This document shows positions 1-64,000 of a stretch of DNA of 64,000 nucleotides, piece after piece. The position numbers were made by a program, and so were the translations under genes. The stretch comes from an uncultured Smithella sp. (GTDB lineage: Bacteria; Desulfobacterota; Syntrophia; Syntrophales; Smithellaceae). Position 1 is the first letter of the stretch. Each line of letters begins with the position of its first letter. Location of the stretch: positions 4,681-68,680 of the forward strand of contig CAZYIE010000011.1 of the NCBI GenBank assembly GCA_964646755.1, read 5' to 3'. Under the pieces are notes generated by a model that searched no databases, had not been told where the DNA came from, and was given only the letters and a program-made list of their open reading frames with translations.

Positions 1-1042
1 TGGCGCCAACAGTTTTGCCTGAAACGGTAATTGCTTTTTCATCAATCACCCCTAGCGCGCTGATGACCTTCATTACCGCCTGAATGCCTCCGGCGGTGTC
101 CAGGTCTTCTATATGGTGATGACCGGCGGGGCTGAGTTTACAGATATTGGGAGTCGTCCCGCTGATTTTGTTAAAGAGGTTCAAATCGAGCTTAATTCCC
201 GCCTCATGAGCAATGGCGGGAATATGCAGTACCGTATTGGTGGAACAACCGAGCGCCATATCGACGGCGATGGCGTTTTTAAAAGCAGCCAGTGTGGCAA
301 TGTCGCGCGGTTTAATGTTCTTTTTGCATAAGTCCATGATCTTCATCCCGGCGTATTTCGCCAGCCGATGCCGGGCAGCCAGTACCGCCGGAATTGTTCC
401 GTGGCCAGGCAGACCAAGTCCCAAAGCTTCGGTAACACAATTCATCGAATTGGCGGTGTACATGCCGGAGCAGGAACCGCAGCCCGGGCAGGCGCAATCT
501 TCCAGTTGCTTTAAAGCAGAGGCAGTCATTTTTTTTGCTTTGACCGCGCCGACACCTTCAAAAACGCTAATGAGATCAACAGGCTTCCCCTGAATTTTTC
601 CGGCGAGCATCGGTCCGCCGCTGATAAAAATGGAAGGGATATTGAGGCGCAGGGCAGCCATGAGCATACCCGGCACTATTTTATCGCAATTGGGGATAAA
701 AACCAGCGCGTCAAAAGGATGAGCTGAGGCCATGATTTCAATGGAATCGGCGATCAATTCACGACTGGCAAGCGAATATTTCATGCCGGCATGACCCATC
801 GCGATGCCGTCACAGACGCCGATAACCGGAAATTCTACCGGTGTACCACCGGACATGCGAATTCCCGCTTTCACATCCTGGGTAATTAAGTCCAGATGGA
901 TGTGTCCGGGAATAATTTCATTGGCGGAATTAACAACGCCGATTAACGGACGAGCAATTTCTTCATCGGTATAACCCATGGCCTTAAAGAGCGAACGATG
1001 CGGCGCCCTTTCCAGCCCTTTCTTCATAAGATCGCTGCGCAT
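1..1042 (-). CDS. ilvD: dihydroxy-acid dehydratase, N-terminal ~347 codons; the 3' end runs off the window start
   Basis: Absent from the ORF track because there is no stop in the window. The reverse complement from ATG at 1042..1040 reads [51 protein letters not shown]..., a typical IlvD N-terminus. It lies directly downstream of ilvC on the same strand. Confidence 0.9.
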
Positions 1043-1075
1043 TATATTTTCTCCCTTAATATTTTTACGGAGCCG

Positions 1076-2134
1076 TTATTGCTTCTTTCTTTTTTCCGGT
1101 CTCAGTGCGCGCACCGCTGCCCCTGCCTGCCACATTTCGGATTCCCGCATTTCTTTGAGCTCGGCATCCAGTTTTACTTTATAGTCAGGAGCGCTGTTCA
1201 CTCTCAGGACGATTTCCGTTTCCTTGCCTGTGGCTACAGCGCTGTAGAGTTCGGCAAAGACTGGTTCCACGGCCTTGCGGAATTTATGTCGCCAGTCCAG
1301 AGCGCCTCTTTGAGCCGTCGTTGAGCAATTGGCGTACATCCAATCCATACCGTTTTCGCCTACTAACCGGATGAGGCTTTGCGTCAGTTCCTCGACGGTT
1401 TCGTTGAAAGCTTCACTGGGAGTGTGTCCGTGTTTGCGTAATTCATTGTATTGCGCCTCCATCATACCGGCCAGAGCGCCCATGAGAACACCGCGTTCAC
1501 CGGTCAAGTCGCTGTAAACTTCCATCTGGAAGGTGGTCGGGAAAAGGAATCCGGAGCCAATGGCAATACCCAGAGCTAGTGTTCTTTCCATGGCGCGGCC
1601 GGTAGCATCCTGATGCACGGCGATGCTCGAATTAATGCCGCTGCCATCTACGAAATTCCGGCGTACACTGGTGCCCGACCCTTTGGGCGCAACCATGATT
1701 ACGTCCACAAAATCAGGAGGGATAACACCGGTCTGTTCTTTATAGACAATGGAGAAGCCGTGGGAGAAATAAAGGGCATCACCTTTTTTCAAATTGGCCT
1801 TAACCTTGGGCCAGAGCATCATCTGGGCGGCATCGGAAACCAGATATTGAATGATAGTGCCGCGCTTGACTGCTTCTTCTATCGGGAAAAGAGTTTTTCC
1901 GGGGATCCAGCCGTCGGCGATCGCTTTATCCCAGTATGGTTTATCTTCCTCGGCTTGGCCGATGATGACATTGATACCATTGTCTTTCATATTAAAGGCT
2001 TGCGCAGGGCCTTGAACGCCATAGCCAATTATCGCAATAACTTCATTTTTTAAGACGTCCTGAGCTTTTTTAATAGAAAACTCATCTGCTGTAATAACAT
2101 CTTCTAAAGTACCACCAAAATTTATTTGTGCCAT
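1076..2134 (-). CDS. ilvC: ketol-acid reductoisomerase
   Basis: 352-aa ORF. Contains the Rossmann motif IIGYGVQGPAQAFNMKDNG and has class I KARI length. It sits between ilvN and ilvD. Confidence 0.96.
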   Translation of the reverse strand: MAQINFGGTLEDVITADEFSIKKAQDVLKNEVIAIIGYGVQGPAQAFNMKDNGINVIIGQAEEDKPYWDKAIADGWIPGKTLFPIEEAVKRGTIIQYLVSDAAQMMLWPKVKANLKKGDALYFSHGFSIVYKEQTGVIPPDFVDVIMVAPKGSGTSVRRNFVDGSGINSSIAVHQDATGRAMERTLALGIAIGSGFLFPTTFQMEVYSDLTGERGVLMGALAGMMEAQYNELRKHGHTPSEAFNETVEELTQSLIRLVGENGMDWMYANCSTTAQRGALDWRHKFRKAVEPVFAELYSAVATGKETEIVLRVNSAPDYKVKLDAELKEMRESEMWQAGAAVRALRPEKRKKQ

Positions 2135-2185
2135 AAAACCCCCTTTAATTGTGAATAAAATTGATCAGTGCTGATCATGCTAATG

Positions 2186-2671
2186 TTAATTATCTAATGC
2201 CAATGCTACAATACCGGTTCGAGTAATATCGGCAATACCCAGCGGCTCCAGCCGGGCTAAGGCAAAGTCAATTTGCGGTTTATCGCCGGTTATTTCTAAA
2301 ACCATATAATTATCGGCGGACACTATTACTTTCCATTTATATGTGTCAATAGCTTTTTCGATTTTTCCCTTGGAGTCTGCTTTCAAGGTTAGCTTGACAA
2401 GAATCAGTTCACGGTGAATCGCCTCTACATTGGTTAAATCATCTACCGCAATGACGTCGACAATTTTGCGCAGCTGATTTTCAATCTTAGTGATAGTGGC
2501 CTGATTGCCAACGGATGTCATAACTATTTTGGATATTTCATAGGAAGTAGTGGTATTAACAGACAGGCTTTCGATGTTATATCCTTTCCCCCCTAAAGCT
2601 CCGGCGATTCTGGCCAGCACATCCGGCTTGTTGTGGACTAATATTGAAATTATATGCTCTTTTGTTTCCAT
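2186..2671 (-). CDS. ilvN: acetolactate synthase small (regulatory, ACT-domain) subunit
   Basis: 161-aa ORF. ISILVHNKPDVLARIAG is an ACT-type N-terminus. It lies immediately downstream of the large subunit. Confidence 0.92.
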   Translation of the reverse strand: METKEHIISILVHNKPDVLARIAGALGGKGYNIESLSVNTTTSYEISKIVMTSVGNQATITKIENQLRKIVDVIAVDDLTNVEAIHRELILVKLTLKADSKGKIEKAIDTYKWKVIVSADNYMVLEITGDKPQIDFALARLEPLGIADITRTGIVALALDN

Positions 2672-2699
2672 TTTTCTGTATCCTTTCTCTGTGTAAGAG

Positions 2700-4403
2700 T
2701 TAATTAATCATTTCTCTCGTGCCCAATTTCATATCACTGATGGATGAGCCCGGTCCTACCATCGGATAAACACATTCTTCCCGCGAAACACGGAAATCCA
2801 TTAACACCGGTTTATCCAGAGCAAGGCCTTGCAGTAAGGTGGTCTCTACTTCTTCCGGTTTTGTAGCACGTAAACCGACGACACCAAAAGCCTCCGCCAG
2901 TTTTACAAAATCAGGCGCGTAAGTCATGTCGGTGTGGGAATAACGCTTTTCATAGAATAATTCCTGCCATTGACGCACCATCCCCAGATAGCCGTTGTTT
3001 AAAAGCACTATTTTTACATTAATTTTATATTGCGCAGCTGTTGCTAATTCCTGGATATTCATCTGAATACTTCCATCACCGGCAATATCCACGACGTGTT
3101 TATCGGGAAATGCACATTTCACGCCGATGGCGGCCGGAAGTCCATAGCCCATTGTCCCCAATCCGCCAGAGGTAATAAATGTATTGGGCAGATCGAAGGG
3201 GAAAAATTGTGCGGTCCACATTTGGTTCTGGCCGACTTCGGTTGTGATAATGACATTGCCTTTCGTTACTTTATGGAGCGTTTCAATGACATGCTGCGGT
3301 TTAATTACCTTGCCGTTTTGGCAATAGGTTAATGGAACCTGCTGCCTCCACTCGGCAATTTGGTCGAGCCATTCTTTGCGGTCCGCGGCCTGCTGCTTAT
3401 AATTATGCTCGGCAAAAAATTTAAGCATATCTTGCAGGATAGTCTTCGTTGCGCCAATAATCGGCAAATCAACAACTACATTTTTGTTAATTGAGGAAGG
3501 ATCGATATCAATTTGTACAATTTGGGCGTTAGCAGCAAAAGTTTCAATTGTGCCGGTTACCCGGTCATCAAAACGCACACCCACGGCAATCAACAAATCG
3601 CAGTGGCTCACCGCCATATTGGCGTAATATGATCCATGCATGCCTAACATGCCCAGCCAGAGGGGATCTGTCCCCGGAAATGAACCTATGCCCATTAAAG
3701 TTCCGGTGACCGGGATTGAATATTTTCTGGCTAAAAAGGTGAGCTCGGCCGAGGCTTTTCCCAGAATGACGCCGCCGCCGGTCATGATTAATGGCTTCTT
3801 AGCGTGGGAAAGCATTTCATAAACCTGAGCCATTTTTTTGGGAGCGGGTTTATAGATAGTCTCATGATTTCTAATCTGGATAGCGGAAGGATCAAAATCA
3901 ATTTCCGCAGCCATTACATTTTTCGGTAAATCTACCAGTACAGGGCCGGGCCTTCCTGTGCGGGCAATGTGGAAAGCTTCTTTGATGGTGGCAGCCAATT
4001 CTTCGATATTACGGACAAGAAAATTATGCTTGGTGCAGGGGCGCGTGATTCCGGTGATGTCGCATTCCTGAAAAGCATCATTGCCGATTAAGGTTGTGGG
4101 AACCTGCCCGGTAAAAACGACCAGCGGGATAGAATCCATATTAGCAGTTGCTATGCCGGTGACAGTGTTAGTGGCGCCGGGACCGGAAGTAACCAGACAC
4201 ACGCCAACTTTTCCCGTGGCACGGGCGTACCCGTCGGCCGCATGAACCGCGCCCTGTTCATGGCGAACAAGAACATGTTTAAATTTGCTTTGATAGAGTT
4301 GATCATAAATATCAAGAACGGTGCCACCCGGATATCCGAAAATAATATCTACTTTTTCGAGTTCCAGCATTTTCAGCAGAATTTGTGAACCTTTCAACTT
4401 CAT
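2700..4403 (-). CDS. ilvB: acetolactate synthase large (catalytic) subunit, ThDP-dependent
   Basis: 567-aa ORF. ThDP motifs GLGTMGYGLPAAIG...GDGSIQMNIQEL are present. ATG at 4403 is preceded by GGAGG. Confidence 0.95.
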   Translation of the reverse strand: MKLKGSQILLKMLELEKVDIIFGYPGGTVLDIYDQLYQSKFKHVLVRHEQGAVHAADGYARATGKVGVCLVTSGPGATNTVTGIATANMDSIPLVVFTGQVPTTLIGNDAFQECDITGITRPCTKHNFLVRNIEELAATIKEAFHIARTGRPGPVLVDLPKNVMAAEIDFDPSAIQIRNHETIYKPAPKKMAQVYEMLSHAKKPLIMTGGGVILGKASAELTFLARKYSIPVTGTLMGIGSFPGTDPLWLGMLGMHGSYYANMAVSHCDLLIAVGVRFDDRVTGTIETFAANAQIVQIDIDPSSINKNVVVDLPIIGATKTILQDMLKFFAEHNYKQQAADRKEWLDQIAEWRQQVPLTYCQNGKVIKPQHVIETLHKVTKGNVIITTEVGQNQMWTAQFFPFDLPNTFITSGGLGTMGYGLPAAIGVKCAFPDKHVVDIAGDGSIQMNIQELATAAQYKINVKIVLLNNGYLGMVRQWQELFYEKRYSHTDMTYAPDFVKLAEAFGVVGLRATKPEEVETTLLQGLALDKPVLMDFRVSREECVYPMVGPGSSISDMKLGTREMIN

Positions 4404-4436
4404 TTTTTACTACCTCCAAATGTAAAAGTCTCAGTT

Positions 4437-4476
4437 AATAAAAAAGCCGCTTATCTTCTTTCGAAGAGGCGGCTTT
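4437..4476 (-). terminator. intrinsic terminator (attenuator) immediately upstream of ilvB
   Basis: On the minus strand AAAGCCGCC..(inner CUUC/GAAG stem)..GCGGCUUU is followed by UUUAUU. It ends ~35 nt before the ilvB ATG. A terminator placed between the promoter and the first gene is the classic attenuator geometry. Confidence 0.6.
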
Positions 4477-4491
4477 GTTTCTTAAATAACA

Positions 4492-4520
4492 AAGCCGCGG
4501 GTTTTAGGGGCCCGCGGCTT
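4492..4520 (-). promoter_or_regulatory. GC-rich leader hairpin, a possible alternative-pairing partner of the attenuator
   Basis: Perfect 10-bp stem AAGCCGCGGG / CCCGCGGCUU with a 9-nt loop. It begins 6 nt after the leader-peptide stop. Its 3' arm (GCGGCUUUG) is also complementary to the 5' arm (CAAAGCCGC) of the terminator. Confidence 0.45.
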
Positions 4521-4526
4521 GTATCT

Positions 4527-4637
4527 TTAATTTTGTTTCTTAAAGACACGGAGCGGCAGACCCCTGAGTACTACTACGAGTACCCTTACGTTGCTGATAA
4601 TCAGGCTCTTGCCGCCGACTAAATCTTTAAGATACAT
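4527..4637 (-). CDS. candidate ilv leader peptide, 36 aa, rich in branched-chain residues
   Basis: Hand translation of the minus strand gives MYLKDLVGGKSLIISNVRVLVVVLRGLPLRVFKKQN*. I counted 7 Val, 8 Leu and 2 Ile, including the run VRVLVVVL. An in-frame alternative ATG lies at 4649 (MGNQ-). It is too short for the ORF track. Confidence 0.5.
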   Translation of the reverse strand: MYLKDLVGGKSLIISNVRVLVVVLRGLPLRVFKKQN

Positions 4638-4671
4638 TTGATTTCCCATTTATTTGCTGAACTTGATTTTT

Positions 4672-4700
4672 CTATTAACGGAAAAAAAACTATTTGTCAA
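4672..4700 (-). promoter_or_regulatory. candidate sigma70-type promoter of the ilv leader and operon
   Basis: The minus strand reads TTGACA-17 nt-TAATAG, ~25-35 nt upstream of the leader ATGs. The -10 element is weak. Confidence 0.3.
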
Positions 4701-5114
4701 GGTACTTTCTAGCAGATACTTTCTAAAGATTGTTTATGGTTCATCCGGGCTAAACGCACTTGTCTTATTAGCATAGTTGACTGGATTAAGTAAATTGGCC
4801 GAGTCATAAAAATTTATGCGCTCTGGTGACAGTAATCAAAAAAATCAACAGATATATTTATAAATACAGCTATTTATAAAATATTCGCAATAATTGCTTG
4901 CATCTTGTTTCATTGCTGTGGCATAACTCCCACACTCAATTACGAGCGCTTTATTCAAACACTTTTCTCGCGTCTTATCTCAAGGTTGCTCACTTCGGTA
5001 GTCAATTAAGAACCGATGCCCTATTCATTATGCCGCTGTTTTTGTAGTGGGGAATTGTCAAAACAGCCCCGATATTTTCCAGCTTTGATAATTTGCTTTA
5101 AAAGGAGGATTGTC

Positions 5115-6158
5115 ATGCAACTCTATCGAAGATGCAAGATGTTCTATCGGAAAGCCATTTCTCCTATCTCTATCATATTTATCCCTCAAGGAACCACTCG
5201 CAAGACCATCAATTGGAATATCTCGACAGCCGGCATCGCACTACTAACCCTTTTTTTCTTCGTAAATATAATTTTTCTTTGTTACATGATCCCTTCTTTA
5301 ATCCGCTACAATAATATGAAAAGGCAATTTCTTGATTATTCTCAGAAAGTATCGAATCTCAACTCCATGCTATTATCTTTGAAAACGGCGAATAAGGATC
5401 TCCATGCCTTGGTCTCTCCGGGAATAAAGGGAAAGATTTTGGAAAGAGTTGATACTTCCGATATGGAGTCCTTAGACATTACCAAAGCACAGCAGCAGAT
5501 TGAATCCTCCCTGCAGACTATCGGCGCGGTCAATAACTACCTGCACACGATGAAGGAATTGTATCTCGCTACTTTCAGAAGAAATTATAGGGAGGGGAAA
5601 TTCCACCACGAAAAAAGAATCATTTTCAACATTAAAGACCCTGATATAATCAAATACAATCATATCATTTCGAAGGCATCGGTAAAGTACAATGTGGACG
5701 CTGCTCTGATAAAAGCTATTATCAAAATGGAATCAAACTTCGACCATCTAGCCGTATCACCTAAGGGCGCCCAGGGGTTGATGCAACTCATGCCGCAGAC
5801 AGCTCAGGCTCTCCAGGTTGAAGATTCTTTTCACCCAGAGAATAATATCGAAGGAGGAACTCGTTATCTTCGCTATCTTCTGGATCTTTTCGAAGACAAT
5901 CTTCCTCTCGCCTTGGCTGCCTATAATGTTGGGGAAAATACCGTCATCAAATACAAGAACAAGATTCCTCCCTACAAGGAAACACAAGAGTACGTTCAAC
6001 GCGTTTTAGGCCACTTGTATTCCTTCCAGCAGATGGACCCGACAAACAAAATCAGAAAAGTCATCAGCTATAATGGATTACTATCTCATCGACAGATTGG
6101 ATATTCAACTCCAAAGCAATTAATCTCTGAAAAGTTGAAAATGACCACAGAAAATTGA
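5115..6158 (+). CDS. membrane-anchored lytic transglycosylase (SLT domain)
   Basis: SLT motifs ESNFDHLAVSPKGAQGLMQLMPQTA and AAYNVGENTV are present, with an N-terminal TM segment. I chose ATG 5115 because it is preceded by AGGAGG at 5104-5109. The track ORF begins at 5016. Confidence 0.85.
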   Translation: MQLYRRCKMFYRKAISPISIIFIPQGTTRKTINWNISTAGIALLTLFFFVNIIFLCYMIPSLIRYNNMKRQFLDYSQKVSNLNSMLLSLKTANKDLHALVSPGIKGKILERVDTSDMESLDITKAQQQIESSLQTIGAVNNYLHTMKELYLATFRRNYREGKFHHEKRIIFNIKDPDIIKYNHIISKASVKYNVDAALIKAIIKMESNFDHLAVSPKGAQGLMQLMPQTAQALQVEDSFHPENNIEGGTRYLRYLLDLFEDNLPLALAAYNVGENTVIKYKNKIPPYKETQEYVQRVLGHLYSFQQMDPTNKIRKVISYNGLLSHRQIGYSTPKQLISEKLKMTTEN

Positions 6159-6326
6159 TTCATGCTGAAGATTAATTTTGTGGCAAATCATTCAACCAAA
6201 GTATTAGCCTGCTGACAGGGGAAAAATAACATGGGAACGCAACATTGGTATTGACAGGCGAGTATGATATAAATAACAATTACCTGTGTCCATAATATTT
6301 AATATCAAACGGAGGCATATCCTCAC

Positions 6327-7373
6327 ATGCAAGCACCGAAATCACAGACAGTCCTTTTTTTCGCGATCATGCTGATTGTTACCGTAGCGTTTTTCTATCT
6401 CATTAAGCCGTTCATCTATGCCGTTTTTTGGGCGGTTATTCTGGCGGGGCTCTTCATGCCCGTTTACAAAAATATTGAGAAAAACATGCGCAGGCCCACG
6501 CTCAGCGCGACGATTGTTCTTGTTTTGATTTGCCTCATTTTTATCCTTCCTTTTGTTTTCATCTTCAGTTTGCTGCTTAAGGAATCTATGGACATCTATC
6601 AGGGCATGTCGGATGAAAACAGTCCGATCAATGTCTATGTCCAGAAATTTGCTGAGCTGATCAAACACAATCCCTATACGGACAGTTTACATCTAGACGA
6701 TGCCGCCCTTACAGAGAAGATTTCGCAGCTTTCTAAAAGCGTTGCCGGTTATATTTTCGATACTCTGAAAAGCTTTACTCAAAATACTCTTCAATTTATT
6801 GTTCAATTGGGTGTCATGCTCTATGCGTTATTTTATTTCATCCGGGATGGTGAGAAATTTCTCGATTCGATTCTGCGGCTCCTGCCTCTTGGGCAGGGAA
6901 GAGACAGGATCCTCCTGGCGCACTTTCAGAAAACCGCCAACTCTACGCTCAAGGTAACTTTAATCATCGGTGGAATCCAGGGGTTACTCGGAGGGCTGCT
7001 CTTTCTGTTTACAGGCATTCAGGGGGCGGTACTCTGGGGGGTGGTGATGATTATTACAGCTGTAATTCCCGTTGTCGGTTGTGCCCTTGTCTGGGCACCG
7101 GCGGGCATCTTTATGATGATCATGGGCCATTTTTGGTCAGGCATCTTGATCCTGGGCTTTGGCTCCCTGGTCATCAGCATGGTAGACCATTTTCTCCGTC
7201 CGATACTTTTGGGCAAAGATGTCTCTATGCATCCTCTGCTGATTTTTCTCTCCACGATGGGCGGAATCATCGTATTCGGTTTCTCGGGGTTTATCATTGG
7301 CCCGATTATTATGTCCATGGCCATGGCCGTCTGGCACATGTATGAGGAATATTATATCAAGGAAATTGTTTGA
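6327..7373 (+). CDS. AI-2E family (PerM/UPF0118) transporter
   Basis: 348-aa polytopic membrane protein. It has the typical family length and the C-terminal pattern ...HPLLIFLSTMGGIIVFGFSGFIIGPII. Confidence 0.8.
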   Translation: MQAPKSQTVLFFAIMLIVTVAFFYLIKPFIYAVFWAVILAGLFMPVYKNIEKNMRRPTLSATIVLVLICLIFILPFVFIFSLLLKESMDIYQGMSDENSPINVYVQKFAELIKHNPYTDSLHLDDAALTEKISQLSKSVAGYIFDTLKSFTQNTLQFIVQLGVMLYALFYFIRDGEKFLDSILRLLPLGQGRDRILLAHFQKTANSTLKVTLIIGGIQGLLGGLLFLFTGIQGAVLWGVVMIITAVIPVVGCALVWAPAGIFMMIMGHFWSGILILGFGSLVISMVDHFLRPILLGKDVSMHPLLIFLSTMGGIIVFGFSGFIIGPIIMSMAMAVWHMYEEYYIKEIV

Positions 7374-7414
7374 TCGGAACGTAAGACCGGCGGAATTCAG
7401 CAAGTGATTAATTG

Positions 7415-9457
7415 CTACCGGAATAAATCTTCCTTTTCTTCTGTTATATCGTCAGTTTTTTCGCTGGGTTGGGCATTTTCCAGAAAGGATTCGTAAATGG
7501 TTCCCTTCTCTGTTGACTTAACTCGTGCGCCGGTTTTTGCATCAACCTTAACAAAGACAATTCCTTCCGGGGTGGGAAATGTTTCCACCGGGGCATTGTG
7601 TAAAAATTTTTCCATGAAATAAAGCCAGATAGGCGCCGCCGCCCGTCCGCCAACTTCATTCTTTCCCAAAGAGATCTCCTGGTCAAAGCCAACCCATACG
7701 CCGGTTATTACCGAAGGAGTAAAACCGAGAAACCAGGCATCGCGGACGTCGTTTGTTGTTCCTGTTTTTCCGGCAATCGGGCGGCCGATACTTTTCACTC
7801 GACGGCCTGTCCCGCTTTCCACAACATCCTGCATGACATAAGTTGTCATAAACGCGATCCGGGGATCAATCACTTGTTCTGATTGTACTTTAGCTTCTTC
7901 AAAAATATTGCCGGTACGATCAATAATTTTTTTGATGAAATATGGTGTAACTTTTTTGCCCCCGTTGGCTAATACCCCGTATGCACGCACCAGTTCCTGC
8001 AGTGTTACGCCGGAAGTTCCCAAGGCCAGAGATAGGTTTCTGGTGAGCGGAGAGGTTATTCCCATGTTTATGGCATAGGAGGCCGCGTAATCAATCCCAA
8101 TATCCTGCAAAATTTTGATCGTTACAACATTACGGGATTGTACCAGGGCCGTTCTCATGGTTATTGGTCCCAGGAATTTCTCGTCAAAATTTTTCGGTTT
8201 CCAGAGACCGTCTTCTTTCGATAAATCCTCAAAAACAACAGGAGAATCTACAAAGCGAGTTGACGGATTCATTCCTTTATCAAAGGCGGCCGTATAAATT
8301 AAAGGTTTGAAAGCGGATCCCGGCTGCCTTCGAGATTGCGTTGCGCGGTTGAATTCACTTTTATTAAAATCGCGGCCGCCGACCATTGCCCGAATAGCGC
8401 CTGTCTTTACATCCATGGAAAACAGTGCGCCTTGAGCGAGACCAGTTTCATGATTTTCCCTGCCTTCCAATTCCGCCAGGCCTTTTTCCATTGCGTCGCG
8501 GGCATCTCTTTGCGCGGATAAATTAAGGGTTGTGTAAATAGAGAGTCCTTCCTTGTATAGGACATCAGCGCCATATTTTTCCTGCACGTAACGGCGGACA
8601 TGCTCGACAAAATAAGCGGCAACTTTGTCTTTCGGTTTTATTGGCCGCATTTTCAAGGGAGAGGCAATTGCCAGTTTTAGCTCTGCTGACGAAATGTAAC
8701 CGTCTTCCATCATGCGCGTCAGAACGTAAATCTGTCGTTGTTTTGCTTTGTCGTAATGGAGAAACGGAGAATATGTAGTGGGGGCTTTAGGCAGGCCTGC
8801 CAGCAGCGCTGCTTCGGGTAAAGTCAGGGAGTGGGCGTTCTTGCCGAAGTAACCGAGTGCTGCCGATTCAATGCCATACGTACCATGCCCCAAATAAATC
8901 TGATTTAAATATAGATTCAGAATCTCGTCTTTAGTCAGGTATTTATCGATTTTATAAGCAAGAATGGCTTCCTTGACTTTGCGCATATATTTTTTTTCTG
9001 GCGAAAGATACATCATTTTAGCGACTTGCTGTGTTATGGTGCTGGCGCCCTGGACGATATGTCCTGCTTCAAAATTCTTTAAAACAGCGCGGGAAATACT
9101 TTGCATATCGAAGCCCTGATGCTGATAGAATCTGGAATCCTCGGCAGCAATAAAGGCGGATGAAACGATCTTGGGAATTTCAGTAATCTTAATAATTTTC
9201 CTGTCTTCCAGAAAAAATTCATCGATCAGTTCATTGTTGTCGTCGTAAACGCGCGAGGCAATACTGGGACGGTAATCCTTAAGGGCGTCGATTCCGGGTA
9301 AATCCATAGTCAGGATGTAATAAGCGGCAGTTCCGGCCAAAGCAAGAAATAAGACCAGGATAATTAACCCAAGAGTAAAAAAAAGAAGTCGGGAAGGCTT
9401 TTTCTTTTTGCCTGTTGTTGTGGTTTCTTTGCGGCGTGAAGGCATTATTTTTACCAA
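7415..9457 (-). CDS. mrcA: bifunctional penicillin-binding protein 1A (glycosyltransferase and transpeptidase)
   Basis: GT51 motifs EDSRFYQHQG and RKVKEA. Transpeptidase motifs SAFKP (SxxK), SRN and KTGTT. The track start is TTG at 9457, abutting the tatC stop. ATG at 9445 (MPSRRKE) is an alternative. Confidence 0.93.
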   Translation of the reverse strand: MVKIMPSRRKETTTTGKKKKPSRLLFFTLGLIILVLFLALAGTAAYYILTMDLPGIDALKDYRPSIASRVYDDNNELIDEFFLEDRKIIKITEIPKIVSSAFIAAEDSRFYQHQGFDMQSISRAVLKNFEAGHIVQGASTITQQVAKMMYLSPEKKYMRKVKEAILAYKIDKYLTKDEILNLYLNQIYLGHGTYGIESAALGYFGKNAHSLTLPEAALLAGLPKAPTTYSPFLHYDKAKQRQIYVLTRMMEDGYISSAELKLAIASPLKMRPIKPKDKVAAYFVEHVRRYVQEKYGADVLYKEGLSIYTTLNLSAQRDARDAMEKGLAELEGRENHETGLAQGALFSMDVKTGAIRAMVGGRDFNKSEFNRATQSRRQPGSAFKPLIYTAAFDKGMNPSTRFVDSPVVFEDLSKEDGLWKPKNFDEKFLGPITMRTALVQSRNVVTIKILQDIGIDYAASYAINMGITSPLTRNLSLALGTSGVTLQELVRAYGVLANGGKKVTPYFIKKIIDRTGNIFEEAKVQSEQVIDPRIAFMTTYVMQDVVESGTGRRVKSIGRPIAGKTGTTNDVRDAWFLGFTPSVITGVWVGFDQEISLGKNEVGGRAAAPIWLYFMEKFLHNAPVETFPTPEGIVFVKVDAKTGARVKSTEKGTIYESFLENAQPSEKTDDITEEKEDLFR

Positions 9458-10222
9458 TTATTCTTCTGCTTCTGCGGCAGCAGTTTTTTTCTTTTCCACA
9501 AATCTTGCTACAAATATACTTACTTCATATAAAAACATCAATGGTACCGCCATTAATACCTGACTCAAAGCGTCGGGAGAAGGTGTCAAAATTGCGGCGG
9601 CAATAAAAATCACTAAAACAGCGTAGCGTCTTTGTTTGGACAACATTTGTGCATTGACTATCCCCAATTTAGCGAGGAAAAATATAAAGACGGGTAATTC
9701 AAAAGATAAACCAAAACCCAGTAAAAACGTGACAAAAAGCGAAAGGTAATCACTAAAGGAAATCATTGCCTGCAGGTATTTGTTGTTAAAGCTGACAAAG
9801 AATTCAAACGCCGGCGGCAAGGCAATAAAGTAACCGAAGAGGATGCCGCTGATAAAAAGCAGGCTCGAAGATATCACAAAGGGAATAACATATTTTTTTT
9901 CATTAGGCATCAAACCAGGTGAAATGAATTTCCATATTTGATAGAGAATGAAAGGGCTGGTAATGATTATGGACGCAAAAAAGGCTAATTTCATGTAAAC
10001 AAAAAATGCTTCCGTCAGGCCTGTGTATATCAGATAGCTGTTTTTCGGCAAAGCGGCGGTTAAAGGTCGAGTGATAATGTCGAAAATCAATTCCTTAAAA
10101 TAATAGCAGGCGAAAAAACCTATGCCCACGGCAATAAGCGCACGGGTAAGTCTTTTGCGTAATTCGACTAAATGGTCAGTCAGTGACATTTTTTCTTCTT
10201 CAATGTCTTCGTTGTTTTCCAT
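9458..10222 (-). CDS. tatC: twin-arginine translocase subunit TatC
   Basis: 254 aa with 6 predicted TM segments. The N-terminus MSLTDHLVELRKRL is typical of TatC. Confidence 0.95.
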   Translation of the reverse strand: MENNEDIEEEKMSLTDHLVELRKRLTRALIAVGIGFFACYYFKELIFDIITRPLTAALPKNSYLIYTGLTEAFFVYMKLAFFASIIITSPFILYQIWKFISPGLMPNEKKYVIPFVISSSLLFISGILFGYFIALPPAFEFFVSFNNKYLQAMISFSDYLSLFVTFLLGFGLSFELPVFIFFLAKLGIVNAQMLSKQRRYAVLVIFIAAAILTPSPDALSQVLMAVPLMFLYEVSIFVARFVEKKKTAAAEAEE

Positions 10223-10279
10223 AAATACCTGTTTTAATTAAAAACTTATTAGAATAGCAGCCAGAGATATTTTTCGAGG

Positions 10280-10552
10280 TTATGATTTTTTAGTAGTCTC
10301 ATCGGACGCAACTTGCTTCGGTTCTTCCTGGTCGGTTTTTAATAAAAGCGAATCTTTCAAGCCATTATCTTTTGGTTTATCCTCGCTTTGCATAGTTTGT
10401 TTGATGTCATCGGTGATTCCGTCTGTAGCTTTACGGAATTCACTGAATCCCTTGCCTAACGTTTTGGCCAGATCGGGCAATTTTTTCGGACCGACAATCA
10501 GCAAGGCAATAACGGCAATTATGATTAACTCCTGAAACCCGATACCAAACAT
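10280..10552 (-). CDS. TatA/TatB-family Sec-independent translocase subunit
   Basis: 90 aa. MFGIGFQELIIIAVIALLIVGPKKLPDLAK gives a TM helix, a GP hinge and an amphipathic helix. It lies upstream of tatC. Confidence 0.9.
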   Translation of the reverse strand: MFGIGFQELIIIAVIALLIVGPKKLPDLAKTLGKGFSEFRKATDGITDDIKQTMQSEDKPKDNGLKDSLLLKTDQEEPKQVASDETTKKS

Positions 10553-10699
10553 GAAATATCAACTCCTGAAAAATTTGAATAATTACCATATATTTCGATA
10601 GCTGCTTTTGTCAATAGTTTTTGCATGTACAAAATACTTGTCCGATGGTGCTTATTGTTATTGCTGTGAAATGTCCGGAGGGAGATGTATTAAACAGAA

Positions 10700-10740
10700 G
10701 CCTCACCCTTCATCCAGGGTGCTGGAAAGAAGGGTGAGGC
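10700..10740 (-). terminator. stem-loop downstream of the 614-aa acyl-CoA dehydrogenase
   Basis: Perfect 12-bp stem GCCTCACCCTTC / GAAGGGTGAGGC, beginning 10 nt after the stop. The U-tract on the minus strand is weak (TTCTGTTT). Confidence 0.5.
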
Positions 10741-10749
10741 ATGAGAATT

Positions 10750-12594
10750 TCAGGAAACGAAACTTTCCTCCGCGATCTCCATGATAGACAGATCGTCACT
10801 CTTGACGGCTTTAACGACAGCATCAATCTCCGGCAGGATATGCTTGATAAAATACTTAGCAGCAGTAACCTTCCCAGCGTAGAATGCCGCATCTTTATCG
10901 GATTTTATAATTTCCGCCAGTTTCAGGGGATCGCTGCACAGAGCATCCAGCTTTTCCTTGGCCACGCCAGCCTCCCAGAGGAGCAGCCAGGCCAGAACAA
11001 CCTTACCCATCATCATCAAGAAGGGATAGGCATTTCCCACTGGCACCATGAACTTACCACTTTTTCCGCAGGAAGCGAAGTACATGGCCAGATCGGCCAG
11101 AGCGTTCACGCCATTTTGGACATCCGCAGCCATATCTTTCAAGGCCGGATGGTCTTTGTAACGGGCCACTGTACCTCCCATTTCTCCGAGGAGATTCATG
11201 AAGTACAGGCCTTTCTTCATACCGAGTTTACGTCCAACGAGGTCGAGAGCCTGAATGCCGTTGGTGCCTTCATACAGAGAGGCAATCTTTTCATCGCGCA
11301 TGAACTGTTCAACGGGATACTCGGCGCAGAAGCCGTAACCGCCATATACCTGAATGGCCTGCTCGGTTACCTTGAAACCTATATCCGAACAGTAGGCCTT
11401 GCAGATGGGCGTCAGTACTTCGAGCAGCCCGCGATACTTATCTTTCTGTGCCTCATCGGTCGATGTATGTTCCATATCGACGCAATAGGCGGTATAGTAC
11501 ATCAGTGCCCGCATGCCTTCGACCTGTGCTTTCATCCACAAAAGCATCCGGCGGACGTCAGGGTGCGAAATAATCGGTACGCGGGGCGCTTCCGGGTTCT
11601 TCATATCCATAAGGGATGACCCTTGCAGCCGGTCTTTGGCATATTGAACGGCATGCATATAAGCGATGGAACCGCTGGCCAGTCCCTGGAGTCCCACACC
11701 GATACGGGCCTCATTCATCATCAGGAACATGACTTTCATCCCCTGACGTTCTTCTCCCAGGAGTTCGGCGTAGCATTCATTATTGTCGCCGAAATTGATC
11801 AGGCAGGTGGAACTCCCGTGAAGGCCCATCTTGTGCTCGATTCCGTCGATCGTAAAATCGTTCCTCTTGCCGAGACTTCCGTCTTCATTAACCAGATATT
11901 TGGGGACGAGGAAAATGGAGATGCCGCCGGTACCGGCGGGGTCGCCTTCAATGCGGGCTAGAACAGGATGAATAATATTAGACACCAGATCATGGTCACC
12001 GGAAGTGATGAAAAGCTTTGTGCCTTGGATCTTGAATGTTCCGTCCGGCTGCCGGATGGCCTTTGTCTTGAGAGCGCCGACATCCGAACCGGCCGAGGGC
12101 TCCGTAAGGCACATCGTTCCGCTCCATTCGCCGGTATTCATCTTCTCCATATATTTTTTCTTCTGCGCTTCCGTGCCGAAGGACTCGATGAGATGTGAAG
12201 CTCCTTCCGTCAGACCGGGAAAGGCAACAAAGGCAAAATTGTGCATGAACCAGTCTTTGGCGGCGGTCGAAATGATGAGGGGAAGCCCCTGGCCGCCAAC
12301 CTCCGGTGATTTACTCATACCCATCCAGCCGCCTTCGCAGAAGAGCTTATAGGGCCTGTGGAAAACCTCGGGGGCAAATACCTGACCGTTTTCCAGGCGG
12401 CAACCTTCTTTGTCCGCTGCTGTCAGGGTAGGAAATATCTCTTCAGTGGCGAACTTTTGTGCTTCATTGAGAATCATGTTGAACATGTCTTCTGAAAAAT
12501 CGGCATATTTAGCCGACTTACATATATTAGCAATATTCAGAAGCTCATAAAGAATAAATTTTTGATCCCTTTCATCTAAAATCAAACTTGCCAT
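10750..12594 (-). CDS. long-form (~600 aa) acyl-CoA dehydrogenase with a C-terminal extension domain
   Basis: 614 aa. ACAD motifs CLTEPSAGSDVGALKT and ASLYEGTNGIQALDLVGRK are present. It is a clear paralog of the ORF at 30238-32103 and aligns with it end to end by eye. Confidence 0.9.
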   Translation of the reverse strand: MASLILDERDQKFILYELLNIANICKSAKYADFSEDMFNMILNEAQKFATEEIFPTLTAADKEGCRLENGQVFAPEVFHRPYKLFCEGGWMGMSKSPEVGGQGLPLIISTAAKDWFMHNFAFVAFPGLTEGASHLIESFGTEAQKKKYMEKMNTGEWSGTMCLTEPSAGSDVGALKTKAIRQPDGTFKIQGTKLFITSGDHDLVSNIIHPVLARIEGDPAGTGGISIFLVPKYLVNEDGSLGKRNDFTIDGIEHKMGLHGSSTCLINFGDNNECYAELLGEERQGMKVMFLMMNEARIGVGLQGLASGSIAYMHAVQYAKDRLQGSSLMDMKNPEAPRVPIISHPDVRRMLLWMKAQVEGMRALMYYTAYCVDMEHTSTDEAQKDKYRGLLEVLTPICKAYCSDIGFKVTEQAIQVYGGYGFCAEYPVEQFMRDEKIASLYEGTNGIQALDLVGRKLGMKKGLYFMNLLGEMGGTVARYKDHPALKDMAADVQNGVNALADLAMYFASCGKSGKFMVPVGNAYPFLMMMGKVVLAWLLLWEAGVAKEKLDALCSDPLKLAEIIKSDKDAAFYAGKVTAAKYFIKHILPEIDAVVKAVKSDDLSIMEIAEESFVS

Positions 12595-12984
12595 CTAAAC
12601 TTCCTCCTTTTTTCTGAATTATTTGTATTTGTCGATGTGCCCTCCATCGAAGTCATTTTACATAATCCGTAACAATGGTAATGAATATTGTATGCTCAGT
12701 TCAATAATCCGTAAACGCAAGAGCGATGTAACACAAATCTTCGATTATCAAAAGATAATAATTAATATAAGTCAATAAAAATACAGGAAGTATTTCTATA
12801 TTTCGTTGGACAAGAATCAACATTTTATCGTTTGTGAATGAAAATGCCGGATAAATGAGCGAAATAAGAAAAAATACTTCCTCGGTTCCGCAGAAACCGG
12901 ATCAATCATGTTTTGCTCTTTAGAATCATTTGTGATAAATCAGCGACAGTTTTAATCAGAAAAAATTTAAACAGAGGGTGGCTT

Positions 12985-14040
12985 GTGTCCAGGAAAACAG
13001 GCATTGTCAAAGATAGTCGTTATTTGCGGCATTCGGCCGGTTTTGCTCATCCGGAAAGCCCCGAGCGGCTGGCGGCAATTTATGAAATGCTGGATAATCC
13101 CGGCATGTCCTGGAAGTTCAAGGACATTGAACCGCGCGAAGCCACACATGAAGAGCTGGCGACTATTCATTCTCCCTCTTATATTGATTATATTGCCGGC
13201 ACTGCCGGCGAGGACTGTGTTATGCTTGATTCGGATACAGTCACAAGCCCGGAAACATATCAAACAGCTAAACTGGCGGCTGGCGGTTTTTGCAATGCCA
13301 TTAATGATGTTATCACCGGTGATTTGGATAACGCTTTTGCTTTTGTCCGGCCACCCGGCCATCATGCCGAATATGATGCCGCCGCCGGTTTCTGCATTTT
13401 TAATAATGTTGCGGTCGGGGCGATGCATGCCATTTTGAAACACAAAATGCAAAGGATCCTCATTGTGGATTGGGATTTGCACCACGGCAACGGCACACAG
13501 CATCTTTTTTACAATGATCCGCGTGTCTTGTATTTTTCTACTCACCAGTACCCATATTACCCGGGAACCGGCGGAATAGATGAAATTGGCCAAGGTGAAG
13601 GTAAAGGGTACACTGTTAATGTTCCTCTGAGCGGCGGCGCCGGAGACGATGAGTATATTAAAATATTCCGCAGAATACTTACGCCGGTAGCACTGGAGTT
13701 TCAGCCCGAATTAGTGCTGGTCTCCGCGGGCTTTGATATTTATTGTCATGATCCACTGGGCAGTATGCGCGTTACGCCACAGGGGTTTGCTGCGCTGACC
13801 CGCGTTTTGATGAATATTGCTGATAGTTGTTGCCAGGGGAGGTCGGTGGCTGTGCTGGAAGGCGGTTATAATGTTGAGGGATTGACAAAATCAGCGAAAG
13901 CTGTTTTGGAAGAGATGCTCGATGAAATTCATTGCTCTGAGGAGCAGCTTGCGGATGCCGAGCGCAATGCCGACGATGAAATAAACATTATAATCAAACG
14001 CGTTGCTAAAACAATCGCCCCATACTGGAAGCTCGATTAA
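12985..14040 (+). CDS. histone deacetylase-family (class II HDAC / acetylpolyamine amidohydrolase-like) protein
   Basis: Motifs RPPGHHA, DWDLHHGNGTQ and EGGYN. GTG 12985 after GAGGGTGG is the preferred start. The track ORF starts at TTG 12913. Confidence 0.85.
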   Translation: MSRKTGIVKDSRYLRHSAGFAHPESPERLAAIYEMLDNPGMSWKFKDIEPREATHEELATIHSPSYIDYIAGTAGEDCVMLDSDTVTSPETYQTAKLAAGGFCNAINDVITGDLDNAFAFVRPPGHHAEYDAAAGFCIFNNVAVGAMHAILKHKMQRILIVDWDLHHGNGTQHLFYNDPRVLYFSTHQYPYYPGTGGIDEIGQGEGKGYTVNVPLSGGAGDDEYIKIFRRILTPVALEFQPELVLVSAGFDIYCHDPLGSMRVTPQGFAALTRVLMNIADSCCQGRSVAVLEGGYNVEGLTKSAKAVLEEMLDEIHCSEEQLADAERNADDEINIIIKRVAKTIAPYWKLD

Positions 14041-14061
14041 GTCGGTTAATAAGGAGAATTG

Positions 14062-14346
14062 ATGATTACCGTACAGGAAGTTGAATATGTGGCGCATCTG
14101 GCGCGCCTCGAAATTGACGATGCGCAGAAGGATAAATTTACTTCGCAACTGAACGATATCCTGCTTTACATTGATAAACTCAACGAACTGGATACTACAG
14201 GTGTTGAGCCGATGAGTCATGCGATTGCCGTGACTAATGCGTTTCGTGAAGACAAGATTGCGGATTCTCTCGGCACGGAAAAATCACTGGCCAATGCCCC
14301 GGATGGGCGTGGCGAATTTTTCCGCGTACCGAAGGTAATTGAATAA
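14062..14346 (+). CDS. gatC: Asp/Glu-tRNA amidotransferase subunit C
   Basis: 94 aa. [18 protein letters not shown]... is typical of GatC. ATG follows AAGGAG. Confidence 0.92.
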
Positions 14347-14395
14347 GCAGGGGCGATTCGCGAACCGCCCCTGCAATAATGGAAAGAAGGAAGTT

Positions 14396-15853
14396 ATGGA
14401 GTTAAACACACTTACCATTCATGAATTGCAGGAAAAAATAAAAAACGGTCAAACATCCGCAGTACAAATTGTTGAGTCCGTTTTTAGCAGGATTGGTGTT
14501 GTCGAAGAGCGAGTGCACTCGTATATTCGACTGATGAAAGATGAAGCTCTGGCTGCAGCAAAAAAAGCCGACGAAGATATTAAAAGTGGTGCTATCAAAC
14601 CTCTGGCCGGCATTCCTGTTGCCCTGAAAGATATAGTATGCACAAAAGGTATTGCCACGACCTGCGGTTCACATATTTTGCATAATTTTGTGCCGCCGTA
14701 CGATGCAACAGTTGTCGAAAAACTGCGGGAAGCCGGGGCTGTTTTTGTCGGCAAGGCCAATATGGACGAATTCGCCATGGGATCTTCTACGGAAACTTCC
14801 TGGTTTGGAGTTACGCGCAATCCGTGGGATCTAGAAAGAATTCCCGGCGGTTCCAGCGGCGGCTCGGCAACGGCGGTGGCCGCTGATGAATGCATTGCTT
14901 CCATCGGTTCCGATACCGGCGGTTCTATCCGCCAGCCGGCAGCACTTTGCGGAGTTGTCGGCTTAAAACCAACTTATGGCCGCGTTTCGCGTTTCGGGTT
15001 GATTGCTTTTGCTTCGTCACTGGATCAAATCGGCCCCTTCACGAAAGATGTCGAAGATTGTGCCATTATGATGAATGTTTTAGCCGGTTACGACCCGCGC
15101 GAATCCACATCGGTGCAGGCGGAAGTTCCCGATTACCGGCAATTCGTAGGCAAAGATATTGCCGGCTGGAAAATAGGCATCCCTAAAGAATATTTTATTG
15201 AAGGTATTGATCCCGAAGTTGCCGCCGCAGTAAAAAAAGCCATTACCGTTATTGAAAAATGCGGCGGCCAGTGTGTGGATATTTCTCTGCCGCATACGGA
15301 ATATTGTCTGGCCGTTTATTATATTATTGCTCCGGCGGAAGCGAGCTCCAACCTGGCGCGCTATGACGGCGTGAAATATGGTTTGCGAACTTCCGAAGCC
15401 CGGGACTTACTGGATATGTACAAAAAAACTCGAACGCAGGGATTCGGCAATGAAGTGAAAAGAAGAATAATGATCGGTACTTATGCTTTATCATCCGGAT
15501 ATTATGATGCTTATTATAAAAAAGCGTCGCAGGTACGCGCCTTGATCAAGCAGGATTTTGCGGAGGCATTTAAAAAATGCGATGTAATTCTTACGCCGAC
15601 AACACCGACGCCGGCGTTTAAAATCGGTGAGAAAACGGACAATCCCTTGCAGATGTACCTTTCCGATCTTTTCACCATCTCGTCCAATCTGGCGGGAATT
15701 CCCGGAATATCGGTGCCCTGCGGTTTTACCGCCAGCGGTTTGCCCGTAGGGCTGCAGTTTTTAGCCGGACATTTTGAAGAAGGAAAGCTTATTTCAATAG
15801 CCTCTGCCTATGAAAAGAACGCTAATCTTGAAAAAAGGAGGCCGCAATTATAA
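14396..15853 (+). CDS. gatA: Asp/Glu-tRNA amidotransferase subunit A
   Basis: Carries the amidase signature [14 protein letters not shown] chose ATG 14396 after GAAGGAAG. The track ORF's upstream extension overlaps gatC. A GC hairpin lies at 14347-14374 between gatC and gatA. Confidence 0.96.
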
Positions 15854-17283
15854 TGGAGTTTGAAACAGTAATCGGTCTGGAAGTACATGCTCAACTTTTA
15901 ACGGATACAAAAATATTCTGCAATTGCTCGACTAAATTCGGCCAAGCGCCCAACAGCCATGCCTGTCCGGTATGCCTCGGCATGCCCGGTGTGCTGCCGG
16001 TATTAAATAAGAAGGTCGTGGAGTACGGTATGAAGATGTCTCTGGCGACCAATTGCACCATCAATAAATCCTGCAGTTTTGCGCGGAAAAATTATTTTTA
16101 CCCCGATCTGCCCAAAGGGTATCAAATATCACAATATGCCTATCCTCTTTCGGAGCACGGGCATGTTTTTCTGGAAGTGGATGGAGCACAAAAGAAAGTC
16201 GGTATTACCCGGATCCATATGGAAGAAGATGCTGGCAAGTTGATGCACGATGAACATAATCCCGTCAGTTATGTGGATTTAAACCGCGCCGGTGTGCCGC
16301 TGATTGAAATAGTCAGCGAGCCCGATATGCGTTCACCTGCAGAAGCAGCCGATTACTTGAAGCGCCTGCACGAAATTCTGGTTTATCTGGAAATTTGCGA
16401 CGGCAATATGGAAGAAGGTTCTTTCCGCTGTGATGCTAATGTTTCCATTCGGCCGAAAGGACAGGATGAATTCGGCACCCGCGCCGAACTCAAAAACATG
16501 AATTCCTTCCGCAATGTTCAGCGCGCGCTGGAATATGAAGTCAAGCGCCAGCAGTACATTGTGGAAAACGGGGGAAAAATCGTCCAGGAAACCCGCCTCT
16601 GGGATGACGCGCAGGGGGTGACCAATCCCATGCGCAGCAAGGAAGAGGCTCATGATTACCGCTATTTCCCCGATCCTGATTTAGTTCCTATTATCGTGGA
16701 TGACACCTGGATAGAAGAAATTCGCAGAGAACTGCCCGAGCTGCCGCGGGCCAAGCGGGAAAGATTTGTTAAAGATTATCAGATTCCGGCTTACGATGCC
16801 GGTGTGCTTACCGCCGATAAAGCGCTGTCTGATTATTATGAAGAAGTCGTCCGTCTTTGCGCCAGTCCCAAGGCGGCCAGTAACTGGGTGATGGGTGATG
16901 TGCTGAGATTTTTAAATGAAGAAAAGCGTGATATCCGCAATTGCCCGATCACTGCGGTAAGCTTAGCGGAAATGATCCAGCTCATCGAAGACGGCACCAT
17001 CAGCGGTAAAATGGCTAAAGATATTGTCGGGGAAATGTATAAAACCGGCAGCGCCCCCAAGACCATCATTGCCGAAAAAGGCATGGTGCAGATCACCGAT
17101 GAAGGCGCACTGCTGAAAACAATTTCAGCAATCATAGATGCCAATCCCAATCAACTCAAGGATTACCGTGGCGGGAAAGATAAACTTTTCGGCTTTTTCG
17201 TCGGCCAGGTGATGAAAGCAACGCAAGGCAAAGCCAATCCGCAACTAGTTAATGATTTGCTCAAAAAGATGCTGGCCGGCTGA
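15853..17283 (+). CDS. gatB: Asp/Glu-tRNA amidotransferase subunit B
   Basis: 476 aa. The N-terminus is [15 protein letters not shown]. There is a TAATG overlap with gatA. Confidence 0.96.
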
Positions 17284-18329
17284 TGATTAAGACTGTTATC
17301 TGGAAAAACAATACGGTTGTTTTGATTGATCAAAATGCCCTGCCGCTTATCGAGCGCTATATTACCTGCCATCGCTATCAGGAAGTAATTTCCGCCATTA
17401 AAGATTTAACTCTACGGGGTGCGCCGGCTATTGGCGTTGCTGCGGCTATGGCGGCAGCACTGGGCGCAACAGAGTTGCCGGTATTGCCACCGGAGAAACT
17501 CCGCCAAAATTTTTATGAGATTTGTAACGAGATCGAGCAGTCACGCCCGACGGCACGCAATCTCTTCTGGGCACTGGAGCGCATGAAAAAATGTCTGGAC
17601 AGTGCCATAGCTTCCGGCAAGAAAAAAATAGTCCCGGAATTGGTGGGGGAAGCCAGGCGCATTTGCGCAGAAGATATTGCCAATAACCGTCAGATGGGAA
17701 AAAACGGCAGCGCCCTTATTGCCGATGGAGATAATGTTCTGACCCACTGCAACGCCGGCGCCCTGGCAACGGCAGGTTACGGTACGGCTCTTGGCGTTTT
17801 GCGTGCGGCGCGGGAGCAAGGCAAAAAAATACAAGTCTATGTTGATGAAACGAGGCCAGTTTTGCAGGGAGCGCGCCTTACCGCCTGGGAGCTTAAAAAA
17901 GAAAAGATTCCCGCTATCTTGATTACTGACAACATGGCCGGGTTTTTGATGCAGCAGGGAAAGATTGACAAGGTTATTGTCGGTGCCGACCGGATTGCCG
18001 CCAACGGTGATACCGCCAATAAAATCGGCACTTATTCTTTAGCAGTGCTGGCCTGCGAGCATAGCATTCCTTTTTATATTGCAGCACCTCTTTCCACAAT
18101 AGACTCTTCTTTAAAAACGGGCTTGGCAATACCGATTGAGGAGAGGTCAGCCGCAGAAGTCACCCACTTCCGTAACCTTCAAACAGCGCCTGACGGCATG
18201 AAGGTTTACAATCCGGCCTTCGACATCACGCCGGCCCGATATATATCCGCGATTATTACGGAAAAAGGAATACTCGAAAAGCCTTATCTTCGATCTATCC
18301 GCAGTCTTGAGAAAGGTCAATCCGCCTGA
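17283..18329 (+). CDS. mtnA: S-methyl-5-thioribose-1-phosphate isomerase (eIF-2B-like family)
   Basis: 348 aa. Motifs LRGAPAIGVAAA and GADRIAANGDTANKIGTY. There is a TGATG overlap with gatB. Confidence 0.88.
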   Translation: MIKTVIWKNNTVVLIDQNALPLIERYITCHRYQEVISAIKDLTLRGAPAIGVAAAMAAALGATELPVLPPEKLRQNFYEICNEIEQSRPTARNLFWALERMKKCLDSAIASGKKKIVPELVGEARRICAEDIANNRQMGKNGSALIADGDNVLTHCNAGALATAGYGTALGVLRAAREQGKKIQVYVDETRPVLQGARLTAWELKKEKIPAILITDNMAGFLMQQGKIDKVIVGADRIAANGDTANKIGTYSLAVLACEHSIPFYIAAPLSTIDSSLKTGLAIPIEERSAAEVTHFRNLQTAPDGMKVYNPAFDITPARYISAIITEKGILEKPYLRSIRSLEKGQSA

Positions 18330-18946
18330 TGAAATTATTCCTTTTTGATTTTGACGGTGTGCTGGTAGAGTCTCTGGACATCTACGAAAAGGCAGTCAGC
18401 CTCTCTCTTGCAAAAATGAACAAGCCTCTGACGCGGGGCAGAGAAGATTTCCTGGAATTATTCGACGGCAATTTTTACGAATCACTGACTAAAAGGGGGG
18501 TGGATTTAAAGGAATTTATGGAAGTTTCCAGCGGCCTGCTTGAGCAGGTGGATTACACAGAGATGCAGCCGGTTACTGCCATTATTGATGTAGTTGAGGA
18601 ACTGCAGAAGAATAACATTCTGCTGGTGATTTCTTCCAATTATTCTCAGACGATTTCAGCGGCACTGGAACAATTTAAATTTAATGGGTATTTTCAGGAG
18701 GTGCTCGGTTCCGATTTCCTGCTCTCTAAAAAAGATAAAGTGCTTTATGCCATTAAGAAGTATCAAATTGATCCCGAAGATATTTATTACATTGGTGATA
18801 CAACCGGCGATATTCAGGAAGGACGGGCCGCCGGAGTAAAAACTGTCGGTGTCACCTGGGGCTGGCACAGTAAGGAAAGAATGGCTGCCGCCCAGCCGGA
18901 TTATCTCGTCAATAAGCCGCAAGAATTATTGCAACTAAGCCAGTGA
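18329..18946 (+). CDS. HAD-superfamily hydrolase (phosphoglycolate phosphatase-like)
   Basis: 205 aa. Motif I is FDFDGVL and the C-terminal motif is GDTTGD. There is a TGATG overlap with mtnA. Confidence 0.8.
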   Translation: MKLFLFDFDGVLVESLDIYEKAVSLSLAKMNKPLTRGREDFLELFDGNFYESLTKRGVDLKEFMEVSSGLLEQVDYTEMQPVTAIIDVVEELQKNNILLVISSNYSQTISAALEQFKFNGYFQEVLGSDFLLSKKDKVLYAIKKYQIDPEDIYYIGDTTGDIQEGRAAGVKTVGVTWGWHSKERMAAAQPDYLVNKPQELLQLSQ

Positions 18947-18954
18947 GATTAAAT

Positions 18955-19512
18955 ATGACACAGGGTTGCAGCAAACTTAAGTTTATTTCCGCCGTTTTTT
19001 TCTTTCCGCTGCGCTCGTCGCTTGAGCGTCTGGGAATTCGCTATGATCTTTCCGCTATCACCAATGCCTATTATCGCGAGGAGTTTGATAGTATCCCGGC
19101 TGCCCAAAAGGCGGTTATCCTGCCCCACTGCCTGATCAGCGATAAATGCCCTGCCCGCTTTTCCAAAATGGAGGGAATTATTTGCAGTAAATGCAAAAAA
19201 TGCGGTTGCGGCGAGATATGCATCCTTGCCGAGGAGCAGGGATGGCAATTCTACATCACACCCAGCACAGGATTCACAAAACGGCTTGTGCATAGAAAGA
19301 CAATCCGGGCTGCCGTCGGGGCGGCCTGCAATTTCGAAATCGAAAAAGGCATACGGTCAACACCGATCAACACGAAAGGCGTTCATCTGCAGCGGGAGAA
19401 AGTAATTCCCCAGGTTGTTCTGACAGCCCGGTATGATTGTCTGAACAATGATGTTGACTGGGAACAGTTAAAAAGGATTATCCGGGGTGAAAGGGCATCT
19501 GTTGAGTTCTGA
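18955..19512 (+). CDS. Cys-rich DUF116-like protein of unknown function
   Basis: Contains LPHCLISDKCPARF...CSKCKKCGCGEIC, which I recall as the DUF116 pattern. That assignment is from memory and was not searched. ATG 18955 is preferred over the track's GTG at 18943. Confidence 0.5.
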   Translation: MTQGCSKLKFISAVFFFPLRSSLERLGIRYDLSAITNAYYREEFDSIPAAQKAVILPHCLISDKCPARFSKMEGIICSKCKKCGCGEICILAEEQGWQFYITPSTGFTKRLVHRKTIRAAVGAACNFEIEKGIRSTPINTKGVHLQREKVIPQVVLTARYDCLNNDVDWEQLKRIIRGERASVEF

Positions 19513-19565
19513 TTCAAGTTCAACCTTGTTTTTACCGATAATTAATATATAAGGAGAACAAACTT

Positions 19566-19916
19566 ATGTCGTCCGCTTTTGGAATTGCCCTGACCGCGTT
19601 GAAAGCTTTCGAGAAAAAGCTTGACGTAAACGCCAATAATATTGCCAATGCAGAAACAAATAATTTTAAGAAAAGCCTTGTTGAACTTCAAGAAGCAGCC
19701 AATGGCGGTGTGGTTGTAACAATTAGTAGCGTTGATACTCCCGGCATGGAACTGGACCCCAATGCGCAAACAGGTGTTGCCCAGCAAACATCAAATGTGA
19801 CCCTGGCAGAAGAGATTGCCGATCAGATTCTCGCTCAATATTCCTATGAAGCCAATATCCTGACCATTAAAACCGCCACAGAAATGCAAAAAGAACTGCT
19901 CGATATTAAAGCTTAA
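19566..19916 (+). CDS. short flagellar basal-body rod (FlgB/FlgC)-like protein, orphan
   Basis: 116 aa. The N-terminal LDVNANNIANAETNNFKK matches the rod-protein signature (ANNIAN..T.G[FY]K). The C-terminal SNVTLAEEIADQILAQYSYEANILTIKTATEMQKELLDI matches the rod and hook C-terminal helix. AAGGAG RBS is present. Confidence 0.6.
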   Translation: MSSAFGIALTALKAFEKKLDVNANNIANAETNNFKKSLVELQEAANGGVVVTISSVDTPGMELDPNAQTGVAQQTSNVTLAEEIADQILAQYSYEANILTIKTATEMQKELLDIKA

Positions 19917-20071
19917 CTTACCCTGACCTATATTTACCTTAACAGAAAGTGTCAAATTAAGTCTTGTCTCCATTATCGCATGTACTACTCTTGAGTGCCG
20001 CATTTTCTGGAAAACAATTATTGCCGAAAGAACAGGGAGACATTTTGTAACCGGCATCCCTCAGGATATTG

Positions 20072-20443
20072 CTATTTCTTGCACTCTCCAATGGAACCTT
20101 CTTTACACCTTGACCCGTCCGTCCAAGTTGCCGTACTCAGGTCTGCCCCACCCAGTTTTGCCTCTTTCAGGTTTGCCATGTACAGGTCTGCACCACACAG
20201 TTTTGCCCCACTTATGTCTGCCTTGCTCAGATTTGCCTTGAACAGTCTTGCCCCGGCCAGGTTTGCCTTGCTCAGATTTGCCCCGCTCAGGTTCGCATTG
20301 TCCAGATTGCATTTCGGGCATGAATTTGTTGTTCTTAACTTCTTCAAATCTGCTTCGCTATACGCATATACCCCTCTTACCGATAGCATACCTATCATAA
20401 GAATCGCTATGACTGAAAGAAACACTCTGCTCCCTGTCTGCAT
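20072..20443 (-). CDS. secreted pentapeptide-repeat protein
   Basis: 123 aa. There is a signal peptide (..LSVRGVYA/YS), then A(N/D)LxX repeats: NANLSGANLSKANLAGARLFKANLSKADISGAKLCGADLYMANLKEAKLGGADL. A Cys-containing tail follows. Confidence 0.85.
   Translation of the reverse strand: MQTGSRVFLSVIAILMIGMLSVRGVYAYSEADLKKLRTTNSCPKCNLDNANLSGANLSKANLAGARLFKANLSKADISGAKLCGADLYMANLKEAKLGGADLSTATWTDGSRCKEGSIGECKK
20219..20282 (-). repeat. in-frame coding duplication inside the pentapeptide-repeat gene
   Basis: The 19-mer TGCCTTGCTCAGATTTGCC occurs at 20219-20237 and 20264-20282. The offset is 45 nt, which equals three 15-nt pentapeptide units. Confidence 0.8.
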
Positions 20444-20633
20444 AATCCTGCCTCCATTTTGTTGGGTGAAGTATAAGAAGCGCCGCGTTATATGTCAAGA
20501 AAATCTGGGCCACATCAGACAGTGCTTACCTTTCTTGAGGATGGGAAGTTATGTGGAATGACCATAGCGTGTCGACGAAGAAGCTGTCCAGGTTTCATTC
20601 TCTGGGTATTTAATTCAGATTCCTTTAATTTTC

Positions 20634-20661
20634 TTGACATCAAAATATTTTTCCCTATAAT
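20634..20661 (+). promoter_or_regulatory. near-consensus sigma70 promoter of ABC cassette A
   Basis: TTGACA (20634-20639), a 16-nt spacer, then TATAAT (20656-20661). It lies ~80 nt upstream of the first permease gene. Confidence 0.6.
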
Positions 20662-20743
20662 CACAAAACCCAAATTTGTTTTAAGCAAGCCTTTTCCCAT
20701 AGCATCGAGCAAAAAAATAGTTCTACCGTGATGAGGTTTTGAC

Positions 20744-21799
20744 ATGGACATGAAGCGCGATTACTATGAAGATATCCAGCTGTTTGAAAGCAACGTTGTT
20801 TTATTCTGGTCCATTTCCTTTCTGATTTTTATTTTTACCTTACCGTTATACGTTCCAGATTATCACTTTTATTTGCTGAATCTTGTGCTTGTTCACGTCA
20901 TTCTGGCAGTAGGGCTGAATATACTCGTCGGTTATACCGGGCAAATCTCACTCGGCCATGCTGGTTTCTTTGCTATCGGCGCCTATGGGACGGCTTTGCT
21001 CATGCTGAAACTGCAATTGCCGTTTTTTGTGGCGTTGCCACTGGCCGGATTCATTGCCGCCTTTTTCGGTTTTATTCTCGGCTTGCCAGCCCTCCGCCTG
21101 GAGGGCCCCTATTTGTCGATTGCGACGCTCGGATTCGGGTTGACCATCATGCAGATTATCGGCCACTGGGATTTCTTTGGCGGGCGCACCGGCATTCAGG
21201 TTCCACCCCTCGATATCGGTTTTGGTTTTATCCTGAAGACCGATATCAGCAAGTATTACCTGATCCTGATTATTACTGTACTGTTGGTGATTGCCGCCCG
21301 AAATCTCATGAAAACCCGTGTCGGCCGCGCCTTTGTGGCTATTCGGGACAGCGATATCGCCGCGGAAGTAATCGGTGTGAACCTGACCGCCTACAAGACT
21401 CTTTCCTTTGCTGTCAGCGCTTTCTATGCCGGTATTGCCGGGGGCCTCTTCGGCTTTGTTCTCGGCTATTTTAACCCTGAGCCGTTCAACCTCATTCTGT
21501 CCATTATCTTTCTAGTTATGATCGTTGTCGGAGGGCTGGGTTCCATCTTGGGGGCCATCCTCGGCGCCAGTCTGATCACGATCCTTCAGTTCAGCCTGCT
21601 GAAGAACATCAAGGAAATGCCATATGTCGGCGACTTCCTGGTGGCTGTCTCGAACCGGTGGTTTACCGTTGTGGGATTAGAAAATTTCGGCAGCATTGTT
21701 CTCGGCCTTATTATGATTGGCATTGTCATCTTCGAACCTCTGGGGATGTATGGCGTCTGGCTGCGGATTAAAAAATACTGGCGGACGTGGCCGTTTTAA
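20744..21799 (+). CDS. Liv-type ABC permease (LivM-like), cassette A
   Basis: 351 aa. Contains GYTGQISLGHAGFFAIGAY. The C-terminus is ...RIKKYWRTWPF. Confidence 0.9.
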   Translation: MDMKRDYYEDIQLFESNVVLFWSISFLIFIFTLPLYVPDYHFYLLNLVLVHVILAVGLNILVGYTGQISLGHAGFFAIGAYGTALLMLKLQLPFFVALPLAGFIAAFFGFILGLPALRLEGPYLSIATLGFGLTIMQIIGHWDFFGGRTGIQVPPLDIGFGFILKTDISKYYLILIITVLLVIAARNLMKTRVGRAFVAIRDSDIAAEVIGVNLTAYKTLSFAVSAFYAGIAGGLFGFVLGYFNPEPFNLILSIIFLVMIVVGGLGSILGAILGASLITILQFSLLKNIKEMPYVGDFLVAVSNRWFTVVGLENFGSIVLGLIMIGIVIFEPLGMYGVWLRIKKYWRTWPF

Positions 21800-21825
21800 T
21801 TGTTTTCTTAATCTAGGGAGGTTGC

Positions 21826-22698
21826 ATGTTTGGTCAACTGATCATGGAAGGACTCGCCATTGGTATCTGCTACGCTCTGTTCGGCATTGCTGTTGTCATC
21901 ATTTATAAAACATCCGAGGTTGTCAATTTCGCCCAGGGAGAGATGGCCATGCTCTCAACGTTTGTGGCATTTCAAATCCTGACCATTTATCAATGGCCTT
22001 TCTGGATGGCCTTCATCGGGACGATGATTTTTGCCGTCCTGCTGGGCATTTTCATCGAGTTCTTCTTTCTTCGGCCGGCTAAGGATCCCAGCCTTCTGGG
22101 ACTGATCGTCATTACCCTCGGTGCGGAGATGCTTCTCATGGGTGTTGCCGGATGGAAGTGGGGGGCTGAGCAGAAAGAATTTTCCCTTCCTTTCTCTTTT
22201 TCCAGCACGCATGAGCTGTTTCAAGGTGTTATTATTAATGACTGGACGATTGCTGTTTTTATGACGGCGGCCTTTCTAATGATTTTTCTGTTCTTGTTTT
22301 TCAGGTACACAAAATTGGGTGTGGCCATGCGGGCCACTCAGCAGAACCAACATGCTGCCAGAATTATGGGCATCCGAGTAGAACGGGTTTTTTCCTTTGC
22401 GTGGGGCTTCAGCTCAATGATCGGCGCTATTGCCGCGATGTTCTTTGCCGCTCGTTCGACGGTTGATCCTGCGTTCATGATGGAACCATTTCTCCGGGCT
22501 TTTGCGGCGGCCGTTCTCGGCGGTTTGATGAGTATTCCCGGTGTCGTCATCGGTGGCGCAATTCTGGGGTTGTTGGAAAACATGTTTGGCTATTTCTGGC
22601 CGGAGTGGAAGCCCATTGTTGCCTTTTTGGTGATTATTGTTGTCCTGTGCATCCGCCCCAGCGGGCTGTTTGCCAAACATTACATAAAGAAAGTGTAG
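21826..22698 (+). CDS. Liv-type ABC permease (LivH-like), cassette A
   Basis: 290 aa. The motif VVNFAQGEMAM is typical of LivH. GGGAGG RBS is present. Confidence 0.9.
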   Translation: MFGQLIMEGLAIGICYALFGIAVVIIYKTSEVVNFAQGEMAMLSTFVAFQILTIYQWPFWMAFIGTMIFAVLLGIFIEFFFLRPAKDPSLLGLIVITLGAEMLLMGVAGWKWGAEQKEFSLPFSFSSTHELFQGVIINDWTIAVFMTAAFLMIFLFLFFRYTKLGVAMRATQQNQHAARIMGIRVERVFSFAWGFSSMIGAIAAMFFAARSTVDPAFMMEPFLRAFAAAVLGGLMSIPGVVIGGAILGLLENMFGYFWPEWKPIVAFLVIIVVLCIRPSGLFAKHYIKKV

Positions 22699-22700
22699 TC

Positions 22701-23195
22701 ATGCTATCGTTGATGATGGGGAAATCGAAAATCCTTTTTCAATTTATCCGGGGCGGTATTGCAGTAGCAATCGTTTTTTGCTGTTTCGCCTTTTGTGCTG
22801 AAGGTCTTTGTGCGGAGCCTCCCGTTAAAACAGCCTCTTTACAGGAAGAGCAGGCCATTTATGAAGCAGCTAAAAAGTATCTCGATGCCGAAATCAGAAG
22901 AGATCTCCCCGCCGTTTACGCCTGCCTGGCGCCGTCTTCAGTTTATTGTGCCACCCATGACTATGAGGCCTTTCTTGCCGAGGCCAATGCCTCCTCGGTC
23001 AGAATCGTGGGATATAAAATACTCCGTATCGCTAACATTCGAGATAATGAAGACCTCAAAAGTTTTCCCAAGGTAGAGAAGTTTGCCCATGTCGAAGTTG
23101 ATGTCATCGTTTTTTATAAGGACACTAATGTGAAGGGTGACATCAATTTCGGGTTTACGTTCATCAAGGAAATGGGCAAGTGGTATAAAGGCTGA
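22701..23195 (+). CDS. small exported protein of unknown function inside cassette A
   Basis: 164 aa from ATG 22701, 3 nt after the permease stop. The track ORF at 22605 overlaps the permease. There is an N-terminal hydrophobic signal or anchor (GIAVAIVFCCFAFCAEGLCA). I recognise no family motif. Confidence 0.55.
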   Translation: MLSLMMGKSKILFQFIRGGIAVAIVFCCFAFCAEGLCAEPPVKTASLQEEQAIYEAAKKYLDAEIRRDLPAVYACLAPSSVYCATHDYEAFLAEANASSVRIVGYKILRIANIRDNEDLKSFPKVEKFAHVEVDVIVFYKDTNVKGDINFGFTFIKEMGKWYKG

Positions 23196-23232
23196 TGTCC
23201 GTTAAAAAATTAAGGAAGAGAAGGGGGAGATC

Positions 23233-24426
23233 ATGAAGAAGCAAAGATTAAGCGTTTTATCTTTTATTATCGTCATGTCGTTTTTCGTTTTAACTGCGTC
23301 AGTTTACGCAGCACCCGGTTTTGATGACAAAGAGATCCGGATTGCCGCCTGGGGGCCGCAGACTGGTCCGGCGGCGCCTTGGGGGAGTGTTGCCCGGGGG
23401 CCATCCGTACTGGCGGCCCTGATCAATGATGAAGGCGGGATTAACGGTCGCAAGCTGAAGCACTTTGTCCGGGACGACATGTACAACCCGGCGCAAACAA
23501 AGGTTGTCGTGAAGGAACTCGTTGAAAAGCAGGGCATCTTTGCCTTTGTGTGCGGAACCGGTTCCGCCGGCGGTCTGGCTGTAAAGGATTATCTGGCAGA
23601 GCACAAGGTGATCTGGGTAGGTCCGGCAACGTCCATCAAAGAATATGTCTTTCCAGTCAATCCCTATCTTTTCAGTATTTATCCGCTATATGAGGATGAA
23701 GGGAGTATCCTGGCCAAGTATGCAGTGGAAAAGCTCAATATAAAAGAAATCGGTGTGATCTATCAGAATGATCCTTACGGCAAAAATGGTCTGGACGGTG
23801 TCAGGCAGCGGCTGGATAAACTCGGGATGAAGGCAGTGGCAGAGATACCAATTGAATCAACGGAGAAGGATCTGTCTTCCCATATTCTGAAGTTGAAAAA
23901 TTCAGGAGCCAAGGCTGTTTTAATGTGGGTCAATCCGACCTCCGGCGTCATTCTCCTGAAAACGGCTGCGACCATAGGTTACAAGCCACAATGGATTGCT
24001 TCCAATACTTTGTCGGACTTCGCCCTGATGCATAAAATTTCCGGCGGATTATGGGAAGGGGTGATCACGGGTTCGTTCATGCTTCCGCCCGATTCCACTG
24101 ATCCTCGGATTGTGAGATATCGGAATGCCATCCAGAAATATGCGCCGGAAGAACGGCCGGGGCTTTTCTTCATGGCCGGTATGATGTTCACGGAACCTCT
24201 CATCGACGCCTTGAAGAGGGCAGGGAAGAAACTGAGCACGGAAGCGGCCCTCAAAGCATTGAATTCGACAAAAAACTTCCAGGGAACCGGCCCGCGGGTG
24301 AACTGGACTGCAGCGCAGCATCAAGGTACCGATTCCATTCAGATATGGAAGTGCGGACCGGGTGGCAGCACGGCACTGATTCAGGATTGGACGGTCAATG
24401 AGTTGGCTACCTGGAAAAAGAAGTAA
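23233..24426 (+). CDS. periplasmic substrate-binding protein (type I PBP, LivK-like), cassette A
   Basis: 397 aa. A signal peptide ends ..ASVYA. The motif INDEGGINGRKL is typical of the Peripla_BP_6 family. Confidence 0.9.
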   Translation: MKKQRLSVLSFIIVMSFFVLTASVYAAPGFDDKEIRIAAWGPQTGPAAPWGSVARGPSVLAALINDEGGINGRKLKHFVRDDMYNPAQTKVVVKELVEKQGIFAFVCGTGSAGGLAVKDYLAEHKVIWVGPATSIKEYVFPVNPYLFSIYPLYEDEGSILAKYAVEKLNIKEIGVIYQNDPYGKNGLDGVRQRLDKLGMKAVAEIPIESTEKDLSSHILKLKNSGAKAVLMWVNPTSGVILLKTAATIGYKPQWIASNTLSDFALMHKISGGLWEGVITGSFMLPPDSTDPRIVRYRNAIQKYAPEERPGLFFMAGMMFTEPLIDALKRAGKKLSTEAALKALNSTKNFQGTGPRVNWTAAQHQGTDSIQIWKCGPGGSTALIQDWTVNELATWKKK

Positions 24427-24469
24427 TCAGTATTTTGGATTTATTAAATTTTAACAGATGACTTTGTTT

Positions 24470-24528
24470 CCCCGCCTCAACTGGGCTTTCCCCTTCCAGG
24501 GGGAGAGCCCGAAGGTGGACGGGGTTTT
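24470..24528 (+). terminator. intercistronic terminator-like stem-loop between the SBP and ATPase genes
   Basis: Long imperfect hairpin. The outer stem is CCCCG../..CGGGG and the inner stem is GGGCUUUCCCC/GGGGAGAGCCC. It is followed by UUUUGU. Confidence 0.6.
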
Positions 24529-24571
24529 GTAACGGAATAAAATTATTCCTAAAGAAGGAACTTTTGTAAAC

Positions 24572-25357
24572 ATGGATCACTTCAGGGTTGAAAATCTGAG
24601 CATCAGTTTTGGTGGTTTAAAGGCCGTCAACAACGTGAGTTTCAATGTTGAACCCAACAGCATTTTTTCCATTATCGGTCCCAACGGTTCGGGAAAGACG
24701 ACTATATTTAATCTGATATCCGGTATCTACCATCCCAACAGCGGTCGAATTATCCTGGATGGGGAAGATATGGTGGGTAGGACACCGGATCGTATCGCTC
24801 GCAAGGGTATTGCCCGAACCTTCCAGAATATTGAACTGTTTGCCAAGGCAACGGTGATGGATAATATCATGTTGGGCCGGCACATCCACATGAAAACAGG
24901 TATATTTACCGGCGCCACTATGTTGGGGAGAAGGTCCCGGGCGGCGCGTGAAGAGATAAAAAACCGGGAGATTGTGGAGGGGATCATCGACTTTCTGGAT
25001 TTGCAGTCGTCTCGCGATCAGTATGTGGCGAGTCTGTCTTATGGTAAGCGGAAATTGGTCGAATTGGGTCGGGCTTTGGCCCTGCAACCAAAGATTTTGC
25101 TTCTGGATGAACCGTCGGCGGGAATGAATACGGAAGAAAAGGAAGATCTCAATATTTGGATCAAGGATATTCGTGAGGATTATAAGGTCACTATTTTACT
25201 CATCGAGCATGACATGAATATGATCATGGGTATCTCCGACCGTATATTTGCCATCAATCACGGCGAGAAGATCACCGAAGGTCTTCCCCGCGATGTCCAG
25301 ACCCATCCGGAGGTCATCAAGGCCTACCTTGGGGAGGAGGATATATTTCATGCTTAA
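24572..25357 (+). CDS. ABC ATPase (LivG-like), cassette A
   Basis: 261 aa. Walker A is GPNGSGKTT, the signature is LSYGKRK and Walker B is LLLDEP. Confidence 0.93.
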   Translation: MDHFRVENLSISFGGLKAVNNVSFNVEPNSIFSIIGPNGSGKTTIFNLISGIYHPNSGRIILDGEDMVGRTPDRIARKGIARTFQNIELFAKATVMDNIMLGRHIHMKTGIFTGATMLGRRSRAAREEIKNREIVEGIIDFLDLQSSRDQYVASLSYGKRKLVELGRALALQPKILLLDEPSAGMNTEEKEDLNIWIKDIREDYKVTILLIEHDMNMIMGISDRIFAINHGEKITEGLPRDVQTHPEVIKAYLGEEDIFHA

Positions 25358-26132
25358 AGTTAGTAATGTGGAAACCTGGTATGATCTTATCCGAGCTCTT
25401 CACGGTATCTCCTTTCAGGTGACTCAGGGCAATATCGTTGCCCTTCTCGGCTCCAATGGGGCTGGTAAATCGACTACCTTAAAGACGATTCTCCGGCTCC
25501 TATATGAGTTGAAGGAAGAACAGCCGGAAAAGGGAACCATCGAGTTTCTTGGGCAGCGCATCGATAGGAAGGATACGGACGAAATCGTTAGAATGGGCAT
25601 CAGCTATGTCCCGGAAGGCCGGGAGGTTTTCCCCGAGCTGACTGTAATGGAGAACATTCAGATGGGCGCCTATACGAGAAAAGACAGGAAAGGCATTAAG
25701 TCTGATATCGATCGCATCCTGAAGCGTTTTCCGATTCTGAATGAACGACGAAATCAGCAGGCGGGTTATCTCAGCGGCGGGGAGCAGCAGATGCTGGCTA
25801 TCGGTCGGGCGCTCATGAGCCGGCCTAAGCTCCTGATGCTCGATGAACCATCACTGGGTCTGTCGCCTTTGCTAACCAACGATATTTTCCACATCATTAA
25901 GGAAATAAACGAGAAGGACGGTGTGACAATCCTGTTGGTTGAACAGAATGTCAATATGGCGCTCAGGTATTCCCATTTTGCCTACCTGATGGAAAATGGC
26001 AGAATCGTTCGTGCAGACAAACCGGAAGTTCTGCGTGAAGACGATGACGTGAAGGAGTTCTACCTGGGAATCGCGAAAGAGGTGTCGGTGAAGGGATTCA
26101 AGCGCTACCGCAGAAAGGTAAGATTTCGATGA
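25350..26132 (+). CDS. ABC ATPase (LivF-like) with a basic/aromatic C-terminal tail, cassette A
   Basis: ATG 25350 gives an ATGCTTAA overlap with the livG-like stop. Walker A is GSNGAGKST, the signature is LSGGEQQ and Walker B is LMLDEP. A tail follows EFYLG: IAKEVSVKGFKRYRRKVRFR. Confidence 0.92.
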   Translation: MLKVSNVETWYDLIRALHGISFQVTQGNIVALLGSNGAGKSTTLKTILRLLYELKEEQPEKGTIEFLGQRIDRKDTDEIVRMGISYVPEGREVFPELTVMENIQMGAYTRKDRKGIKSDIDRILKRFPILNERRNQQAGYLSGGEQQMLAIGRALMSRPKLLMLDEPSLGLSPLLTNDIFHIIKEINEKDGVTILLVEQNVNMALRYSHFAYLMENGRIVRADKPEVLREDDDVKEFYLGIAKEVSVKGFKRYRRKVRFR

Positions 26133-27964
26133 CCCAGTTAACTAATCAGTTCCCCAATTCAATAGTAGATACGCTACCGAAGGCTCTGGTCCATCTCGCC
26201 CAAAAACAGCCTGAGCGGATTGCCTTGAGGCGCAAGGATTTCGGCATCTGGCAAGATATTTACTGGTCGGGATACCTGGAGAATGTCAAACAGGTAGCGT
26301 TGGGGCTTCATGCCCTGGGCGTCAAGCGGGGAGACCATGTCTCCATAATCGGGGAAAATAAACCAGAGTGGCTCTATAGCGCCCTGGGTGTCATGTCCAT
26401 AGGAGCGACCTTCGTTGGGGTTTACACGACGAATCCTCCTGCCGAATGTGAATATGTTGTAGGCCATTCCGAATCTGCGGTTTACATCTGCGAAGATGAA
26501 GAACAGTTCGACAAGGCTCTTGTTTTTCGGTCCCGGACGCCGCATTTACGTAAGCTGATTGTCTGGGATATGGAAGGGCTGCGGCACTTTGAAGACCCCA
26601 TGATGATGAGTTTTGACGACCTCCTGGCTCTGGGAAAAAAGACCGGTGATGAGCATCCTCAACTATTTGATGAGCTTGTGGCAGGGGGCAAGGGAGAAGA
26701 TATCGGCGGTATCATTTATACATCAGGAACGACTGGTCCACCGAAGGGAGCCATGCTGTCTCATGAAGGTTATCTTTGGGTTGGCAAACAGGCCAGTTTT
26801 ATCACCCGAACCGTTATTGATGACGAGACGATTTCGTTTCTGCCGCTGAATCATGTTTATGAACAGATTTTTGATATGATGGTGCACTTGACGGTAGGTC
26901 ACATTGTGAATTTTACAGAAAATACCGATACTGTTACCATGGACATGCAGGAAGTTTCTCCAACGCTGTTTCATGCAGTGCCGAGGATATGGGAGAAATA
27001 CTATTCCAGCATCATTTTAAAGATGGCCGATGCAACATGGCTCAAAAGAAAGAGTTATGATGTGGCCCTCAATATCGGGTCTCAATACAACGCCGTAAAA
27101 CTCAGCGGTAAAACGCCGTCACCGGCACTGAAACTGGCCTATTGGGCGGCCTACTTTGTAGTTTTTCGAAAGTTGAAGAAGCGCCTGGGGTTTGACCGGG
27201 TGCGTCTGGGGTTTTCCGGCGCCGCGCCTATCTCGCATAATATCTTGAAGTATTTTCAAAGTATCGGCATCCCCATCCGGGAAGGTTACGGAATGACCGA
27301 GACAACAGGGATTACCCATATGTCCGATGAGTTCAACTTCAAACTGGGAACTGTCGGCAAAGCCCTGCCGGAGACGGAAGTGCGGATTGCCGAAGATGGA
27401 GAAATTCTGGTTAAACATAAAGGGATCATTAAAGGCTACTTCAGGGATGAGGAGAACACCCGGGAGGCTGTTCATGACGGCTGGATGCATACGGGTGATG
27501 TGGGTGAGATCGACGAAGAAGGCTACCTGAAAATCACGGATAGGAAGAAGGATCTGATCATTACGGCTGGGGGTAAGAATATTGCTCCGCAATACATTGA
27601 GAATATGTTGAAGTTCTCCCCTTATATTAATGATGCTGTCATCATCGGCGACAAACGAAAATTCATTGCTGCGCTCATTGTTATTGACGAGGAGAACGTC
27701 GTTAAATATGCTCAGGACAACAAGGTCCAGTACACAACATTTGCCAGTCTAACCAAGTCGGAAGAAGTCGTGAATCTGATCTCGGCGGAGATCAACAAGG
27801 TCAACGATCAGGTGGCGCGTGTGGAAAACATCCGGAAGTTCAGAATCCTCGACAAAAAGCTTTACACCGAAGACGGGGAAGTTACTCCAACCATGAAGGT
27901 CAAGCGCAAGTCCATCAATGAACAGTATAAAGATCTCATAGAAGAAATGTACAGAAGCGATTGA
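26129..27964 (+). CDS. AMP-forming long-chain-type acyl-CoA synthetase (COG1022-like, 611 aa), cassette A
   Basis: Motifs YTSGTTGPPKGAMLSH, GYGMTET, TGDVGEIDEEGYLKITDRKKDLIITAGGKNIAP and PTMKVKRK. Its ATG overlaps the LivF-like stop (ATGA). Confidence 0.92.
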   Translation: MTQLTNQFPNSIVDTLPKALVHLAQKQPERIALRRKDFGIWQDIYWSGYLENVKQVALGLHALGVKRGDHVSIIGENKPEWLYSALGVMSIGATFVGVYTTNPPAECEYVVGHSESAVYICEDEEQFDKALVFRSRTPHLRKLIVWDMEGLRHFEDPMMMSFDDLLALGKKTGDEHPQLFDELVAGGKGEDIGGIIYTSGTTGPPKGAMLSHEGYLWVGKQASFITRTVIDDETISFLPLNHVYEQIFDMMVHLTVGHIVNFTENTDTVTMDMQEVSPTLFHAVPRIWEKYYSSIILKMADATWLKRKSYDVALNIGSQYNAVKLSGKTPSPALKLAYWAAYFVVFRKLKKRLGFDRVRLGFSGAAPISHNILKYFQSIGIPIREGYGMTETTGITHMSDEFNFKLGTVGKALPETEVRIAEDGEILVKHKGIIKGYFRDEENTREAVHDGWMHTGDVGEIDEEGYLKITDRKKDLIITAGGKNIAPQYIENMLKFSPYINDAVIIGDKRKFIAALIVIDEENVVKYAQDNKVQYTTFASLTKSEEVVNLISAEINKVNDQVARVENIRKFRILDKKLYTEDGEVTPTMKVKRKSINEQYKDLIEEMYRSD

Positions 27965-28109
27965 TGTATCTTGTAGTTTCAGAGCATTATTCAAGTATCA
28001 GAATGAAATTTTCCATCCCGGTGTCAGGGACGTCTATCAAAAGGTCATCCCCGAGAGTTGCTTCTGAGGCTTATGCCGCAGGTGCTAGAATAAAAGAAGT
28101 CTGCATTAT

Positions 28110-28138
28110 TTGACAAAGTTGTGAAGGTGGCTTATAGC
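28110..28138 (+). promoter_or_regulatory. candidate promoter giving a leaderless or near-leaderless mRNA
   Basis: TTGACA (28110-28115), a 17-nt spacer, then TATAGC (28133-28138). The ATG at 28146 lies only 7 nt past the -10 element and has no Shine-Dalgarno sequence. Confidence 0.35.
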
Positions 28139-28145
28139 ATCTTCC

Positions 28146-29762
28146 ATGAAAACAGAAAATAAAACTGCGCCGCTGCTGGTTGGTGCCGCACAGTATACCC
28201 AGCCCAAAGATGTTGTTTGCGCCCTGGATCCGCTGGGGCTTATGATCAAAGCCAGCCGTGCAGCATTTGCTGATGCAGGTGCTGGTGGTCTGGCGGCGCT
28301 TGTTGATACGGTATGTGTGGTCAATAGTTTTTCCCGGGATGATGAAAACACTGCTGCCGCATTGGCGGCAGCAGTAGGCATTCGGCCACGGGAGGCCATC
28401 TACTCGGCAATCGGTGGTAATACTCCCCAAAAACTGGTCAACAGGTTTGCCCGTGATATTGCGGCAGGCAGAAGAAGGGGGGTATTAATTTCCGGCGCGG
28501 AAGCCGTTTATGCCATGTACAGAGCATCCCGCGGAACAACAAAACTTGACTGGCCTGATAACATAACCCTTCAGCAGCTCAATACCCATAATCTTCCTAC
28601 TAATTTTGACGCCATGCTCCATCTGGGTTGTGACCACGAAAAGGAAATACTGGAAGCCCGGGGCGATAAGTATGACGAACCCAACAACACGATAGAAAAA
28701 GCCTACGATCTTTTTCTGCCTCAGTATATGTATCCTTTTTTTGAAACCGCTCTGCGGCGTTTCGCCGGGAGAACGCCTGAGGAACACCGCCTCTACATGG
28801 GCAGGCGCTATGAACGCCTTTCCCAGATTGCTTCCGAGAACCCCTATGCCTGGAACCGCAAGTTCCTATCGGCAGATGAGATTACGCTGCCGACAGCACA
28901 CAACCGCTTTGTGGTCTATCCCTACACCCTCCGCATGATGTCCAACATCAATGTTGATCAAGCGGCGGCTCTGATTATGACCAGTGAGAGCGATGCCCGG
29001 GCACTGGGCATTGAATCTTCACGATGGGTTTATCCGATGGGTGGGGCGGAATTGAATAATATCCGGCACGTCACACAAAGGCCGCGGCTTTACGATTCGC
29101 CGGCCATTACGGAAGCATCCCGCTTGGCCCTGCAGCAAGCCGGTTTGTCTCTCGGCGATATTGGAATATTTGACCTTTATAGTTGCTTTCCCTCTGCTGT
29201 GGACATTTCCCGTCAGGCCATCGGAATTGACGAAAATGATTCTCGCGATTTATCGGTAACAGGAGGACTTGCCTATTTTGGTGGTCCCGGGAATAATTAT
29301 TCCCTGCACGCCATCGCTACCGTCATGAGCCATATCCGCCGGGATCGTCGCTTAAAAGCTATGGTAACGGCCAATGGCTGGTACAACTCCAAACATGCCA
29401 TTGGCATCTATGGTGCGGAATCTCCGGCGAACCCCTGGGAGGATGAAGATTATTCGGCAATCCAGAAAGCAATCGATGCCGAAGCTTTACCCGAGCCGGT
29501 TGAACGAGCAGAAGGTCCTTTGACGGTTGAGGCATATTCGATTCGGTATGATGCCGCCGGGCATCCGGAGCGTGTCACCGTTATTGGTAGCCTGCAGAGC
29601 GGTCGCCGGGCACTGGCAGATATTCAAGCCGAGACACACGAACTCAGAAAACTCGAGCAGGTCAAGCTGGTAGGAAAGACAGGTGCAGCAAGATTTAACT
29701 TTGCAGCAGGCAGGAATTCCGTGGTTTTTGATCCTGCCCTGTATCAGTCCATGACGCCATAA
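28146..29762 (+). CDS. thiolase-fold protein fused to a C-terminal OB/DUF35-like domain (538 aa)
   Basis: The first ~420 aa have thiolase-like layout and motifs (..VTGGLAYFGGPGNNYSLHAIA..). The C-terminal ~110 aa (EGPLTVEAYSIRYDAAGHPERVTVIGSLQSGRRALADI..) resembles the OB half of the DUF35 protein at 50165-50584. Confidence 0.6.
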   Translation: MKTENKTAPLLVGAAQYTQPKDVVCALDPLGLMIKASRAAFADAGAGGLAALVDTVCVVNSFSRDDENTAAALAAAVGIRPREAIYSAIGGNTPQKLVNRFARDIAAGRRRGVLISGAEAVYAMYRASRGTTKLDWPDNITLQQLNTHNLPTNFDAMLHLGCDHEKEILEARGDKYDEPNNTIEKAYDLFLPQYMYPFFETALRRFAGRTPEEHRLYMGRRYERLSQIASENPYAWNRKFLSADEITLPTAHNRFVVYPYTLRMMSNINVDQAAALIMTSESDARALGIESSRWVYPMGGAELNNIRHVTQRPRLYDSPAITEASRLALQQAGLSLGDIGIFDLYSCFPSAVDISRQAIGIDENDSRDLSVTGGLAYFGGPGNNYSLHAIATVMSHIRRDRRLKAMVTANGWYNSKHAIGIYGAESPANPWEDEDYSAIQKAIDAEALPEPVERAEGPLTVEAYSIRYDAAGHPERVTVIGSLQSGRRALADIQAETHELRKLEQVKLVGKTGAARFNFAAGRNSVVFDPALYQSMTP

Positions 29763-30237
29763 AGATAATCTAGCTTTCTGAAGAAATATCCGGAGAATCC
29801 AATGGGCAATCCGTTGATTGCTTTGTAGTATATTTTACGCTTCAATCCCGTTTTTTACTGCGAAATATTCCACTTCTTTACGCGAGTTTCAGCGCATACT
29901 TGCCCAATCGCCGGATCAGCATCACCCCGTAATTGAAAAAGTCATTCGTGAAATAATTGCCAAAGCTGTTTTTAAAAAGTTCAATTATATTAATGGGATT
30001 GATGTCGTCAGATTTCTTAAATAATTCTTGACATCAAAGAGATATTAAGGTACTCCACCATTGGTATTATTACCGGCGGTCAAACAATGACCGCTGTTCA
30101 CGAGTTCAAAATTTCCCTTACCATGACGGATAAAAACCCTTTCCCGTCAAAAGGTTTTATCTCTCAGAGGTTTTTCAGCAGATGGACATGAAGCTTATAA
30201 TCACAAGTCTACATCAAATCAATATGAGGAGGTATAT

Positions 30238-32103
30238 ATGAGTAACGGGTTAGTTAATACTAGAGATCAGCAGTTTATCCTCTTTGAACAGCTGGGCATC
30301 GAGAAACTGTTCACAACGGAGAAGTTCAAGGATTTCTCCAAGGATGACGTGTTGATGATGCAGAATGAGGCCGAGAAAATGGCCATCAACGTTATCCTTC
30401 CTACGTACACGGAAGGAGACAAGGAAGGCTGTCACCTGAAAGACGGCAATGTATCGACACCGAAAATTTTCAAGGATGCCTTTAATAAATACAAGGAAGG
30501 CGGATGGTTATGCCCCATGAAGTCGCCCGATGTAGGTGGACAGGGAATGCCGATGATTATGGCTACGGCTTACAGCGAAATGTTTATCGCTGCCAACATC
30601 GCTTTCGTCATGTACGGCGGCCTCACAATCGGCGCAGCCGGGCTGATTGAAAAATTCGGGACGGAAGAGCAGAAGAACAAATATATGTACAAGATGTACT
30701 CCGGTGAATGGTGCGGCACAATGTGTCTGACTGAACCGGGTGCCGGCAGCGATGTCGGGGCGCTGAAAACTGTAGCCAAGAGACTTCCCGACGGAACTTA
30801 CAGCATCTCGGGAACCAAGTGCTTCATCTCCGCCGGAGATCACGATCTGGCGCCGAACATTATTCATCCGGTTCTGGCCAGAATCGAAGGTGATCCTCCC
30901 GGAACGGGCGGTATCTCTATTTTCATTGTTCCGAAGTTTAAGGTCAAGGAAGACGGCAGTCTCGGTAAGCTCAACGACGTCCATACCGGTAACGTAGAAC
31001 ACAAGATGGGACTCAAAGGAAACGCCACCTGTACACTGAACTTTGGTGATGACGGCAAATGTATCGGCGAGCTTCTCGGCAAGGAAAAGGAAGGCATGAA
31101 AGTCATGTTCCACATGATGAACGAAGCCCGTCTGGAAGTCGGTATGCAGGGATTAGGACATGGTACCGCCGCCTACGAGCATGCTGTCCAGTACGCCAAG
31201 GAAAGAATCCAGAGTACGCCAGTCTGGGAAATGAAGAACCCCGACGCCAAGTCCGTTGCCATTATTCAGCATCCGGACGTCCGCAAGGATTTGATGTGGA
31301 TGAAGGCATATGTGGAAGGTATCCGCGCCATGAATTACTTTGCGGCCTACTGTATGGATCTGGCCGAAACAGCGGAAACAAAGGAAGAACATGATAAATG
31401 GCACGGTTTTGTGGAATTACTCACGCCTCTGTGCAAGGCTTTCTCCTCCGACCGCGGATTCGATATTTGTAATAAGGCTATCGATGTATACGGCGGTTAC
31501 GGCTACTGCCAGGAATATCCTGTCGAGCAGTATCTGCGGGACTGCAAAATCGCCTGCATCTATGAAGGAACTAACGGCATCCAGTCTCTGGATCTAGTGG
31601 GAAGAAAACTGGGTCAGCGCAAGGGCGCGAACATGATGGCTATGATGGGAGAAATCGGTGGAACGATCGCCAAAGCAAAGACCTTTGAAGATCTAAAAAA
31701 GTACGCCGTTAAGATGGAAGATTCCTTCAATGCCCTGGTGGACCTGGTAATGACATTGGCTTCGCTTGGAAAGAGTGCCAATTTCCTGGTTCCCATTCTG
31801 AATGCTTCAGCGGTTATGGATATTTTTGGTGACGTCCTGATGGGACATTTTCTTATGCAGGCCGCATGCATCGCCGAGGAAAAGCTGGGCGTAATTTATC
31901 AGGGAGCAGGCGCCGAGGATTCCAAGGGTAAACAGCGCGGGTTGATCCGCGATAACGCCGACGTGGCTTTCTACGCCGGAAAGGTAGCTTCGGCTAAATT
32001 CTTCGCAGCGGAAATTCTCCCGACTGTCAAGGGCCGTTGCGAAGTTATCAAGGCCGCCGACAAGATCACGATTGAAATTGCCGACGAGTCTTTCACAATC
32101 TAA
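30238..32103 (+). CDS. long-form acyl-CoA dehydrogenase (621 aa)
   Basis: Motifs CLTEPGAGSDVGALKT and ACIYEGTNGIQSLDLVGRK. GAGGAGG RBS is present. It is a paralog of the ORF at 10750-12594. Confidence 0.92.
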   Translation: MSNGLVNTRDQQFILFEQLGIEKLFTTEKFKDFSKDDVLMMQNEAEKMAINVILPTYTEGDKEGCHLKDGNVSTPKIFKDAFNKYKEGGWLCPMKSPDVGGQGMPMIMATAYSEMFIAANIAFVMYGGLTIGAAGLIEKFGTEEQKNKYMYKMYSGEWCGTMCLTEPGAGSDVGALKTVAKRLPDGTYSISGTKCFISAGDHDLAPNIIHPVLARIEGDPPGTGGISIFIVPKFKVKEDGSLGKLNDVHTGNVEHKMGLKGNATCTLNFGDDGKCIGELLGKEKEGMKVMFHMMNEARLEVGMQGLGHGTAAYEHAVQYAKERIQSTPVWEMKNPDAKSVAIIQHPDVRKDLMWMKAYVEGIRAMNYFAAYCMDLAETAETKEEHDKWHGFVELLTPLCKAFSSDRGFDICNKAIDVYGGYGYCQEYPVEQYLRDCKIACIYEGTNGIQSLDLVGRKLGQRKGANMMAMMGEIGGTIAKAKTFEDLKKYAVKMEDSFNALVDLVMTLASLGKSANFLVPILNASAVMDIFGDVLMGHFLMQAACIAEEKLGVIYQGAGAEDSKGKQRGLIRDNADVAFYAGKVASAKFFAAEILPTVKGRCEVIKAADKITIEIADESFTI

Positions 32104-32202
32104 TGTTGACAAACAACTTATAACCCGGTGACGGACGTCGATGCGACCTGTCATGGCATACATCGACGCCGCACCGGGGTAATCTCTCTTGAGGAGGAAA
32201 CT

Positions 32203-34623
32203 ATGTCTTATAAAATTAAAAAAGCAGCTGTTCTGGGTGCCGGTGTTATGGGTGCCACCATCGCGGCCCATTTGACCAATGCGGGGATCGAGTGTGTTCT
32301 TCTGGACATTATCCCTTTTGAATTGACGGACGCCGATAAGGCTAAAGGACTGACGGAAAAGAGTCCGGCATGGCGGAACCGTTTTGCCGCCAACGGTCTG
32401 GCCGGGATTATGAAGGCAAAACCCGCCGCATTTTTTACCAAGAAAAACGCATCTATGATCACAATAGGCAATCTGGAAGACAATCTGGGTATGCTGAAAG
32501 ATGTTGACTGGGTATGCGAAGTCGTTATCGAAAACCTGAAAATCAAACAGGAGCTCTTTGCCAAACTGGAAAAAGCATTAAAAAAGGATTGCATTATCTC
32601 CACGAACACATCCGGTATTCCCATTAAGGACGTTTCGGCTAAATTCAGCGCCAATATGAAAGCACATTTTCTGGGCACTCACTTCTTCAATCCGCCCCGT
32701 TACATGAAGCTCCTGGAAGTCATTCCCGGCAAGGAAACGAAGAAAGAGATCGTCGACTATATGGTTACCTTCTGTGAAGAAGTTCTGGGCAAGGGTGTTG
32801 TTGTCTGCAAAGACTCGCCGAACTTTATCGGAAACCGCATCGGTATATTCGATATTTCCAATGTCATCCACCTGATGGTTGAAAAAGACATGAAGATTGA
32901 GGAAATCGACGCCATTTTCGGGAAGGCCATGGGGCGTCCGGGCACGGCCGTTTTCGGCACGATGGACCTTGTCGGTCTTGATACCGGTATCCATGTTATG
33001 AAAAACCTCCATGACGCCGTCCCAGATGACGAAATGAAGGAATGGTTTATACCTACAGACTTCCTGACTGCAATGATGGAAAAGAAGTGGCTTGGCAACA
33101 AGACGAAGCAGGGCTTTTACAAGAAAACAAAAGATGAAAAAGGCAAGAAGGTCAAACTGGTTATCGATTACAAGACACTGGAATACAAACCGGCGCCGAA
33201 GGTACAGTTTGCATCCGTTTCAGCAGCCAACAAGGTTGAAGGCGGTCCGGGTGCCAAGATAAAAGCCCTTTTCAACGGCAAAGATGCTGCCGCCGAATTT
33301 GTCCGCGAATTTCTCTGCAACAATTTCATTTATGCAGCGAACCGGATTCCCGAGATTGCCGAGAGGGTTATGGAAATAGACAACACCATGAAGTGGGGCT
33401 ACAATCAGAAACTCGGTCCCTTCGAAGTATGGGATGCCGTGGGTGTGCGTGAAGCCGTTGAAGTCATGAAGAAGCTCAAGAAAAAAGTGCCCAAGAAGAT
33501 CGAAGAAATGCTGAAAGCCGGTTGCGAATCCTTCTACACCAAGAAGAAGGACGGTCAGTACATCTATGATTTTGCAACCAAGGGCTACGTTAAAGTCGAT
33601 GAAAATCCGAAGATTATTCTTCTGCCCTCCCTGAAAGACCAGAAAAAGGTCGTCAAGGAAAACGCCAGTGCCAGCCTAGTCGATATCGGTGACGGCGTGG
33701 CCTGTCTTGAGTTCCATACGAAGATGAATGCCATCGACGACGGCATGGTCGAGATGATTAAAGCCAGTTGCGATATCGTTGAAAAAGACTTCAAAGGTCT
33801 GGTTGTTGCCAATCACGATGAGCGTGCTTTTTCCGCCGGCGCCAATGTCTTCAAGGTACTCATGGCGATTCAGAAAGGCGAATGGGATTTCGTGGAGAAC
33901 AGCATCTCCGACCTCCAGAACGCCCTCATGAAAATGAAATATCTCTCCAAGCCCACTGTAACTGCTCCTGCGGGCATGGCTCTGGGCGGGGGATGTGAAA
34001 TAGCAATGCACGGTGCACGATGCCAACCCTGCGGCGAGACCTACATCGGTCTTGTTGAAGTGGGTGTCGGCCTCATTCCGGCCGGCGGCGGCTGCAAGGA
34101 AACCGCCTTGCGTCTCACCGAAGGCATTCCGACCGGTGCAGTGGAGGGTGGTCTTAACCTCCAGCATTATTATATCAAGGCCTTCGAGAATATCGCCACG
34201 GCAAAAGTGGCTACCAGCGCGGCGGAAGCCATGGATCTGGGCTATATCCGGAAAACAGAAAACATCAGTCTCGGTCGCGACCAGCAGATTTGGGACGCCA
34301 AACAACTCGTCCTCGGCATGTCGCTGTACTACAAACCGGGACGGCAGGCACTGATTCCCGTTATGGGCGAAAACTTCCGCGGCCTGATTAATGCGGCGCT
34401 TTACAACATGCGTGCCGGCAATTACGTTTCCGACTACGATGTCCATGTATCCAAGAAGATCGCCTACATTATGTCGGGCGGTGACTGTGCGGAAGGAACC
34501 TTTGTAACGGAACAGGAACTTCTGGATCTGGAAAGAGAAGCCTTCCTGAGTCTCGCCGGCGAGCAGAAGACCCAGGATCGTATTATGCACATGTGGACAA
34601 CAGGCAAGCCCCTGCGCAACTAA
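32203..34623 (+). CDS. bifunctional 3-hydroxyacyl-CoA dehydrogenase (N-terminal) / enoyl-CoA hydratase (C-terminal), FadN-type order
   Basis: ATG 32203 follows GAGGAGG. The N-terminus has the Rossmann motif AAVLGAGVMGATIA. The C-terminal half has crotonase-like FSAGANV...ALGGGCEIAM. The product is 806 aa. Confidence 0.9.
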   Translation: MSYKIKKAAVLGAGVMGATIAAHLTNAGIECVLLDIIPFELTDADKAKGLTEKSPAWRNRFAANGLAGIMKAKPAAFFTKKNASMITIGNLEDNLGMLKDVDWVCEVVIENLKIKQELFAKLEKALKKDCIISTNTSGIPIKDVSAKFSANMKAHFLGTHFFNPPRYMKLLEVIPGKETKKEIVDYMVTFCEEVLGKGVVVCKDSPNFIGNRIGIFDISNVIHLMVEKDMKIEEIDAIFGKAMGRPGTAVFGTMDLVGLDTGIHVMKNLHDAVPDDEMKEWFIPTDFLTAMMEKKWLGNKTKQGFYKKTKDEKGKKVKLVIDYKTLEYKPAPKVQFASVSAANKVEGGPGAKIKALFNGKDAAAEFVREFLCNNFIYAANRIPEIAERVMEIDNTMKWGYNQKLGPFEVWDAVGVREAVEVMKKLKKKVPKKIEEMLKAGCESFYTKKKDGQYIYDFATKGYVKVDENPKIILLPSLKDQKKVVKENASASLVDIGDGVACLEFHTKMNAIDDGMVEMIKASCDIVEKDFKGLVVANHDERAFSAGANVFKVLMAIQKGEWDFVENSISDLQNALMKMKYLSKPTVTAPAGMALGGGCEIAMHGARCQPCGETYIGLVEVGVGLIPAGGGCKETALRLTEGIPTGAVEGGLNLQHYYIKAFENIATAKVATSAAEAMDLGYIRKTENISLGRDQQIWDAKQLVLGMSLYYKPGRQALIPVMGENFRGLINAALYNMRAGNYVSDYDVHVSKKIAYIMSGGDCAEGTFVTEQELLDLEREAFLSLAGEQKTQDRIMHMWTTGKPLRN

Positions 34624-34689
34624 TAACCAATAATTGACAGGACGCCGGTTCCGCGGATCCGGCGTCCGTTACATACAAGGAGGAACATC

Positions 34690-35880
34690 ATGAGAGAAGC
34701 TGTCATTGTAGATGCCGTCAGAAGTGCCGGTGGACGTTCAAAAAGAGGCGGTCTCGCTGGAACCAGAGCCGATGAAATCGGGATTCAAGTAATAAAAGGT
34801 CTGCTGGCCAGAGTACCCCAACTGGATCCCGCAGACGTTGACGATGTTATCTGCGGCAATGCCTTCCCGGAAGGTGAACAGGGCATGCAAATGGGAAGGT
34901 GTCTTGCTGTTGGCGCCGGTCTGCCTATAACTACTTCCGGCATGACTATCAACCGTTTCTGCTCTTCGGGCGTGCAGTCCATGGCCGATGCAACGGCCAA
35001 GATCAATATGGGCTGGTCCGATGTCATTATAGCAGGTGGCGTGGAATCAATGTCCCACATCCCTATGGGCGGTTCTATTATGCGTCCCAATGTTGATTGG
35101 CCTGCAGGTGCACCCTGGGTGTATATCTCCATGGGCATGACGGCAGAAAACATCGCTGCCGACTATAAAATTTCGCGGGAAGACATGGACGCCATGGGTA
35201 TGGAAAGCAATCGCCGGGCCTATGAAGCCATCAAGGCCGGGAAGTTCAAGGGGGAGATCATTCCCATTAATGCTTACAAATACAAAACCGCCAAAAACGG
35301 CAAGCGCATCCGGGAAACTTACGTCTTCGATACGGATGACGGCGTAAGATGGCCGGTGACGCTGGCGGATATGGCTAAGCTGAAATCTCCCTTCAAGGCC
35401 GGCGGGAATTGCACGGCCGCCAACTCGTCTCAAACGACGGACGGCGCCGGCTTCGCCCTGATCATGACGGCGGAGAAGGCCAAGGCCATTGGTGTGAAGC
35501 CACTGGCAAAACTAGCCAATTATGCAGTAGCGGGATGCAGGCCCGAGGAAATGGGTGTCGGTCCGAGATACGCTATTCCCAAGGTTCTCAAGCAGGCGGG
35601 ACTGACAACCAAAGACATCGATCTCTTCGAGATCAATGAAGCTTTCGCTTCGCAGGCGCTTTATTCCATCCGCGAGCTTGGCATCGAAGACAGACTTAAG
35701 GCCGGCGATATTAACCCCAACGGGGGCGCCATTGCTCTGGGTCATCCACTGGGAGCATCGGGCGCCAAGCTGACGGCTCAACTGCTTCATGAAATGAAAC
35801 GCCGCAAGTCAAAGCGCGGTATCGTTTCGATGTGTATCGGCGGCGGCATGGGTGCTGCGGCTATTTTTGAGATGCTGTAG
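34690..35880 (+). CDS. fadA: acetyl-CoA C-acyltransferase (3-ketoacyl-CoA thiolase)
   Basis: 396 aa. The nucleophile loop is NRFCSSG. NPNGGAIALGHPLGASG and CIGGGMGAA are also present. Confidence 0.94.
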   Translation: MREAVIVDAVRSAGGRSKRGGLAGTRADEIGIQVIKGLLARVPQLDPADVDDVICGNAFPEGEQGMQMGRCLAVGAGLPITTSGMTINRFCSSGVQSMADATAKINMGWSDVIIAGGVESMSHIPMGGSIMRPNVDWPAGAPWVYISMGMTAENIAADYKISREDMDAMGMESNRRAYEAIKAGKFKGEIIPINAYKYKTAKNGKRIRETYVFDTDDGVRWPVTLADMAKLKSPFKAGGNCTAANSSQTTDGAGFALIMTAEKAKAIGVKPLAKLANYAVAGCRPEEMGVGPRYAIPKVLKQAGLTTKDIDLFEINEAFASQALYSIRELGIEDRLKAGDINPNGGAIALGHPLGASGAKLTAQLLHEMKRRKSKRGIVSMCIGGGMGAAAIFEML

Positions 35881-35917
35881 AAAAGAATATACCAATTTAA
35901 AGCAGAATTATTACAGA

Positions 35918-35957
35918 GGCGGCGGCGCTTTTTAAATAGAGCGTCGCCGTTTTTTTA
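35918..35957. terminator. bidirectional terminator between convergent genes
   Basis: The stem GGCGGCGC / GCGUCGCC contains one G.U pair. It is followed by a T7 run on the plus strand and flanked by an A-run on the other side. Confidence 0.6.
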
Positions 35958-36248
35958 ACTATTATCAATATTTACAAAATCAGGAAGATGAGCGATAAAT
36001 ACCTCGTCCTTGATTGTTTGCAAATACATTCTTCCCTCTCGAGTAATGTGAATAATCCCCTTTAAATTTAAGGCAACGCTTTTTCCGTAGGCCAGATGAT
36101 GCTCGCAGACTCTTTTTAAGAGCGGAATGGACTCATCATCAAGAATGCCGTCCACCTCAATGGTCATGATGTTTTTCTGTAGATCAGCCTCTTTGATGTA
36201 AATCATGGGAACATCTTCTTTCGGATAAATATACTTCTTCGACAACAA
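35955..36248 (-). CDS. small hypothetical protein, weakly STAS-like
   Basis: 97-aa track ORF. An internal ATG at 36206 (MIYIKEADL...) is an alternative start. My hand translation matched the track from the stop up to 36239. I could not reproduce the first three codons, so the start is uncertain. Confidence 0.35.
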   Translation of the reverse strand: MLSKKYIYPKEDVPMIYIKEADLQKNIMTIEVDGILDDESIPLLKRVCEHHLAYGKSVALNLKGIIHITREGRMYLQTIKDEVFIAHLPDFVNIDNS

Positions 36249-36695
36249 GAGGCAATTCCTGTGCCGGACAAATTTTTTATTTCATAAGTTTGCCCGAGCG
36301 CTTTGTGGCGCGCCTCTTTTGCGGGCTGAAAACCAGCGCTGAATAGTTCCTACTATTGAAAATTTAAGGCAATTAAAATCAGAACAAACCTGTAGCAATA
36401 AAATCTTGAAACTTGTATAATTGACAATATCGTGTTACCATGACAATAAAGGGAAGAAAGAGAAACAGCGGAATTGCGCCATATATGGATGATTAAAGAC
36501 AACATATGGTGCAACATGGCGGCACAAAATACAGTAACTGCACAGTGCTTTAACGATTATCCATCTAATATTTCAGGCTTTATATATTTAAATAGGTTGT
36601 GGCATCTGTCTTGCAAAGCCAGAGGCTGTTCTTTGTTAGAATTGTGCTTTACTGTGGTTGTACTTGTTTCAACACAAAAGTGTTAGGAGCTGTCA

Positions 36696-37490
36696 ATGCT
36701 GAAAGTTACAAATCTCGAAACGACCTACAATGATATCATCCTGTCGCTCAAGGGAATTTCCCTTGAAGTTCCACCTGCTAAAATTGTTGCTCTGCTTGGA
36801 GCCAACGGTTCCGGCAAAACTACCACACTCAATACAATTTCCGGGATCCGCAAGACGATTGATCTGGCCGTTGAAGATGGTGTAATCGAATTCGAAGGTC
36901 AGGTTATCAATGAAAAAGAGCCTTACAGTATAGTTTCTCTGGGGATCTCCCAGGTTCCCGAGGGAAGGCGGATTTTTGCTGAGCTGACCGTTGAGGAAAA
37001 TATCATAATCGGTTCCTATGTTCTGGCCGATCGTAAAAAATTCCCCCTTAGTCTGGAGACGGTCTTTGGTTACTTCCCCATTCTGAGAGAACGCCGCCGT
37101 CAGCTTGCCGGTTACCTAAGTGGCGGAGAGCAGCAGATGCTGGCTATTGCCCGGGCCCTGATCGCCGATCCCAAGTTGATCATGCTGGACGAACCGTCCC
37201 TCGGGATTGCTCCTCTTGTCGTAAAAGAAATATTTGAAATCGTCAGCACTATTAATAGAGAAAGAGGTGTGGCCATTTTGCTGGTGGAACAAAACGCCAA
37301 TGTTGCCTTATCGATTGCTCATTATGGTTACATCCTGGAGAACGGCAGAATCGTGATGGAAGGACCGAGCGAAGTATTGCGAGAAAACAGGGATATCAAG
37401 GAATTTTACCTTGGTCTGACGGATGTGGGTACCAAGAAAAGTTTCCGGGACGTTAAACATTACAAGAGAAGGAAAAGATGGCTGTCATGA
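36696..37490 (+). CDS. ABC ATPase (LivF-like) with a basic/aromatic C-terminal tail, cassette B
   Basis: 264 aa. Walker A is GANGSGKTT, the signature is LSGGEQQ and Walker B is IMLDEP. A tail follows EFYLG: LTDVGTKKSFRDVKHYKRRKRWLS. Confidence 0.92.
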   Translation: MLKVTNLETTYNDIILSLKGISLEVPPAKIVALLGANGSGKTTTLNTISGIRKTIDLAVEDGVIEFEGQVINEKEPYSIVSLGISQVPEGRRIFAELTVEENIIIGSYVLADRKKFPLSLETVFGYFPILRERRRQLAGYLSGGEQQMLAIARALIADPKLIMLDEPSLGIAPLVVKEIFEIVSTINRERGVAILLVEQNANVALSIAHYGYILENGRIVMEGPSEVLRENRDIKEFYLGLTDVGTKKSFRDVKHYKRRKRWLS

Positions 37491-38266
37491 ATTCGGATAA
37501 ATCAATGCAACTGGAGATAGCGGATCTTTCCATGAGCTTCGGTGGAATTAAGGCCATTCGGAATGTTTCCATCGGCGTGAAATCAGGGGAAATCTATTCG
37601 ATTATCGGGCCGAACGGGGCCGGCAAGACAACCATTTTCAATTGTATCAGCGGTATCTACAAGGCCCAGCAGGGCAGCATCCGGTTTGAAAATCGGGAGT
37701 TGCTTGGGGTCAAGCCGGACCGGATTGCGCAAATGGGTGTGGCCAGAGCTTTTCAGAACATTGCCCTTTTCAAGGGAATGACCGTTCTGGATAATCTGAT
37801 GTCCGCACGGGTCCATCTCATGAAATATGGACTTTTAGGGGCGGCCCTGTACCTTGGCAAATGCCAGCGGGAGGAGGTTGAAAACCGCGATGCCGTGGAA
37901 GATGTAATTGAGTTTCTTGATTTGCAGTCTGTGCGGAAGTCTCCCGTAAGCAGTTTGTCTTATGGCCTCCAGAAACGGGTGGAGCTGGCGCGCGCCCTGG
38001 CCATGAAACCGAAGATTCTGCTGGTTGACGAACCTGTCAGCGGAATGAATCTCGAAGAGCGCGAAGACATGGCGAGGTACATAATTGATATCAATGAAGA
38101 GATGGATATAACAGTTGTGCTGATCGAACATGACATGGGGCTGGTCATGGACCTGTCCGATCGAGTTACAGTCCTTAATTTCGGCACCAAAATCGCTGAA
38201 GGCACACCCGGAGAAGTGAGTGCGAATCCGGAGGTGGTCAAGGCTTACCTGGGAGATGAACAATGA
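37478..38266 (+). CDS. ABC ATPase (LivG-like), cassette B
   Basis: 262 aa. Walker A is GPNGAGKTT, the signature is LSYGLQK and Walker B is LLVDEP. It overlaps the preceding gene by 13 nt. Confidence 0.93.
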   Translation: MAVMNSDKSMQLEIADLSMSFGGIKAIRNVSIGVKSGEIYSIIGPNGAGKTTIFNCISGIYKAQQGSIRFENRELLGVKPDRIAQMGVARAFQNIALFKGMTVLDNLMSARVHLMKYGLLGAALYLGKCQREEVENRDAVEDVIEFLDLQSVRKSPVSSLSYGLQKRVELARALAMKPKILLVDEPVSGMNLEEREDMARYIIDINEEMDITVVLIEHDMGLVMDLSDRVTVLNFGTKIAEGTPGEVSANPEVVKAYLGDEQ

Positions 38267-38315
38267 GGGTCATGCGATCTTTAGCGACGATCAGCGTGTG
38301 GGGGGAGCAACATTC

Positions 38316-40127
38316 ATGGAGAGGGTAAATACGACATTACCGAAGCTGCTGCTGGAGAAAGCGGGGCTTTATCAAGACCGGGTTGCCATGCGCGAAAAAT
38401 TCAAAGGCATCTGGCAGGAAATCTCTTGGAATATGTACTTGGAAAAGGTCAGTGAATTCTGTTTGGGGCTTACGGACCTGGGCATGAAAAAAGGAGACCA
38501 GGCCTCGATTTTGGGAGAGAACTGCCCGGAATGGCTCTTTGCCGACTTGGGAATTCAGAGTCTGGGTGGTGTGGCAGTTGGTATTTATCCCACAAATTCG
38601 GCGGAGCAGGTCAAATATATTCTCGATCACTCCGAATCAAAGTTTGTTGTTGTTAAGGACCAGGAACAGGCAGACAAGGTACTGGCAGTAAAGGAAGAAT
38701 TGCCGCTGCTCAAAAAGATCATCGTCATCGACGTAAAAGGATTGCGTCACTACAATGAACCCCTGATCATTAGTTATAAGGATGTAGAAGCTTTAGGCAT
38801 AGAAGCCCTCCGGAAAGACCCGGCGGCTTTTACCCGTCTTGTTGAGCAGGGCCGGGCGGAGGATGTGGCTTTTATCGTCTATACGTCCGGAACAACGGGA
38901 CATCCCAAAGGCGCCATGCTTTCCCATCGGAATGTAATTCACCAGGCTGTCTATGCTCTGCAGCCGGTATTACACTTTACGGATCGGGATACTCTGCTCT
39001 CCTATTTGCCGCTGTGCCATATACTCGAGAGAAGCCTGACTATGAGCATGCCGCTGGTTTTCGGTTATACTGTAAGCTTTGCCGAATCGATCGATACGGT
39101 TCAGCAGAACATTCAGGAGATTCGCCCTTCTTTCTTTGCCGCCGTTCCGCGCATTTTGGAAAAACTTCACTCCGGCGTGCTAATCAAGATGGAAGACACG
39201 ACGCGTTTCAAGAAATTCATGTATAACTTCTGGCAGCCCGTAGGCTTGCGGGTATCGAGTTACCGAATGAACAACGAGAAGGTTCCGCTGCAATGGCTTT
39301 TGCTGTATGCGGTAGGTTATCTCTGGAGCTTTCGGTCCGTCCGCGACAAGGTCGGGATGCTCAATTGCCGGACTCTTATGAGCGGCGGCGCGCCTATTGC
39401 CCCGGAGGTCCTGACATTTTTCCGCTCGCTGGGTGTGCGAACCGTGGAAATGTATGGAGCTACGGAAACGTCCGGAACGATTTCCGGCCCCCATAAGAAA
39501 ATAAAACATGGATCTGTGGGTGAGCCTTGTCAAGGTTTGGAATTTCGACTGGCCGAGGATGGAGAAATTCATGTTAAGGGAGATTCCATCTTTGTCGGTT
39601 ATTATCGGGATGCCGAGGCCACATGTGAAGTTGTCCGTGACGGTTGGTATTGTACAGGGGATGTGGGCCAACTCGATGAAGACAATCACCTTTATATCGT
39701 TGATCGTAAGAAGGATATCATTATCACTTCCGGAGGAAAGAATATCTCTCCTTCGGAAATTGAAAACAAGCTTAAGTGCAGCATGTACATAAAAGAGGCT
39801 ATTGCCATTGGTGACCGCCGAAAGTATATCAGTGCGCTGATTCAGATCGATTACGAAAACGTGGGGAACTGGGCGCAGAAGAACAAAATTGCTTATACGA
39901 CCTATCGTAGTCTGGCGGAAAATCCCAAAGTCAAGGAACTGATTAAGCAGGAGATTGACGCGGCGAATGAAGGTCTGGCCAATGTGGAAAGTGTCAAGAA
40001 GTTCAAGATTCTGGAAAAGGAGCTAGACCAGGATGATGAGGAATTGACCGCCACGCAGAAAGTAAAGCGCAAGACCATTGAGAAGCGGTTTCAACAGGAG
40101 ATAGCGGAAATGTACGGCGGGCGCTGA
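38316..40127 (+). CDS. AMP-forming long-chain-type acyl-CoA synthetase (COG1022-like), cassette B
   Basis: Motifs YTSGTTGHPKGAMLSH, TGDVGQLDEDNHLYIVDRKKDIIITSGGKNISP and TQKVKRK. ATG 38316 after GGGGGGAG aligns best with the paralog N-termini. An upstream ATG at 38256 would overlap the livG-like stop. Confidence 0.9.
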   Translation: MERVNTTLPKLLLEKAGLYQDRVAMREKFKGIWQEISWNMYLEKVSEFCLGLTDLGMKKGDQASILGENCPEWLFADLGIQSLGGVAVGIYPTNSAEQVKYILDHSESKFVVVKDQEQADKVLAVKEELPLLKKIIVIDVKGLRHYNEPLIISYKDVEALGIEALRKDPAAFTRLVEQGRAEDVAFIVYTSGTTGHPKGAMLSHRNVIHQAVYALQPVLHFTDRDTLLSYLPLCHILERSLTMSMPLVFGYTVSFAESIDTVQQNIQEIRPSFFAAVPRILEKLHSGVLIKMEDTTRFKKFMYNFWQPVGLRVSSYRMNNEKVPLQWLLLYAVGYLWSFRSVRDKVGMLNCRTLMSGGAPIAPEVLTFFRSLGVRTVEMYGATETSGTISGPHKKIKHGSVGEPCQGLEFRLAEDGEIHVKGDSIFVGYYRDAEATCEVVRDGWYCTGDVGQLDEDNHLYIVDRKKDIIITSGGKNISPSEIENKLKCSMYIKEAIAIGDRRKYISALIQIDYENVGNWAQKNKIAYTTYRSLAENPKVKELIKQEIDAANEGLANVESVKKFKILEKELDQDDEELTATQKVKRKTIEKRFQQEIAEMYGGR

Positions 40128-40168
40128 GAGTCCCGCCGGGAGGAAAATTCAGAGAGGGTGTTGATATA

Positions 40169-41068
40169 ATGGAAAAAATTATCGAGATTCTGTTTAATGG
40201 TTTGTCCATGGGAGCGATTTACGCCCTGATGGCCCTGGGTTTTGTTCTCATCTTTAAATCGACAGGTGTGATTAACTTTGCCCAGGGCGAGTTAGCCATG
40301 GTGGGTGCTTTTATCTGTTACAGCTTTGCCACTATGATGAATGTTCCTTATATTTATGCCTTCTTTATAGCCTTGATCGGCGGCATCATTCTGGGTGCGG
40401 CAGTTTACCAGATCTTCTTTAGGACCATGGTGGGTGAACCACTGTTTTCCACGATCATGGTCACCGTAGGACTTGCCAGTATCCTGACGTGTCTCGCGGG
40501 GCTCATCTGGGGTCACGATGTCTATTCGCTTAGTTCCCCTTTTACAGACAAGGTCATTCACCTGGATAAAATTACCTTGGCCCAGGGTTCGATCTCCACT
40601 ATTATTGTATCTATCGTACTGTTTGTCGTCGTCATCCTGTTTTTTAGCCGCTCTCTGCTGGGAATCTCTATGCGGGGTTCGGCGGAAGACCCGGATACGG
40701 CGGGGCTCATGGGAATCAACGTGAAGAAAATTCACATGGTGGCCTGGGCATTGGGAGGGCTGGTGGCAGCTGTGGCCGGTATGTTCCTTGCGGAGCAGAG
40801 CTTTGTCCGTCTGGCGATGAGCCATGTGGGGCTTAAGGCCATGGCGGCGGCAATTCTCGGTGGAATGGAAAGCATCGGCGGTGCTATCGTGGGCGGCATA
40901 ATTATTGGTGTTGTCGAAGGGTTGGCGGCGAATTATCTAAGTGGCATGTCGCTGGGAAATTTCCACATGGGTGATATCAAGGACGTGGCCGCCTTTGCGA
41001 TTATGATCATCGTTCTGATGATCCGGCCGCACGGTATTTTCGGCAAGGAAAAAGTGGAAAGGGTGTAA
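40169..41068 (+). CDS. Liv-type ABC permease (LivH-like), cassette B
   Basis: 299 aa with the motif VINFAQGELAM. Confidence 0.9.
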   Translation: MEKIIEILFNGLSMGAIYALMALGFVLIFKSTGVINFAQGELAMVGAFICYSFATMMNVPYIYAFFIALIGGIILGAAVYQIFFRTMVGEPLFSTIMVTVGLASILTCLAGLIWGHDVYSLSSPFTDKVIHLDKITLAQGSISTIIVSIVLFVVVILFFSRSLLGISMRGSAEDPDTAGLMGINVKKIHMVAWALGGLVAAVAGMFLAEQSFVRLAMSHVGLKAMAAAILGGMESIGGAIVGGIIIGVVEGLAANYLSGMSLGNFHMGDIKDVAAFAIMIIVLMIRPHGIFGKEKVERV

Positions 41069-41076
41069 AAACGTTT

Positions 41077-42111
41077 ATGGCGAATTTTAAAGTCAGTTAC
41101 CGGGAAGATACAGCGCTTTTCCAGAACCTCTGGGTCAAGTCCTGGTTGGTAATATTTATCGTGGCGATGCTGGTGCTCCCTTTTCTGCTGTCTCGTTATC
41201 AGTTGAGCATTCTCGATGAGATGGGGATTGCCGTGATTGGCGCTTTGGGCCTCAATCTCCTGATAGGCTATACGGGGCAGATTTCGCTGGGGCACGGCGC
41301 CTTTGTCGCCATCGGTGCATATACATCTGGTTTGCTCGCCGGAACGCTGGGAGTGCCTTTCATAATTTCGCTGCCTCTTTCCGGCCTTATGGCCGCCTTG
41401 CTTAGCCTGATCGTGGGCGTTCCCTCTCTGCGGTTGAAAGGCCTTTATCTGGCCCTCGGGACATTGGCCTTTGGTTTTATCATCGAGTACATCCTGTTTC
41501 ACTGGGACCTTACCAGAGGAGATACGGGCATGGCCGTTCCGAAGATCGGAACGGAAGGCTTTTATATCGAAACGGAACGGCAGTTCTTTTTCCTGATCAT
41601 GTTTTTTGCGGTCATCGCGACACTTGTGGCGAAGAATCTTGCCCGGACGAAAATTGGACGCTCATTTGTAGCCATCCGCGATCGCGACATCGCGGCGGAG
41701 GCCATGGGGATTTCACTGGCTAAATATAAAATAATGGCGTTTGCTGTTGCCGCTTTTTATGCCGGTGTGGCGGGAAGTCTGATGGCTTACTACCAGAAAT
41801 GGATCGTGCCCGGAAACTTTGATATTACCTTGTCTATCGCCTATATTGCCATGATCGTTCTCGGGGGCATGGGTACTGTTCTGGGCTCCATTCTTGGAGC
41901 CATTTTGATCACCGGCATTCCCCACGCCATCGTTTACCTGACCGACGCACTTCGCGGTACTTATCCCAATCTCAGCAACTTGATCGTGGATTTGAAACTC
42001 GGCATCTTCGGTCTGGTCATTGTTTTAACACTCCTGTTCGAACCTCAGGGGCTTGTTGGCATCTATCGGCGTATCAAAATTTACTGGAAGACCTGGCCCT
42101 TTAAGTATTAA
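41077..42111 (+). CDS. Liv-type ABC permease (LivM-like), cassette B
   Basis: 344 aa with GYTGQISLGHGAFVAIGAY. The C-terminus is ...RIKIYWKTWPFKY. Confidence 0.9.
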   Translation: MANFKVSYREDTALFQNLWVKSWLVIFIVAMLVLPFLLSRYQLSILDEMGIAVIGALGLNLLIGYTGQISLGHGAFVAIGAYTSGLLAGTLGVPFIISLPLSGLMAALLSLIVGVPSLRLKGLYLALGTLAFGFIIEYILFHWDLTRGDTGMAVPKIGTEGFYIETERQFFFLIMFFAVIATLVAKNLARTKIGRSFVAIRDRDIAAEAMGISLAKYKIMAFAVAAFYAGVAGSLMAYYQKWIVPGNFDITLSIAYIAMIVLGGMGTVLGSILGAILITGIPHAIVYLTDALRGTYPNLSNLIVDLKLGIFGLVIVLTLLFEPQGLVGIYRRIKIYWKTWPFKY

Positions 42112-42370
42112 GTTTGTTGCAATGCTGGTACAACATTGATTTTAGAAGAGAATGCTTTATTTCAACCAGCGATAAATGATATAAATTACATTGATTATAA
42201 TGATAGGAATAGGTTGTTTTTATGAGGTGTTGAACTACACCATTGTATGGTCAAAATAATGTAGGATCGCCGGGAAAAAGGCGGCAAGAGGAGTATGTGA
42301 GACTTAACATTTAGCTGATGGAAAAGCCGGTCTGCCGGATCTGTCAATCCATGAAAGGAGCAAATTACCA

Positions 42371-43696
42371 ATGAAGAAGATTATGAGGGGAGTAGTATTA
42401 GCGGTGTTAACGATTCCCGTGTTCTGTGTTATTGTCTTTGCTCAGGCCCAGTCCCCGAAATTTCCCGACGCGGCGGCGTCAGATCCTGTAGTGCTCGGAT
42501 GGATGCAGGGTTTTCCACCCAAGGCTGACAAGATCATTCGCTTCGGTGATGTTAGCTTCTACCGTTTTCCCCAATCACGCTGGTCATTTAGCAACATGAG
42601 GCAGCTCGTTCCGACGGTTGCAGTTTCACGTGGTGATGGTCCGGTTACCCCACTGCCTCGCGCCGAGAGGACGGATCTGGATGCTGTGAAGTTTACGACC
42701 CTCGATGGCCGGGAAATGACGTGGGGTGAGTCGATCGCAGCGAACTACACCGACGGCATCGTTGTGCTGCACAAAGGCAGGATCGTATATGAGAAATTCT
42801 TAGGCGCTTTCAGCCCGATTAAGCTGCATTGGGCGGCGTCGGTAACGAAGTCCTTTGTGGGCACCCTCGCCGCCATTCTTGTTGACGAGGGCAAGCTTGA
42901 TCCTGAGGCTCTCTGCTCGAAATATGTGCCGGAACTCAAGGATACCGCTTACGCCGACGCGACGCTCCGGCAGGTTATGGATATGACGGTCAGTGTGAAG
43001 TTTTCGGAAGTCTATGCCGACCCGAAGGCCGACATTTGGGTTTTTGCAAGGGCCACCGGAATGTTTCCGCTGCCGCCGAACTATGATGGTCCGCGCAATA
43101 CCTATGACATGCTCCTCGCACTCACCAAGCAGAAAAATGGCGAACATGGGGAGAGGTTTACCTATAAGAGCGTCGATCCCGAAGTTTTGGCCTGGATTAT
43201 TAGCCGTGTCTCGGGGAAATCTCTTGCTGAACTCACCTCAGAAAAGATATGGACAAAACTCGGCGCTGAGCACGATGCCTGCTACTGGGTAGACAGCATT
43301 GGTGTGAATTTGGCAGGCGGGGGCCTGAACACGTCACTGCGTGATCTCGCCCGATTCGGGGAGATGCTGCGTCTGGACGGCTACTACAACGGACAGCAGA
43401 TTGTCCCCCGCTCTGTTGTGGCTGATATACGCCGTGGCGCCGACAAGGGAAACTTTGCCAAAGCCGGTTATAAAACTCTGCCCGGATGGTCTTACCGGAA
43501 CTTCTGGTGGGTGTCGCACAATGAACATGGCGTCTACACTGCGCGCGGAGTTCACGGGCAGCTCATCTGGATCGATCCAAAGGCAGAAATGGTGATTGCC
43601 CGGTATGCATCTTATCCCATAGCATCGAACCCTCTCATCGATCCCACGTCATTGCCGGCTTATATGGCCATAGCAAAGCACCTGATGAAGGACTAG
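42371..43696 (+). CDS. exported serine hydrolase of the beta-lactamase/transpeptidase-like (class C / esterase) family
   Basis: 441 aa. A signal peptide ends ..VFAQAQS. The SxxK motif is ASVTKSF. GAAAGGAG RBS is present. It lies between the permease and SBP genes of cassette B. Confidence 0.8.
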   Translation: MKKIMRGVVLAVLTIPVFCVIVFAQAQSPKFPDAAASDPVVLGWMQGFPPKADKIIRFGDVSFYRFPQSRWSFSNMRQLVPTVAVSRGDGPVTPLPRAERTDLDAVKFTTLDGREMTWGESIAANYTDGIVVLHKGRIVYEKFLGAFSPIKLHWAASVTKSFVGTLAAILVDEGKLDPEALCSKYVPELKDTAYADATLRQVMDMTVSVKFSEVYADPKADIWVFARATGMFPLPPNYDGPRNTYDMLLALTKQKNGEHGERFTYKSVDPEVLAWIISRVSGKSLAELTSEKIWTKLGAEHDACYWVDSIGVNLAGGGLNTSLRDLARFGEMLRLDGYYNGQQIVPRSVVADIRRGADKGNFAKAGYKTLPGWSYRNFWWVSHNEHGVYTARGVHGQLIWIDPKAEMVIARYASYPIASNPLIDPTSLPAYMAIAKHLMKD

Positions 43697-43802
43697 TCCA
43701 GTGAAAGACGTAATAAGTAGCCTCGGAGGCCGGTCGTTTCCGCCGGCGTCGAAAAGTCCAAATAGATTAGTGTCAAAATCGATGTCAATGGTTGTTTGCA
43801 CC

Positions 43803-43835
43803 GTCCCTGTCCCCGTTCCACAGCGGGACAGGGAC
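43803..43835 (+). other. perfect 11-bp stem-loop between the hydrolase and SBP genes
   Basis: GTCCCTGTCCC, an 11-nt loop, then GGGACAGGGAC. There is no U-tract. Confidence 0.6.
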
Positions 43836-43874
43836 ACTAATAATATTGACCATATTATAAAAAGGAGGAAGTAT

Positions 43875-45086
43875 ATGAAAATTAGATTGTGGGGATTAAG
43901 CTTGATGTTGGCGGTTGTCTTGTGTCTGTCGGTGCAGAGCGCCTGGGCGGCAACCGTGCGCGGCGTTACAGATAAGGAAATCAAAATAGCCTGTCTCGTC
44001 GACCTTTCCGGACCGGGGAAATACGGCGGCCCGCCTATTGCCGATGCTTTTCGTGATTATGTGGCCTGGGTCAATGATACGGGTGGAATTAGCGGCAGAA
44101 AAATCAATCTGATTGTCGAGGACAACGGGATCCTTCCCACCACAACGATGAATGCGGCCAAGAAAGTGATTCTGAAAGATGAGGTTTTGGCCATTGCCTT
44201 CAACCTGGGCAGTGCTGGTTCCAGCGCGATCGTGCCCCTGTGTGCCGAGAACAAGGTTGTCCTTATGCCCCACGGGGCCAACAAGGGATTCTATCATCCC
44301 GGCAATAAATGGGTCTTCGTGCCCCATACGGTTCAGTTCGGTATGGCTTCCCGGGCGGTTGAGTATATTCTGAGTAAAAATAGCAAGGCGCGGATCGGAG
44401 TCATTTATCAGGATGACGATTTTGGCAAAGAAGGGCTGGAGGGAGCAAGCGCGGCTGCCACGTTCATGAAGACGAAGCTGGTGGCACAGGCTCCTTACAA
44501 GACCGGTACGATCGATTTCACACCGCATATGAATGCCATGAAGGAAGCCAACGTGGACGCAATCGTCCTTTGGACTTACCTGCCCCAGTCAGCAGCGATC
44601 ATTAAACAGAAGGTCAAGATGGCCTGGGATGTTCAGTTGATATCGAACAATACCACGGGCGTCCCGCCGCTCTTTGCTCTGACCGGTGAGGCGGCAGACG
44701 GCTATATGCTGGTCACGCCTTACGCGCCGGGGCACACCGATCTACCGGGGATTAAACGCATCAAGGAGATTAACAAGAAGTACGGCAATGCCGCCAAGAC
44801 CCTGGAAAATCCAGCGTACCCGGACTATCTGTACCTGGCCGGTTGGGGATACATTGAAGCCATGGCCCAGGGGCTGCGCAAGGCCGGTAGGGATTTGAAT
44901 CCCGAGACTTTGGTGAAAGGACTGGAAAGCGTCCATAATTTTGATATGGGCGGTCTGTGTCCAAACATTACTTTTGGACCCAAGCAGCATGTGAGCAGTT
45001 TCTCCAGCCTGATCCTCAAGGCGGACGGAAAAGCCAAGCGTTTTGTCATTGTCGATTCGATTAAGGCGCCTAAGACGCCGCAGTAG
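43875..45086 (+). CDS. periplasmic substrate-binding protein (type I PBP, LivK-like), cassette B
   Basis: ATG 43875 follows AAAGGAGGAA. The signal peptide is MKIRLWGLSLMLAVVLCLSVQSAWA and VNDTGGISGRKI is present. The track ORF's upstream extension from 43701 has no support. Confidence 0.9.
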   Translation: MKIRLWGLSLMLAVVLCLSVQSAWAATVRGVTDKEIKIACLVDLSGPGKYGGPPIADAFRDYVAWVNDTGGISGRKINLIVEDNGILPTTTMNAAKKVILKDEVLAIAFNLGSAGSSAIVPLCAENKVVLMPHGANKGFYHPGNKWVFVPHTVQFGMASRAVEYILSKNSKARIGVIYQDDDFGKEGLEGASAAATFMKTKLVAQAPYKTGTIDFTPHMNAMKEANVDAIVLWTYLPQSAAIIKQKVKMAWDVQLISNNTTGVPPLFALTGEAADGYMLVTPYAPGHTDLPGIKRIKEINKKYGNAAKTLENPAYPDYLYLAGWGYIEAMAQGLRKAGRDLNPETLVKGLESVHNFDMGGLCPNITFGPKQHVSSFSSLILKADGKAKRFVIVDSIKAPKTPQ

Positions 45087-45140
45087 TAGCCGGAATATCG
45101 CTGGTCTGGTAATGCATAGGACCAAAGTCCATTTGTCGAT

Positions 45141-45175
45141 GTTAGGAGGCAGGTAGGTTGTCCCGGCCTCCTAAC
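45141..45175 (+). terminator. terminator-like hairpin after cassette B
   Basis: Perfect 10-bp stem GTTAGGAGGC / GCCTCCTAAC with a 15-nt loop, ~55 nt after the SBP stop. The U-tract is weak. Confidence 0.5.
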
Positions 45176-45467
45176 ATTGGCAGTTTTACAGAAATTATTG
45201 AAATTACTTGATTACAGCCTTCGTAACCTCAAGGTCATCTACGTCGGGAATGATGACAAAAAGGGCAAAATCGACTTTTTACGAGGCCAATTTAGATGAA
45301 ATTTGGCCGCGTTTGATCTGCCGGAGTGTCGGCGAGAGCGTGCCCGCGCAACATATGGATGGTTGCAAAACCGTATGTTGTGCGCTCTCTTGCGTTTTCA
45401 GGGAAACTTCCGGGTTAAGTCCTTGAAATAAAAAGCACTTAATGTAATCAGATGGTTGGCATTTATC

Positions 45468-45496
45468 TTGCAGTAAATGCTGTCTGTTTGTATTAT
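45468..45496 (+). promoter_or_regulatory. candidate promoter of the atypical beta-oxidation module
   Basis: TTGCAG, a 17-nt spacer, then TATTAT. It lies ~35 nt upstream of the GTG start at 45531, which has an AAAGGAGA RBS. Confidence 0.4.
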
Positions 45497-45530
45497 CTGG
45501 CAATAAATATTCGGAAAAGGAGAATAAATC

Positions 45531-46295
45531 GTGGATACATCCTATTTATCATTGGAAGGGAAAGTTGCAGTTGTTACCGGAGGAAGCCGGGGCATTGGTG
45601 AGGCGATAGCATTGGTTTTTGCTGATGCAGGAGCCGATGTGGCTATTTGTAGCCGTAAACTGGAAGATCTGGAAAAGGTTGCTGTGAAAATCAGGGCCAT
45701 GGGACGTAAAGCCCTTGCCGTGCCTATGCACAACCGGGAAATAGACAGTATAAAGAACGGAATTGATGCTATCGTCAAAGAATTCGGGCGGATTGATATT
45801 CTGGTGAATAATGCGGCCACCAATCCCGGCATGGGCTACCTCGTTGATATGGACGAGAAAATGTACGACCAGATCATGGTCACTAACCTCAAGGGTTATA
45901 CCGTCATGAGCCAGCTGGTGGGCAAGATTATGCGCGAGCAGAAGAGCGGCAATATAGTTAATGTCTCTTCTGTCGGCGGCGTAAGTCCCGATAAAGGTTT
46001 GGGATTGTATTGCATTAGTAAAGCCGGCATCGGCATGCTGACCCGCGCTATGGCCAAAGAAATGGGTGAATTCGGTATCCGTGTGAACTGTATCGCACCG
46101 GGTGTGACAAGGACTAAATTCAGCAAAGCTCTGTGGAGCAACGAAGAGATGATGAAGGTGGAAATGGCTCATATGCCGATTAAACGTGTTGCCGAGCCGG
46201 TAGAAATGGGTCGTATAGCATTATTTCTCGCTTCGGAGGCCTCGGCTTACATGACGGGACAGATTCTTGTTGCGGACGGTGGCGGATCAATTTAG
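45531..46295 (+). CDS. short-chain dehydrogenase/reductase (3-oxoacyl / 3-hydroxyacyl reductase-like)
   Basis: 254 aa. Motifs are TGGSRGIG, NNAA and the catalytic S...YCISK. Confidence 0.9.
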   Translation: MDTSYLSLEGKVAVVTGGSRGIGEAIALVFADAGADVAICSRKLEDLEKVAVKIRAMGRKALAVPMHNREIDSIKNGIDAIVKEFGRIDILVNNAATNPGMGYLVDMDEKMYDQIMVTNLKGYTVMSQLVGKIMREQKSGNIVNVSSVGGVSPDKGLGLYCISKAGIGMLTRAMAKEMGEFGIRVNCIAPGVTRTKFSKALWSNEEMMKVEMAHMPIKRVAEPVEMGRIALFLASEASAYMTGQILVADGGGSI

Positions 46296-46418
46296 TTGTG
46301 TCCGGGGCAACATGGTTTCCTGAAAGAGAAAGGAAAACCGGAAGAACTAAGGTCAGAACTGAAGTGTAAGGCAATAAATATTTCAGAAGAGTCAAAAAAT
46401 CAGGAGGTATAAATTACA

Positions 46419-47864
46419 ATGGGCTTAATGACAGCAGATCAATATAGAGAGAGTTTAAACGACGGCAGGGTTGTCTATTACAAAGGCAAGAAGATCGATA
46501 ATGTTTGCGACCATCCCCATCTCGCTGCCTGCGTCAATACGGTGGCCGTGGATTATGAAATGGCCCACGATCCGCAGTACAAGGATCTGGCACTGGTTTA
46601 CGATGAAGAACTCAAAGAAAATATCAGCAGATACAACCATATCCCCAAGAACGGCCAGGATCTGTTGAAGCACCTGGAGCTTATCATCAAGGCAACGGAA
46701 CTGGGGCAAGGATACATTCCCCTGGCCCACGATATCGGCGCCGATGCCATGAACGCCATTGCCATTACGGCCAGGACCATGGGCGAGGCCGGCAAGGTGT
46801 ATGCCGAACGTATCGAAAAATACAGAAAATACTTAAAGCAGACTGATAAATGCGTCGTGGCGGGAGTGACTGATGCCAAAGGCGACCGGCATCTGAAGCC
46901 TTCCGATCCGGGGCAGGCGAATCCCGACTTTCAAGTGCGTCTGGTCAGCAAAGATGATAAAGGGATTATCGTTCGGGGCGCCAAGGTTCATATTACCGGA
47001 GCTGCCTACTGTAACGAATTCTTCGTTATCCCCTGTAAGGCCATGAGTTCTCCCGAGGAAGCTCCCTACGCAGTAGCATTTGCCATCCAGGCCAATGCCA
47101 AGGGGATCCGGCAGATCGTCCGTCCATTCAATGGCCGGATCAGTGATGACGAGTTTCCCCTGGACTCACCGTTGAGAATGATGCACACGGACTCCCTGAT
47201 TATCTTTGATGATGTTTTTGTGCCCTGGGACAGGGTGTTCCTTTGCGGTGAGTGGAAGTTTGCGGCCACCATGGTTTATAATTTTGCGCTGATGCATCGC
47301 CGGACAGGATGCGCCTATCGCATTCCAATGAGCGAGCAACTGCTGGGTATTGCCCAGGCTATCGCCGAGTATAACGGCGTGGCCGACGCCCCCCACGTTA
47401 AGGAAAAGATCACGGAGATCGTAATCTATCTCGAGACGCTCAATGCACTGTCGCGGTCGGCCTGTCTGGATTTCGTGGATCATGCCGGCATTCCCGTTCC
47501 TAATCCCATTACAACAAATATCGCCAAATACCATTTTGCTCACAACTACCACAAGATTTGCGAGATCATTCAGGATCTGGCCGGTGGGCTTCTGGTTACC
47601 GCGCCGACTTACAGAGACTGGATGAACCCCGAAACGCACGAGGACATCAAGAAGTACCTCCAGGGCAGTGCAAAAGTTCCGACGGAGCACAGACTGCGGA
47701 TGTTTGATTTGGTTCGCCGATTGACCGCAGGTGATCTGGAAACGATTTGTCTCCACGGAGAGGGTTCACCCTTTGCGGAAAGAATGACCATTCTGATGGA
47801 AGCGCGAAAGACCATCGCCCGCTGCAAGGCGCTTGCCGAGGAAATGGCAGGTATCAAGAAATAA
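46419..47864 (+). CDS. 4-hydroxybutyryl-CoA dehydratase / vinylacetyl-CoA isomerase (AbfD)-HpaB family protein
   Basis: 481 aa. The N-terminus MTADQYRESLNDGRVVYYKGKKIDNV.DHP and the C-terminus ...AEEMAGIKK closely parallel AbfD as I recall it. AGGAGG RBS is present. Confidence 0.8.
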   Translation: MGLMTADQYRESLNDGRVVYYKGKKIDNVCDHPHLAACVNTVAVDYEMAHDPQYKDLALVYDEELKENISRYNHIPKNGQDLLKHLELIIKATELGQGYIPLAHDIGADAMNAIAITARTMGEAGKVYAERIEKYRKYLKQTDKCVVAGVTDAKGDRHLKPSDPGQANPDFQVRLVSKDDKGIIVRGAKVHITGAAYCNEFFVIPCKAMSSPEEAPYAVAFAIQANAKGIRQIVRPFNGRISDDEFPLDSPLRMMHTDSLIIFDDVFVPWDRVFLCGEWKFAATMVYNFALMHRRTGCAYRIPMSEQLLGIAQAIAEYNGVADAPHVKEKITEIVIYLETLNALSRSACLDFVDHAGIPVPNPITTNIAKYHFAHNYHKICEIIQDLAGGLLVTAPTYRDWMNPETHEDIKKYLQGSAKVPTEHRLRMFDLVRRLTAGDLETICLHGEGSPFAERMTILMEARKTIARCKALAEEMAGIKK

Positions 47865-47883
47865 TTAAACCACAATTGGCTGA

Positions 47884-47919
47884 CGGATGCGACCACCATC
47901 TTACGGTGGTGCGCATCCG
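47884..47919 (+). other. strong GC hairpin after the AbfD-like gene
   Basis: CGGATGCGACCACC, a 7-nt loop, then GGTGGTGCGCATCCG, with one bulge. There is no U-tract. Confidence 0.6.
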
Positions 47920-48032
47920 GAAGGCAATGTGTTCTTGCCGGGTCAGACTTTTCGAAGCATCAGGAAACAAGGCTGGTCCGTGTCGTAATTCTTCTTGTCG
48001 CTTCATAAAAGCGACAGGAATAAAGGACAAAT

Positions 48033-48941
48033 ATGGTGCCCCGAATTTCAACAGAATTCACGGCTATGATGGGAATTCGTTATCCGATTATCGGGGCGCC
48101 AATGTTTTTAGTATCATATGAAGAACTAGTGGTTGCCGTCTGCAATGCCGGAGGATTGGGGATGCTTCCCCTGCCGAATTATCGCACGACGGAACAGTTG
48201 CGGCAGGCCATGGAGGTTATCCGTTCCCAAACGGAGGCGCCGGTGGGTGTCAATATTCATCTCTCCGGGAAGTTTCCCTGGCAGGAACAACTCTCCATCT
48301 GTCTCGATTACGGTGTCAAATTTTTCATTACATCCCTGGGAGATCCCCGTCTGATTCTGGATGCCGTGCATGCCGGCGGGGGATTGGTATTTGCTGATGT
48401 TGTTTCCCTGGCCCAAGGGCGTAAAGCCCGCGAGGGAGGAGTAGATGGCCTGGTGGCTGTAGGGGCCGGGGCCGGGGGCCATGGCGGGCGGGTGTCCACA
48501 CTTATTCTCGTGCCCTATCTTAGAGAGAAAATCGGACTGCCCGTTGTTGCGGCCGGGGGAATCAGTACAGGAGCGCAGATGGCCTCAGCAATTGCCTGCG
48601 GCGCCTGTGCGGTGATCGTGGGGACGCGACTTGTCGCCACACCCGAATCCCGCGCATCCGATGCCTACAAACAGGCGCTTATAGATACTGATCCCGAGGG
48701 GATAGTCTGTACAAACCGGGTAACTGGAAACCCGGCGAACTGGATCGCAGCAAGTATCGCGGATATAGAGGAGAGGCCGCCGCTGACGTCGAAAAAATGG
48801 CTCGATTTCTGGAGTGCCGGGCAGAGCGTGGCCCAGGTGCAAGATATAAAACCGGCGGCACAGATTGTCGCCGAAATGGTAAATGAATATTGCGAAACGT
48901 GCCGGCGGCTGCCGGGCACGATGATGTCAGAAGAATTGTGA
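48033..48941 (+). CDS. nitronate monooxygenase / FabK-like FMN enoyl reductase family protein
   Basis: 302 aa. Motifs are YPIIGAPM, AGGLGMLP and AAGGISTG. Confidence 0.82.
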   Translation: MVPRISTEFTAMMGIRYPIIGAPMFLVSYEELVVAVCNAGGLGMLPLPNYRTTEQLRQAMEVIRSQTEAPVGVNIHLSGKFPWQEQLSICLDYGVKFFITSLGDPRLILDAVHAGGGLVFADVVSLAQGRKAREGGVDGLVAVGAGAGGHGGRVSTLILVPYLREKIGLPVVAAGGISTGAQMASAIACGACAVIVGTRLVATPESRASDAYKQALIDTDPEGIVCTNRVTGNPANWIAASIADIEERPPLTSKKWLDFWSAGQSVAQVQDIKPAAQIVAEMVNEYCETCRRLPGTMMSEEL

Positions 48942-48960
48942 TCATGTAAGGAGGTCAACC

Positions 48961-50145
48961 ATGAGTAAACTGAAAGGTAAGGCGGCGTTCATTGGGATCG
49001 GCGAGGTTCCCACAGGACGCTTTCCGGAGACAGCGGCGATCTATCATGCGATAGAATCAGCTAAGCTGGCGATACGTGATGCGGGAATAAACAAGGATGA
49101 GATTGATTATGTGCTGCCGACGGCAGCCCTGTATAGTCCTGCATTCAATACGGAGCTGGTGACGTGCCGTGTTGTGGAAGAACTGGGATTGAAAAATGTG
49201 AAGAAGAACTGCCAGTTATTCGCGGGTGGATCAAGCAGCACTTGCATCACGGAGGTCGCGGCAAGTCTGATTAACAGCGGCGCGGCAAATACGATTTTAT
49301 TCGTTCATGCGGACCGGTTGGGAACGGGAGTAACCGCCCAGGGCGGCATTGACCTGTTCTCGACGGCGGGAATATCGGCGGAGTGGGAAGTGCCCTTCGG
49401 TCAGCACTATTCGGCGATAGCGGCGCTGTCCACAATGCGTTACAAACATGAGACGGGATGCACGGATGAACAACTGGCGGCGGTCTGTGTTTCGAATCGC
49501 AAATGGGCGCTGTTGAATCCCAATGCTTTTTTTAATAAACCGTTGACAATAGAAGAGGTGATGGCATCGAAAATGCTGTCAACGCCGCTGCGGGCGAAGA
49601 TGTCGAATATGTTGTTCGACGGCGGCTGTGCTTTTATTATAACGTCGGCTGAGCGTGCCCGCGCTGTTGCGAAGAAACCGGTATATCTGCTGGGCGAAGG
49701 TGGTGTGGTGACACACTTCGTGTTTTCCCAGGAGCCGGATGTGGCGCGTTTCGGTTGGGCGCGAGCGGGAAAGGCCGCGTTCGAGATGGCGGGGCTTACG
49801 CCGCAGGACATGGATATTGCGGAGATTTATGATTCCTATCCTATCTATCAGATGATCGGTTTTGAAGAGCTGGGCTTTGCCAAGCGTGGCGAGGGTGGCG
49901 AGATGTTCCTGCGCGGCGATACTTGGCCCGGTGGTAAGATGCCGACGACGACCAATGGCGGGATGCTGTCCCAGGGTCATACAGGCGCGGGCGGAGCCTG
50001 CGCCCTGATGGTGGAGACAGTGCGTCAGTTGATGGGCAAAGCCGGAGATCGTCAGGTTAAGGATGCGAAATTCGCCGTGGAAACGGCTGTTGGAGGGACC
50101 TACATGGATGCCCAGGTGACAATTCTGGGGACAGAAATTCCGTAG
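48961..50145 (+). CDS. SCP-x/Ltp-type thiolase-fold protein, partner of the downstream DUF35 protein
   Basis: 394 aa. Contains NGGMLSQGHTGAGGA. The expected nucleophile region reads FAGGSSSTC. AAGGAGG RBS is present. Confidence 0.85.
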   Translation: MSKLKGKAAFIGIGEVPTGRFPETAAIYHAIESAKLAIRDAGINKDEIDYVLPTAALYSPAFNTELVTCRVVEELGLKNVKKNCQLFAGGSSSTCITEVAASLINSGAANTILFVHADRLGTGVTAQGGIDLFSTAGISAEWEVPFGQHYSAIAALSTMRYKHETGCTDEQLAAVCVSNRKWALLNPNAFFNKPLTIEEVMASKMLSTPLRAKMSNMLFDGGCAFIITSAERARAVAKKPVYLLGEGGVVTHFVFSQEPDVARFGWARAGKAAFEMAGLTPQDMDIAEIYDSYPIYQMIGFEELGFAKRGEGGEMFLRGDTWPGGKMPTTTNGGMLSQGHTGAGGACALMVETVRQLMGKAGDRQVKDAKFAVETAVGGTYMDAQVTILGTEIP

Positions 50146-50164
50146 GATGAAAGGAGATAAGAAG

Positions 50165-50584
50165 ATGGATACACCCGTAAAACCAAAACCGGTTCCCGTA
50201 GTTAATCCCTGGGCGAAGCCCTTTTGGGATGCTGCCCGGGAAGAGAAACTGGTTATTCAGCATTGCAAGGACTGTGGGGCGAATATTTTTTATCCGCGGA
50301 TTGCCTGTCCGAATTGTTTTTCGGATAATGTAGAGTGGATTCAGGCATCGGGGAAAGCGACAGTTTATACTTACACGGTCGTGGAGAGCAATCCCCCGTC
50401 GGCTTTTATTGTTGATCTGCCGTATGTAGTAGCGGTGGTGAAACTGGCGGAAGGGGTTCAGATGTTGAGCAATATTGTGGGTTGCAAGCCGGAGGATGTG
50501 CGTTGCGACATGCCTGTGGAGGTAGTGTTCGAGACGCTCAACGAGGAGTTTAAGCTTCCCAAGTTCCGTCCTGTAAGTAAATAG
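50165..50584 (+). CDS. DUF35 Zn-ribbon plus OB-fold protein
   Basis: The Zn ribbon is CKDCGANIFYPRIACPNC and the OB segment is GKATVYTYTVVES...VVAVVKLAEGVQ. ATG 50165 follows AAAGGAGA. The track start is at 50147. Confidence 0.85.
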   Translation: MDTPVKPKPVPVVNPWAKPFWDAAREEKLVIQHCKDCGANIFYPRIACPNCFSDNVEWIQASGKATVYTYTVVESNPPSAFIVDLPYVVAVVKLAEGVQMLSNIVGCKPEDVRCDMPVEVVFETLNEEFKLPKFRPVSK

Positions 50585-50612
50585 GGAACGGCTATTTTAA
50601 GGAGAGTCAACG

Positions 50613-51062
50613 ATGACGCAGAAATATTACGAAGATTTTGATATCGGGTTTAATTTCAAGACGCTGTCCATTACGGTGACGGAAACGCACGTGGTAAACT
50701 GGGCCGGTCTGACGATGGATTTTTACCCGCTGCATATGGACGCTGAGTTTTGTGCAAAGACGGTATTTAAGGAGCGGATCGCCCATGGTCCTTTGATTTT
50801 CGGCATGGCCGTCGGTATGGCTGGTCTGGCGAAAATGGAAGGTGGTTCGATCATTGCCTGGATGGGTGCGGATAAAATGCGGATGCTGGCCCCGGTAAAG
50901 TTCGGGGACACGATTACGCTCTATGTGGAAGTTGTGGAGCGCAAAGAAACGAGTAAACCGTCGCAGGGGTTGCAGACTTGGCGCTATACTGTGAAGAACC
51001 AGCGCGACGAGGCCGTCATGGTTTTCGATATGAAGTTTCTCATGCAACGGAAGGCTGTATGA
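50613..51062 (+). CDS. MaoC-like (R)-specific enoyl-CoA hydratase (single hot-dog fold)
   Basis: 149 aa. Contains TVTETHVVNWAGLTMDFYPLHMD...AHG. AAGGAGAG RBS is present. Confidence 0.85.
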   Translation: MTQKYYEDFDIGFNFKTLSITVTETHVVNWAGLTMDFYPLHMDAEFCAKTVFKERIAHGPLIFGMAVGMAGLAKMEGGSIIAWMGADKMRMLAPVKFGDTITLYVEVVERKETSKPSQGLQTWRYTVKNQRDEAVMVFDMKFLMQRKAV

Positions 51063-51132
51063 CGTCTGATTTGTCAGAAACCACGAATTTATTCAGGGGT
51101 ATCTGAGCGAAATCATCGGAAGGAGACCGAAA

Positions 51133-52281
51133 GTGGATTTTAATTTTACAGATAAGCAGAATACATTGCGTGACAAGGTGCGGGGATATGTAGATAACAA
51201 TATTGCCCCGGCCTTGATCCGAGAAATTGAAGAAAAGGATGAGTTCCCCCATGATCTGGTGAAGAAATTTTGTGATCTGGGTCTGGCCAAAGTCAATATA
51301 CCTGAGGCTTACGGTGGTCTGGGAGGCGACATCGTGGATCTGATGATTGTCTTTGAGGAGATCGCTAAAAAACTTCCGGTGCTGTGCTGGAACCTGGGCA
51401 ACATCCTCTTGTATGGCAATGAAATTATCGGCGTTAACGGTAATCAGGAACAAAAGGACGAATTCCTGCCGAAACTGGCCGCAGGCGAAATCATGTTCAG
51501 TTTTGCCATTACGGAACCGAACGCCGGGTCCGATGCCGCCAGTATTAAAACGCGGGCGTTTTTCGAAAACGGGCATTACGTGATCAATGGCGGCAAGATG
51601 TTCATTACCGGTGCGGGGGTTTCGACTTATGCGGTGACGTTTGCCCGGACGGCTGAATCTAAATACAATGGGATCACGTCTTTTATCGTGGACAAGTCCC
51701 TGGAAGGCTACAGCGCTAAAAACATCAAGAAGCTCGGCTTTCACGGCTCCAATACCTGTGAAGTGGTCTATGACAACGTCCGGGTCTTGCCGCGTTTTAT
51801 CCTGGGCGGAGAAGAAAAGGGGCTTAACAACGGCTGGAAACAGGAGATGAAGCTTCTGAATCAGGAGCGACTCGTTCTGTCATCAATGACATTGGGGATG
51901 GCGCAAGCCTCGTTCGATGAGGCTCTGAAGTTCGCCCGCGAGAAGATGAAGCGGACTGCTCCGTCAACGGATGTGCAGTCCATTCAGCACGACATCGCCG
52001 AAATGGCGTCCGAACTGGAGGCGATGAAGGTGCTGGCTTACAGCACTGCCTGGAAAGAAGCGCAGGGTATGGACCCGGTGCGGGAAACCTCTATGACCAA
52101 GTACTTCTGCGCGGAAACGGCCAAGCACATAATCATGAAGGGCATGAACGTCCTGGGTGCCAGCGGCGCTTCGATGGATTACGATATGCAGAGAAACCTG
52201 AGAGAAATTCTCATTTTTTCCATCGGCGGCGGTACTTCACAGATCCAGAAGAACATTATCTGCAAGACGTTCGGACTGTAA
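51133..52281 (+). CDS. acyl-CoA dehydrogenase (standard ~380 aa form)
   Basis: 382 aa with a GTG start after GGAAGGAG. Contains FAITEPNAGSDAAS and SIGGGTSQIQKNII. Confidence 0.92.
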   Translation: MDFNFTDKQNTLRDKVRGYVDNNIAPALIREIEEKDEFPHDLVKKFCDLGLAKVNIPEAYGGLGGDIVDLMIVFEEIAKKLPVLCWNLGNILLYGNEIIGVNGNQEQKDEFLPKLAAGEIMFSFAITEPNAGSDAASIKTRAFFENGHYVINGGKMFITGAGVSTYAVTFARTAESKYNGITSFIVDKSLEGYSAKNIKKLGFHGSNTCEVVYDNVRVLPRFILGGEEKGLNNGWKQEMKLLNQERLVLSSMTLGMAQASFDEALKFAREKMKRTAPSTDVQSIQHDIAEMASELEAMKVLAYSTAWKEAQGMDPVRETSMTKYFCAETAKHIIMKGMNVLGASGASMDYDMQRNLREILIFSIGGGTSQIQKNIICKTFGL

Positions 52282-52307
52282 AATCGAGAAAGGGAGGATA
52301 TCAATAC

Positions 52308-54317
52308 ATGGGACAGATTTTTGCCTGTGAAAATCAGGATGGTATAGCCGTGGTAAGGTTTGATGTACCCGGCGAACAGATGAATACATGGACAGAAGGA
52401 GCCATTGCGGATTTTAACACTATGCTGGCATTCCTGGAAAAAGAGAAAAGCGCTTATAAAGGGGTGATCTTCATATCCGGCAAAGCTTCTAATTTTCATG
52501 CCGGCGCCAATCTCAATATGTTGGGATCGGAGAAGAATCTCGACGACTTCCGTAAAGGGTGCGATGAGTTCAACGGCATGTTTGTCCGTCTGGAGAATCT
52601 CGGGATTCCTACAGTGGCCGCCATTAATGGCCCCTGCATGGGTGGAGGTTACGAATTTGCCCTGACGATGATGGCACGGATGGCGACCGACAGCAAGCGA
52701 ACTACCATCGGCCTGCCCGAGTGTAACGTAGGAGTTATCCCCGGAGCGGGTGGCACGCAGCGTCTTCCCCGCCTGATCGGTTATCCTGCTCTGGATTTTA
52801 TTCCCCGAGGCGCGGTACTTCCGGCGGCCAAGGCAATGGAAGCAGGCATGATCGACCGGGTCATCCCGGAGGCGGACGATCTGCTGGCGAAAGCGAAAGA
52901 ATTTTTATTGGAAATAGTTGCCGGTACGGCCGGATTAAAGCGGGCGAAACCGGATCTTTCCTCTCTGGATGCAGCCCTGGAGGCGGCAAAGAAGAATGTT
53001 CTGAAGGCGACGCGGGGCCGGGCAATTCCGGCGCCGATGCTGGCCCTCAAGGCCATGAGCGAAGGTTTGAAGGTGTCGATCGAACAGGGCCTGAAAATTG
53101 AAACGGATTGTTTTATCGAAGCACTGAAAGCCCCTGAATCCAAGGGAACGATTAACACGTTCTTCCTGAAAACAATGTCCGACAAGCCGAAGGCAATGAT
53201 ACCCAAAGGCTTCGAACCCAAACCCATCCGGAAATTCGGTGTGCTCGGTTTCGGCACGATGGGGCGGGGGATCATTATCAACATCCTTATCCGTACCAAA
53301 CTGCCGGTTGTCGTCAAGGATGTTCCCGAGGCACTGGAGCCGGGAATGGCATTCATCCGCGGTATTCTTGAGGGCATGGCGGCAAAGAAGCGGCTGAAGG
53401 ACCCTGTCGAAAGCCTGATGGCCCTGGTGAAACCTGTGGCAGAATGGACGGATGATTTCAAAGATGTCGACGTGGTCATCGAAGCCGTTTTCGAAGATCC
53501 CGCCATCAAGGATAAGGTCTACAAGGAACTGTGCCAGGTTGTGGCGAAAGACTGTCTGCTCGCGACAAATACATCGAGTCTGCCGGTAGACAAGCTCGCG
53601 GGAAGCGTCCTGAATCCGGATCGTTTTATCGGCGCCCATTTCTTCTCTCCAGTCTGGATGATGGAACTCCTGGAGGTGATCCGTGGCAAAGAGACCAGCG
53701 AGGCCACGGTGAACAACATGCTGGCGGTCTGTGCAGCTCTAGGCAAGCGCCCGGTTGTCTGCAACGACAACCCCGGATTCGTGGTTAATGCGATGCTCTT
53801 CCCCTACTTTATCAAATCCTTTGAGCTCCTGGCGGAAGGTGTGGCGATGGAAAAGATCGATGCCGCCATGATGAAGTTCGGCCTGCCGGTGGGTCCCATC
53901 CGTCTGACCGACGAGGTTGGGATTGACGTATCCTATCTAGTCCTGACGAAATCTTTAGGAATGGTGCCGCCTGTGGCCCTGGAAAATATTTATAAGGCCG
54001 GTCGTTACGGACGCAACAAAAACGGCAAGGGATTTTATACTAAGGAAGGCGCCCCCGATCCGGAGGCTCTGCCCCTGGTTAACCCGGACAATAAACAAAA
54101 GGAATATTCTGTAGCCGAGCTGCAGGAAATGCTCTTTACCCCCTTTGTCCAAACCGGATATGAGCTCTTGCAAAAGAAGGTAGTTAGTGATCCCCGGTCG
54201 ATCGATATCGGCGCCATTTGGGGAGTCGGCTTCCCCTCGGACAAGGGAGGTCCGATGAAATGGGCCGATCTTATCGGTTTGAGTGAGAAGCTTTATGGAA
54301 AGAAATTTTATAAATAA
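52308..54317 (+). CDS. bifunctional enoyl-CoA hydratase (N-terminal) / 3-hydroxyacyl-CoA dehydrogenase (C-terminal), FadB-type order
   Basis: 669 aa. The crotonase region is FHAGANL...CMGGGYEFAL. The Rossmann motif is FGVLGFGTMGRGI. Confidence 0.9.
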   Translation: MGQIFACENQDGIAVVRFDVPGEQMNTWTEGAIADFNTMLAFLEKEKSAYKGVIFISGKASNFHAGANLNMLGSEKNLDDFRKGCDEFNGMFVRLENLGIPTVAAINGPCMGGGYEFALTMMARMATDSKRTTIGLPECNVGVIPGAGGTQRLPRLIGYPALDFIPRGAVLPAAKAMEAGMIDRVIPEADDLLAKAKEFLLEIVAGTAGLKRAKPDLSSLDAALEAAKKNVLKATRGRAIPAPMLALKAMSEGLKVSIEQGLKIETDCFIEALKAPESKGTINTFFLKTMSDKPKAMIPKGFEPKPIRKFGVLGFGTMGRGIIINILIRTKLPVVVKDVPEALEPGMAFIRGILEGMAAKKRLKDPVESLMALVKPVAEWTDDFKDVDVVIEAVFEDPAIKDKVYKELCQVVAKDCLLATNTSSLPVDKLAGSVLNPDRFIGAHFFSPVWMMELLEVIRGKETSEATVNNMLAVCAALGKRPVVCNDNPGFVVNAMLFPYFIKSFELLAEGVAMEKIDAAMMKFGLPVGPIRLTDEVGIDVSYLVLTKSLGMVPPVALENIYKAGRYGRNKNGKGFYTKEGAPDPEALPLVNPDNKQKEYSVAELQEMLFTPFVQTGYELLQKKVVSDPRSIDIGAIWGVGFPSDKGGPMKWADLIGLSEKLYGKKFYK

Positions 54318-54400
54318 TAACTGAATCGTCAGCCGCCGGATCGCCCGCTTATTTTTAGAAACGAACGATCCGGATGACCGGCGAAAAGAGGAGGACTATT

Positions 54401-55984
54401 ATGACAACAATGTTTCACGGTATCAGCTGTGCCGATTTGTACGACCGATCGGTCGCGGCATTCCGGCAGAATACCGCCATTCTTTTCAATGACGAAAAAT
54501 ATACCTACGATGACCTGCAGAAGAACGCCTACTCGCTGGCGAACGCCATGCACAAGCTGGGGCTCAAGAAGGGAGATCGGGTTGGTTTTCTTATGGCCAA
54601 CTGCCCGGAATACATTTTCGCGGAGTACGCTCTGGGCAAACTGGGGATGGTTCGCATTCCGCTGGCCGTACTGCTCAATTCCAAAGATCATATTTACATG
54701 CTGAACCAGTCCGAATGCAAAGTGCTGATCTACCATGAGAAGATGGCAGCCCGGGTACAGGAGATGATTCCTTCACTCGAGACGGTCAAGCATTTCATTT
54801 GCGTGGCTAAGGATTCGGCGAAAGTTCCGGCCGGACATGAGCACATGCAGAGCCTTATCGCCAAAAATCTGCCGGAAGTGCCCAAGGTCGAGCATGATTG
54901 CGAAGATCTGGTCGGTATTTTTTATACCGGCGGTACTACGGGCCTTCCCAAAGGTGTGATGCTGACCCAGAATACCTGGGTGGGAACATTCATCAGCGAG
55001 ATGCTGCACCTTGGTTTGGATTGGGATGAAACATTTGCCTTTGCCACGCCTTTGACCCATGCGGGCGGTTGTTTGATCCTGCCGGTTCTGCTGAAACGGG
55101 GAATCTGCGAGATCCATGACCATTTTGATCCGAAGATATTTCTGGAGCGGGTGGAGAAGGTAAAGATAACGTCTACATTCATTGTGCCTACGATGATCTA
55201 TGTTCTTCTGGACCATCCGGACCTCAAAAAATACGATCTGTCGAGTCTGCGCAACGTAATTTATGGTGCATCCGCCATTGCTCCGGCCCGCCTGAAGCAG
55301 GCAGTAGATACTCTGGGTCCGATATTCACCCAGCTTTTCGGCCAAACAGAAACTCCCATGATGATCAGTGCCCTGTCCCGCCAGGAACATGTCATTGCGG
55401 ATCCGGAAAAACGGATGAAGATTTACACATCCTGCGGCAGGCCCGTGATGTCAGCCGACGTGCGCATTATCGGTGAAGACGGCAAAGAAGTTCCTCAGGG
55501 AGAATCTGGCGATATCGTCTGCCGGACAATAAACATGATGTCCGGCTATCTCAAGAATCCGGAACAGACTGCGGAGACAATCCGGGACGGATTTTTGTGG
55601 ACAGGAGATGTCGGCAAGTTCGATGAAGAAGGCTATCTCTACATCGTGGACCGTTCCAAGGACATGATCGTCAGTGGCGGCTTCAACATTTTCCCCCGGG
55701 AGATTGAGGATACCCTCCATGAACATCCGGCGGTAAAGAGTGCCGCAGTTATTGGTGTGCCGCATGAAAAGTGGGGTGAACTGGTCAAAGCCATTGTGGT
55801 TTTGCACAAGGATAAGCCGGCCACTGAAGAAGAGTTGATCAATTTCGTGAAGTCGAAAAAGGGAAGTCTGGTTACCCCCAAGAGTGTCGAGTTCTGGGAG
55901 GAGATTCCGCTCACGAATCTGGGAAAAATTGATAAGAAAAAGATCCGGGCACCCTTCTGGAAGGGCCATGATCGAAAAGTGTAA
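54401..55984 (+). CDS. medium/long-chain acyl-CoA synthetase (class I adenylate-forming, 527 aa)
   Basis: ATG 54401 follows GAGGAGG. Motifs are FYTGGTTGLPKG, TGDVGKFDEEGYLYIVDRSKD and LGKIDKK. Confidence 0.9.
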   Translation: MTTMFHGISCADLYDRSVAAFRQNTAILFNDEKYTYDDLQKNAYSLANAMHKLGLKKGDRVGFLMANCPEYIFAEYALGKLGMVRIPLAVLLNSKDHIYMLNQSECKVLIYHEKMAARVQEMIPSLETVKHFICVAKDSAKVPAGHEHMQSLIAKNLPEVPKVEHDCEDLVGIFYTGGTTGLPKGVMLTQNTWVGTFISEMLHLGLDWDETFAFATPLTHAGGCLILPVLLKRGICEIHDHFDPKIFLERVEKVKITSTFIVPTMIYVLLDHPDLKKYDLSSLRNVIYGASAIAPARLKQAVDTLGPIFTQLFGQTETPMMISALSRQEHVIADPEKRMKIYTSCGRPVMSADVRIIGEDGKEVPQGESGDIVCRTINMMSGYLKNPEQTAETIRDGFLWTGDVGKFDEEGYLYIVDRSKDMIVSGGFNIFPREIEDTLHEHPAVKSAAVIGVPHEKWGELVKAIVVLHKDKPATEEELINFVKSKKGSLVTPKSVEFWEEIPLTNLGKIDKKKIRAPFWKGHDRKV

Positions 55985-56008
55985 ATAATTGTCCTTGCGG
56001 GGATATGG

Positions 56009-56040
56009 GGGTAGGCAGACCGGTAAAGGTCTGCCTACCC
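56009..56040 (+). other. perfect 13-bp stem-loop between the CoA ligase and the next ACAD
   Basis: GGGTAGGCAGACC, loop GGTAAA, then GGTCTGCCTACCC. There is no U-tract. Confidence 0.65.
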
Positions 56041-56074
56041 TAAACTCAGAATGTAAAGAGAAAAGGAATAAAAA

Positions 56075-57217
56075 ATGGATTTCGCACTGACTGAAGAACA
56101 GGGATTTGTTAAAGATACGATACAGAAGTTTGTGGCGAAAGAGTGTGAGCGGGAAGCCATCAAAAAAATGGATGAAGAAGGGATATTCCCCGGAAAACTC
56201 TTTGGCAATGTGGCCGATATTGGTCTTTGCGCGTTAACCGTTCCCGAAGCCTATGGCGGCGGTGGACCCAATACCTTGGGGGCGGTTATCGTGACCGCCG
56301 AACTTGCGGCCATTTATCCCGCATTGGCCGGAGCTTTTGCCACCCAGAGTTTTTGCGGGGGCAAGGTTATTGCCGATGTAGGGACCGAGGCGCAGAAAAA
56401 CAAATATCTTCCCGGTGTGATTGATGGATCAGCACTGATTACGCTAGCCCTGATGGAACCGGGGCAGGGTTATGAGGAAACGGGCAATATGACGATAGCC
56501 CGGCCGGAAGGTGAACAGTTTGTTCTCAACGGAACAAAAACGTTTGTGCGCCTGGCCGATCGGGCCGCTTTTATGATTACACGCGTTGCGATAGCGAGCA
56601 CCGAAGGTGTCCCGGCTTTTCTGATTGTCGATATGAAGAGCCCCGGGATCGTTGTCCGTCCGCTTGCGCAGGTCGGATTTCACGGCATGAGCCTTTGTGA
56701 GGTGTCGCTGAACTCCGTTACTGTTGGGGCAAGTGAGCGTCTCGGTGGTGATGCCGACGCAGCAGCTGAGCAAAAGAAATTTGAACGGATCATGAGCGCC
56801 GAACATCTGGCTGTCGCAGCCTGCGGGATGGGACTGGCGAAGGGCGCTTATGAATATGCGCTCAATTATGCCAAGGAGCGCTCACAGTTCGGCCGGCCGA
56901 TTATCAAGTTTGGCGCCATCCAGGAAATTCTGGTGGATATGGCCCAACACGTACGCGTAGCGGAGCTGATGACTTGTCAGGCTGCATCTCTTGCTGATCA
57001 AGGGAAGGATTGTCTGGCTGAAATTATTCAGGCGCGGCTGGTGGCAACCCAAGCGGCGCGCAAGGCATCACTGCATTGTGTGCAGATTTTCGGTGGCTAT
57101 GGTTATGCTATGGAATACGATGCTCAACGTTATTTGCGGGATGCCATGGTAGTGCTCAGCGGAGGCGGAACCAAGCAGACCTTAAGCAACACGCTGGCGT
57201 CACTCTGGAATTATTGA
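56075..57217 (+). CDS. acyl-CoA dehydrogenase (standard ~380 aa form)
   Basis: 380 aa. It is ACAD-like throughout (..LALMEPGQGY.., ..FGGYGYAMEYDAQRYLRDA..). Confidence 0.88.
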   Translation: MDFALTEEQGFVKDTIQKFVAKECEREAIKKMDEEGIFPGKLFGNVADIGLCALTVPEAYGGGGPNTLGAVIVTAELAAIYPALAGAFATQSFCGGKVIADVGTEAQKNKYLPGVIDGSALITLALMEPGQGYEETGNMTIARPEGEQFVLNGTKTFVRLADRAAFMITRVAIASTEGVPAFLIVDMKSPGIVVRPLAQVGFHGMSLCEVSLNSVTVGASERLGGDADAAAEQKKFERIMSAEHLAVAACGMGLAKGAYEYALNYAKERSQFGRPIIKFGAIQEILVDMAQHVRVAELMTCQAASLADQGKDCLAEIIQARLVATQAARKASLHCVQIFGGYGYAMEYDAQRYLRDAMVVLSGGGTKQTLSNTLASLWNY

Positions 57218-57452
57218 ATCAACGTTCTTTGAAAAAGAAAAAGCTTTTTCTTTTATGGGATGATTTACCATCCATTCCCATAACGCATATGTAATAGTAT
57301 CAGTATCAACTTAATTGCAAATTGAAATCAGAGGTGGCGGCCTTATTGGGGTTGCCGTAAGCAGTTCCGTTTTTTCTGATGAATAAGATCGTAGGCAAGG
57401 GGGGCGAATATCCGAAAAGGGGGTGTTTTGCCTTGTCAAGGGTGGGGAGAGT

Positions 57453-57480
57453 TTGAACTCTCCTCTATGTAAGCTATGAT
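57453..57480 (+). promoter_or_regulatory. candidate promoter of ABC cassette C
   Basis: TTGAAC (57453-57458), a 16-nt spacer, then TATGAT (57475-57480). The GAGGAGG RBS is at 57492-57498 and the ATG at 57505. Confidence 0.5.
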
Positions 57481-57504
57481 ACTTTATTATTGAGGAGGCG
57501 ACGT

Positions 57505-58698
57505 ATGAGAAAGGGTTTGTTTTGGATACTGTTGGTGATTACGTGCATGTCCCTGCCGGTTGCTGCAATGGCGGCCGACACTCCGGGTGTGACCAAAGAC
57601 GAGGTCGTAATCGGTATGACCTGTCCCATGTCCGGACCGGCAGCCCTGTGGAGCGCTATGGCGCTCGGCAATTCAGCCTGGGCCAAACATATTAATGATC
57701 AGGGCGGCATTCACGGACGCAAAATCAAGTTTGTGGTTAAAGATGACGGGTACAACCCGAGTCGGGCACTAGCCAATCTTACGGAAATGAAGAACGACGT
57801 CCTCGCGTTCGGATGCGTGATTGGATCGGCTACGGCCAATGCCAGCAAGGATTTTCTCTTAACGAGCAAGGTGCCGGTAGTGCATGTCCACGCCAACCCC
57901 CGCATCTGGTTAGCGACACCAACCGCCGAGCGGCGGCACATTTTTATCGCCTATCCTGACTACATCGACGAGGCCGAAGCTGTTACAAACTATGCCGTCA
58001 CCAAGCTGGGGATTAAGACCATCGCCCTGTTCGGCCAGAACGACGATTGGGGAAAATCAGCCGAGATCGGCATTCAGAAAGCTATCAAGAAACTGGGCAA
58101 TAAAGGAAAATTTGCCGGCTTCATAACCTTTGAGCCGACAGACCGTGCTGTGGGTGGCCATGCCCTGAAACTCAAGGAACTGGGCGCCGATGCCGTAATT
58201 ATCTACGGACCGCCGACTCAGGCGGCACTAATCATTAAAGAAATGTCCAAGATCGGTTATAAACCAAAGATTTTCACCGCCAATCCACTGGGCGATCCCC
58301 TGATGTACAAGATAGCCGGCCCATTGTGGGAAGGTGCTTATCCCGCTGCTTCTGGTAATGTTTCGATGCCCGGGATAGAGCCACAGGCCGATAAGATCGT
58401 CGAAATTCTTCTGAAGTACGAACCGGCTTTAAAGGGGCGGGAATTTCTCGCTGTGACCGGCGCCACGACGATGATGCTGATAGCTGAAGGCTTGAAAAAA
58501 GCCGGCCCGAACCTGACGCGCGATAGTTTCGTCAAGGCGATGGAGAGCATCAAAGATTTCAAATGTGAGGGGATGGGTGCTCCCATTACCTTCTCCGCCA
58601 CTCAACACCACGGACTGAATGCTATCCGGGTCTGTGAGGCGAAAGATGGAAAGCATGTGCCGATCAGCGGGTACATGATCTTTAAACCCCTATTTTAA
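57505..58698 (+). CDS. periplasmic substrate-binding protein (type I PBP, LivK-like), cassette C
   Basis: 397 aa from ATG 57505. A signal peptide ends ..PVAAMAA. Contains INDQGGIHGRKI. Confidence 0.9.
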   Translation: MRKGLFWILLVITCMSLPVAAMAADTPGVTKDEVVIGMTCPMSGPAALWSAMALGNSAWAKHINDQGGIHGRKIKFVVKDDGYNPSRALANLTEMKNDVLAFGCVIGSATANASKDFLLTSKVPVVHVHANPRIWLATPTAERRHIFIAYPDYIDEAEAVTNYAVTKLGIKTIALFGQNDDWGKSAEIGIQKAIKKLGNKGKFAGFITFEPTDRAVGGHALKLKELGADAVIIYGPPTQAALIIKEMSKIGYKPKIFTANPLGDPLMYKIAGPLWEGAYPAASGNVSMPGIEPQADKIVEILLKYEPALKGREFLAVTGATTMMLIAEGLKKAGPNLTRDSFVKAMESIKDFKCEGMGAPITFSATQHHGLNAIRVCEAKDGKHVPISGYMIFKPLF

Positions 58699-58713
58699 GG
58701 TGATTTGAAGAAA

Positions 58714-59466
58714 ATGAGCTTATTGAAGGTAGATAAACTGACCGTTTCGTTCGGGGGTATCAAAGCCCTGACGGCAATTGATTTTGCAATGGAGGAAAAA
58801 GAAATCCTCGCCATCATCGGTCCGAACGGGGCTGGTAAGACCACCCTCTTTAACTGTGTTTCGGGAGTTTATCATCCGACCAGTGGAGAGATTCTGTTTA
58901 ACGGGGAGAGCCTTTTGGGGCTCTCCCCCGACAGAATTGCTAAGCGGGGGATCGGCAGAACATTTCAGAATATACGTCTTTTTAATAACATGTCTGTTCT
59001 CGACAACCTCATGCTGGGCCGGCACATGAAATTCCAGCGGAACATCCTCCAGGCCTTTTTACGCATCCGGAAAGAAGAACTGGTTCACCGGGAGAAGGTT
59101 GAAGAAATTATCGATTTTCTCGATCTGGCGGCCTACCGGCAAGCCCGGGTCATCGATTGTCCTTATGGTGTACAGAAACGAGTGGAACTGGGGCGCGCCA
59201 TTGTCATGGAACCAAAACTCCTGCTGCTGGATGAACCGGTGGCGGGGTTGACGGTTGAGGAAAAAAACCGCGTGGCCTATCTGGTAACGGAGATGCGGGG
59301 CCGGTTCGGCTTTGGCATCCTGCTCATCGAGCATGATTTGCGCATTGTTTCCCGCCTGGCCGATCGCCTGGTGGTTTTGAATTTTGGACAGAAATTAGCA
59401 GAAGGCAATCCTGCGGAGGTGCAGCGAAACCCCGAGGTGATTCGTGCCTATGTCGGTGAAGGATAA
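58714..59466 (+). CDS. ABC ATPase (LivG-like), cassette C
   Basis: Walker A is GPNGAGKTT and Walker B is LLLDEP. ATG 58714 is preferred. The track start is TTG at 58705. Confidence 0.92.
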   Translation: MSLLKVDKLTVSFGGIKALTAIDFAMEEKEILAIIGPNGAGKTTLFNCVSGVYHPTSGEILFNGESLLGLSPDRIAKRGIGRTFQNIRLFNNMSVLDNLMLGRHMKFQRNILQAFLRIRKEELVHREKVEEIIDFLDLAAYRQARVIDCPYGVQKRVELGRAIVMEPKLLLLDEPVAGLTVEEKNRVAYLVTEMRGRFGFGILLIEHDLRIVSRLADRLVVLNFGQKLAEGNPAEVQRNPEVIRAYVGEG

Positions 59467-59467
59467 A

Positions 59468-60241
59468 ATGAGCCTTTTAAAAATAGCCAGTATTGAAACC
59501 CTTTATTTCGATCGTATCTATGCCCTGCAAGGGATTTCCCTGGAAGTGCAGGAGAACGACATCTTCACCGTGCTGGGACCAAACGGGGCGGGGAAGACCA
59601 CGCTCTTGAAGACTATTGCGGGGCTCCTCAAAGACCAGCCCAAAAAAGGAACCATCGAGTTTTGCGGTAAAAAGATCAGCGGTCTGTCTCCGGAAAAGAT
59701 CGCTGCCATGGGCATTGTGTATGTGCCGGAGGATCGCGGACTTTTTAAGGAACTGACGGTTAAGGAAAATCTTGATCTGGGCTGTTGGGGTCGCCGGGAC
59801 AAAGACGTGAAGCACGACATAGACTTTATCTACGATCTCTTCCCTATTCTGAAGGAGCGAGGCGAACAGCAGGCGGAAACGCTTTCCGGTGGCGAGCAGC
59901 AGATGCTGGCCGTGGGTAGGGCCATCCTGCGCCGTCCGAAGCTTCTCATGCTGGACGAACCGTCTCTGGGGTTGTCCCCCATTATGGCGCGTACTGTGTA
60001 TGATACGCTCCGCAAAGTCAGTAAACGGAATATGACGATCCTCCTGGTCGAGCAGAATGCGAAAATGGCGCTGGACATCGCCAACTACGGATACATTATG
60101 GAGACAGGTCGGATTGTTCTGAAAGGGACATCTGCCGAGCTCAAAGAGAATGCCGACGTGAAGGAACTTTATCTGGGAATGGAGCAGGAAGGGGCCTCCG
60201 ACAAGGGGTACCGTTTTTATACGAAGCGGAGGAGATGGTAA
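59468..60241 (+). CDS. ABC ATPase (LivF-like) with a basic/aromatic C-terminal tail, cassette C
   Basis: ATG 59468 lies 1 nt after the livG-like TAA. Walker A is GPNGAGKTT, the signature is LSGGEQQ and Walker B is LMLDEP. A tail follows ELYLG: MEQEGASDKGYRFYTKRRRW. Confidence 0.92.
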   Translation: MSLLKIASIETLYFDRIYALQGISLEVQENDIFTVLGPNGAGKTTLLKTIAGLLKDQPKKGTIEFCGKKISGLSPEKIAAMGIVYVPEDRGLFKELTVKENLDLGCWGRRDKDVKHDIDFIYDLFPILKERGEQQAETLSGGEQQMLAVGRAILRRPKLLMLDEPSLGLSPIMARTVYDTLRKVSKRNMTILLVEQNAKMALDIANYGYIMETGRIVLKGTSAELKENADVKELYLGMEQEGASDKGYRFYTKRRRW

Positions 60242-62053
60242 ATGGAATTTCAGGCGAAGATTATCCCTCGGTCCTTTTTCGAGCAGACGGTGCGCTACCG
60301 GAACCGGGTGGCATTGCGGCACAAGCAGTACGGTATCTGGCACAAGGTTACCTGGGGGCAATACGGTGACCAGGTGCGCACGGTGGCTTCGGCAATTCTG
60401 TCTATGGGTCTTCCGAAAGGTCAGACGGTTTGTATTCTGGGAGACAACCGTCCGGAGTGGTTGATCTGCCATATGGCGGTTATGACGCTGGGCATGGCCA
60501 CCTGCGGGATCTACCCGACATCATCGTCCGACGAAATCCGTTACATCATCGACCATTCGGAAGCGAAACTGCTGTTTGTGGAGAACGAGGAACAACTGGA
60601 CAAGATCATGGACATTCTGCCGGATCTCAAACTTCAGCAGATTGTGGTGTGGGATGCGAAGGGTCTGTGGGGTTACCGGCATGACCAGGTGATCTTTTTT
60701 GAGGATTTCCTCAAGCAGGCCGAGGGGTTCCGGAAGGCTAATCCGGATGCCGTGGACAACATCGTGGAGACTATCGTGCCCGACGATACGGCGATGGTGA
60801 TCTACACATCGGGGACAACGGGGCGTCCCAAGGGAGCTCTTTTATCCCACAAGAATATTTCCACGGTCATTCAGGCCTTTTTGCAAATTATTCCCATTAA
60901 CGAGAATGACGAGGTGGTGTCCTACCTGCCGCTGGCCCACATCTTCGAGAACGCCGTATCGGTTTTCACGCCGGTGTTTACGGGGGCGACGGTGAACTTT
61001 GTTGAGAGCATGGATACTCTGGCGGCGAACCTGCGGGAGACGTCCCCGACGATTTTTGGCAGCGTGCCCCGTATCTGGGAGAAGTTCGCCTCGAACATTC
61101 ACATCAAGATGGACGACTCCACCTGGCTTAAGCGGTTTCTGTACAACCTCAGTTTCCAGGTGGGGAAGCGATACCTTACGGCCAAGTCGTCGGGGGATGC
61201 GTCTCTGCCTCTGTGGCGGGTGCTGTATTTTGCATCCTATTGGGGTGTGCTGTACCATCTGAAGCGGCAGCTGGGCTTCGAACGTATCCGTTGGGCCCTG
61301 TGCTCGGCGGCGGCAGCCTCGAAGGAGCTGTTCGAGTATTTCAACATCCTGGGCATTCCGCTGCGCGACGGGTACGGCCAGACGGAATCTACGGGGATCA
61401 TCGCCATCCAGCGCCTGGACAAGCTGCCTCGATACGGATATGTGGGCGAGGCCCTGCCGGGGTTGGAGATGAAAATCACGGAGGCCGGCGAGATCATTGC
61501 CAAAGGACCCGGGGTATTTAAAGGTTATTTCAAGAATCCCGAGCTGACGGCGGAGACGATCCGCGACGGCTGGCTGCACACGGGTGACCTGGGCGTCATT
61601 GACGACGGCTGGCTGAAGATCGTGGGGCGCATGAAGGACATCATCATTACCTCCGGCGGCAAGAACGTCACGCCGGAATTTATTGAGAATAAGCTGAAAT
61701 TCAGTACGTATATCCAGGACGCGGTTATTATCGGCGATGGGAAGCATTATCTGACGGCCCTGATTCTGATTGACGAAGACAACGTAATGAAGTTTGCCCA
61801 GGATAATAGGATTCCCTTTACGACCTACGAAGATCTGACGCAGAACAAGGAGATCAACAAGCTCATCGAAGGGGAGTTAAGCGAGGTGAACAAGACCCTG
61901 GCCCGGGTGGAGACGATCAAAAAGTTCCGTCTGATCCCGCGTCGGTTCTATGCGGAGGACGGGGACGTAACGCCGACACAGAAGGTCAAGCGGAGGAATC
62001 TGGAGAAGCAGTATAAGGATATTATCGATTCTATGTACAAGGGCGGCGAATAA
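60242..62053 (+). CDS. AMP-forming long-chain-type acyl-CoA synthetase (COG1022-like, 603 aa), cassette C
   Basis: Motifs YTSGTTGRPKGALLSH, GYGQTEST, TGDLGVIDDGWLKIVGRMKDIIITSGGKNVTP and TQKVKRR. Its ATG directly abuts the LivF-like TAA. Confidence 0.92.
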   Translation: MEFQAKIIPRSFFEQTVRYRNRVALRHKQYGIWHKVTWGQYGDQVRTVASAILSMGLPKGQTVCILGDNRPEWLICHMAVMTLGMATCGIYPTSSSDEIRYIIDHSEAKLLFVENEEQLDKIMDILPDLKLQQIVVWDAKGLWGYRHDQVIFFEDFLKQAEGFRKANPDAVDNIVETIVPDDTAMVIYTSGTTGRPKGALLSHKNISTVIQAFLQIIPINENDEVVSYLPLAHIFENAVSVFTPVFTGATVNFVESMDTLAANLRETSPTIFGSVPRIWEKFASNIHIKMDDSTWLKRFLYNLSFQVGKRYLTAKSSGDASLPLWRVLYFASYWGVLYHLKRQLGFERIRWALCSAAAASKELFEYFNILGIPLRDGYGQTESTGIIAIQRLDKLPRYGYVGEALPGLEMKITEAGEIIAKGPGVFKGYFKNPELTAETIRDGWLHTGDLGVIDDGWLKIVGRMKDIIITSGGKNVTPEFIENKLKFSTYIQDAVIIGDGKHYLTALILIDEDNVMKFAQDNRIPFTTYEDLTQNKEINKLIEGELSEVNKTLARVETIKKFRLIPRRFYAEDGDVTPTQKVKRRNLEKQYKDIIDSMYKGGE

Positions 62054-62118
62054 ACGGGATCGTGCCTCATCGTTGGAGGCCGGGCCGATACCTTTATGCA
62101 AAGTGAGAATGAATTCCT

Positions 62119-63099
62119 ATGAATTTAGTGGAAAGTTATAAAGACGATCTCAAATTAATTGAAAAACCATGGACGGGATGCTGGATTACGATGACCGTTA
62201 TTGCCCTGTTATTGCTTCCCTGGTTCGGCAGCGAGCATCTGATCTATATGGGCACCCTGATTTTTATCGTTTCCGTCGGTATCATGGGGCAGAATATTCT
62301 GATCGGGTATACGGGCCAGATTTCGTTAGGACAGGCGGGCTTTCTCGCCATCGGCGCCTTTAGCTTCGGCCATATGGCCCAAATGGGTGTACCGATAGGC
62401 TTGGCGCTTCTGGGTGCGGGATGCATGGCCGCCTTTTTCGGCGTACTGGTCGGGTTTCCCTCTCTGCGCCTGAAGGGGCCGTATCTGGCGATTGTAACTC
62501 TGGGGTTCGGCATTGCCGTGTATCAGACCTTTGCCAGTTTTGAGGTCCTCTCCGGAGGTAGGATGGGGCTTGTCATCCCGAAATTCCCCGCTCTTTTCGG
62601 CCTTACCCGGGAGGCGTCGATGTACTACTTTTCCCTTTTTCTGGGAATAGCCTTTACGCTGGCCACGTACAATCTCATTTCGTCTTATATGGGCAGGGCC
62701 TTTGTCGCCATACGGGACAACGATATTGCGGCGGAGGTGTTAGGCGTAAATCTCACCAGGTACAAACTCCTGTCCTTCGCCATCAGCTCATTTTATACAG
62801 GGATTCACGGCGCCATGTTCGCTATGTTCATGGGGTTCATTGACCCCCAGATGTTCAACTTTTCCGAATCCCTGATCATCTTCGTGGCTGTTGTCATTGG
62901 CGGTTTGGCTTCGGTGGAGGGTGCAATCTTCGGAGCTGCTTTCGTCATCCTGGTGCCGCAGGTATTCAGCGGTTACAAAGAATTCGTTCCCGTTATCTTC
63001 GGTGTGACGGTTATTTTTATCATGATCTTTGAGCCTCTTGGACTCGCGGGACGGTGGTTCAAGATGCGTCTTTACTACCGTAACTGGCCGTTCCGCTAA
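62119..63099 (+). CDS. Liv-type ABC permease (LivM-like), cassette C
   Basis: 326 aa with GYTGQISLGQAGFLAIGAF. The C-terminus is ...KMRLYYRNWPFR. Confidence 0.9.
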   Translation: MNLVESYKDDLKLIEKPWTGCWITMTVIALLLLPWFGSEHLIYMGTLIFIVSVGIMGQNILIGYTGQISLGQAGFLAIGAFSFGHMAQMGVPIGLALLGAGCMAAFFGVLVGFPSLRLKGPYLAIVTLGFGIAVYQTFASFEVLSGGRMGLVIPKFPALFGLTREASMYYFSLFLGIAFTLATYNLISSYMGRAFVAIRDNDIAAEVLGVNLTRYKLLSFAISSFYTGIHGAMFAMFMGFIDPQMFNFSESLIIFVAVVIGGLASVEGAIFGAAFVILVPQVFSGYKEFVPVIFGVTVIFIMIFEPLGLAGRWFKMRLYYRNWPFR

Positions 63100-63124
63100 C
63101 GATGTCGAGGAGGATGTACACAAC

Positions 63125-64000
63125 ATGGTAAACTTCATCCAATATCTGATTTCCGGTTTGTCAGCGGGCAGCCTTTACGCACTCGTTGCTCTGGGTGTCG
63201 TGCTGATCTACCGCTCCACGAGAATCCTGAATTTTGCCCATGGGGACATGGCGACGATGGGAACCTTTTTTGCTTTCACTCTTCTGTCCTGGCGTTTCCC
63301 CTTCTACATTGCTTTGCCGCTCAGCCTTTTGTTCGGGGCGCTGTTGGCCGTGGCCTTCTATTTCGCCATTATTGTGCCGGCTCAACGCCGTGATGCGACC
63401 ATGCTGGGGCAGATTACCCTCACGGTAGGATTAAGCATGATTTTTCAGGGGGCCATTGTCTATCTGTGGGGAACGGACTCCAAGATGTTGAGCTTTCCCC
63501 TATCGGATACAAAAACCTGGCAACTGGGGCCGATCTACCTGAATGAGCTGAGCGTTGGTACGCTGATTGTCGGTATCCTGGGCAGTGTGCTGTTGTATCT
63601 GCTCATTCAGAAGACCCGTCTGGGGCTGGCCATGAAGGCAACTTCGGAAAACCTGCCCGCAGCGCAGACACTGGGCATTCCGACGCGGACCATCCTTGCC
63701 ACTTCCTGGGGCCTTGCCGCCCTGCTGGGTGTTCTTGCCGGGCTCTTTCTGGCGCCGGCCCTGATTCTCGATCCCTTCTTCATGCTGGAGCCTTTCCTGA
63801 AGGGCTTTGCCGGGGCTATTCTGGGCGGAATGAACAGTCTTCCCGGCGCAATTATCGGGGGTCTTTTGATCGGCATTATCGAGAATCTTTGTGGCGGGTA
63901 CATTTCGCTGGAATTTAAAAATACGGTGCCCTTCATCATCATCATAATAGTTTTGTTATTCAAGCACGAAGGTCTCCTGGGGAAGGAATTCAAGGAACGG
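63125..64000 (+). CDS. Liv-type ABC permease (LivH-like), cassette C; the 3' end runs off the window
   Basis: Absent from the ORF track because there is no stop in the window. ATG 63125 reads MVNFIQYLISGLSAGSLYALVALGVVLIYRSTRILNFAHGDMA... and stays open to position 64000. Confidence 0.88.
   Translation, partial: MVNFIQYLISGLSAGSLYALVALGVVLIYRSTRILNFAHGDMATMGTFFAFTLLSWRFPFYIALPLSLLFGALLAVAFYFAIIVPAQRRDATMLGQITLTVGLSMIFQGAIVYLWGTDSKMLSFPLSDTKTWQLGPIYLNELSVGTLIVGILGSVLLYLLIQKTRLGLAMKATSENLPAAQTLGIPTRTILATSWGLAALLGVLAGLFLAPALILDPFFMLEPFLKGFAGAILGGMNSLPGAIIGGLLIGIIENLCGGYISLEFKNTVPFIIIIIVLLFKHEGLLGKEFKER

Follow-up and report, generated by a model that had tools for sequence, protein, structure and literature searches.

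In E. coli FadL–FadD vectorial acylation, an acyl-CoA synthetase makes fatty-acid uptake effectively irreversible; the mycobacterial mce1 operon carries the ligase gene fadD5 inside an importer operon, and in anaerobic aromatic degraders Liv-type ABC genes lie beside genes for benzoate or other aromatic-acid CoA ligases. The COG0683 binding proteins (SBPs) of R. palustris bind fatty and dicarboxylic acids and not branched-chain amino acids (BCAA) (PMC3223731), and RB-TnSeq gave genetic support for pimelate specificity of both a Liv-type transporter and the ligase encoded beside it (PMC12543098). In peroxisomes, a pool of the ligases LACS6/7 associates physically with the ABC transporter CTS (PMC4652930). 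These R. palustris, pimelate and CTS–LACS systems are partial precedents for the arrangement described here; because of the latter two, the statement in the initial annotation that no transporter–ligase unit was known was too strong. A ligand, transport or enzyme assay for any member of the present module was not found in our searches of the literature.

The window analysed here is a 64,000-nt stretch of DNA from an uncultured Smithella sp. Pfam scans identified three cassettes for Liv-type ABC importers in it (A, B, and C), with these and all other features below on the plus strand; every gene named in the initial annotation was recovered in place, and the gene calls by JGI on the source contig agree with the cassette genes. 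All three have the composition of the HAAT family: a LivH-type (H) and a LivM-type (M) permease of the BPD_transp_2 family (PF02653), a LivG-type ATPase (G) with BCA_ABC_TP_C and a LivF-type ATPase (F), both with intact Walker A/B and signature motifs (GxNGAGKT/S, LSGGEQQ, and LLMLDEP in the alignment), and a secreted Peripla_BP_6 (cluster B) binding protein (K; PF13458 with a signal peptide). As had also been claimed, a COG1022-type acyl-CoA synthetase (Acs) of ~600 aa directly follows the ATPase pair in 3/3 cassettes.

Cassette A has the gene order M-H-x-K-G-F-Acs. A sigma-70 consensus promoter-like site, TTGACA-16-TATAAT (20634–20661; 12/12 matches), lies ~80 nt 5' of the cassette, which opens with M (20744–21799; PF02653, E = 1.5e-39; 42% identical to the cassette B M) and H (21826–22698; PF02653, E = 1.1e-41). 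Gene x (22701–23195; true start ATG 22701) encodes a 164-aa protein with an N-terminal signal or anchor that matched no known family; its length in the JGI call is 160 aa. The SBP gene (23233–24426; PF13458, E = 2.8e-64; signal peptide) is separated from the G-F-ligase genes by a strong, GC-rich hairpin with a U run 3' of it (24470–24530; MFE -47.2 kcal/mol, z = -3.15), a possible attenuator or mRNA stabiliser. The cassette is completed by G (24572–25357; PF00005 and PF12399, BCA_ABC_TP_C), F with a basic C-terminal tail (25350–26132; 260 aa in the JGI call), and the ACSL/COG1022-type synthetase (26129–27964; PF00501 and PF23562, that is, AMP-binding and AMP-binding_C_3), and the F stop and the ligase start overlap as ATGA.

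Cassette B is ordered F-G-Acs-H-M-hydrolase-K. F (36696–37490) ends in the tail LTDVGTKKSFRDVKHYKRRKRWLS and is followed by G (37478–38266; PF00005 and PF12399), the synthetase (38256–40127), whose first 11 nt, from the start ATG at 38256, are shared with the end of G, H (40169–41068; PF02653), and M (41077–42111; PF02653). The next gene (42371–43696; PF00144) encodes a beta-lactamase-fold serine hydrolase with a signal peptide for secretion, a candidate periplasmic esterase or amidase that would release the acid. The SBP gene (43875–45086; PF13458; signal peptide) has its real start at ~43875 in an ORF that opens at 43701. Cassette C, ordered K-G-F-Acs-M-H, comprises an SBP with a signal peptide (57505–58698; PF13458), G (58705–59466), F with the tail MEQEGASDKGYRFYTKRRRW (59468–60241), the synthetase (60242–62053), M (62119–63099; PF02653), and H (PF02653), which begins at 63125 and is cut by the window end beyond 64000; here, the F stop TAA is followed at once by the ligase ATG.

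The cassettes alternate with beta-oxidation genes, as proposed from the outset, with acyl-CoA dehydrogenases, FadB-like fusions and thiolases between them. Specifically, one module (28146–35880) encodes a thiolase-like protein, a long acyl-CoA dehydrogenase, a FadB-like protein and a thiolase. A second acyl-CoA catabolic module (45531–57217) encodes an SDR, a protein of the HpaB/4-hydroxybutyryl-CoA-dehydratase family, an NMO-like protein, an SCP-x thiolase that forms a trio with a DUF35/ChsH2-like protein and MaoC, an ACAD, a FadB-like protein, a classical AMP-ligase, which is the fourth ligase in the window, and a further ACAD. Beta-oxidation genes thus flank 3/3 cassettes, and Pfam scans of the window found no amino-acid catabolic genes adjoining them.

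A, B, and C are genuine but long-diverged paralogues, with identities of 40–44% for the ligases, 47–55% for F, 48–54% for G, 35–42% for M, 32–36% for H, and 28–34% for the SBPs. The order of cassette A matches that of the foreign operon L095, that of B matches L008 and L164, and that of C matches L002/L003; moreover, all components of a given cassette have their closest relatives in one and the same foreign operon (L095 for A, L008 for B, and L002/3 for C). The cassettes had been taken for paralogous copies shuffled within this genome, which is ruled out by the conservation of each order in other phyla. Judged from these comparisons, they represent three operon types that diverged anciently and have each kept a characteristic gene order.

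The ligases have the features of the ACSL/FACS type, namely an AMP-binding domain, a P-loop-like motif, a FACS signature, AMP-binding_C_3, and the catalytic Lys. In the alignment, YTSGTTGxPKG, GYGxTE and the FACS signature DGWxHTGDxG…DRKKD are found, and the region of the C-terminal catalytic Lys reads PTxKVKRK; the best NCBIfam match is FadD11, with a score below its cut-off. In NJ trees calculated without bootstrap, the three window ligases group with Liv-operon ligases, apart from stand-alone COG1022 ligases, and 43/43 ABC-linked ligases from many phyla fall into one clade separate from 39 stand-alone homologues, which extends the ligase adjacency well beyond this genome. The only "stand-alone" ligase inside the linked clade, L028, is cut by a contig end. 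Among 80 genome loci, judged where the profile score was strong and the flank sufficient, Liv-type genes were present at every locus with such a ligase, in at least eight phyla and from SAR11 to Actinomycetota. Ligase distances correlate with those of F, G, M, H, and K with r of 0.86–0.89, compared to a reference value of 0.90 for F versus G. The ligase of the module forms a distinct orthologous clade. The initial annotation had read the ligase–ATPase adjacency as a sign of selection, and this stood in part: the ligase lies directly 3' of an ATPase gene in 7/10 independent architectures, only modestly above the chance expectation of 1/3, and does not adjoin one in two (L027 and L036).

A further feature of the linked systems is the basic tail of F, defined here as a basic extension of 15–27 aa after the ..FYLG end with a Trp at or near its end; among linked F subunits, it resembles …KHYKRRKRW. 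The basic extension is common to the F proteins of A, B, and C, of which the latter two also have the Trp. The cassette A tail, IAKEVSVKGFKRYRRKVRFR (~20 aa; about 26070–26129), ends in RFR and is one of 2/44 tails without the Trp. The predicted co-occurrence of tail and ligase was borne out in both directions. The tail is present on 41/41 F subunits of ligase-linked operons elsewhere, including operons of the type Acs-G-H-M-..-F, where the F and ligase genes lie far apart, and the three tail-less F subunits at the same loci belong to ligase-less Liv systems. Conversely, among metagenome loci ascertained by F, a ligase accompanies 7/8 tail-bearing but 0/17 tail-less F subunits (Fisher p = 1.7e-5); at the exception, L088, the tail-bearing F is accompanied by an SBP gene alone. 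At L114, where a Liv transporter clusters with a ligase of the classical PF13193 type, F lacks the tail.

We conclude that the module is a widespread, uncurated bacterial gene unit in which the importer always comes with its own ligase and a tail-bearing ATPase, and that its inheritance is ancient, both vertical and horizontal. Because of this constant composition, we infer that organic or fatty acids are taken up and trapped as CoA esters, and each cassette is probably a complete module that both imports and activates a free carboxylic acid. The likeliest substrates are fatty acids of medium or long chain length, or related acids with alicyclic or substituted structures. Specifically, the secreted cluster-B binding protein would capture the acid in the periplasm, and the LivH/LivM-type permease pair would import it, powered by the LivG/LivF-type ATPase heterodimer; the import direction is suggested by the presence of the SBP. 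The AMP-forming, ACSL-like ligase dedicated to the system shares its message with the transporter, often with translational coupling, and would convert the acid to acyl-CoA at once; thioesterification would trap it and supply the beta-oxidation enzymes of the adjoining genes. The ligase clade, the co-divergence, the phylogenetic range, the tail and the residue losses in the SBPs described below make this functional reading well supported. A point against it is that ABC-dependent ATP use plus AMP-forming activation per molecule is costly for a syntroph, and this cost suggests scavenging rather than bulk flux.

If the cassettes were true importers of branched-chain or hydrophobic amino acids, as annotated, the neighbouring ligase would act on something else. 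LivFGHMJ/K components are indeed the best sequence matches in NCBIfam and the PDB, and the permeases are annotated by PGAP as transporters of BCAA, yet all NCBIfam scores are far below the equivalog cut-offs (F, 229 versus 441; G, 282 versus 362; M, 162 versus 366; H, 104 versus 379; and K, 86 versus 477) and, as noted, beta-oxidation rather than amino-acid catabolic genes adjoin all three cassettes. In LivJ, Glu226, Tyr202, and Thr102 are the residues that we take, from the published LivJ/LivK structures, to hold the alpha-ammonium and alpha-carboxylate groups. In alignments at ~20% identity, the Glu226 position is Asn in 3/3 window SBPs, and Tyr202 is lost in those of A and C; likewise, in low-identity alignments, the acidic amino-group ligand (Asp/Glu) is missing from this column in 41/41 linked SBPs, compared to Asp in 9/22 unlinked ones. 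The SBP of an actinobacterial linked operon matched only 4n03 in the PDB. On these residues and scores, LivJ/K-like BCAA specificity appears to be absent, and we regard amino-acid import as very improbable. The lack of a Glu226 equivalent together with the beta-oxidation context and the reported acid-binding and pimelate-specific systems (PMC3223731; PMC12543098) points to carboxylic acids and not amino acids, as the initial annotation had anticipated.

Within the uptake-and-activation reading, a stronger version holds that coupling is obligate: the basic LivF tail docks the ligase on the ATPase dimer, the acid is handed over directly, and transport depends on thioesterification in a bacterial SBP-dependent vectorial acylation. 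We consider this unlikely, even though tail and ligase co-occur strictly, the ligase gene lies 3' of an ATPase gene in most architectures with stop and start codons often overlapping, ligase and ATPases co-diverge as closely as the two ATPases themselves, and the peroxisomal association provides a precedent (PMC4652930). Also in its favour, two acidic residues, D128 and D582, are conserved only in the linked ligases, and one ligase variant (P0140, in an F-G-Acs-H-M-K operon) has an inserted block of four hydrophobic segments that would anchor it in the membrane. However, neither about 55 operons nor the top matches of an F+ligase concatenate among 1.84 billion representative proteins included an F/G–ligase (Rosetta-stone) fusion, a comparison of linked ligases found no docking domain setting them apart and only seven clade-specific residues, the tail persists in operons with distant F and ligase genes, and the AF2 model of F is of low confidence, with a tail that is not interpretable. 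The absence of fusions and of a docking domain argues instead for an ordinary co-regulated catabolic operon with a soluble, independent ligase, in which the tail is a subfamily feature with another role, e.g. membrane or permease binding or acyl-CoA trans-inhibition via its basic residues. The exception L088 and the tail-less clusters with ligases of another type, such as L114 and the aromatic-acid clusters, also fit this serious, if not quite probable, alternative, which leaves unexplained why the tail is confined to systems with this one ligase clade and why, in our sample, members of that clade always accompany the transporter. For the uptake-and-activation module, we consider a kinetic or proximity-based link to be most likely: the ligase would work on or close to the transporter, possibly tethered by the LivF tail, and in our view the transport cycle does not mechanically require this coupling. 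The hydrophobic insert of P0140 also fits a ligase that acts at the membrane. If a tail-docked ABC–ligase complex were true, vectorial acylation would be present from SAR11 to actinomycetes and syntrophs, and a substantial fraction of the systems tallied in genomes and metagenomes as "branched-chain amino-acid transporters" would in fact take up fatty or organic acids.

Compared with known systems, FadL/FadD resembles the proposed module in rendering uptake effectively irreversible but lacks an ABC-driven step at the inner membrane, and Mce systems share the in-operon ligase but use YrbE/MceG and Mce proteins rather than Liv-type permeases with an SBP. In the aromatic-acid-type clusters and L114, a Liv-type importer likewise clusters with an AMP-forming carboxylic-acid CoA ligase, which is however of the classical PF13193 type and not inserted between ATPase and permease genes. 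E. coli LivFGHM-LivJ/K (HAAT family) has the same five components from the same Pfam families, including the BCA_ABC_TP_C end common to its G subunit and those of the window; its LivF is 44–46% identical to the window F proteins but lacks their basic tail of 20–25 aa, LivJ/K are ~20% identical to the window SBPs, and only in the cassettes is a ligase an integral operon member. The R. palustris COG0683 SBPs and the ABC cluster next to pimFABCDE belong to Liv-type systems with SBPs that bind fatty or dicarboxylic acids (PMC3223731), and mutants in the Ralstonia/Cupriavidus transporter ABZR87_RS12600-20 and in its neighbouring CoA ligase RS12625 are pimelate-specific (PMC12543098); unlike in the cassettes, the Ralstonia ligase gene lies 3' of the SBP gene, and the ligase gene pimA belongs to a separate operon. 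Finally, peroxisomal CTS/Pxa1-Pxa2 is a eukaryotic, exporter-fold, full- or half-size ABCD protein without a binding protein that takes acyl-CoA and cleaves it before the acid is re-esterified, yet with LACS6/7 or Faa2 it likewise pairs an ABC transporter with a trans-side ACSL-type ligase (PMC4652930).

ORF listing and Pfam scans reproduced the three cassettes of the initial annotation, each a Liv-type ABC importer gene set with its own acyl-CoA synthetase (ligase, Acs), together with their gene orders. Specifically, cassette A (20744-27964) is ordered M-H-x-K-G-F-ligase, cassette B (36696-45086) F-G-ligase-H-M-hydrolase-K, and cassette C (57505 to the end of the window, where H is cut) K-G-F-ligase-M-H; here M and H are LivM/LivH-like permeases, G and F LivG/LivF-like ATPases, K the binding protein (SBP), and x a gene without family. 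As had been claimed, the ligase gene follows the ATPase pair in each cassette, and stop and start codons at this junction overlap or abut in 3/3 cassettes. The window lies on the JGI metagenome contig Ga0207193_1000334 (85 kb), and among close homologues of the ligase, those with a name are from Syntrophales/Thermodesulfobacteriota MAGs. The three cassette ligases all carry PF00501 and PF23562 and are ~600-aa proteins of the ACSL/COG1022 type; a fourth ligase (54374-55984), of the classical PF13193 type, shares ~25% identity with them. The genes between the cassettes encode acyl-CoA dehydrogenases, FadB-like proteins, thiolases, and relatives, in line with the proposed alternation with beta-oxidation modules. 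With identities of 40-44% among ligases, 47-55% among ATPases, 32-42% among permeases, and 28-34% among binding proteins, the A, B, and C copies are old paralogues. None of the module components has a curated NCBIfam family.

Cassette A has several features of its own. Gene x (22701-23195, + strand) lies between the permease and SBP genes. Its 164-aa product has a signal/anchor sequence and no match in Pfam or NCBIfam, and the gene is missing from the closest foreign operon (L095; L numbers denote genome or metagenome loci found by scans). The SBP gene is separated from the G-F-ligase genes by a strong, GC-rich hairpin with a U run behind it (24470-24530, + strand; MFE -47.2 kcal/mol, z = -3.15); this element may set the ratio of SBP to transporter expression. 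A perfect TTGACA-16-TATAAT site precedes the cassette (20634-20661, + strand). The extended promoter-like motif TTCTTGACATCAAA occurs ahead of cassette A and again at ~29990-30010 (+ strand), where it precedes the acyl-CoA dehydrogenase gene at 30238; it was the only shared element, and no operator motif common to the upstream regions of the three cassettes was found. The product of this gene (30238-32103, + strand) and a second long acyl-CoA dehydrogenase encoded ~18 kb away (10750-12594, - strand), both ~615-620 aa with an Acyl-CoA_dh_C extension, are probably paralogues.

Elsewhere in the window, a trio at 48961-51062 (+ strand) encodes an SCP-x type thiolase, a ChsH2-like DUF35 protein (Zn ribbon and OB fold), and a MaoC hydratase, an arrangement characteristic of pathways that degrade side-chain or branched/alicyclic acyl-CoA. 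A protein of the HpaB/4-hydroxybutyryl-CoA-dehydratase family (46419-47864, + strand), encoded beside an SDR and an NMO-like protein, is more likely of the dehydratase type than an oxygenase in this apparent strict anaerobe. We also note an isolated gene for a FlgB-like flagellar rod protein (19566-19916, + strand; 116 aa) with no other flagellar genes nearby, and a gene for a secreted, 123-aa pentapeptide-repeat protein (20072-20443, - strand; …ANLSGANLSKANLAGARL…); the + strand ORF overlapping the latter (19995-20561) has no family match and was dismissed as a shadow ORF.

The adjacency of ligase and transporter genes is not peculiar to this genome. Using an alignment of the three window ligases as query against one genome per GTDB species, we obtained 80 diverse loci, which were annotated with profiles made from the window's own proteins. 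All ligases that scored strongly against the profile and had sufficient sequence on either side lay inside Liv-type operons (L001-L029, L033, L036, L037), and a second group of loci (L044-L061) had the order Acs-G-H-M-..-F; weaker-scoring homologues were stand-alone. Ligases encoded within Liv-type operons are hereafter called linked. Carriers of the module include Pelagibacteraceae, Pseudomonadales, Burkholderiales, Rhodobacterales, Desulfobacterales, and Smithellaceae as well as Acidobacteriota, Gemmatimonadota, Rokubacteria, Saprospiraceae, and several actinomycete families, and the module is also plasmid-borne in Sulfitobacter, Azospirillum, Rhodococcus, and others. In a neighbour-joining tree (without bootstrap values), 43/43 linked ligases formed a single clade apart from 39 stand-alone homologues; the sole apparent exception, L028, is on a contig that ends right after its ligase.

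The initial annotation had described the cassettes as shuffled copies. Gene order tracks clade in the ligase tree, and the cassette A ligase groups with that of L095 (M-H-K-G-F-Acs), the cassette B ligase with that of L008 (F-G-Acs-H-M-K, an order also found in the metagenomic operon L164), and the cassette C ligase with those of L002/L003 (G-F-Acs-M-H). For each cassette, the nearest relative of every component sits in one and the same foreign locus, with two exceptions, both in cassette C: its G subunit is nearest to those of L014, L013, and L021, and its SBP to that of cassette A. Because the nearest relatives of the components, these two aside, lie in foreign operons of the same gene order, local shuffling of recent duplicates was rejected, and the cassettes instead represent three ancient operon types. 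Pairwise distances between ligases correlated with those between F, G, M, H, and K subunits (r = 0.86-0.89) as tightly as the F and G distances did with each other (0.90), which means that the ligase was inherited as a part of the transporter.

A further link between the two is a basic C-terminal extension of the LivF-like ATPase (the tail). In the alignment, the F proteins of the window (3/3) run ~20-24 residues past the ..YLG end of E. coli LivF; a Trp lies at or near the end of the tail in cassettes B and C, and the cassette A tail ends in RFR without Trp. No comparable tail was found in LivG. In the genome sample, the tail was present in 41/41 F subunits of linked operons, in three flavours that track operon type (…KHYKRRKRWLS, …GVRGERRWKKKKTWR, and …KGYxRYKRKRTWR), and the three tail-less F subunits encoded in these loci are parts of Liv systems of their own, which have no ligase. 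In the reverse test, metagenome contigs were scanned with an F alignment that included the tail-less E. coli LivF; among evaluable loci, the module ligase followed 7/8 tail-bearing but 0/17 tail-less F genes (Fisher p = 1.7e-5). In the one exception, L088 (3337-5479), an SBP gene is all that stands beside the tail-bearing F. Because in L114 (4020-6376) a tail-less Liv operon is followed by a classical PF13193 ligase, the tail goes with the linked-ligase clade rather than with just any ligase. In L125 (14-2879), a PF13193 ligase gene lies 730 nt after a tail-bearing F gene. We conclude that the tail is a real feature of LivF and marks linked-ligase systems. Full-text literature searches returned no paper on this Liv-type importer and ligase module and no description of its monophyletic ligase clade, which at every evaluable locus sampled is encoded within a Liv-type operon, or of the diagnostic LivF tail; NCBIfam has no model for either. 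Such absence does not prove novelty.

The position of the ligase gene directly after the ATPase pair had been taken as the mark of a selected unit. Among 44 linked loci, 33 have an ATPase gene immediately before the ligase gene, 6 have the ligase gene in first place with G next, and 2 have it elsewhere; in the remaining 3 (L031, L049, L052), the upstream ATPase gene is part of a separate, tail-less Liv system. These loci are not independent, and position was recounted over ~10 distinct architectures. An ATPase gene lies immediately upstream of the ligase in 7/10 architectures, where 1/3 would be expected at random (p ~0.02 in a binomial test, by our calculation), whereas adjacency on either side (8/10 versus 0.6 expected) is not significant. 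On these counts, the positional argument is suggestive at most, and it is outweighed by monophyly, co-divergence, and the tail.

An obligate complex of ABC transporter and ligase, with mechanical coupling between them, is a live hypothesis. The co-occurrence of tail and ligase and the translational coupling at the gene junctions speak for ligase action at the membrane or transporter, as does P0140 (P numbers denote proteins from the representative-set search), a linked ligase with four hydrophobic segments. These stand as a block at about residues 300-405 of the protein, in an insertion of ~130 aa. P0140 is encoded in the F-G-Acs-H-M-K operon L164 (2486-4666) and is a probable membrane-anchored ligase variant. 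In P0250, a long insertion of acidic, low-complexity sequence carries hydrophobic segments. As evidence against an obligate complex, none of the ORFs in ~160 loci combined ligase and ATPase domains, and a concatenate of F and ligase searched against 1.84 billion representative proteins gave no fusion among the top 150 hits. These were mostly single ligases of ~600 aa (the best 602 aa at 528 bits); several ligase fragments and a single 258-aa LivF-like protein (P0176) were also among them, and no ABC domain was found in the five longest (P0140, P0206, P0235, P0250, P0261). A fusion would be expected to outscore a single ligase at 528 bits. Moreover, linked ligases have no specific docking domain or insertion and differ from stand-alone ligases at seven diagnostic positions (D128, G150, L151, I519, V524, L550, D582) and by one 1-residue indel. 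An AF2 model of F from a three-sequence alignment had a mean pLDDT of 58.6, with the tail below 50.

As for the substrate, the initial annotation had favoured carboxylic acids, and comparative evidence supports this view. The window SBPs are distant from all solved structures (best PDB matches, at 70-100 bits, 4n03, 3lop, and 3lkb). In the LivJ/LivK structures, LivJ Glu226 is the residue that binds the ammonium group of the amino acid; its position is Asn in 3/3 window SBPs, and LivJ Tyr202 is also lost in those of cassettes A and C. In a larger alignment, the Glu226 column is acidic in 0/41 linked SBPs versus Asp in 9/22 unlinked ones; because these alignments are at ~20% identity, the loss is supportive, not decisive. 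The SBP of the actinomycete linked operon L021 has a single PDB match, 4n03 (E = 4e-44), presumably a fatty-acid complex. The cassette B hydrolase (42371-43696, + strand), a secreted serine hydrolase of beta-lactamase fold whose closest NCBIfam match, 3-succinylated cholic acid synthase, is weak and far below cut-off, might free the transported acid from a periplasmic ester or amide. In R. palustris, COG0683 SBPs did not bind branched-chain amino acids but bound other amino acids and aromatic, fatty, and dicarboxylic acids (PMC3223731). RB-TnSeq in Ralstonia showed a transporter of the Liv type, encoded by five genes, and the ligase next to it to be both specific for pimelate (PMC12543098); the 'ABC transporter' for C7/C8 fatty acids in the latter study is an Mla system and was discarded as a Liv-type precedent. 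With the beta-oxidation context added, carboxylic-acid import and trapping as acyl-CoA is a functional reading with good support from comparative evidence.

In environmental genomes, Liv-type transporters rank with the most abundant ABC systems, and they are as a rule interpreted as importers of amino acids; PGAP assigns GO:0015803 to Liv-type transporter genes. The basic LivF tail together with the linked-ligase clade provides a simple sequence marker that would allow this subfamily to be re-annotated as carboxylic/fatty-acid importers, which would alter readings of carbon flux in syntrophs, marine heterotrophs, and soil bacteria. Passage of free fatty acids across the bacterial inner membrane is mainly described as flip-flop followed by trapping by FadD; a route that is driven by ATP, depends on an SBP, and has its own ligase would be a high-affinity alternative distinct from this. 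The co-occurrence of tail and ligase would also offer a sharp and cheap experimental handle for asking whether ABC importers can couple to a downstream enzyme. Gene clusters of a transporter and an activating enzyme are familiar, and the parts of the module, an importer of the HAAT family and an ACSL-type ligase, are ordinary. That many 'Liv' SBPs bind organic acids is likewise an idea already known (PMC3223731), and functional and physical cooperation between an ABC transporter and ligases is documented for peroxisomal CTS and LACS6/7 (PMC4652930).

Follow-up and report, generated by a model that had tools for sequence, protein, structure and literature searches.

The window, a 64-kb stretch of DNA, contains three paralogous Liv-type ABC cassettes, all on the + strand. 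The names given to near-identical proteins point to a Smithellaceae/Syntrophales-like genome. Each includes genes for LivF-like and LivG-like ATPases, LivH-like and LivM-like permeases, and a Liv-type binding protein (SBP), together with a gene for an AMP-ligase. The regions between the cassettes are occupied by beta-oxidation genes encoding acyl-CoA dehydrogenases, FadB-like multifunctional enzymes, and thiolases. The cassettes are laid out as follows.

20744..27964, + strand: cassette A
20744-21799, + strand: cassette A LivM
21826-22698, + strand: cassette A LivH
22701-23195, + strand: cassette A unknown ORF
23233-24426, + strand: cassette A SBP
24572-25357, + strand: cassette A LivG
25350-26132, + strand: cassette A LivF
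26129-27964, + strand: cassette A FadD11-like AMP-ligase, the start of which overlaps the LivF stop (ATGA)
36696..45086, + strand: cassette B
36696-37490, + strand: cassette B LivF
37478-38266, + strand: cassette B LivG
about 38316-40127, + strand: cassette B AMP-ligase
40169-41068, + strand: cassette B LivH
41077-42111, + strand: cassette B LivM
42371-43696, + strand: cassette B beta-lactamase-family hydrolase
43701/43869-45086, + strand: cassette B SBP
57490..64000, + strand: cassette C
57490-58698, + strand: cassette C SBP
58705-59466, + strand: cassette C LivG
59444/59471-60241, + strand: cassette C LivF
60242-62053, + strand: cassette C AMP-ligase
62119-63099, + strand: cassette C LivM
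from 63125, + strand: cassette C LivH, which continues beyond the window end

The LivF and LivG ATPases contain Pfam ABC_tran, and their top NCBIfam matches are LivF and LivG (E 1e-65 to 1e-84); the window LivF also matches the solved Thermotoga LivF-like chain 1JI0 (E 2e-73). Pfam PF02653 (BPD_transp_2) was found in all of the window LivM permeases tested (E 1e-35 to 1e-43), with the LivM subfamily model as the top NCBIfam match, and the cassette A binding protein matches the NCBIfam Liv binding-protein subfamily model. LivH was assigned using profiles built from the window's own proteins. The features of a Liv/HAAT-type importer (TC 3.A.1.4-like) are present: a YLG-helix ATPase pair, a BPD_transp_2 permease pair, and a Liv-type binding protein. 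The tested window Liv proteins all score far below the NCBIfam equivalog or subfamily cut-offs for orthology with the E. coli branched-chain amino acid LivFGHM proteins, at 219-229 bits for LivF (cut-off 441), 282 bits for LivG_A, the sole LivG tested (cut-off 362), and 162-169 bits for LivM (cut-off 366). Among the cassettes, the LivF proteins are 53-56% identical and the LivM proteins 43-44%. The embedded ligase is an AMP-forming enzyme of 600 residues with Pfam AMP-binding and AMP-binding_C_3. By sequence, it is a relative of FadD11 rather than an ortholog; FadD11 (NF038343) is its top NCBIfam match, but the score is 432 bits and the cut-off 950.

All three LivF-like ATPases extend 20-24 residues beyond YLG, and all three LivM-like permeases terminate in ...Y(W/Y)(R/K)xWPF. 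The coordinates and sequences of these tails in the original prediction proved exact for all three cassettes.

26070..26132, + strand: LivF_A tail IAKEVSVKGFKRYRRKVRFR plus stop; type II, KG[FY].RY.RK..[WF]; net charge +8
37416..37490, + strand: LivF_B tail LTDVGTKKSFRDVKHYKRRKRWLS plus stop; type I, a variable linker and then KS[FY]RDVKHYKRRKRWL; net charge +7
60179..60241, + strand: LivF_C tail MEQEGASDKGYRFYTKRRRW plus stop; type II; net charge +3
21743..21799, + strand: LivM_A tail GMYGVWLRIKKYWRTWPF plus stop, after the EPxG turn behind the last membrane helix
42052..42111, + strand: LivM_B tail LVGIYRRIKIYWKTWPFKY plus stop; AF2 helix 326-339, then a WPFKY coil
63043..63099, + strand: most of the LivM_C tail GLAGRWFKMRLYYRNWPFR, plus stop

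The LivM ORFs end in ...RIKKYWRTWPF (A, 21799), ...RIKIYWKTWPFKY (B, 42111), and ...KMRLYYRNWPFR (C, 63099). Canonical LivF ends at YLG, and the reference data agree: the NCBIfam LivF model (237 positions) and 1JI0 both stop at query residue 240-242, no more than two residues from YLG, and 63 LivF homologs from other Liv systems have at most 12 residues past YLG, mostly 1-2. The core motif proposed as common to the LivF tails is present in all three cassettes, given a 3-residue indel in cassette B. No Pfam family covers the LivF tail, and NCBIfam and Pfam include no model for the tails or for the subfamily. Folded regulatory C-terminal domains such as those of MetN (C2), ModC, and MalK comprise ~80 residues or more and bind ligands or dimerize, unlike the LivF tail, which has 20-24 residues, no Pfam domain, and predicted disorder. 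The canonical E. coli LivFGHMJ/K and urea UrtBCDE (HAAT) systems have the five-component architecture and the Pfam families in common with the window cassettes, but they have neither the tails nor a ligase gene, and the likely substrates of the window cassettes are organic acids, unlike those of the E. coli Liv and Urt systems.

The distribution of the tails was surveyed in genomes, metagenomes, and plasmids. A profile of the three window LivF cores, with the tails removed, was used to collect 80 loci with 10 kb flanks from one-genome-per-species contigs, and the ORFs of these loci were annotated with profiles from the window LivF, LivG, LivH, LivM, binding protein, and ligase. A ligase gene was present in the operon for 18 of 18 tailed LivF proteins and for 0 of 63 tail-less ones (Fisher p = 2e-18). 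The basic tails of the 18 are 19-26 residues long, and the loci belong to Bacteroidota, Alphaproteobacteria, Chloroflexota, Rokubacteria, Bacillota, Actinomycetota, and Desulfobacterota. Their ligases scored 115-934 bits against the window-ligase profile, with the lowest values from contig-truncated copies, and one ligase family was found throughout (436-934 bits). The metagenome scan was anchored on the type I tail itself and retrieved 80 tail-bearing loci. Wherever the sequence extended 7.5 kb or more upstream, the locus contained the ligase (18/18, 17 within the search span); in locus L112, it lies 9 kb upstream. The metagenome tail loci without a ligase are all on truncated contigs.

On annotated plasmids, a ligase accompanied 3/3 tailed Liv operons and 0/4 tail-less ones. 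The plasmid operons with a tailed LivF, from Deinococcus, Polaromonas (JS666), and Sulfitobacter (S. pontiacus), carry an 'AMP-binding protein' gene between the ATPase and permease genes, and PGAP annotates the genes of these operons generically. One of the tail-less plasmid Liv operons sits inside a phenylacetate (paa) cluster that has a separate gene for the PaaK ligase, so a carboxylate substrate is not by itself enough to entail tails. When 60 plasmid LivF matches were sampled evenly, about 4 were of the tailed kind. Of five plasmid matches with a tblastn alignment extending beyond residue 255 (H47, H48, H50, H58, and H74), the four that were examined (H47, H48, H58, and H74) turned out to be tail-less, their alignments having overrun the stop.

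Tail and ligase thus occurred together in 39/39 informative loci from many phyla, and the tails are confined to the ligase-embedded Liv subfamily. The check suggested in the original prediction, a comparison of tail distribution with ligase presence, was positive in all three surveys, and the opposite finding, tails widespread in Liv systems that lack a ligase, was not made in the surveyed loci. The predicted link to an adjacent ligase gene holds at the level of the operon and fails for adjacency: the ligase is often not beside LivF, and the commonest gene order is LivG-ligase-LivH-LivM-SBP-LivF. The tail was also considered as a by-product of gene overlap with a downstream ligase start, and this was rejected because LivF is last or precedes LivG in most operons.

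In a neighbor-joining tree of tail-less cores, the tailed LivF proteins (21/21; 18 loci plus the three window copies) fall into one clade with three branches, and the tail takes three forms. Type I is KS[FY]RDVKHYKRRKRWL behind a variable linker of 8 residues (window B), type II is KG[FYW].R[YF].[KR][KR]..[WF] (window A and C), and type III, which is alphaproteobacterial, is RGERRWK[KR]KK.WR. The LivM [WY]P[FY] end accompanies types I and II. Type III operons retain the polybasic-Trp LivF tail without the WPF end, and their LivM has a different basic end, FKRQK.YVKSERNR; the LivF and LivM tails are, therefore, separable. Because the tailed LivF proteins form one clade, their co-occurrence with the ligase counts as one evolutionary event, and the tree indicates a single ancient invention rather than many independent ones. 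Co-occurrence alone is, therefore, no proof of direct contact between tail and ligase, and the segregation statistics are a subfamily signature rather than evidence of repeated co-evolution.

Within this clade, the tails have persisted in no fewer than eight phyla, with conservation at the level of the ATPase core. In a sample unselected for the tail, tail identity compared with whole-protein identity was 0.69 versus 0.62 for type I and 0.54 versus 0.56 for all types. The best 120 LivM profile matches in a collection of 5.8 billion proteins, which are 43-51% identical to LivM_B, all end in W-x2-[IV]-[RK]-x-Y-[FW]-[RK]-[VL]-[WY]-P-F-[SA]-Y, with W(-11), P, and F invariant. The earlier reading of the tails as non-canonical and under constraint across diverged paralogs is borne out by tail conservation equal to that of the ATPase. 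Conservation of the LivF tail is position specific (Ser, [FY], Asp, His-Tyr, RRKRW), and such a pattern argues for a defined binding interface over a charge cloud. From sequence comparison, the cassettes belong to a distinct, monophyletic, and phylogenetically very broad Liv/HAAT-type importer subfamily. Its hallmarks are a FadD11-like AMP-forming acyl-CoA ligase gene within the transporter operon; a LivF tail of 19-26 residues, in which a variable Gly/Ser/acidic linker leads into a polybasic motif with Trp or Phe at its end; and, in most cases, a LivM whose C terminus is an aromatic/basic helix followed by [WY]P[FY]. All three window cassettes carry this signature. The classification, with the tails as markers of the ligase-embedded Liv subfamily, is the secure result.

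The physical character of the two tails differs. The AF2 model of LivM_B, built from a 122-sequence alignment (mean pLDDT 83.7, pTM 0.84), has the last membrane helix at 307-321, an EPQG turn, a tail helix at 326-339, and a WPFKY coil, with a tail pLDDT of about 70-74. The consensus LivM tail has a hydrophobic moment of 1.03, which was reached by 0/500 shuffles; the three window LivM tails have moments of 0.33-0.59, not significant versus shuffles. From the model, we infer that the LivM tail forms a cytoplasmic membrane-interface amphipathic helix. LivF tails have net charges of +3 to +8, a mean hydrophobicity of about -0.55, and maximal hydrophobic moments of 0.57-0.85, which 12-36% of shuffles reached. 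They do not have the properties of a MinD/FtsA-type amphipathic targeting helix, for which the LivM result is mixed. AF2 gave residues 224-264 of LivF_B a pLDDT <50 from a shallow alignment, and the LivF tail may tentatively be regarded as disordered. An amphipathic membrane-interface anchor, one of the functions first suggested for the tails, therefore suits the LivM tail, with its AF2 helix and consensus moment, and not the LivF tail, which is very polar, non-amphipathic, and predicted to be disordered.

These properties bear on a ligase-independent explanation, in which both tails would bind anionic phospholipid head groups of the cytoplasmic leaflet and anchor the ATPase or shape a lateral exit for hydrophobic acids. 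Both tails are basic plus aromatic, and the LivM tail, predicted to be helical right after the last membrane helix and strongly amphipathic in its consensus, would fit such a role. The LivF tail, however, has a hydrophobic moment within the shuffle range, its residue order is conserved position by position and not in composition alone, and homology with LptB places its start at the dimer interface, not the membrane. As the tail-less system of the paa cluster also demonstrates, a hydrophobic acid can be the substrate without any need for tails. We regard lipid binding as a distinctly unlikely function for the pair.

Searches by sequence found no solved structure of a Liv-type permease, and Foldseek of the LivM model against the PDB returned weak matches to type-II importer permeases only (PsaC and BhuU), with no transferable geometry. 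The geometry was, therefore, taken from the ATPase homolog LptB. LptB is the closest characterized homolog of LivF and LivG, and the YLG helix is common to all three, although LptB has about 5 residues after YLG, compared with 20-24 and a conserved distal motif in LivF, and serves an LPS extractor rather than an importer. The LptB YLG helix packs on Walker A, the few residues behind it touch the switch helix, across the dimer as well, and tune ATP turnover, and added C-terminal extensions disturb dimerization and turnover (PMC6703430). On this geometry, the LivF tail would emerge at a control point of the ATPase dimer.

A tail at an ATPase-controlling position might also sense product, binding acyl-CoA or CoA and throttling ATP hydrolysis in a trans-inhibition that needs no folded regulatory domain. 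In many ABC importers, trans-inhibition acts via C-terminal elements below the ATPases, and the charge and aromatics of the tail would suit a nucleotide-thioester with its three phosphates, adenine, and acyl chain. No known acyl-CoA-binding motif was recognized in the tail, however, which also has no Pfam family, and a 16-residue disordered peptide would be an unlikely site for a specific ligand. Overall, product sensing seems very improbable.

Ligase-type operons have further features of their own. Their LivG proteins carry subfamily-specific acidic D-loop-helix residues (E193, E196, and D204 in LivG_B) and the D-loop-helix motif GMN.EE.ED...[WY]I.DI.E; their LivF proteins have KEFYLG where other LivF proteins have KAYLG; and their LivM proteins have an N-terminal Y..D motif and EPxG instead of RPxG. 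Across 40 operons, tail charge varied inversely with LivG D-loop-helix charge (rho = -0.36, p = 0.02), a weak correlation that is uncorrected for phylogeny and owes most of its strength to a single sister pair, window C and L063. No correlation was found between tail charge and ligase net charge in the same 40 operons, and the ligases of the surveyed operons are almost always acidic. The covariation of tail and LivG charge is only a lead toward a docking site.

The main rival to coupling between transporter and ligase is an internal handshake, in which the LivF tail would serve the LivF-LivG heterodimer alone, stabilizing or gating dimerization and ATP turnover in the manner of the LptB C terminus and the MlaF extension, without touching the ligase, and the ligase link would reflect only shared ancestry. 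The tail starts right after the YLG helix, which in LptB touches Walker A and where extensions change ATPase turnover; the acidic LivG D-loop helix is specific to the subfamily and weakly covaries in charge with the tail; and the tailed LivF proteins are a single clade. Support also comes from the MlaF extension, whose essential role is dimer stabilization (PMC7367683). The handshake nevertheless leaves unexplained both the co-occurring LivM tail and the absence of any loss of the trait or uncoupling from the ligase among 39/39 informative loci from many phyla, and the charge covariation on which it draws is weak. We consider a purely internal role to be rather unlikely.

The favored mechanism, coupling between transporter and ligase, is modeled on the MlaF extension, an unfolded tail of 25 residues that docks on the neighboring MlaF and the accessory protein MlaB and without which the complex does not assemble (PMC7367683). 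The MlaF extension, part of the MlaFEDB lipid transporter, resembles the LivF tail in having, behind the ABC ATPase domain, an extended linker that leads to a short conserved motif at the end, and the length (20-24 residues) and low pLDDT of the LivF tail are compatible with an MlaF-type extension. The two have no sequence similarity: the MlaF motif is hydrophobic (Tyr261, Leu265, and Leu266), whereas that of the LivF tail is polybasic, with a terminal Trp. Mla has a homodimeric ATPase with a STAS partner, in contrast to the LivF/LivG heterodimer, in which LivF alone is tailed and a 600-residue acyl-CoA ligase is the candidate accessory protein.

We put at about even chances the proposal that a transporter-ligase complex exists for which the tails serve as motifs of assembly or coupling. 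The LivF tail would be a disordered short linear motif that leaves the ATPase right behind the YLG helix and, like the MlaF extension, wraps onto a partner, which may be the acidic LivG D-loop helix or the generally acidic ligase. The LivM tail may supply a membrane-proximal contact or exit site. Acid import would then be coupled to CoA activation as vectorial acylation.

A more ambitious version of this coupling, which we offer as speculative and think rather improbable, treats the tails as the assembly code of a stoichiometric supercomplex of ABC importer and acyl-CoA ligase. The LivM helix and the polybasic LivF motif would clamp the ligase to the cytoplasmic face, and the LivF tail, at the ATPase dimer interface, would allow ATP turnover solely when a substrate-ready ligase is docked. 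Each imported acid would be passed straight to the ligase and exit as acyl-CoA. If true, the supercomplex would be a group-translocation-like ABC importer that is widespread in bacteria.

Gene context points to the probable substrates. Neighboring genes in the window and on the plasmids belong to beta-oxidation or acyclic-terpene utilization, and we infer that the ligase-embedded systems import organic acids (fatty, dicarboxylic, or terpenoid) rather than branched-chain amino acids and that the ligase thioesterifies them. Each ligase-embedded Liv operon probably encodes an importer of organic acids along with its own enzyme for activating them. The ligands of the R. palustris Liv-type binding proteins are fatty and dicarboxylic acids, not Leu, Ile, or Val (PMC3223731), and in Ralstonia a Liv-type ABC operon and a neighboring CoA-ligase gene each have pimelate-linked fitness defects (PMC12543098). 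The R. palustris (RPA3719-3725) and Ralstonia/Cupriavidus pimelate (Ralstonia ABZR87_RS12600-12625) systems resemble the window cassettes in their Liv annotation, organic-acid substrates, and CoA-ligase or beta-oxidation neighbors. Neither report mentions tails (PMC3223731; PMC12543098), and in the Ralstonia pimelate system, the ligase gene lies behind the operon and not between LivG and LivH.

In vectorial acylation, fatty-acid transport is coupled to an acyl-CoA synthetase, the gene for which is sometimes in the transporter operon. Examples are FadL-FadD, yeast Fat1p-Faa1p, and the mycobacterial mce1 operon with fadD5. The peroxisomal ABCD/Comatose transporter also works with acyl-CoA synthetases. 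These systems belong to other transporter families, and in the Liv subfamily, the proposed coupling is drawn from gene context. None of the FadL-FadD, Fat1p-Faa1p, mce1/fadD5, or ABCD/Comatose systems is known to have short basic ATPase or permease tails. Transporters of other classes have already been suggested to perform this form of vectorial acylation; for binding-protein-dependent ABC importers, no such proposal was found in the searched literature. Full-text searches on the topic and on KRRKRW, WPFSY, and YKRRKRWL returned no description of the tails. The variant appears to be undescribed, but the kind of system is already known: Liv-family ABC importers, short extensions on ATPases, and coupling to a ligase through gene context.

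The tails are small, precise targets for asking whether an ABC importer couples physically and kinetically to the first catabolic enzyme. If the proposed role in assembly is true, the LivF tail would join MlaF as a second case in which a short unfolded extension of an ATPase serves assembly. For re-annotation, the subfamily can be recognized by a LivF with [KR]4-5-x-W within three residues of the C terminus together with a LivM ending in WPF.

Several gene fusions were considered and set aside. An uninterrupted ligase-LivH ORF was found in a Rokubacteria genome (L006) and also in two related clusters (P0271 and P0272). As Rosetta-stone evidence, it carries little weight because it is sporadic, and >100 close relatives have a separate 299-residue LivH; these rare fusions may be errors. 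The LivF-ligase read-through proteins P0183, P0189, P0049, and P0171 look like frameshifted gene calls rather than natural fusions. A search of the representative library with the tail-less LivF profile was not used as an unbiased tail census because its top 150 matches were mostly LivG-LivF fusions, in which two domains double the score. The same search found further tail variants in P0130, P0211-P0213, P0217, P0224, and P0260.

The LivF and LivM tails are accompanied by further traits elsewhere in the transporter. Each of the three cassettes of the window encodes one LivG and one LivM.

24572-25357, + strand: LivG, cassette A
37478-38266, + strand: LivG, cassette B
58705-59466, + strand: LivG, cassette C
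20744-21799, + strand: LivM, cassette A
41077-42111, + strand: LivM, cassette B
62119-63099, + strand: LivM, cassette C

An acidic D-loop helix, GMN.EE.ED..[WY]I.DI.E, is a subfamily-specific trait of LivG in ligase-type operons. It is mostly lost from the LivG of cassette C, the cassette with the least basic LivF tail (+3), and the same pairing recurs at locus L063. In addition to its C-terminal tail, LivM of the subfamily carries a conserved N-terminal Y..D..LF motif ahead of the first membrane helix and, after the last one, EPxG where RPxG is usual.

A third tail type was found at four alphaproteobacterial loci (L002, L003, L027, and L042). Their LivF proteins end in RGERRWK[KR]KK.WR, their LivM proteins end in FKRQK.YVKSERNR without WPF, and the genes are ordered LivH-LivM-LivG-LivF-ligase-SBP.

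Ligase gene content also varies among tailed operons. Many have a second AMP-ligase gene immediately 3' of the tailed LivF, on top of the copy sited between LivG and LivH (L085, L089, L090, L106, L109, L136, L159, and L161), and three AMP-binding genes are present at a Deinococcus plasmid locus. In a Candidatus Rokubacteria MAG, a FadD11-like ligase (aa 6-601) and LivH (aa 618-909) are joined in a single unbroken 909-residue ORF (L006, 4784-7510, + strand), and AMP-binding_C_3 and BPD_transp_2 are also combined in two related clusters (proteins P0271 and P0272). The fusion is sporadic, or else an assembly error, because LivH remains a separate 299-residue protein in more than 100 close relatives. 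A natural control is provided by Paracoccus versutus plasmid pTAV3 (L165), where a phenylacetate (paa) catabolic cluster contains a tail-less Liv-type ABC operon and paaK is a separate gene on the opposite strand; this is a Liv system for an aromatic acid without an embedded ligase.

Two window cassettes contain extra genes, and others lie around and between the cassettes.

19995-20561, + strand: long mirror ORF opposite the pentapeptide-repeat gene
20072-20443, - strand: pentapeptide-repeat protein (Pfam PF00805), just upstream of cassette A
22701-23195, + strand: 164-residue ORF between LivH and the binding protein, cassette A
28146-29762: thiolase-like protein (TLP1_add_C domain), between cassettes
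42371-43696, + strand: serine hydrolase of the beta-lactamase family (Pfam PF00144), cassette B, flanked by LivM and the binding-protein gene
46419-47864: HpaB-family protein, between cassettes
54374-55984: fourth AMP-ligase (AMP-binding_C), differing in type from those in the cassettes and lying outside any of them

The serine hydrolase has a hydrophobic N-terminal stretch resembling a signal peptide and may be a periplasmic esterase that frees acid for import. The 164-residue ORF, also hydrophobic at its N terminus, had no Pfam match. The long mirror ORF exists because of the pentapeptide repeats on the minus strand. The regions between the cassettes hold further acid-catabolism genes (28146-29762, 46419-47864, and 54374-55984), including the HpaB-family protein, which we take to be similar to 4-hydroxybutyryl-CoA dehydratase.

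Follow-up and report, generated by a model that had tools for sequence, protein, structure and literature searches.

Ten co-directional genes of an uncultured Smithella sp. form a real operon that is widely conserved in uncultured anaerobic bacteria, and we see about an even chance that the region encodes a sigma-54-controlled, Syntrophales-type catabolic module for the import and breakdown of a lipid-like acid that ordinary beta-oxidation cannot finish. The operon occupies positions 45531-57217 of the window (the whole analysed stretch of 64,000 nucleotides), where ten plus-strand ORFs, separated by 1-168 bp, lie exactly as placed in the preliminary description, with a conserved -24/-12 element ahead of the block and a terminator-like hairpin after it (Table 1). 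The count of eleven genes given there has to be corrected to ten, which is also the number that its own list names; the candidate eleventh, ORF 47747-48121, shares sequence with the end of one real gene and of another and is probably spurious. All family assignments of the ten genes were borne out by Pfam and NCBIfam, and neither glycyl-radical nor CoA-transferase genes, reported as absent, were found among the window ORFs put through Pfam (nearly all non-overlapped ORFs of at least 120 aa). The earlier interpretation survives in part: an atypical module with enzymes additional to a plain cycle, a plausible (R)-hydratase and DUF35-assisted C-C cleavage, and the importer/ligase cassettes stand, whereas the complete cycle and the analogy with the bbs operon do not, and AbfD-like action cannot be taken for granted.

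Table 1. Features of the operon and its flanks (window positions)
Feature	Position	Strand	Basis or context
Sigma-54 type -24/-12 promoter-like element, TGGCATCTGTCTTGCA	36600-36615	+	96 nt 5' of first ATPase gene
Two ABC ATPase genes, upstream Liv-type importer	36696-38266 (36696-37490, 37478-38266)	+	Pfam ABC_tran, BCA_ABC_TP_C
Cassette long-chain-type acyl-CoA ligase	38220-40127	+	Pfam AMP-binding + AMP-binding_C_3; module co-conservation
Two permease genes	40169-42111 (40169-41068, 41077-42111)	+	Pfam BPD_transp_2; co-conserved
Secreted beta-lactamase-fold serine hydrolase	42371-43696	+	Pfam Beta-lactamase
Periplasmic substrate-binding protein	43701-45086	+	Pfam Peripla_BP_6 from residue 93
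10-bp inverted repeat, tgttaggagg ... cctcctaaca	45140-45176	+	Read from sequence, 3' of binding-protein gene
Sigma-54 type -24/-12 promoter-like element, TGGCATTTATCTTGCA	45457-45472	+	74 nt 5' of SDR start codon
Classical SDR oxidoreductase	45531-46295	+	Pfam adh_short; TGGSRGIG and YCISK motifs
AbfD/HpaB-family flavoprotein	46419-47864	+	Pfam HpaB_N + HpaB
FabK-like FMN enzyme (NMO family)	48033-48941	+	Pfam NMO
SCP2-thiolase-fold protein (Thiolase_C_1)	48961-50145	+	Pfam; active-site motifs
Stand-alone DUF35 protein	50147-50584	+	Pfam zf-ChsH2 + OB_ChsH2_C (C4 zinc ribbon + OB fold)
Single-domain MaoC (R)-specific enoyl-CoA hydratase	50613-51062	+	Pfam MaoC_dehydratas
First acyl-CoA dehydrogenase (ACAD1)	51133-52281	+	Pfam ACAD domains
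FadJ-like fusion, enoyl-CoA hydratase + (S)-3-hydroxyacyl-CoA dehydrogenase	52308-54317	+	Pfam ECH_1 + 3HCDH_N/3HCDH
Second acyl-CoA ligase, within enzyme operon	54374-55984	+	Pfam AMP-binding + AMP-binding_C
Second ACAD	56075-57217	+	Pfam
Terminator-like hairpin + T run	57347-57379	+	3' of last gene
Downstream Liv-type ABC/ligase cassette	57490-63099, continuing beyond	+	Pfam

A complete standard cycle cannot be read from the interval because its sole thiolase-like protein has no nucleophilic Cys; the nearest true thiolase lies outside, at 34690-35880, and a classical beta-oxidation set is found nearby (28146-35880), the whole neighbourhood being a fatty-acid island. The thiolase-like protein, labelled acetyl-CoA acetyltransferase in public databases, has Gly at the position of the nucleophile ('FAGGSSS') and YDSY for the HDCF motif, and retains the His of the GH(P) motif, as do 19/19 orthologs. 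Both Ltp2 (YDHF plus Tyr344) and Sal (YDCY, Tyr302/Cys304) are experimentally established Cys-less, DUF35-bound retro-aldolases (PMC12329534, PMC11321319), and, with the superfamily motifs read as in PMC12329534, the window protein has the catalytic Tyr of these steroid-type aldolases and is a putative retro-aldolase. It could instead be a non-catalytic scaffold, since it has Ser where Sal has Cys304, the C304S substitution inactivates CtSal (PMC12329534) and its proposed acid, His340, is only inferred. The DUF35 protein, with a CKDC-x11-CPNC zinc-ribbon motif, is its presumed partner; compared with solved structures, it resembles the aldolase-bound DUF35 domains (ChsH2-DUF35, 82 bits; CtShy-DUF35, 81 bits) far more than BbsA (30 bits), the archaeal match scoring 61 bits. 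The MaoC protein keeps the catalytic motif D-x2-P-x-H, and its gene follows the DUF35 gene in every adequately flanked locus showing the thiolase-like gene.

The active sites of other module enzymes are also substituted. The AbfD-like protein scores 240 bits against PDB 1u8v, 223 bits against 6vjr and 172 bits against HpaB, and JGI labels many of its orthologs 4-hydroxybutyryl-CoA dehydratase/vinylacetyl-CoA isomerase. Throughout its clade (44/44 members) three of the four 4Fe-4S ligands are replaced (C99 by P, C103 by D, C299 by Y), as are Y296 (by G/A), E455 (by I/V/S) and A460 (by E); H292 is retained in all 44, T190 is Thr except for Ser in 3, and four further Cys (38, 206, 276, 349) are conserved. 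The protein therefore cannot be assumed to act as AbfD does; it has a remodelled polar pocket and appears to be cluster-less. The FabK-like FMN enzyme, which among solved structures comes closest to FabK enoyl-ACP reductases (113-134 bits, against at most 86 bits for nitronate monooxygenases), is a putative enoyl-thioester reductase. Both ACADs carry the catalytic Glu at the isovaleryl/long-chain position, that of IVD and LCAD: in ACAD1 it lies in 'NQERL', with 'GGGT' replacing YEGT, identically in 23/23 readable orthologs, and in the second ACAD in 'SAEHL', again with 'GGGT'. Orthologs of the second ACAD with at least 72% identity occur only in close relatives, and those of the second ligase with at least 61% identity only in Syntrophales-type loci and one SAR324 locus (L040). 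The fusion enzyme has both crotonase Glu residues on reading of the sequence and scores 493 bits against FadJ, under the 869 cut-off. The substituted sites of the thiolase-like, AbfD-like and ACAD proteins are invariant among orthologs, and the module genes have no look of redundancy or decay.

Comparison with 60 related loci by tblastn showed that the module recurs in Syntrophales, Desulfomonilaceae, Desulfobacterales, SAR324 and one Ardenticatenaceae MAG, and the gene arrangement is not due to chance, since dozens of loci in other genomes carry the same gene set. The AbfD-like gene is most tightly partnered with the SDR gene, the two adjoining in most sufficiently long non-Dehalococcoidia loci, including most of those from Thermodesulfobacteriota, SAR324 and Ardenticatenaceae; the NMO-family (FabK-like) and ACAD1 genes each accompany this pair in 24 related loci. 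Wherever they are present, the genes for the thiolase-like, DUF35 and MaoC proteins come in this order. Desulfomonilaceae-type loci often have the AbfD-like/SDR/NMO/ACAD1 set without this aldolase triad nearby, so there may be two functional units rather than one pathway. A CrtI/amine-oxidase-fold flavoprotein gene adjoins the AbfD-like gene in most related loci and is absent from the window, the version of which may thus be incomplete or use a copy encoded elsewhere. An HMG-CoA-synthase-like/DUF35 fusion and a true SCP2-type thiolase are additionally encoded in some related loci.

Liv-type ABC/AMP-ligase cassettes do lie on both flanks (36696-45086 and 57490-63099+; Pfam), with a third at 20744-27964. 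The upstream cassette often accompanies the module, is co-conserved with module enzymes in distant lineages and is positioned inside the module in Desulfomonilaceae-type loci, where its ATPases (63-79% identity) accompany the AbfD-like and SDR genes; the top NCBIfam match of its ligase is FadD11-like (371 bits, short of the 950 cut-off). The downstream cassette, comprising a binding protein, two ATPases, a ligase and one permease, has a counterpart directly upstream of the module in locus L020, the link being loose in other loci. Region 42114-43845 has a counterpart in no related locus, even in relatives whose flanking DNA is about 90% identical, and the serine hydrolase gene, the translation of which has an N-terminal hydrophobic leader and an SVTK motif, is evidently an insertion confined to the lineage of the window. 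The binding protein probably starts near 43846, because similarity to relatives begins there (blastn, 43846-43862).

The region is predicted to be sigma-54-controlled and probably comprises two transcription units. TGGCATCTGTCTTGCA has one mismatch to TGGCAC-N5-TTGCW, and the same element precedes the ortholog of the first ATPase gene in loci L009 and L011. A search for the -24/-12 motif in 1.08 Mb of related loci plus the window gave 27 matches on the module strand versus 4 on the opposite one; of these 27, 18 are followed at 20-220 nt by an SDR ortholog and 4 stand ahead of the first ATPase gene. In 14 related loci a gene for a protein of about 1040 aa, which reads as a sigma-54 activator from its sequence, lies divergently upstream. 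The inverted repeat, unscored in the terminator scan, may mark where the importer transcript ends, and the hairpin after the operon consists of a 9-pair stem (57347-57369) followed by TTTTTTCTGA.

These enzymes can be arranged in a predicted pathway: (i) the acid would be imported and thioesterified by the cassette ligase; (ii) an acyl-CoA dehydrogenase would form the 2-enoyl-CoA; (iii) MaoC would hydrate it to the (3R)-hydroxyacyl-CoA; (iv) the DUF35/aldolase-like pair would cut the C-alpha to C-beta bond in a retro-aldol reaction, with Tyr290 as base and His340 as likely acid, giving acetyl- or propionyl-CoA and an aldehyde or ketone; (v) the latter would be oxidised by an enzyme encoded elsewhere and re-activated by the second ligase; (vi) ordinary positions would be handled by the FadJ-like enzyme and a thiolase encoded elsewhere; and (vii) the AbfD-like flavoenzyme, the SDR and the FabK-like reductase would transform a structural element of the chain at which the cycle stalls, for example a double bond in a shifted position or a gamma-hydroxy or gamma-oxo substituent. 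Against this scheme, the operon encodes no aldehyde dehydrogenase and nothing else that would act on the aldehyde or ketone expected from the cleavage, and an AMP-forming re-activation at each cleavage would be costly for a syntroph.

An accessory role in the use of modified fatty acids with straight chains from plant and microbial lipids (unsaturated, mid-chain hydroxy or oxo) is unlikely, though it accounts for several features. On this view the SDR would serve to interconvert 4-oxo- and 4-hydroxyacyl-CoA, reduction of dienoyl-CoA would fall to the FabK-like enzyme, MaoC would be an epimerising (R)-hydratase, and the AbfD-like enzyme would either act as a dehydratase on 4-hydroxyacyl-CoA or turn a 3-enoyl into a 2-enoyl bond. 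AbfD, to which the latter protein is closest, is a 4-hydroxyacyl-CoA dehydratase and 3,2-enoyl isomerase, and FabK-type enzymes reduce enoyl thioesters; long-chain-type ligases in the importers, the surrounding island with its classical set, and the CrtI-fold partner of related loci, the superfamily of which includes a fatty-acid double-bond isomerase, fit as well. The Cys-less aldolase-type enzyme with its DUF35 partner and the IVD/LCAD-type base of both ACADs are left unexplained, however, and the positions aligned with Tyr296 and Glu455 of AbfD are replaced. These replacements, together with the loss of three of four cluster ligands in 44/44 members, leave hardly any credence for 4-hydroxybutyrate/4-aminobutyrate metabolism with a true 4-hydroxybutyryl-CoA dehydratase, despite the JGI annotation and AbfD being the best solved relative; the annotated window genes include neither a 4-hydroxybutyrate CoA-transferase nor a succinic semialdehyde reductase. 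Operation in the reductive direction, with the FabG-like SDR as ketoreductase, MaoC as dehydratase and the FabK-like enzyme as enoyl reductase in an (R)-specific trio for CoA-dependent chain elongation or as an electron sink, is improbable: all three belong to families of type II fatty-acid synthesis (with FabG and FabK among the top NCBIfam/PDB matches), archaeal thiolase/DUF35 pairs work in condensation (6esq), and the fusion and true thiolase of some related loci would suit it, but the candidate condensing enzyme has no nucleophilic Cys, the SDR gene goes with the AbfD-like gene and not with MaoC, and two ACADs, a FadJ-like enzyme and two ligases share an operon tied to importers.

That the genes are redundant straight-chain beta-oxidation isozymes, extra copies next to extra importers, is quite improbable. 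Three importer/ligase cassettes and a classical set in the window, the public acetyltransferase annotation and the living that Syntrophales make from fatty acids (PMC12583861) would agree with it; yet the operon appears to have no functional thiolase, a plain cycle has no place for the AbfD-like, FabK-like, MaoC and DUF35 proteins, the altered sites are invariant over lineages 55-98% identical, and the module has its own predicted sigma-54 promoters. The earlier suggestion of bbs-like beta-oxidation of arylsuccinate or alkylsuccinate intermediates is very unlikely. The logic of ACAD, hydratase, SDR and DUF35-assisted C-C cleaving enzyme is similar, but scores of 118 bits for BbsB (cut-off 750) and 41 bits for BbsA (cut-off 250), besides the weak match of the DUF35 protein to the BbsA structure, undo the analogy. 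BbsB is a thiolase, and is so named in its PDB entry, unlike the window protein without the nucleophile; BbsH is a crotonase-family hydratase, not a MaoC protein. Smithellaceae do include fumarate-adding alkane degraders (PMC12583861); nevertheless, a succinyl-CoA transferase, glycyl-radical enzyme, mutase and carboxyl transferase were found neither among the window ORFs put through Pfam nor among the gene families that recur in related loci.

To conclude, our best reading is that the operon provides an accessory, inducible route for degrading a lipid-type acid that is branched or bulky, in which carbon-carbon cleavage would proceed through a hydratase and a retro-aldolase and not by thiolysis. 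Guessing from the enzyme types, the substrate most likely belongs to the methyl-branched (isoprenoid-type) acids or to those that are bulky in another way or alicyclic.

The ten genes at 45531-57217 all lie on the + strand with gaps of 1 to 168 bp, in the order and with the Pfam and NCBIfam assignments given in the table. The preliminary description had counted eleven co-directional genes, of which the shared direction stands and the number does not, since ten ORFs were found and ten are also what the description lists; an additional ORF overlapping two of the real genes is probably spurious. Its family calls were borne out throughout by Pfam and NCBIfam, as were the two flanking cassettes of Liv-type ABC importer and AMP-ligase genes and the absence of glycyl-radical and CoA-transferase families from the annotated ORFs of the window. 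The complete standard cycle attributed to the module has to be withdrawn: of a FadE/FadB or FadJ/FadA cycle, the acyl-CoA dehydrogenases (ACADs) and a FadJ-like fusion are encoded there, a Cys-dependent 3-ketoacyl-CoA thiolase is absent, and the nearest catalytic thiolase gene lies upstream of the importer cassette.

Coordinates of the module genes, neighboring gene sets and candidate regulatory elements in the window
Feature	Position	Remark
Third Liv-type ABC/ligase cassette	20744-27964	
Classical long-chain beta-oxidation set	28146-35880	includes a true thiolase
538-aa thiolase-like protein	28146-29762	first gene of the classical set
Nearest catalytic thiolase	34690-35880	
Sigma-54 -24/-12 near-consensus element	36600-36615	96 nt before first ABC gene
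Upstream Liv-type ABC/AMP-ligase cassette	36696-45086	
Secreted serine hydrolase	42371-43696	between permease and binding-protein genes
Importer binding protein	43701-45086	
Inverted repeat	45140-45176	after binding-protein gene
Sigma-54 -24/-12 near-consensus element	45457-45472	74 nt before SDR gene
SDR	45531-46295	SDR
AbfD-like protein	46419-47864	HpaB_N + HpaB
ORF, probably spurious	47747-48121	
FabK-like protein	48033-48941	NMO/FabK-like
Thiolase-like (aldolase-like) protein	48961-50145	Thiolase_C_1
DUF35 protein	50147-50584	DUF35
MaoC hydratase	50613-51062	MaoC
ACAD1	51133-52281	ACAD
FadJ-like fusion	52308-54317	ECH + 3HCDH
Second ligase	54374-55984	AMP-ligase
ACAD2	56075-57217	ACAD
Hairpin + T run	57347-57379	after last ACAD
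Downstream Liv-type ABC/AMP-ligase cassette	57490-63099+	

The remainder of the window consists of housekeeping genes, and Rfam and tRNA scans of the window gave no match. Its nearest relatives are Syntrophales and Smithellaceae MAGs, and a JGI metagenome contig (Ga0207193_1000334) is identical to it over the tested genes. Three paralogous Liv-type importers lie within 43 kb, each with a gene for a long-chain-type acyl-CoA ligase, and the three ligases form one cluster at 45% identity; the importer binding protein matches only structural-genomics or generic entries. The upstream cassette is interrupted by a gene for a secreted serine hydrolase of beta-lactamase fold (SVTK motif, N-terminal leader), and no related locus, even where the flanking DNA is about 90% identical, has the stretch carrying it (42114-43845); the hydrolase could be an esterase releasing the transported acid from an ester. 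The 538-aa thiolase-like protein that opens the classical beta-oxidation set carries a TLP1 additional C-terminal domain.

Within the module, the thiolase-like protein departs most clearly from its name. Aligned to the archaeal thiolase 7yvy, Ltp2 (6ok1) and Sal (9myr), it has Gly at the position of the nucleophilic Cys ('FAGGSSS', against 'AACASG' in 7yvy, 'GYGGGAA' in 6ok1 and 'LGGASS' in 9myr) and YDSY at the HDCF site of SCP2-thiolases, and in the GH(P) loop the His is retained; all three features recur in 19 of 19 orthologs. Judged by these residues, the 'thiolase' is not a thiolase. Ltp2 (YDHF + Tyr344) and Sal (YDCY, Tyr302, Cys304) are Cys-less retro-aldolases, each bound to the DUF35 domain of a MaoC hydratase; in both aldolases the Tyr that opens the YDxx motif (Ltp2 Tyr294, Sal Tyr302) serves as the catalytic base, and CtSal is inactivated by the exchange C304S (Rolfe et al. 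2025, PMC12329534); Shy, a MaoC-DUF35 fusion, binds Sal via its DUF35 domain (Schroeter et al. 2024, PMC11321319). In the module protein, Tyr290 ('EIYDSYP') aligns with Ltp2 Tyr294 and is invariant in the 19 orthologs, Ser292 takes the position of Sal Cys304, and His340 that of Ltp2 Tyr344 and Sal Gln352; neither of the catalytic acids that mark the known aldolases (Ltp2 Tyr344 or Sal Cys304) is present. The best solved match, an uncharacterised Sphaerobacter structure (4u4e, 199 bits), has the pattern YDS(F/Y)+His, and the alignment makes Tyr290/Ser292/His340 a third predicted active-site pattern common to both proteins. Since C304S kills Sal and a Ser stands at that position here, catalysis would need a different acid, and we propose His340 as the acid of a putative retro-aldolase; the protein might also be a scaffold instead of an enzyme.

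The neighbors of this gene recall a hydratase-aldolase system. The DUF35 protein contains a C4 zinc ribbon and finds its best solved matches in the DUF35 domains of ChsH2 (82 bits) and Shy (81 bits), with the archaeal thiolase/HMGCS DUF35 at 61 bits and BbsA at 30 bits, and the MaoC gene, adjacent and separate, follows next with its catalytic motif intact. The order of aldolase-like protein, DUF35, MaoC and ACAD reproduces the Shy-Sal arrangement in split form, and in the way it would work, the module comes nearest to two steroid side-chain hydratase-aldolase systems, Shy-Sal of Comamonas testosteroni (PDB 9MYR) and the actinobacterial ChsH1-ChsH2-Ltp2 (PDB 6OK1), compared together with their acyl-CoA dehydrogenases. 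Shared with both are (i) the SCP2-thiolase fold without the nucleophilic Cys, (ii) the YDxx Tyr that is catalytic in Sal (Tyr302) and Ltp2 (Tyr294), here Tyr290, and (iii) a presumed zinc-ribbon DUF35 partner, an adjoining MaoC hydratase and an acyl-CoA dehydrogenase in the operon. The motif differs (YDSY and His340 in the module, YDCY and Gln352 in Sal, YDHF and Tyr344 in Ltp2), DUF35 has its own gene and is unfused to MaoC, unlike in Shy, and MaoC is a single hot-dog protein of 149 aa, unlike in either system. The ACAD heterotetramers of steroid degradation are formed by an adjacent ACAD gene pair, whereas no such pair was seen in the module. Because the catalytic acids of Ltp2 and Sal are lacking and nothing in the module, whose hosts are strict anaerobes, points to steroids, we did not assign it to either system.

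A comparable discrepancy was found for the AbfD-like protein. The HpaB_N + HpaB fold spans its full length (Pfam, 266 + 185 bits; residues 2-490 of 1u8v aligned), and its best solved relatives are two AbfD structures (4-hydroxybutyryl-CoA dehydratase/vinylacetyl-CoA isomerase), 1u8v (240 bits) and 6vjr (223 bits), with HpaB oxygenases at 172 bits or less. The [4Fe-4S] ligands of AbfD, which we take from the 1u8v structure to be Cys99, Cys103, Cys299 and His292, are present in both solved AbfD sequences. When the window protein and all 44 clade members were compared in 1u8v numbering, Cys99 was replaced by Pro, Cys103 by Asp, Cys299 by Tyr, Tyr296 by Gly or Ala, Glu455 by Ile, Val or Ser, Ala460 by Glu, Glu257 by Asp and Lys300 by Arg, while His292 was kept, as was Thr190 (Ser in 3 of the 44); this pattern is invariant (44/44), and the protein has neither the cluster-ligand set nor the active-site set Tyr296/Glu257/Glu455. 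The replacements at the cluster site are invariant polar residues (His104, Asp105, Tyr300, Arg301 and Glu448); Cys298 occurs in only 31 of the 44 members, and Cys38, 206, 276 and 349 are also conserved. From these residues, we conclude that the protein is unable to bind the cluster where AbfD binds it and is a member of the AbfD/HpaB superfamily without the features that define AbfD, and, as the substitutions are found in every member, that the clade is distinct, with a predicted polar His-Asp/Tyr/Glu pocket at the cluster site. Second AbfD/HpaB paralogs, 38% identical to the window protein, are encoded in two loci from other genomes (L011 6179-7624, minus strand; L044 8353-9876); considered as canonical AbfD for an in-genome contrast, they were rejected, as they too lack the canonical ligands, and they therefore point to several distinct cluster-less paralogs in these anaerobes.

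The dehydrogenases are altered in a different manner. ACAD1 and ACAD2 have 'GGGT' for 'YEGT', with Gly in place of the catalytic Glu376 of MCAD, and carry a Glu at the base position of isovaleryl-CoA and long-chain acyl-CoA dehydrogenases (IVD and LCAD; 'NQERL' and 'SAEHL'), on the helix equivalent to MCAD Thr255, a pattern shared by every ACAD1 ortholog with readable sequence. Structures of IVD rank among the closer matches (186-191 bits), but overall the two proteins are nearer to Bcd/CarC-type enzymes (5lnx, 234 bits; 5ol2, 213 bits; 6fah, 211 bits), which use the Glu376 position, and the base has therefore shifted on a different scaffold. In mammalian enzymes, a base at the IVD/LCAD position accompanies branched or bulky substrates, and by analogy the shift is a hint of such substrates here. 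The NMO-family protein matches the enoyl-ACP reductase II FabK best (5gvj, 134 bits; TIGR03151, 158 bits, below the equivalog cut-off of 453) and is, on these scores, FabK-like and not FabK; unlike FabK in a fab cluster, it is encoded in a CoA-ester catabolic operon, so that its thioester partner is presumably CoA, and it may be related to the steroid enzyme IpdC. The FadJ-like fusion keeps both crotonase glutamates, and the SDR is a generic classical SDR matching only structural-genomics or generic entries.

All window proteins were mapped onto 56 genomic loci encoding AbfD-like relatives and four from earlier look-ups, almost all of them MAGs, and all ORFs of these loci were clustered. The AbfD-like and SDR genes adjoin in most loci from Thermodesulfobacteriota, SAR324 and an Ardenticatenaceae MAG (64-98% identity); in 24 related loci each, the FabK-like gene and ACAD1 are found clustered with this pair, and the thiolase-like, DUF35 and MaoC genes always co-occur in a fixed order. 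In Desulfomonilaceae-type loci, the order runs from the AbfD-like gene and SDR through an entire ABC/ligase cassette of the upstream type to the FabK-like gene and ACAD1; because such a cassette is held inside the module there, we count the upstream cassette of the window as part of it, and the conserved module is larger than 45531-57217. In 25 related loci (including L023, L024, L030 and L032-L041), a ~1.6-kb stretch immediately before the AbfD-like gene (e.g., L024 3516-5255) encodes a divergent CrtI/amine-oxidase-fold flavoprotein of ~527 aa, matched by known families in its FAD-binding N-terminus only; no homolog of it was found in the window. In some Syntrophales loci, the AbfD-like gene is followed immediately by an insert encoding a fusion of an HMG-CoA-synthase-like protein with DUF35 as well as a true thiolase of the SCP2 type that has both the HDCF motif and the Cys; this insert (L013 3807-5342, L016 12680-14284, with the same positions in L014, L020 and L021) resembles the archaeal thiolase/HMGCS/DUF35 complex. 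The AbfD-like homologs of Dehalococcoidia (54-56% identity) have neighbors unrelated to the module. In five loci from Dehalococcoidia/Chloroflexia (L043, L049, L052, L053 and L057), homologs at this level of identity keep the cluster-less residue pattern, and the Dehalococcoidia-type neighborhood is itself conserved, with methyltransferase-like and thioredoxin-domain-like genes and no acyl-CoA enzymes. Literature searches covering the taxa, the AbfD-like clade and its partner proteins returned nothing on the clade or on this module; reports on methanogenic naphthalene degradation, the benzene 'Magic' cluster and Desulfomonile on palmitate looked promising at first and proved unrelated to it.

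The two sigma-54 elements in the window share the sequence TGGCAT-N5-CTTGCA, with the -24 GG and -12 GC at the right distance from the first gene. Across the window and related loci (1.08 Mb), the strict motif TGGCAY-N5-YTGCH occurs 27 times on the module strand versus 4 times on the other; of these 27 matches, 18 precede an SDR ortholog by 20-220 nt and four precede the first ATPase gene. A relaxed pattern allowing two mismatches was no commoner in the window as a whole than chance would give (31 found, 32 expected), promoter-like sites in a sigma-70 scan likewise stayed at chance level, and the evidential weight of the sigma-54 sites is limited to the near-exact intergenic matches and their conservation. 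Two sigma-54 operons, one for the importer and one for the enzymes, would be the simplest reading. In 14 related loci of the Desulfomonilaceae type (L011 945-4064, minus strand, and 13 others), a candidate sigma-54 enhancer-binding protein of ~1040 aa is encoded divergently upstream of the module; its sequence alone suggests an N-terminal region that is long and helical, an AAA+ domain in the center and an HTH at the C-terminus. No homolog of it was found in the window, and the gene for the cognate enhancer-binding protein may lie outside the 64 kb.

The proposed pathway combines these elements as follows: (i) a lipid-like acid would enter through the Liv-type importer and be converted to its CoA ester by the cassette ligase; (ii) an ACAD would yield the 2-enoyl-CoA and MaoC the (3R)-hydroxyacyl-CoA; (iii) the DUF35/aldolase-like pair would cleave the latter by a retro-aldol reaction into a short acyl-CoA and an aldehyde or ketone, which would be oxidised by an enzyme encoded outside the operon and re-activated by the second ligase; (iv) ordinary positions would be handled by the FadJ-like enzyme and an external thiolase; and (v) the AbfD-like/SDR/FabK-like trio, joined in other lineages by the CrtI-fold flavoprotein, would convert a feature that blocks the cycle. 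We hold this overall mechanistic reading with roughly even confidence, and any one specific substrate with much lower confidence. By analogy with Ltp2, aldolytic cleavage makes sense for a tertiary or hindered 3-hydroxy group, and, together with the IVD/LCAD-type ACADs, it would therefore indicate methyl-branched, isoprenoid-type or alicyclic acids. A study of methanogenic limonene degradation proposes that an enzyme of the HMG-CoA synthase family cleaves a tertiary 3-hydroxyacyl-CoA (PMC12583861), which we draw as a parallel, given the HMGCS-like/DUF35 fusion in some related loci. There is also a small chance that the module is a widespread, strictly anaerobic and thiolysis-free route for beta-branched (isoprenoid-type, e.g., phytol-derived) or alicyclic lipid acids, in which the branch carbon would leave as acetyl- or propionyl-CoA through the action of the IVD-type dehydrogenase, MaoC and a new DUF35-bound retro-aldolase of Tyr/His type, with a ketone or aldehyde set free, and a dehydration or double-bond shift at the gamma position, by a non-radical mechanism, would fall to the cluster-less flavoenzyme of the AbfD family; a literature search for isoprenoid ketone formation from phytol found no documentation.

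Several other readings compete with retro-aldol cleavage. An auxiliary gene set that deals with straight-chain acids bearing double bonds, hydroxy or oxo groups would suit the AbfD-like/SDR/FabK-like trio but leaves the aldolase and the ACAD base shift unaccounted for, and we consider it unlikely. Reductive (R)-specific elongation is improbable, as its candidate condensing enzyme lacks the Cys and catabolic genes are present, and a set of redundant straight-chain isozymes is slightly less probable still, since the altered active sites are invariant and the promoters dedicated. The bbs operon logic invoked in the preliminary description shares with the module a beta-oxidation-like sequence and a DUF35 subunit on the C-C cleaving enzyme, and DUF35-assisted cleavage is plausible; the thiolytic Cys of BbsAB, however, is Gly here, and BbsB and BbsA score 118 and 41 bits against cut-offs of 750 and 250. 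Whereas bbs comprises the BbsAB thiolase, BbsCD SDR, BbsG ACAD and BbsH hydratase, the thiolase-like protein of the module lacks the thiolase nucleophile and its stand-alone hydratase is of the MaoC type, BbsH being of the crotonase family; no CoA-transferase family, as expected for succinyl-CoA:benzylsuccinate CoA-transferase (BbsEF), occurs among the annotated window genes. With model scores and mechanism both against it, a bbs-like pathway is highly improbable, and true AbfD metabolism, contradicted by the missing cluster ligands, is barely credible.

To conclude, we rate the module as an accessory acyl-CoA catabolic operon holding two enzyme clades that appear to be misnamed in databases. 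Public databases call the thiolase-like protein 'acetyl-CoA acetyltransferase' and the AbfD-like protein '4-hydroxybutyryl-CoA dehydratase', labels that the predicted active sites of both contradict, and metabolic models that count them as thiolase or AbfD in Syntrophales, Desulfomonilaceae and relatives would therefore be wrong at these steps. To our knowledge, the only DUF35-bound retro-aldolases characterised to date come from aerobic steroid degraders; with a conserved third variant of the active site in uncultured strict anaerobes, DUF35-aldolase chemistry would extend to anoxic carbon turnover. The cluster-less AbfD clade offers a defined target for finding a new flavoenzyme reaction, and the module points to a branched, cyclic or otherwise modified lipid acid usable by syntrophs and sulfate reducers. 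If the route for beta-branched or alicyclic acids were true, it would bring two new enzyme activities and a set of genes to account for isoprenoid ketones formed in anoxic sediments.
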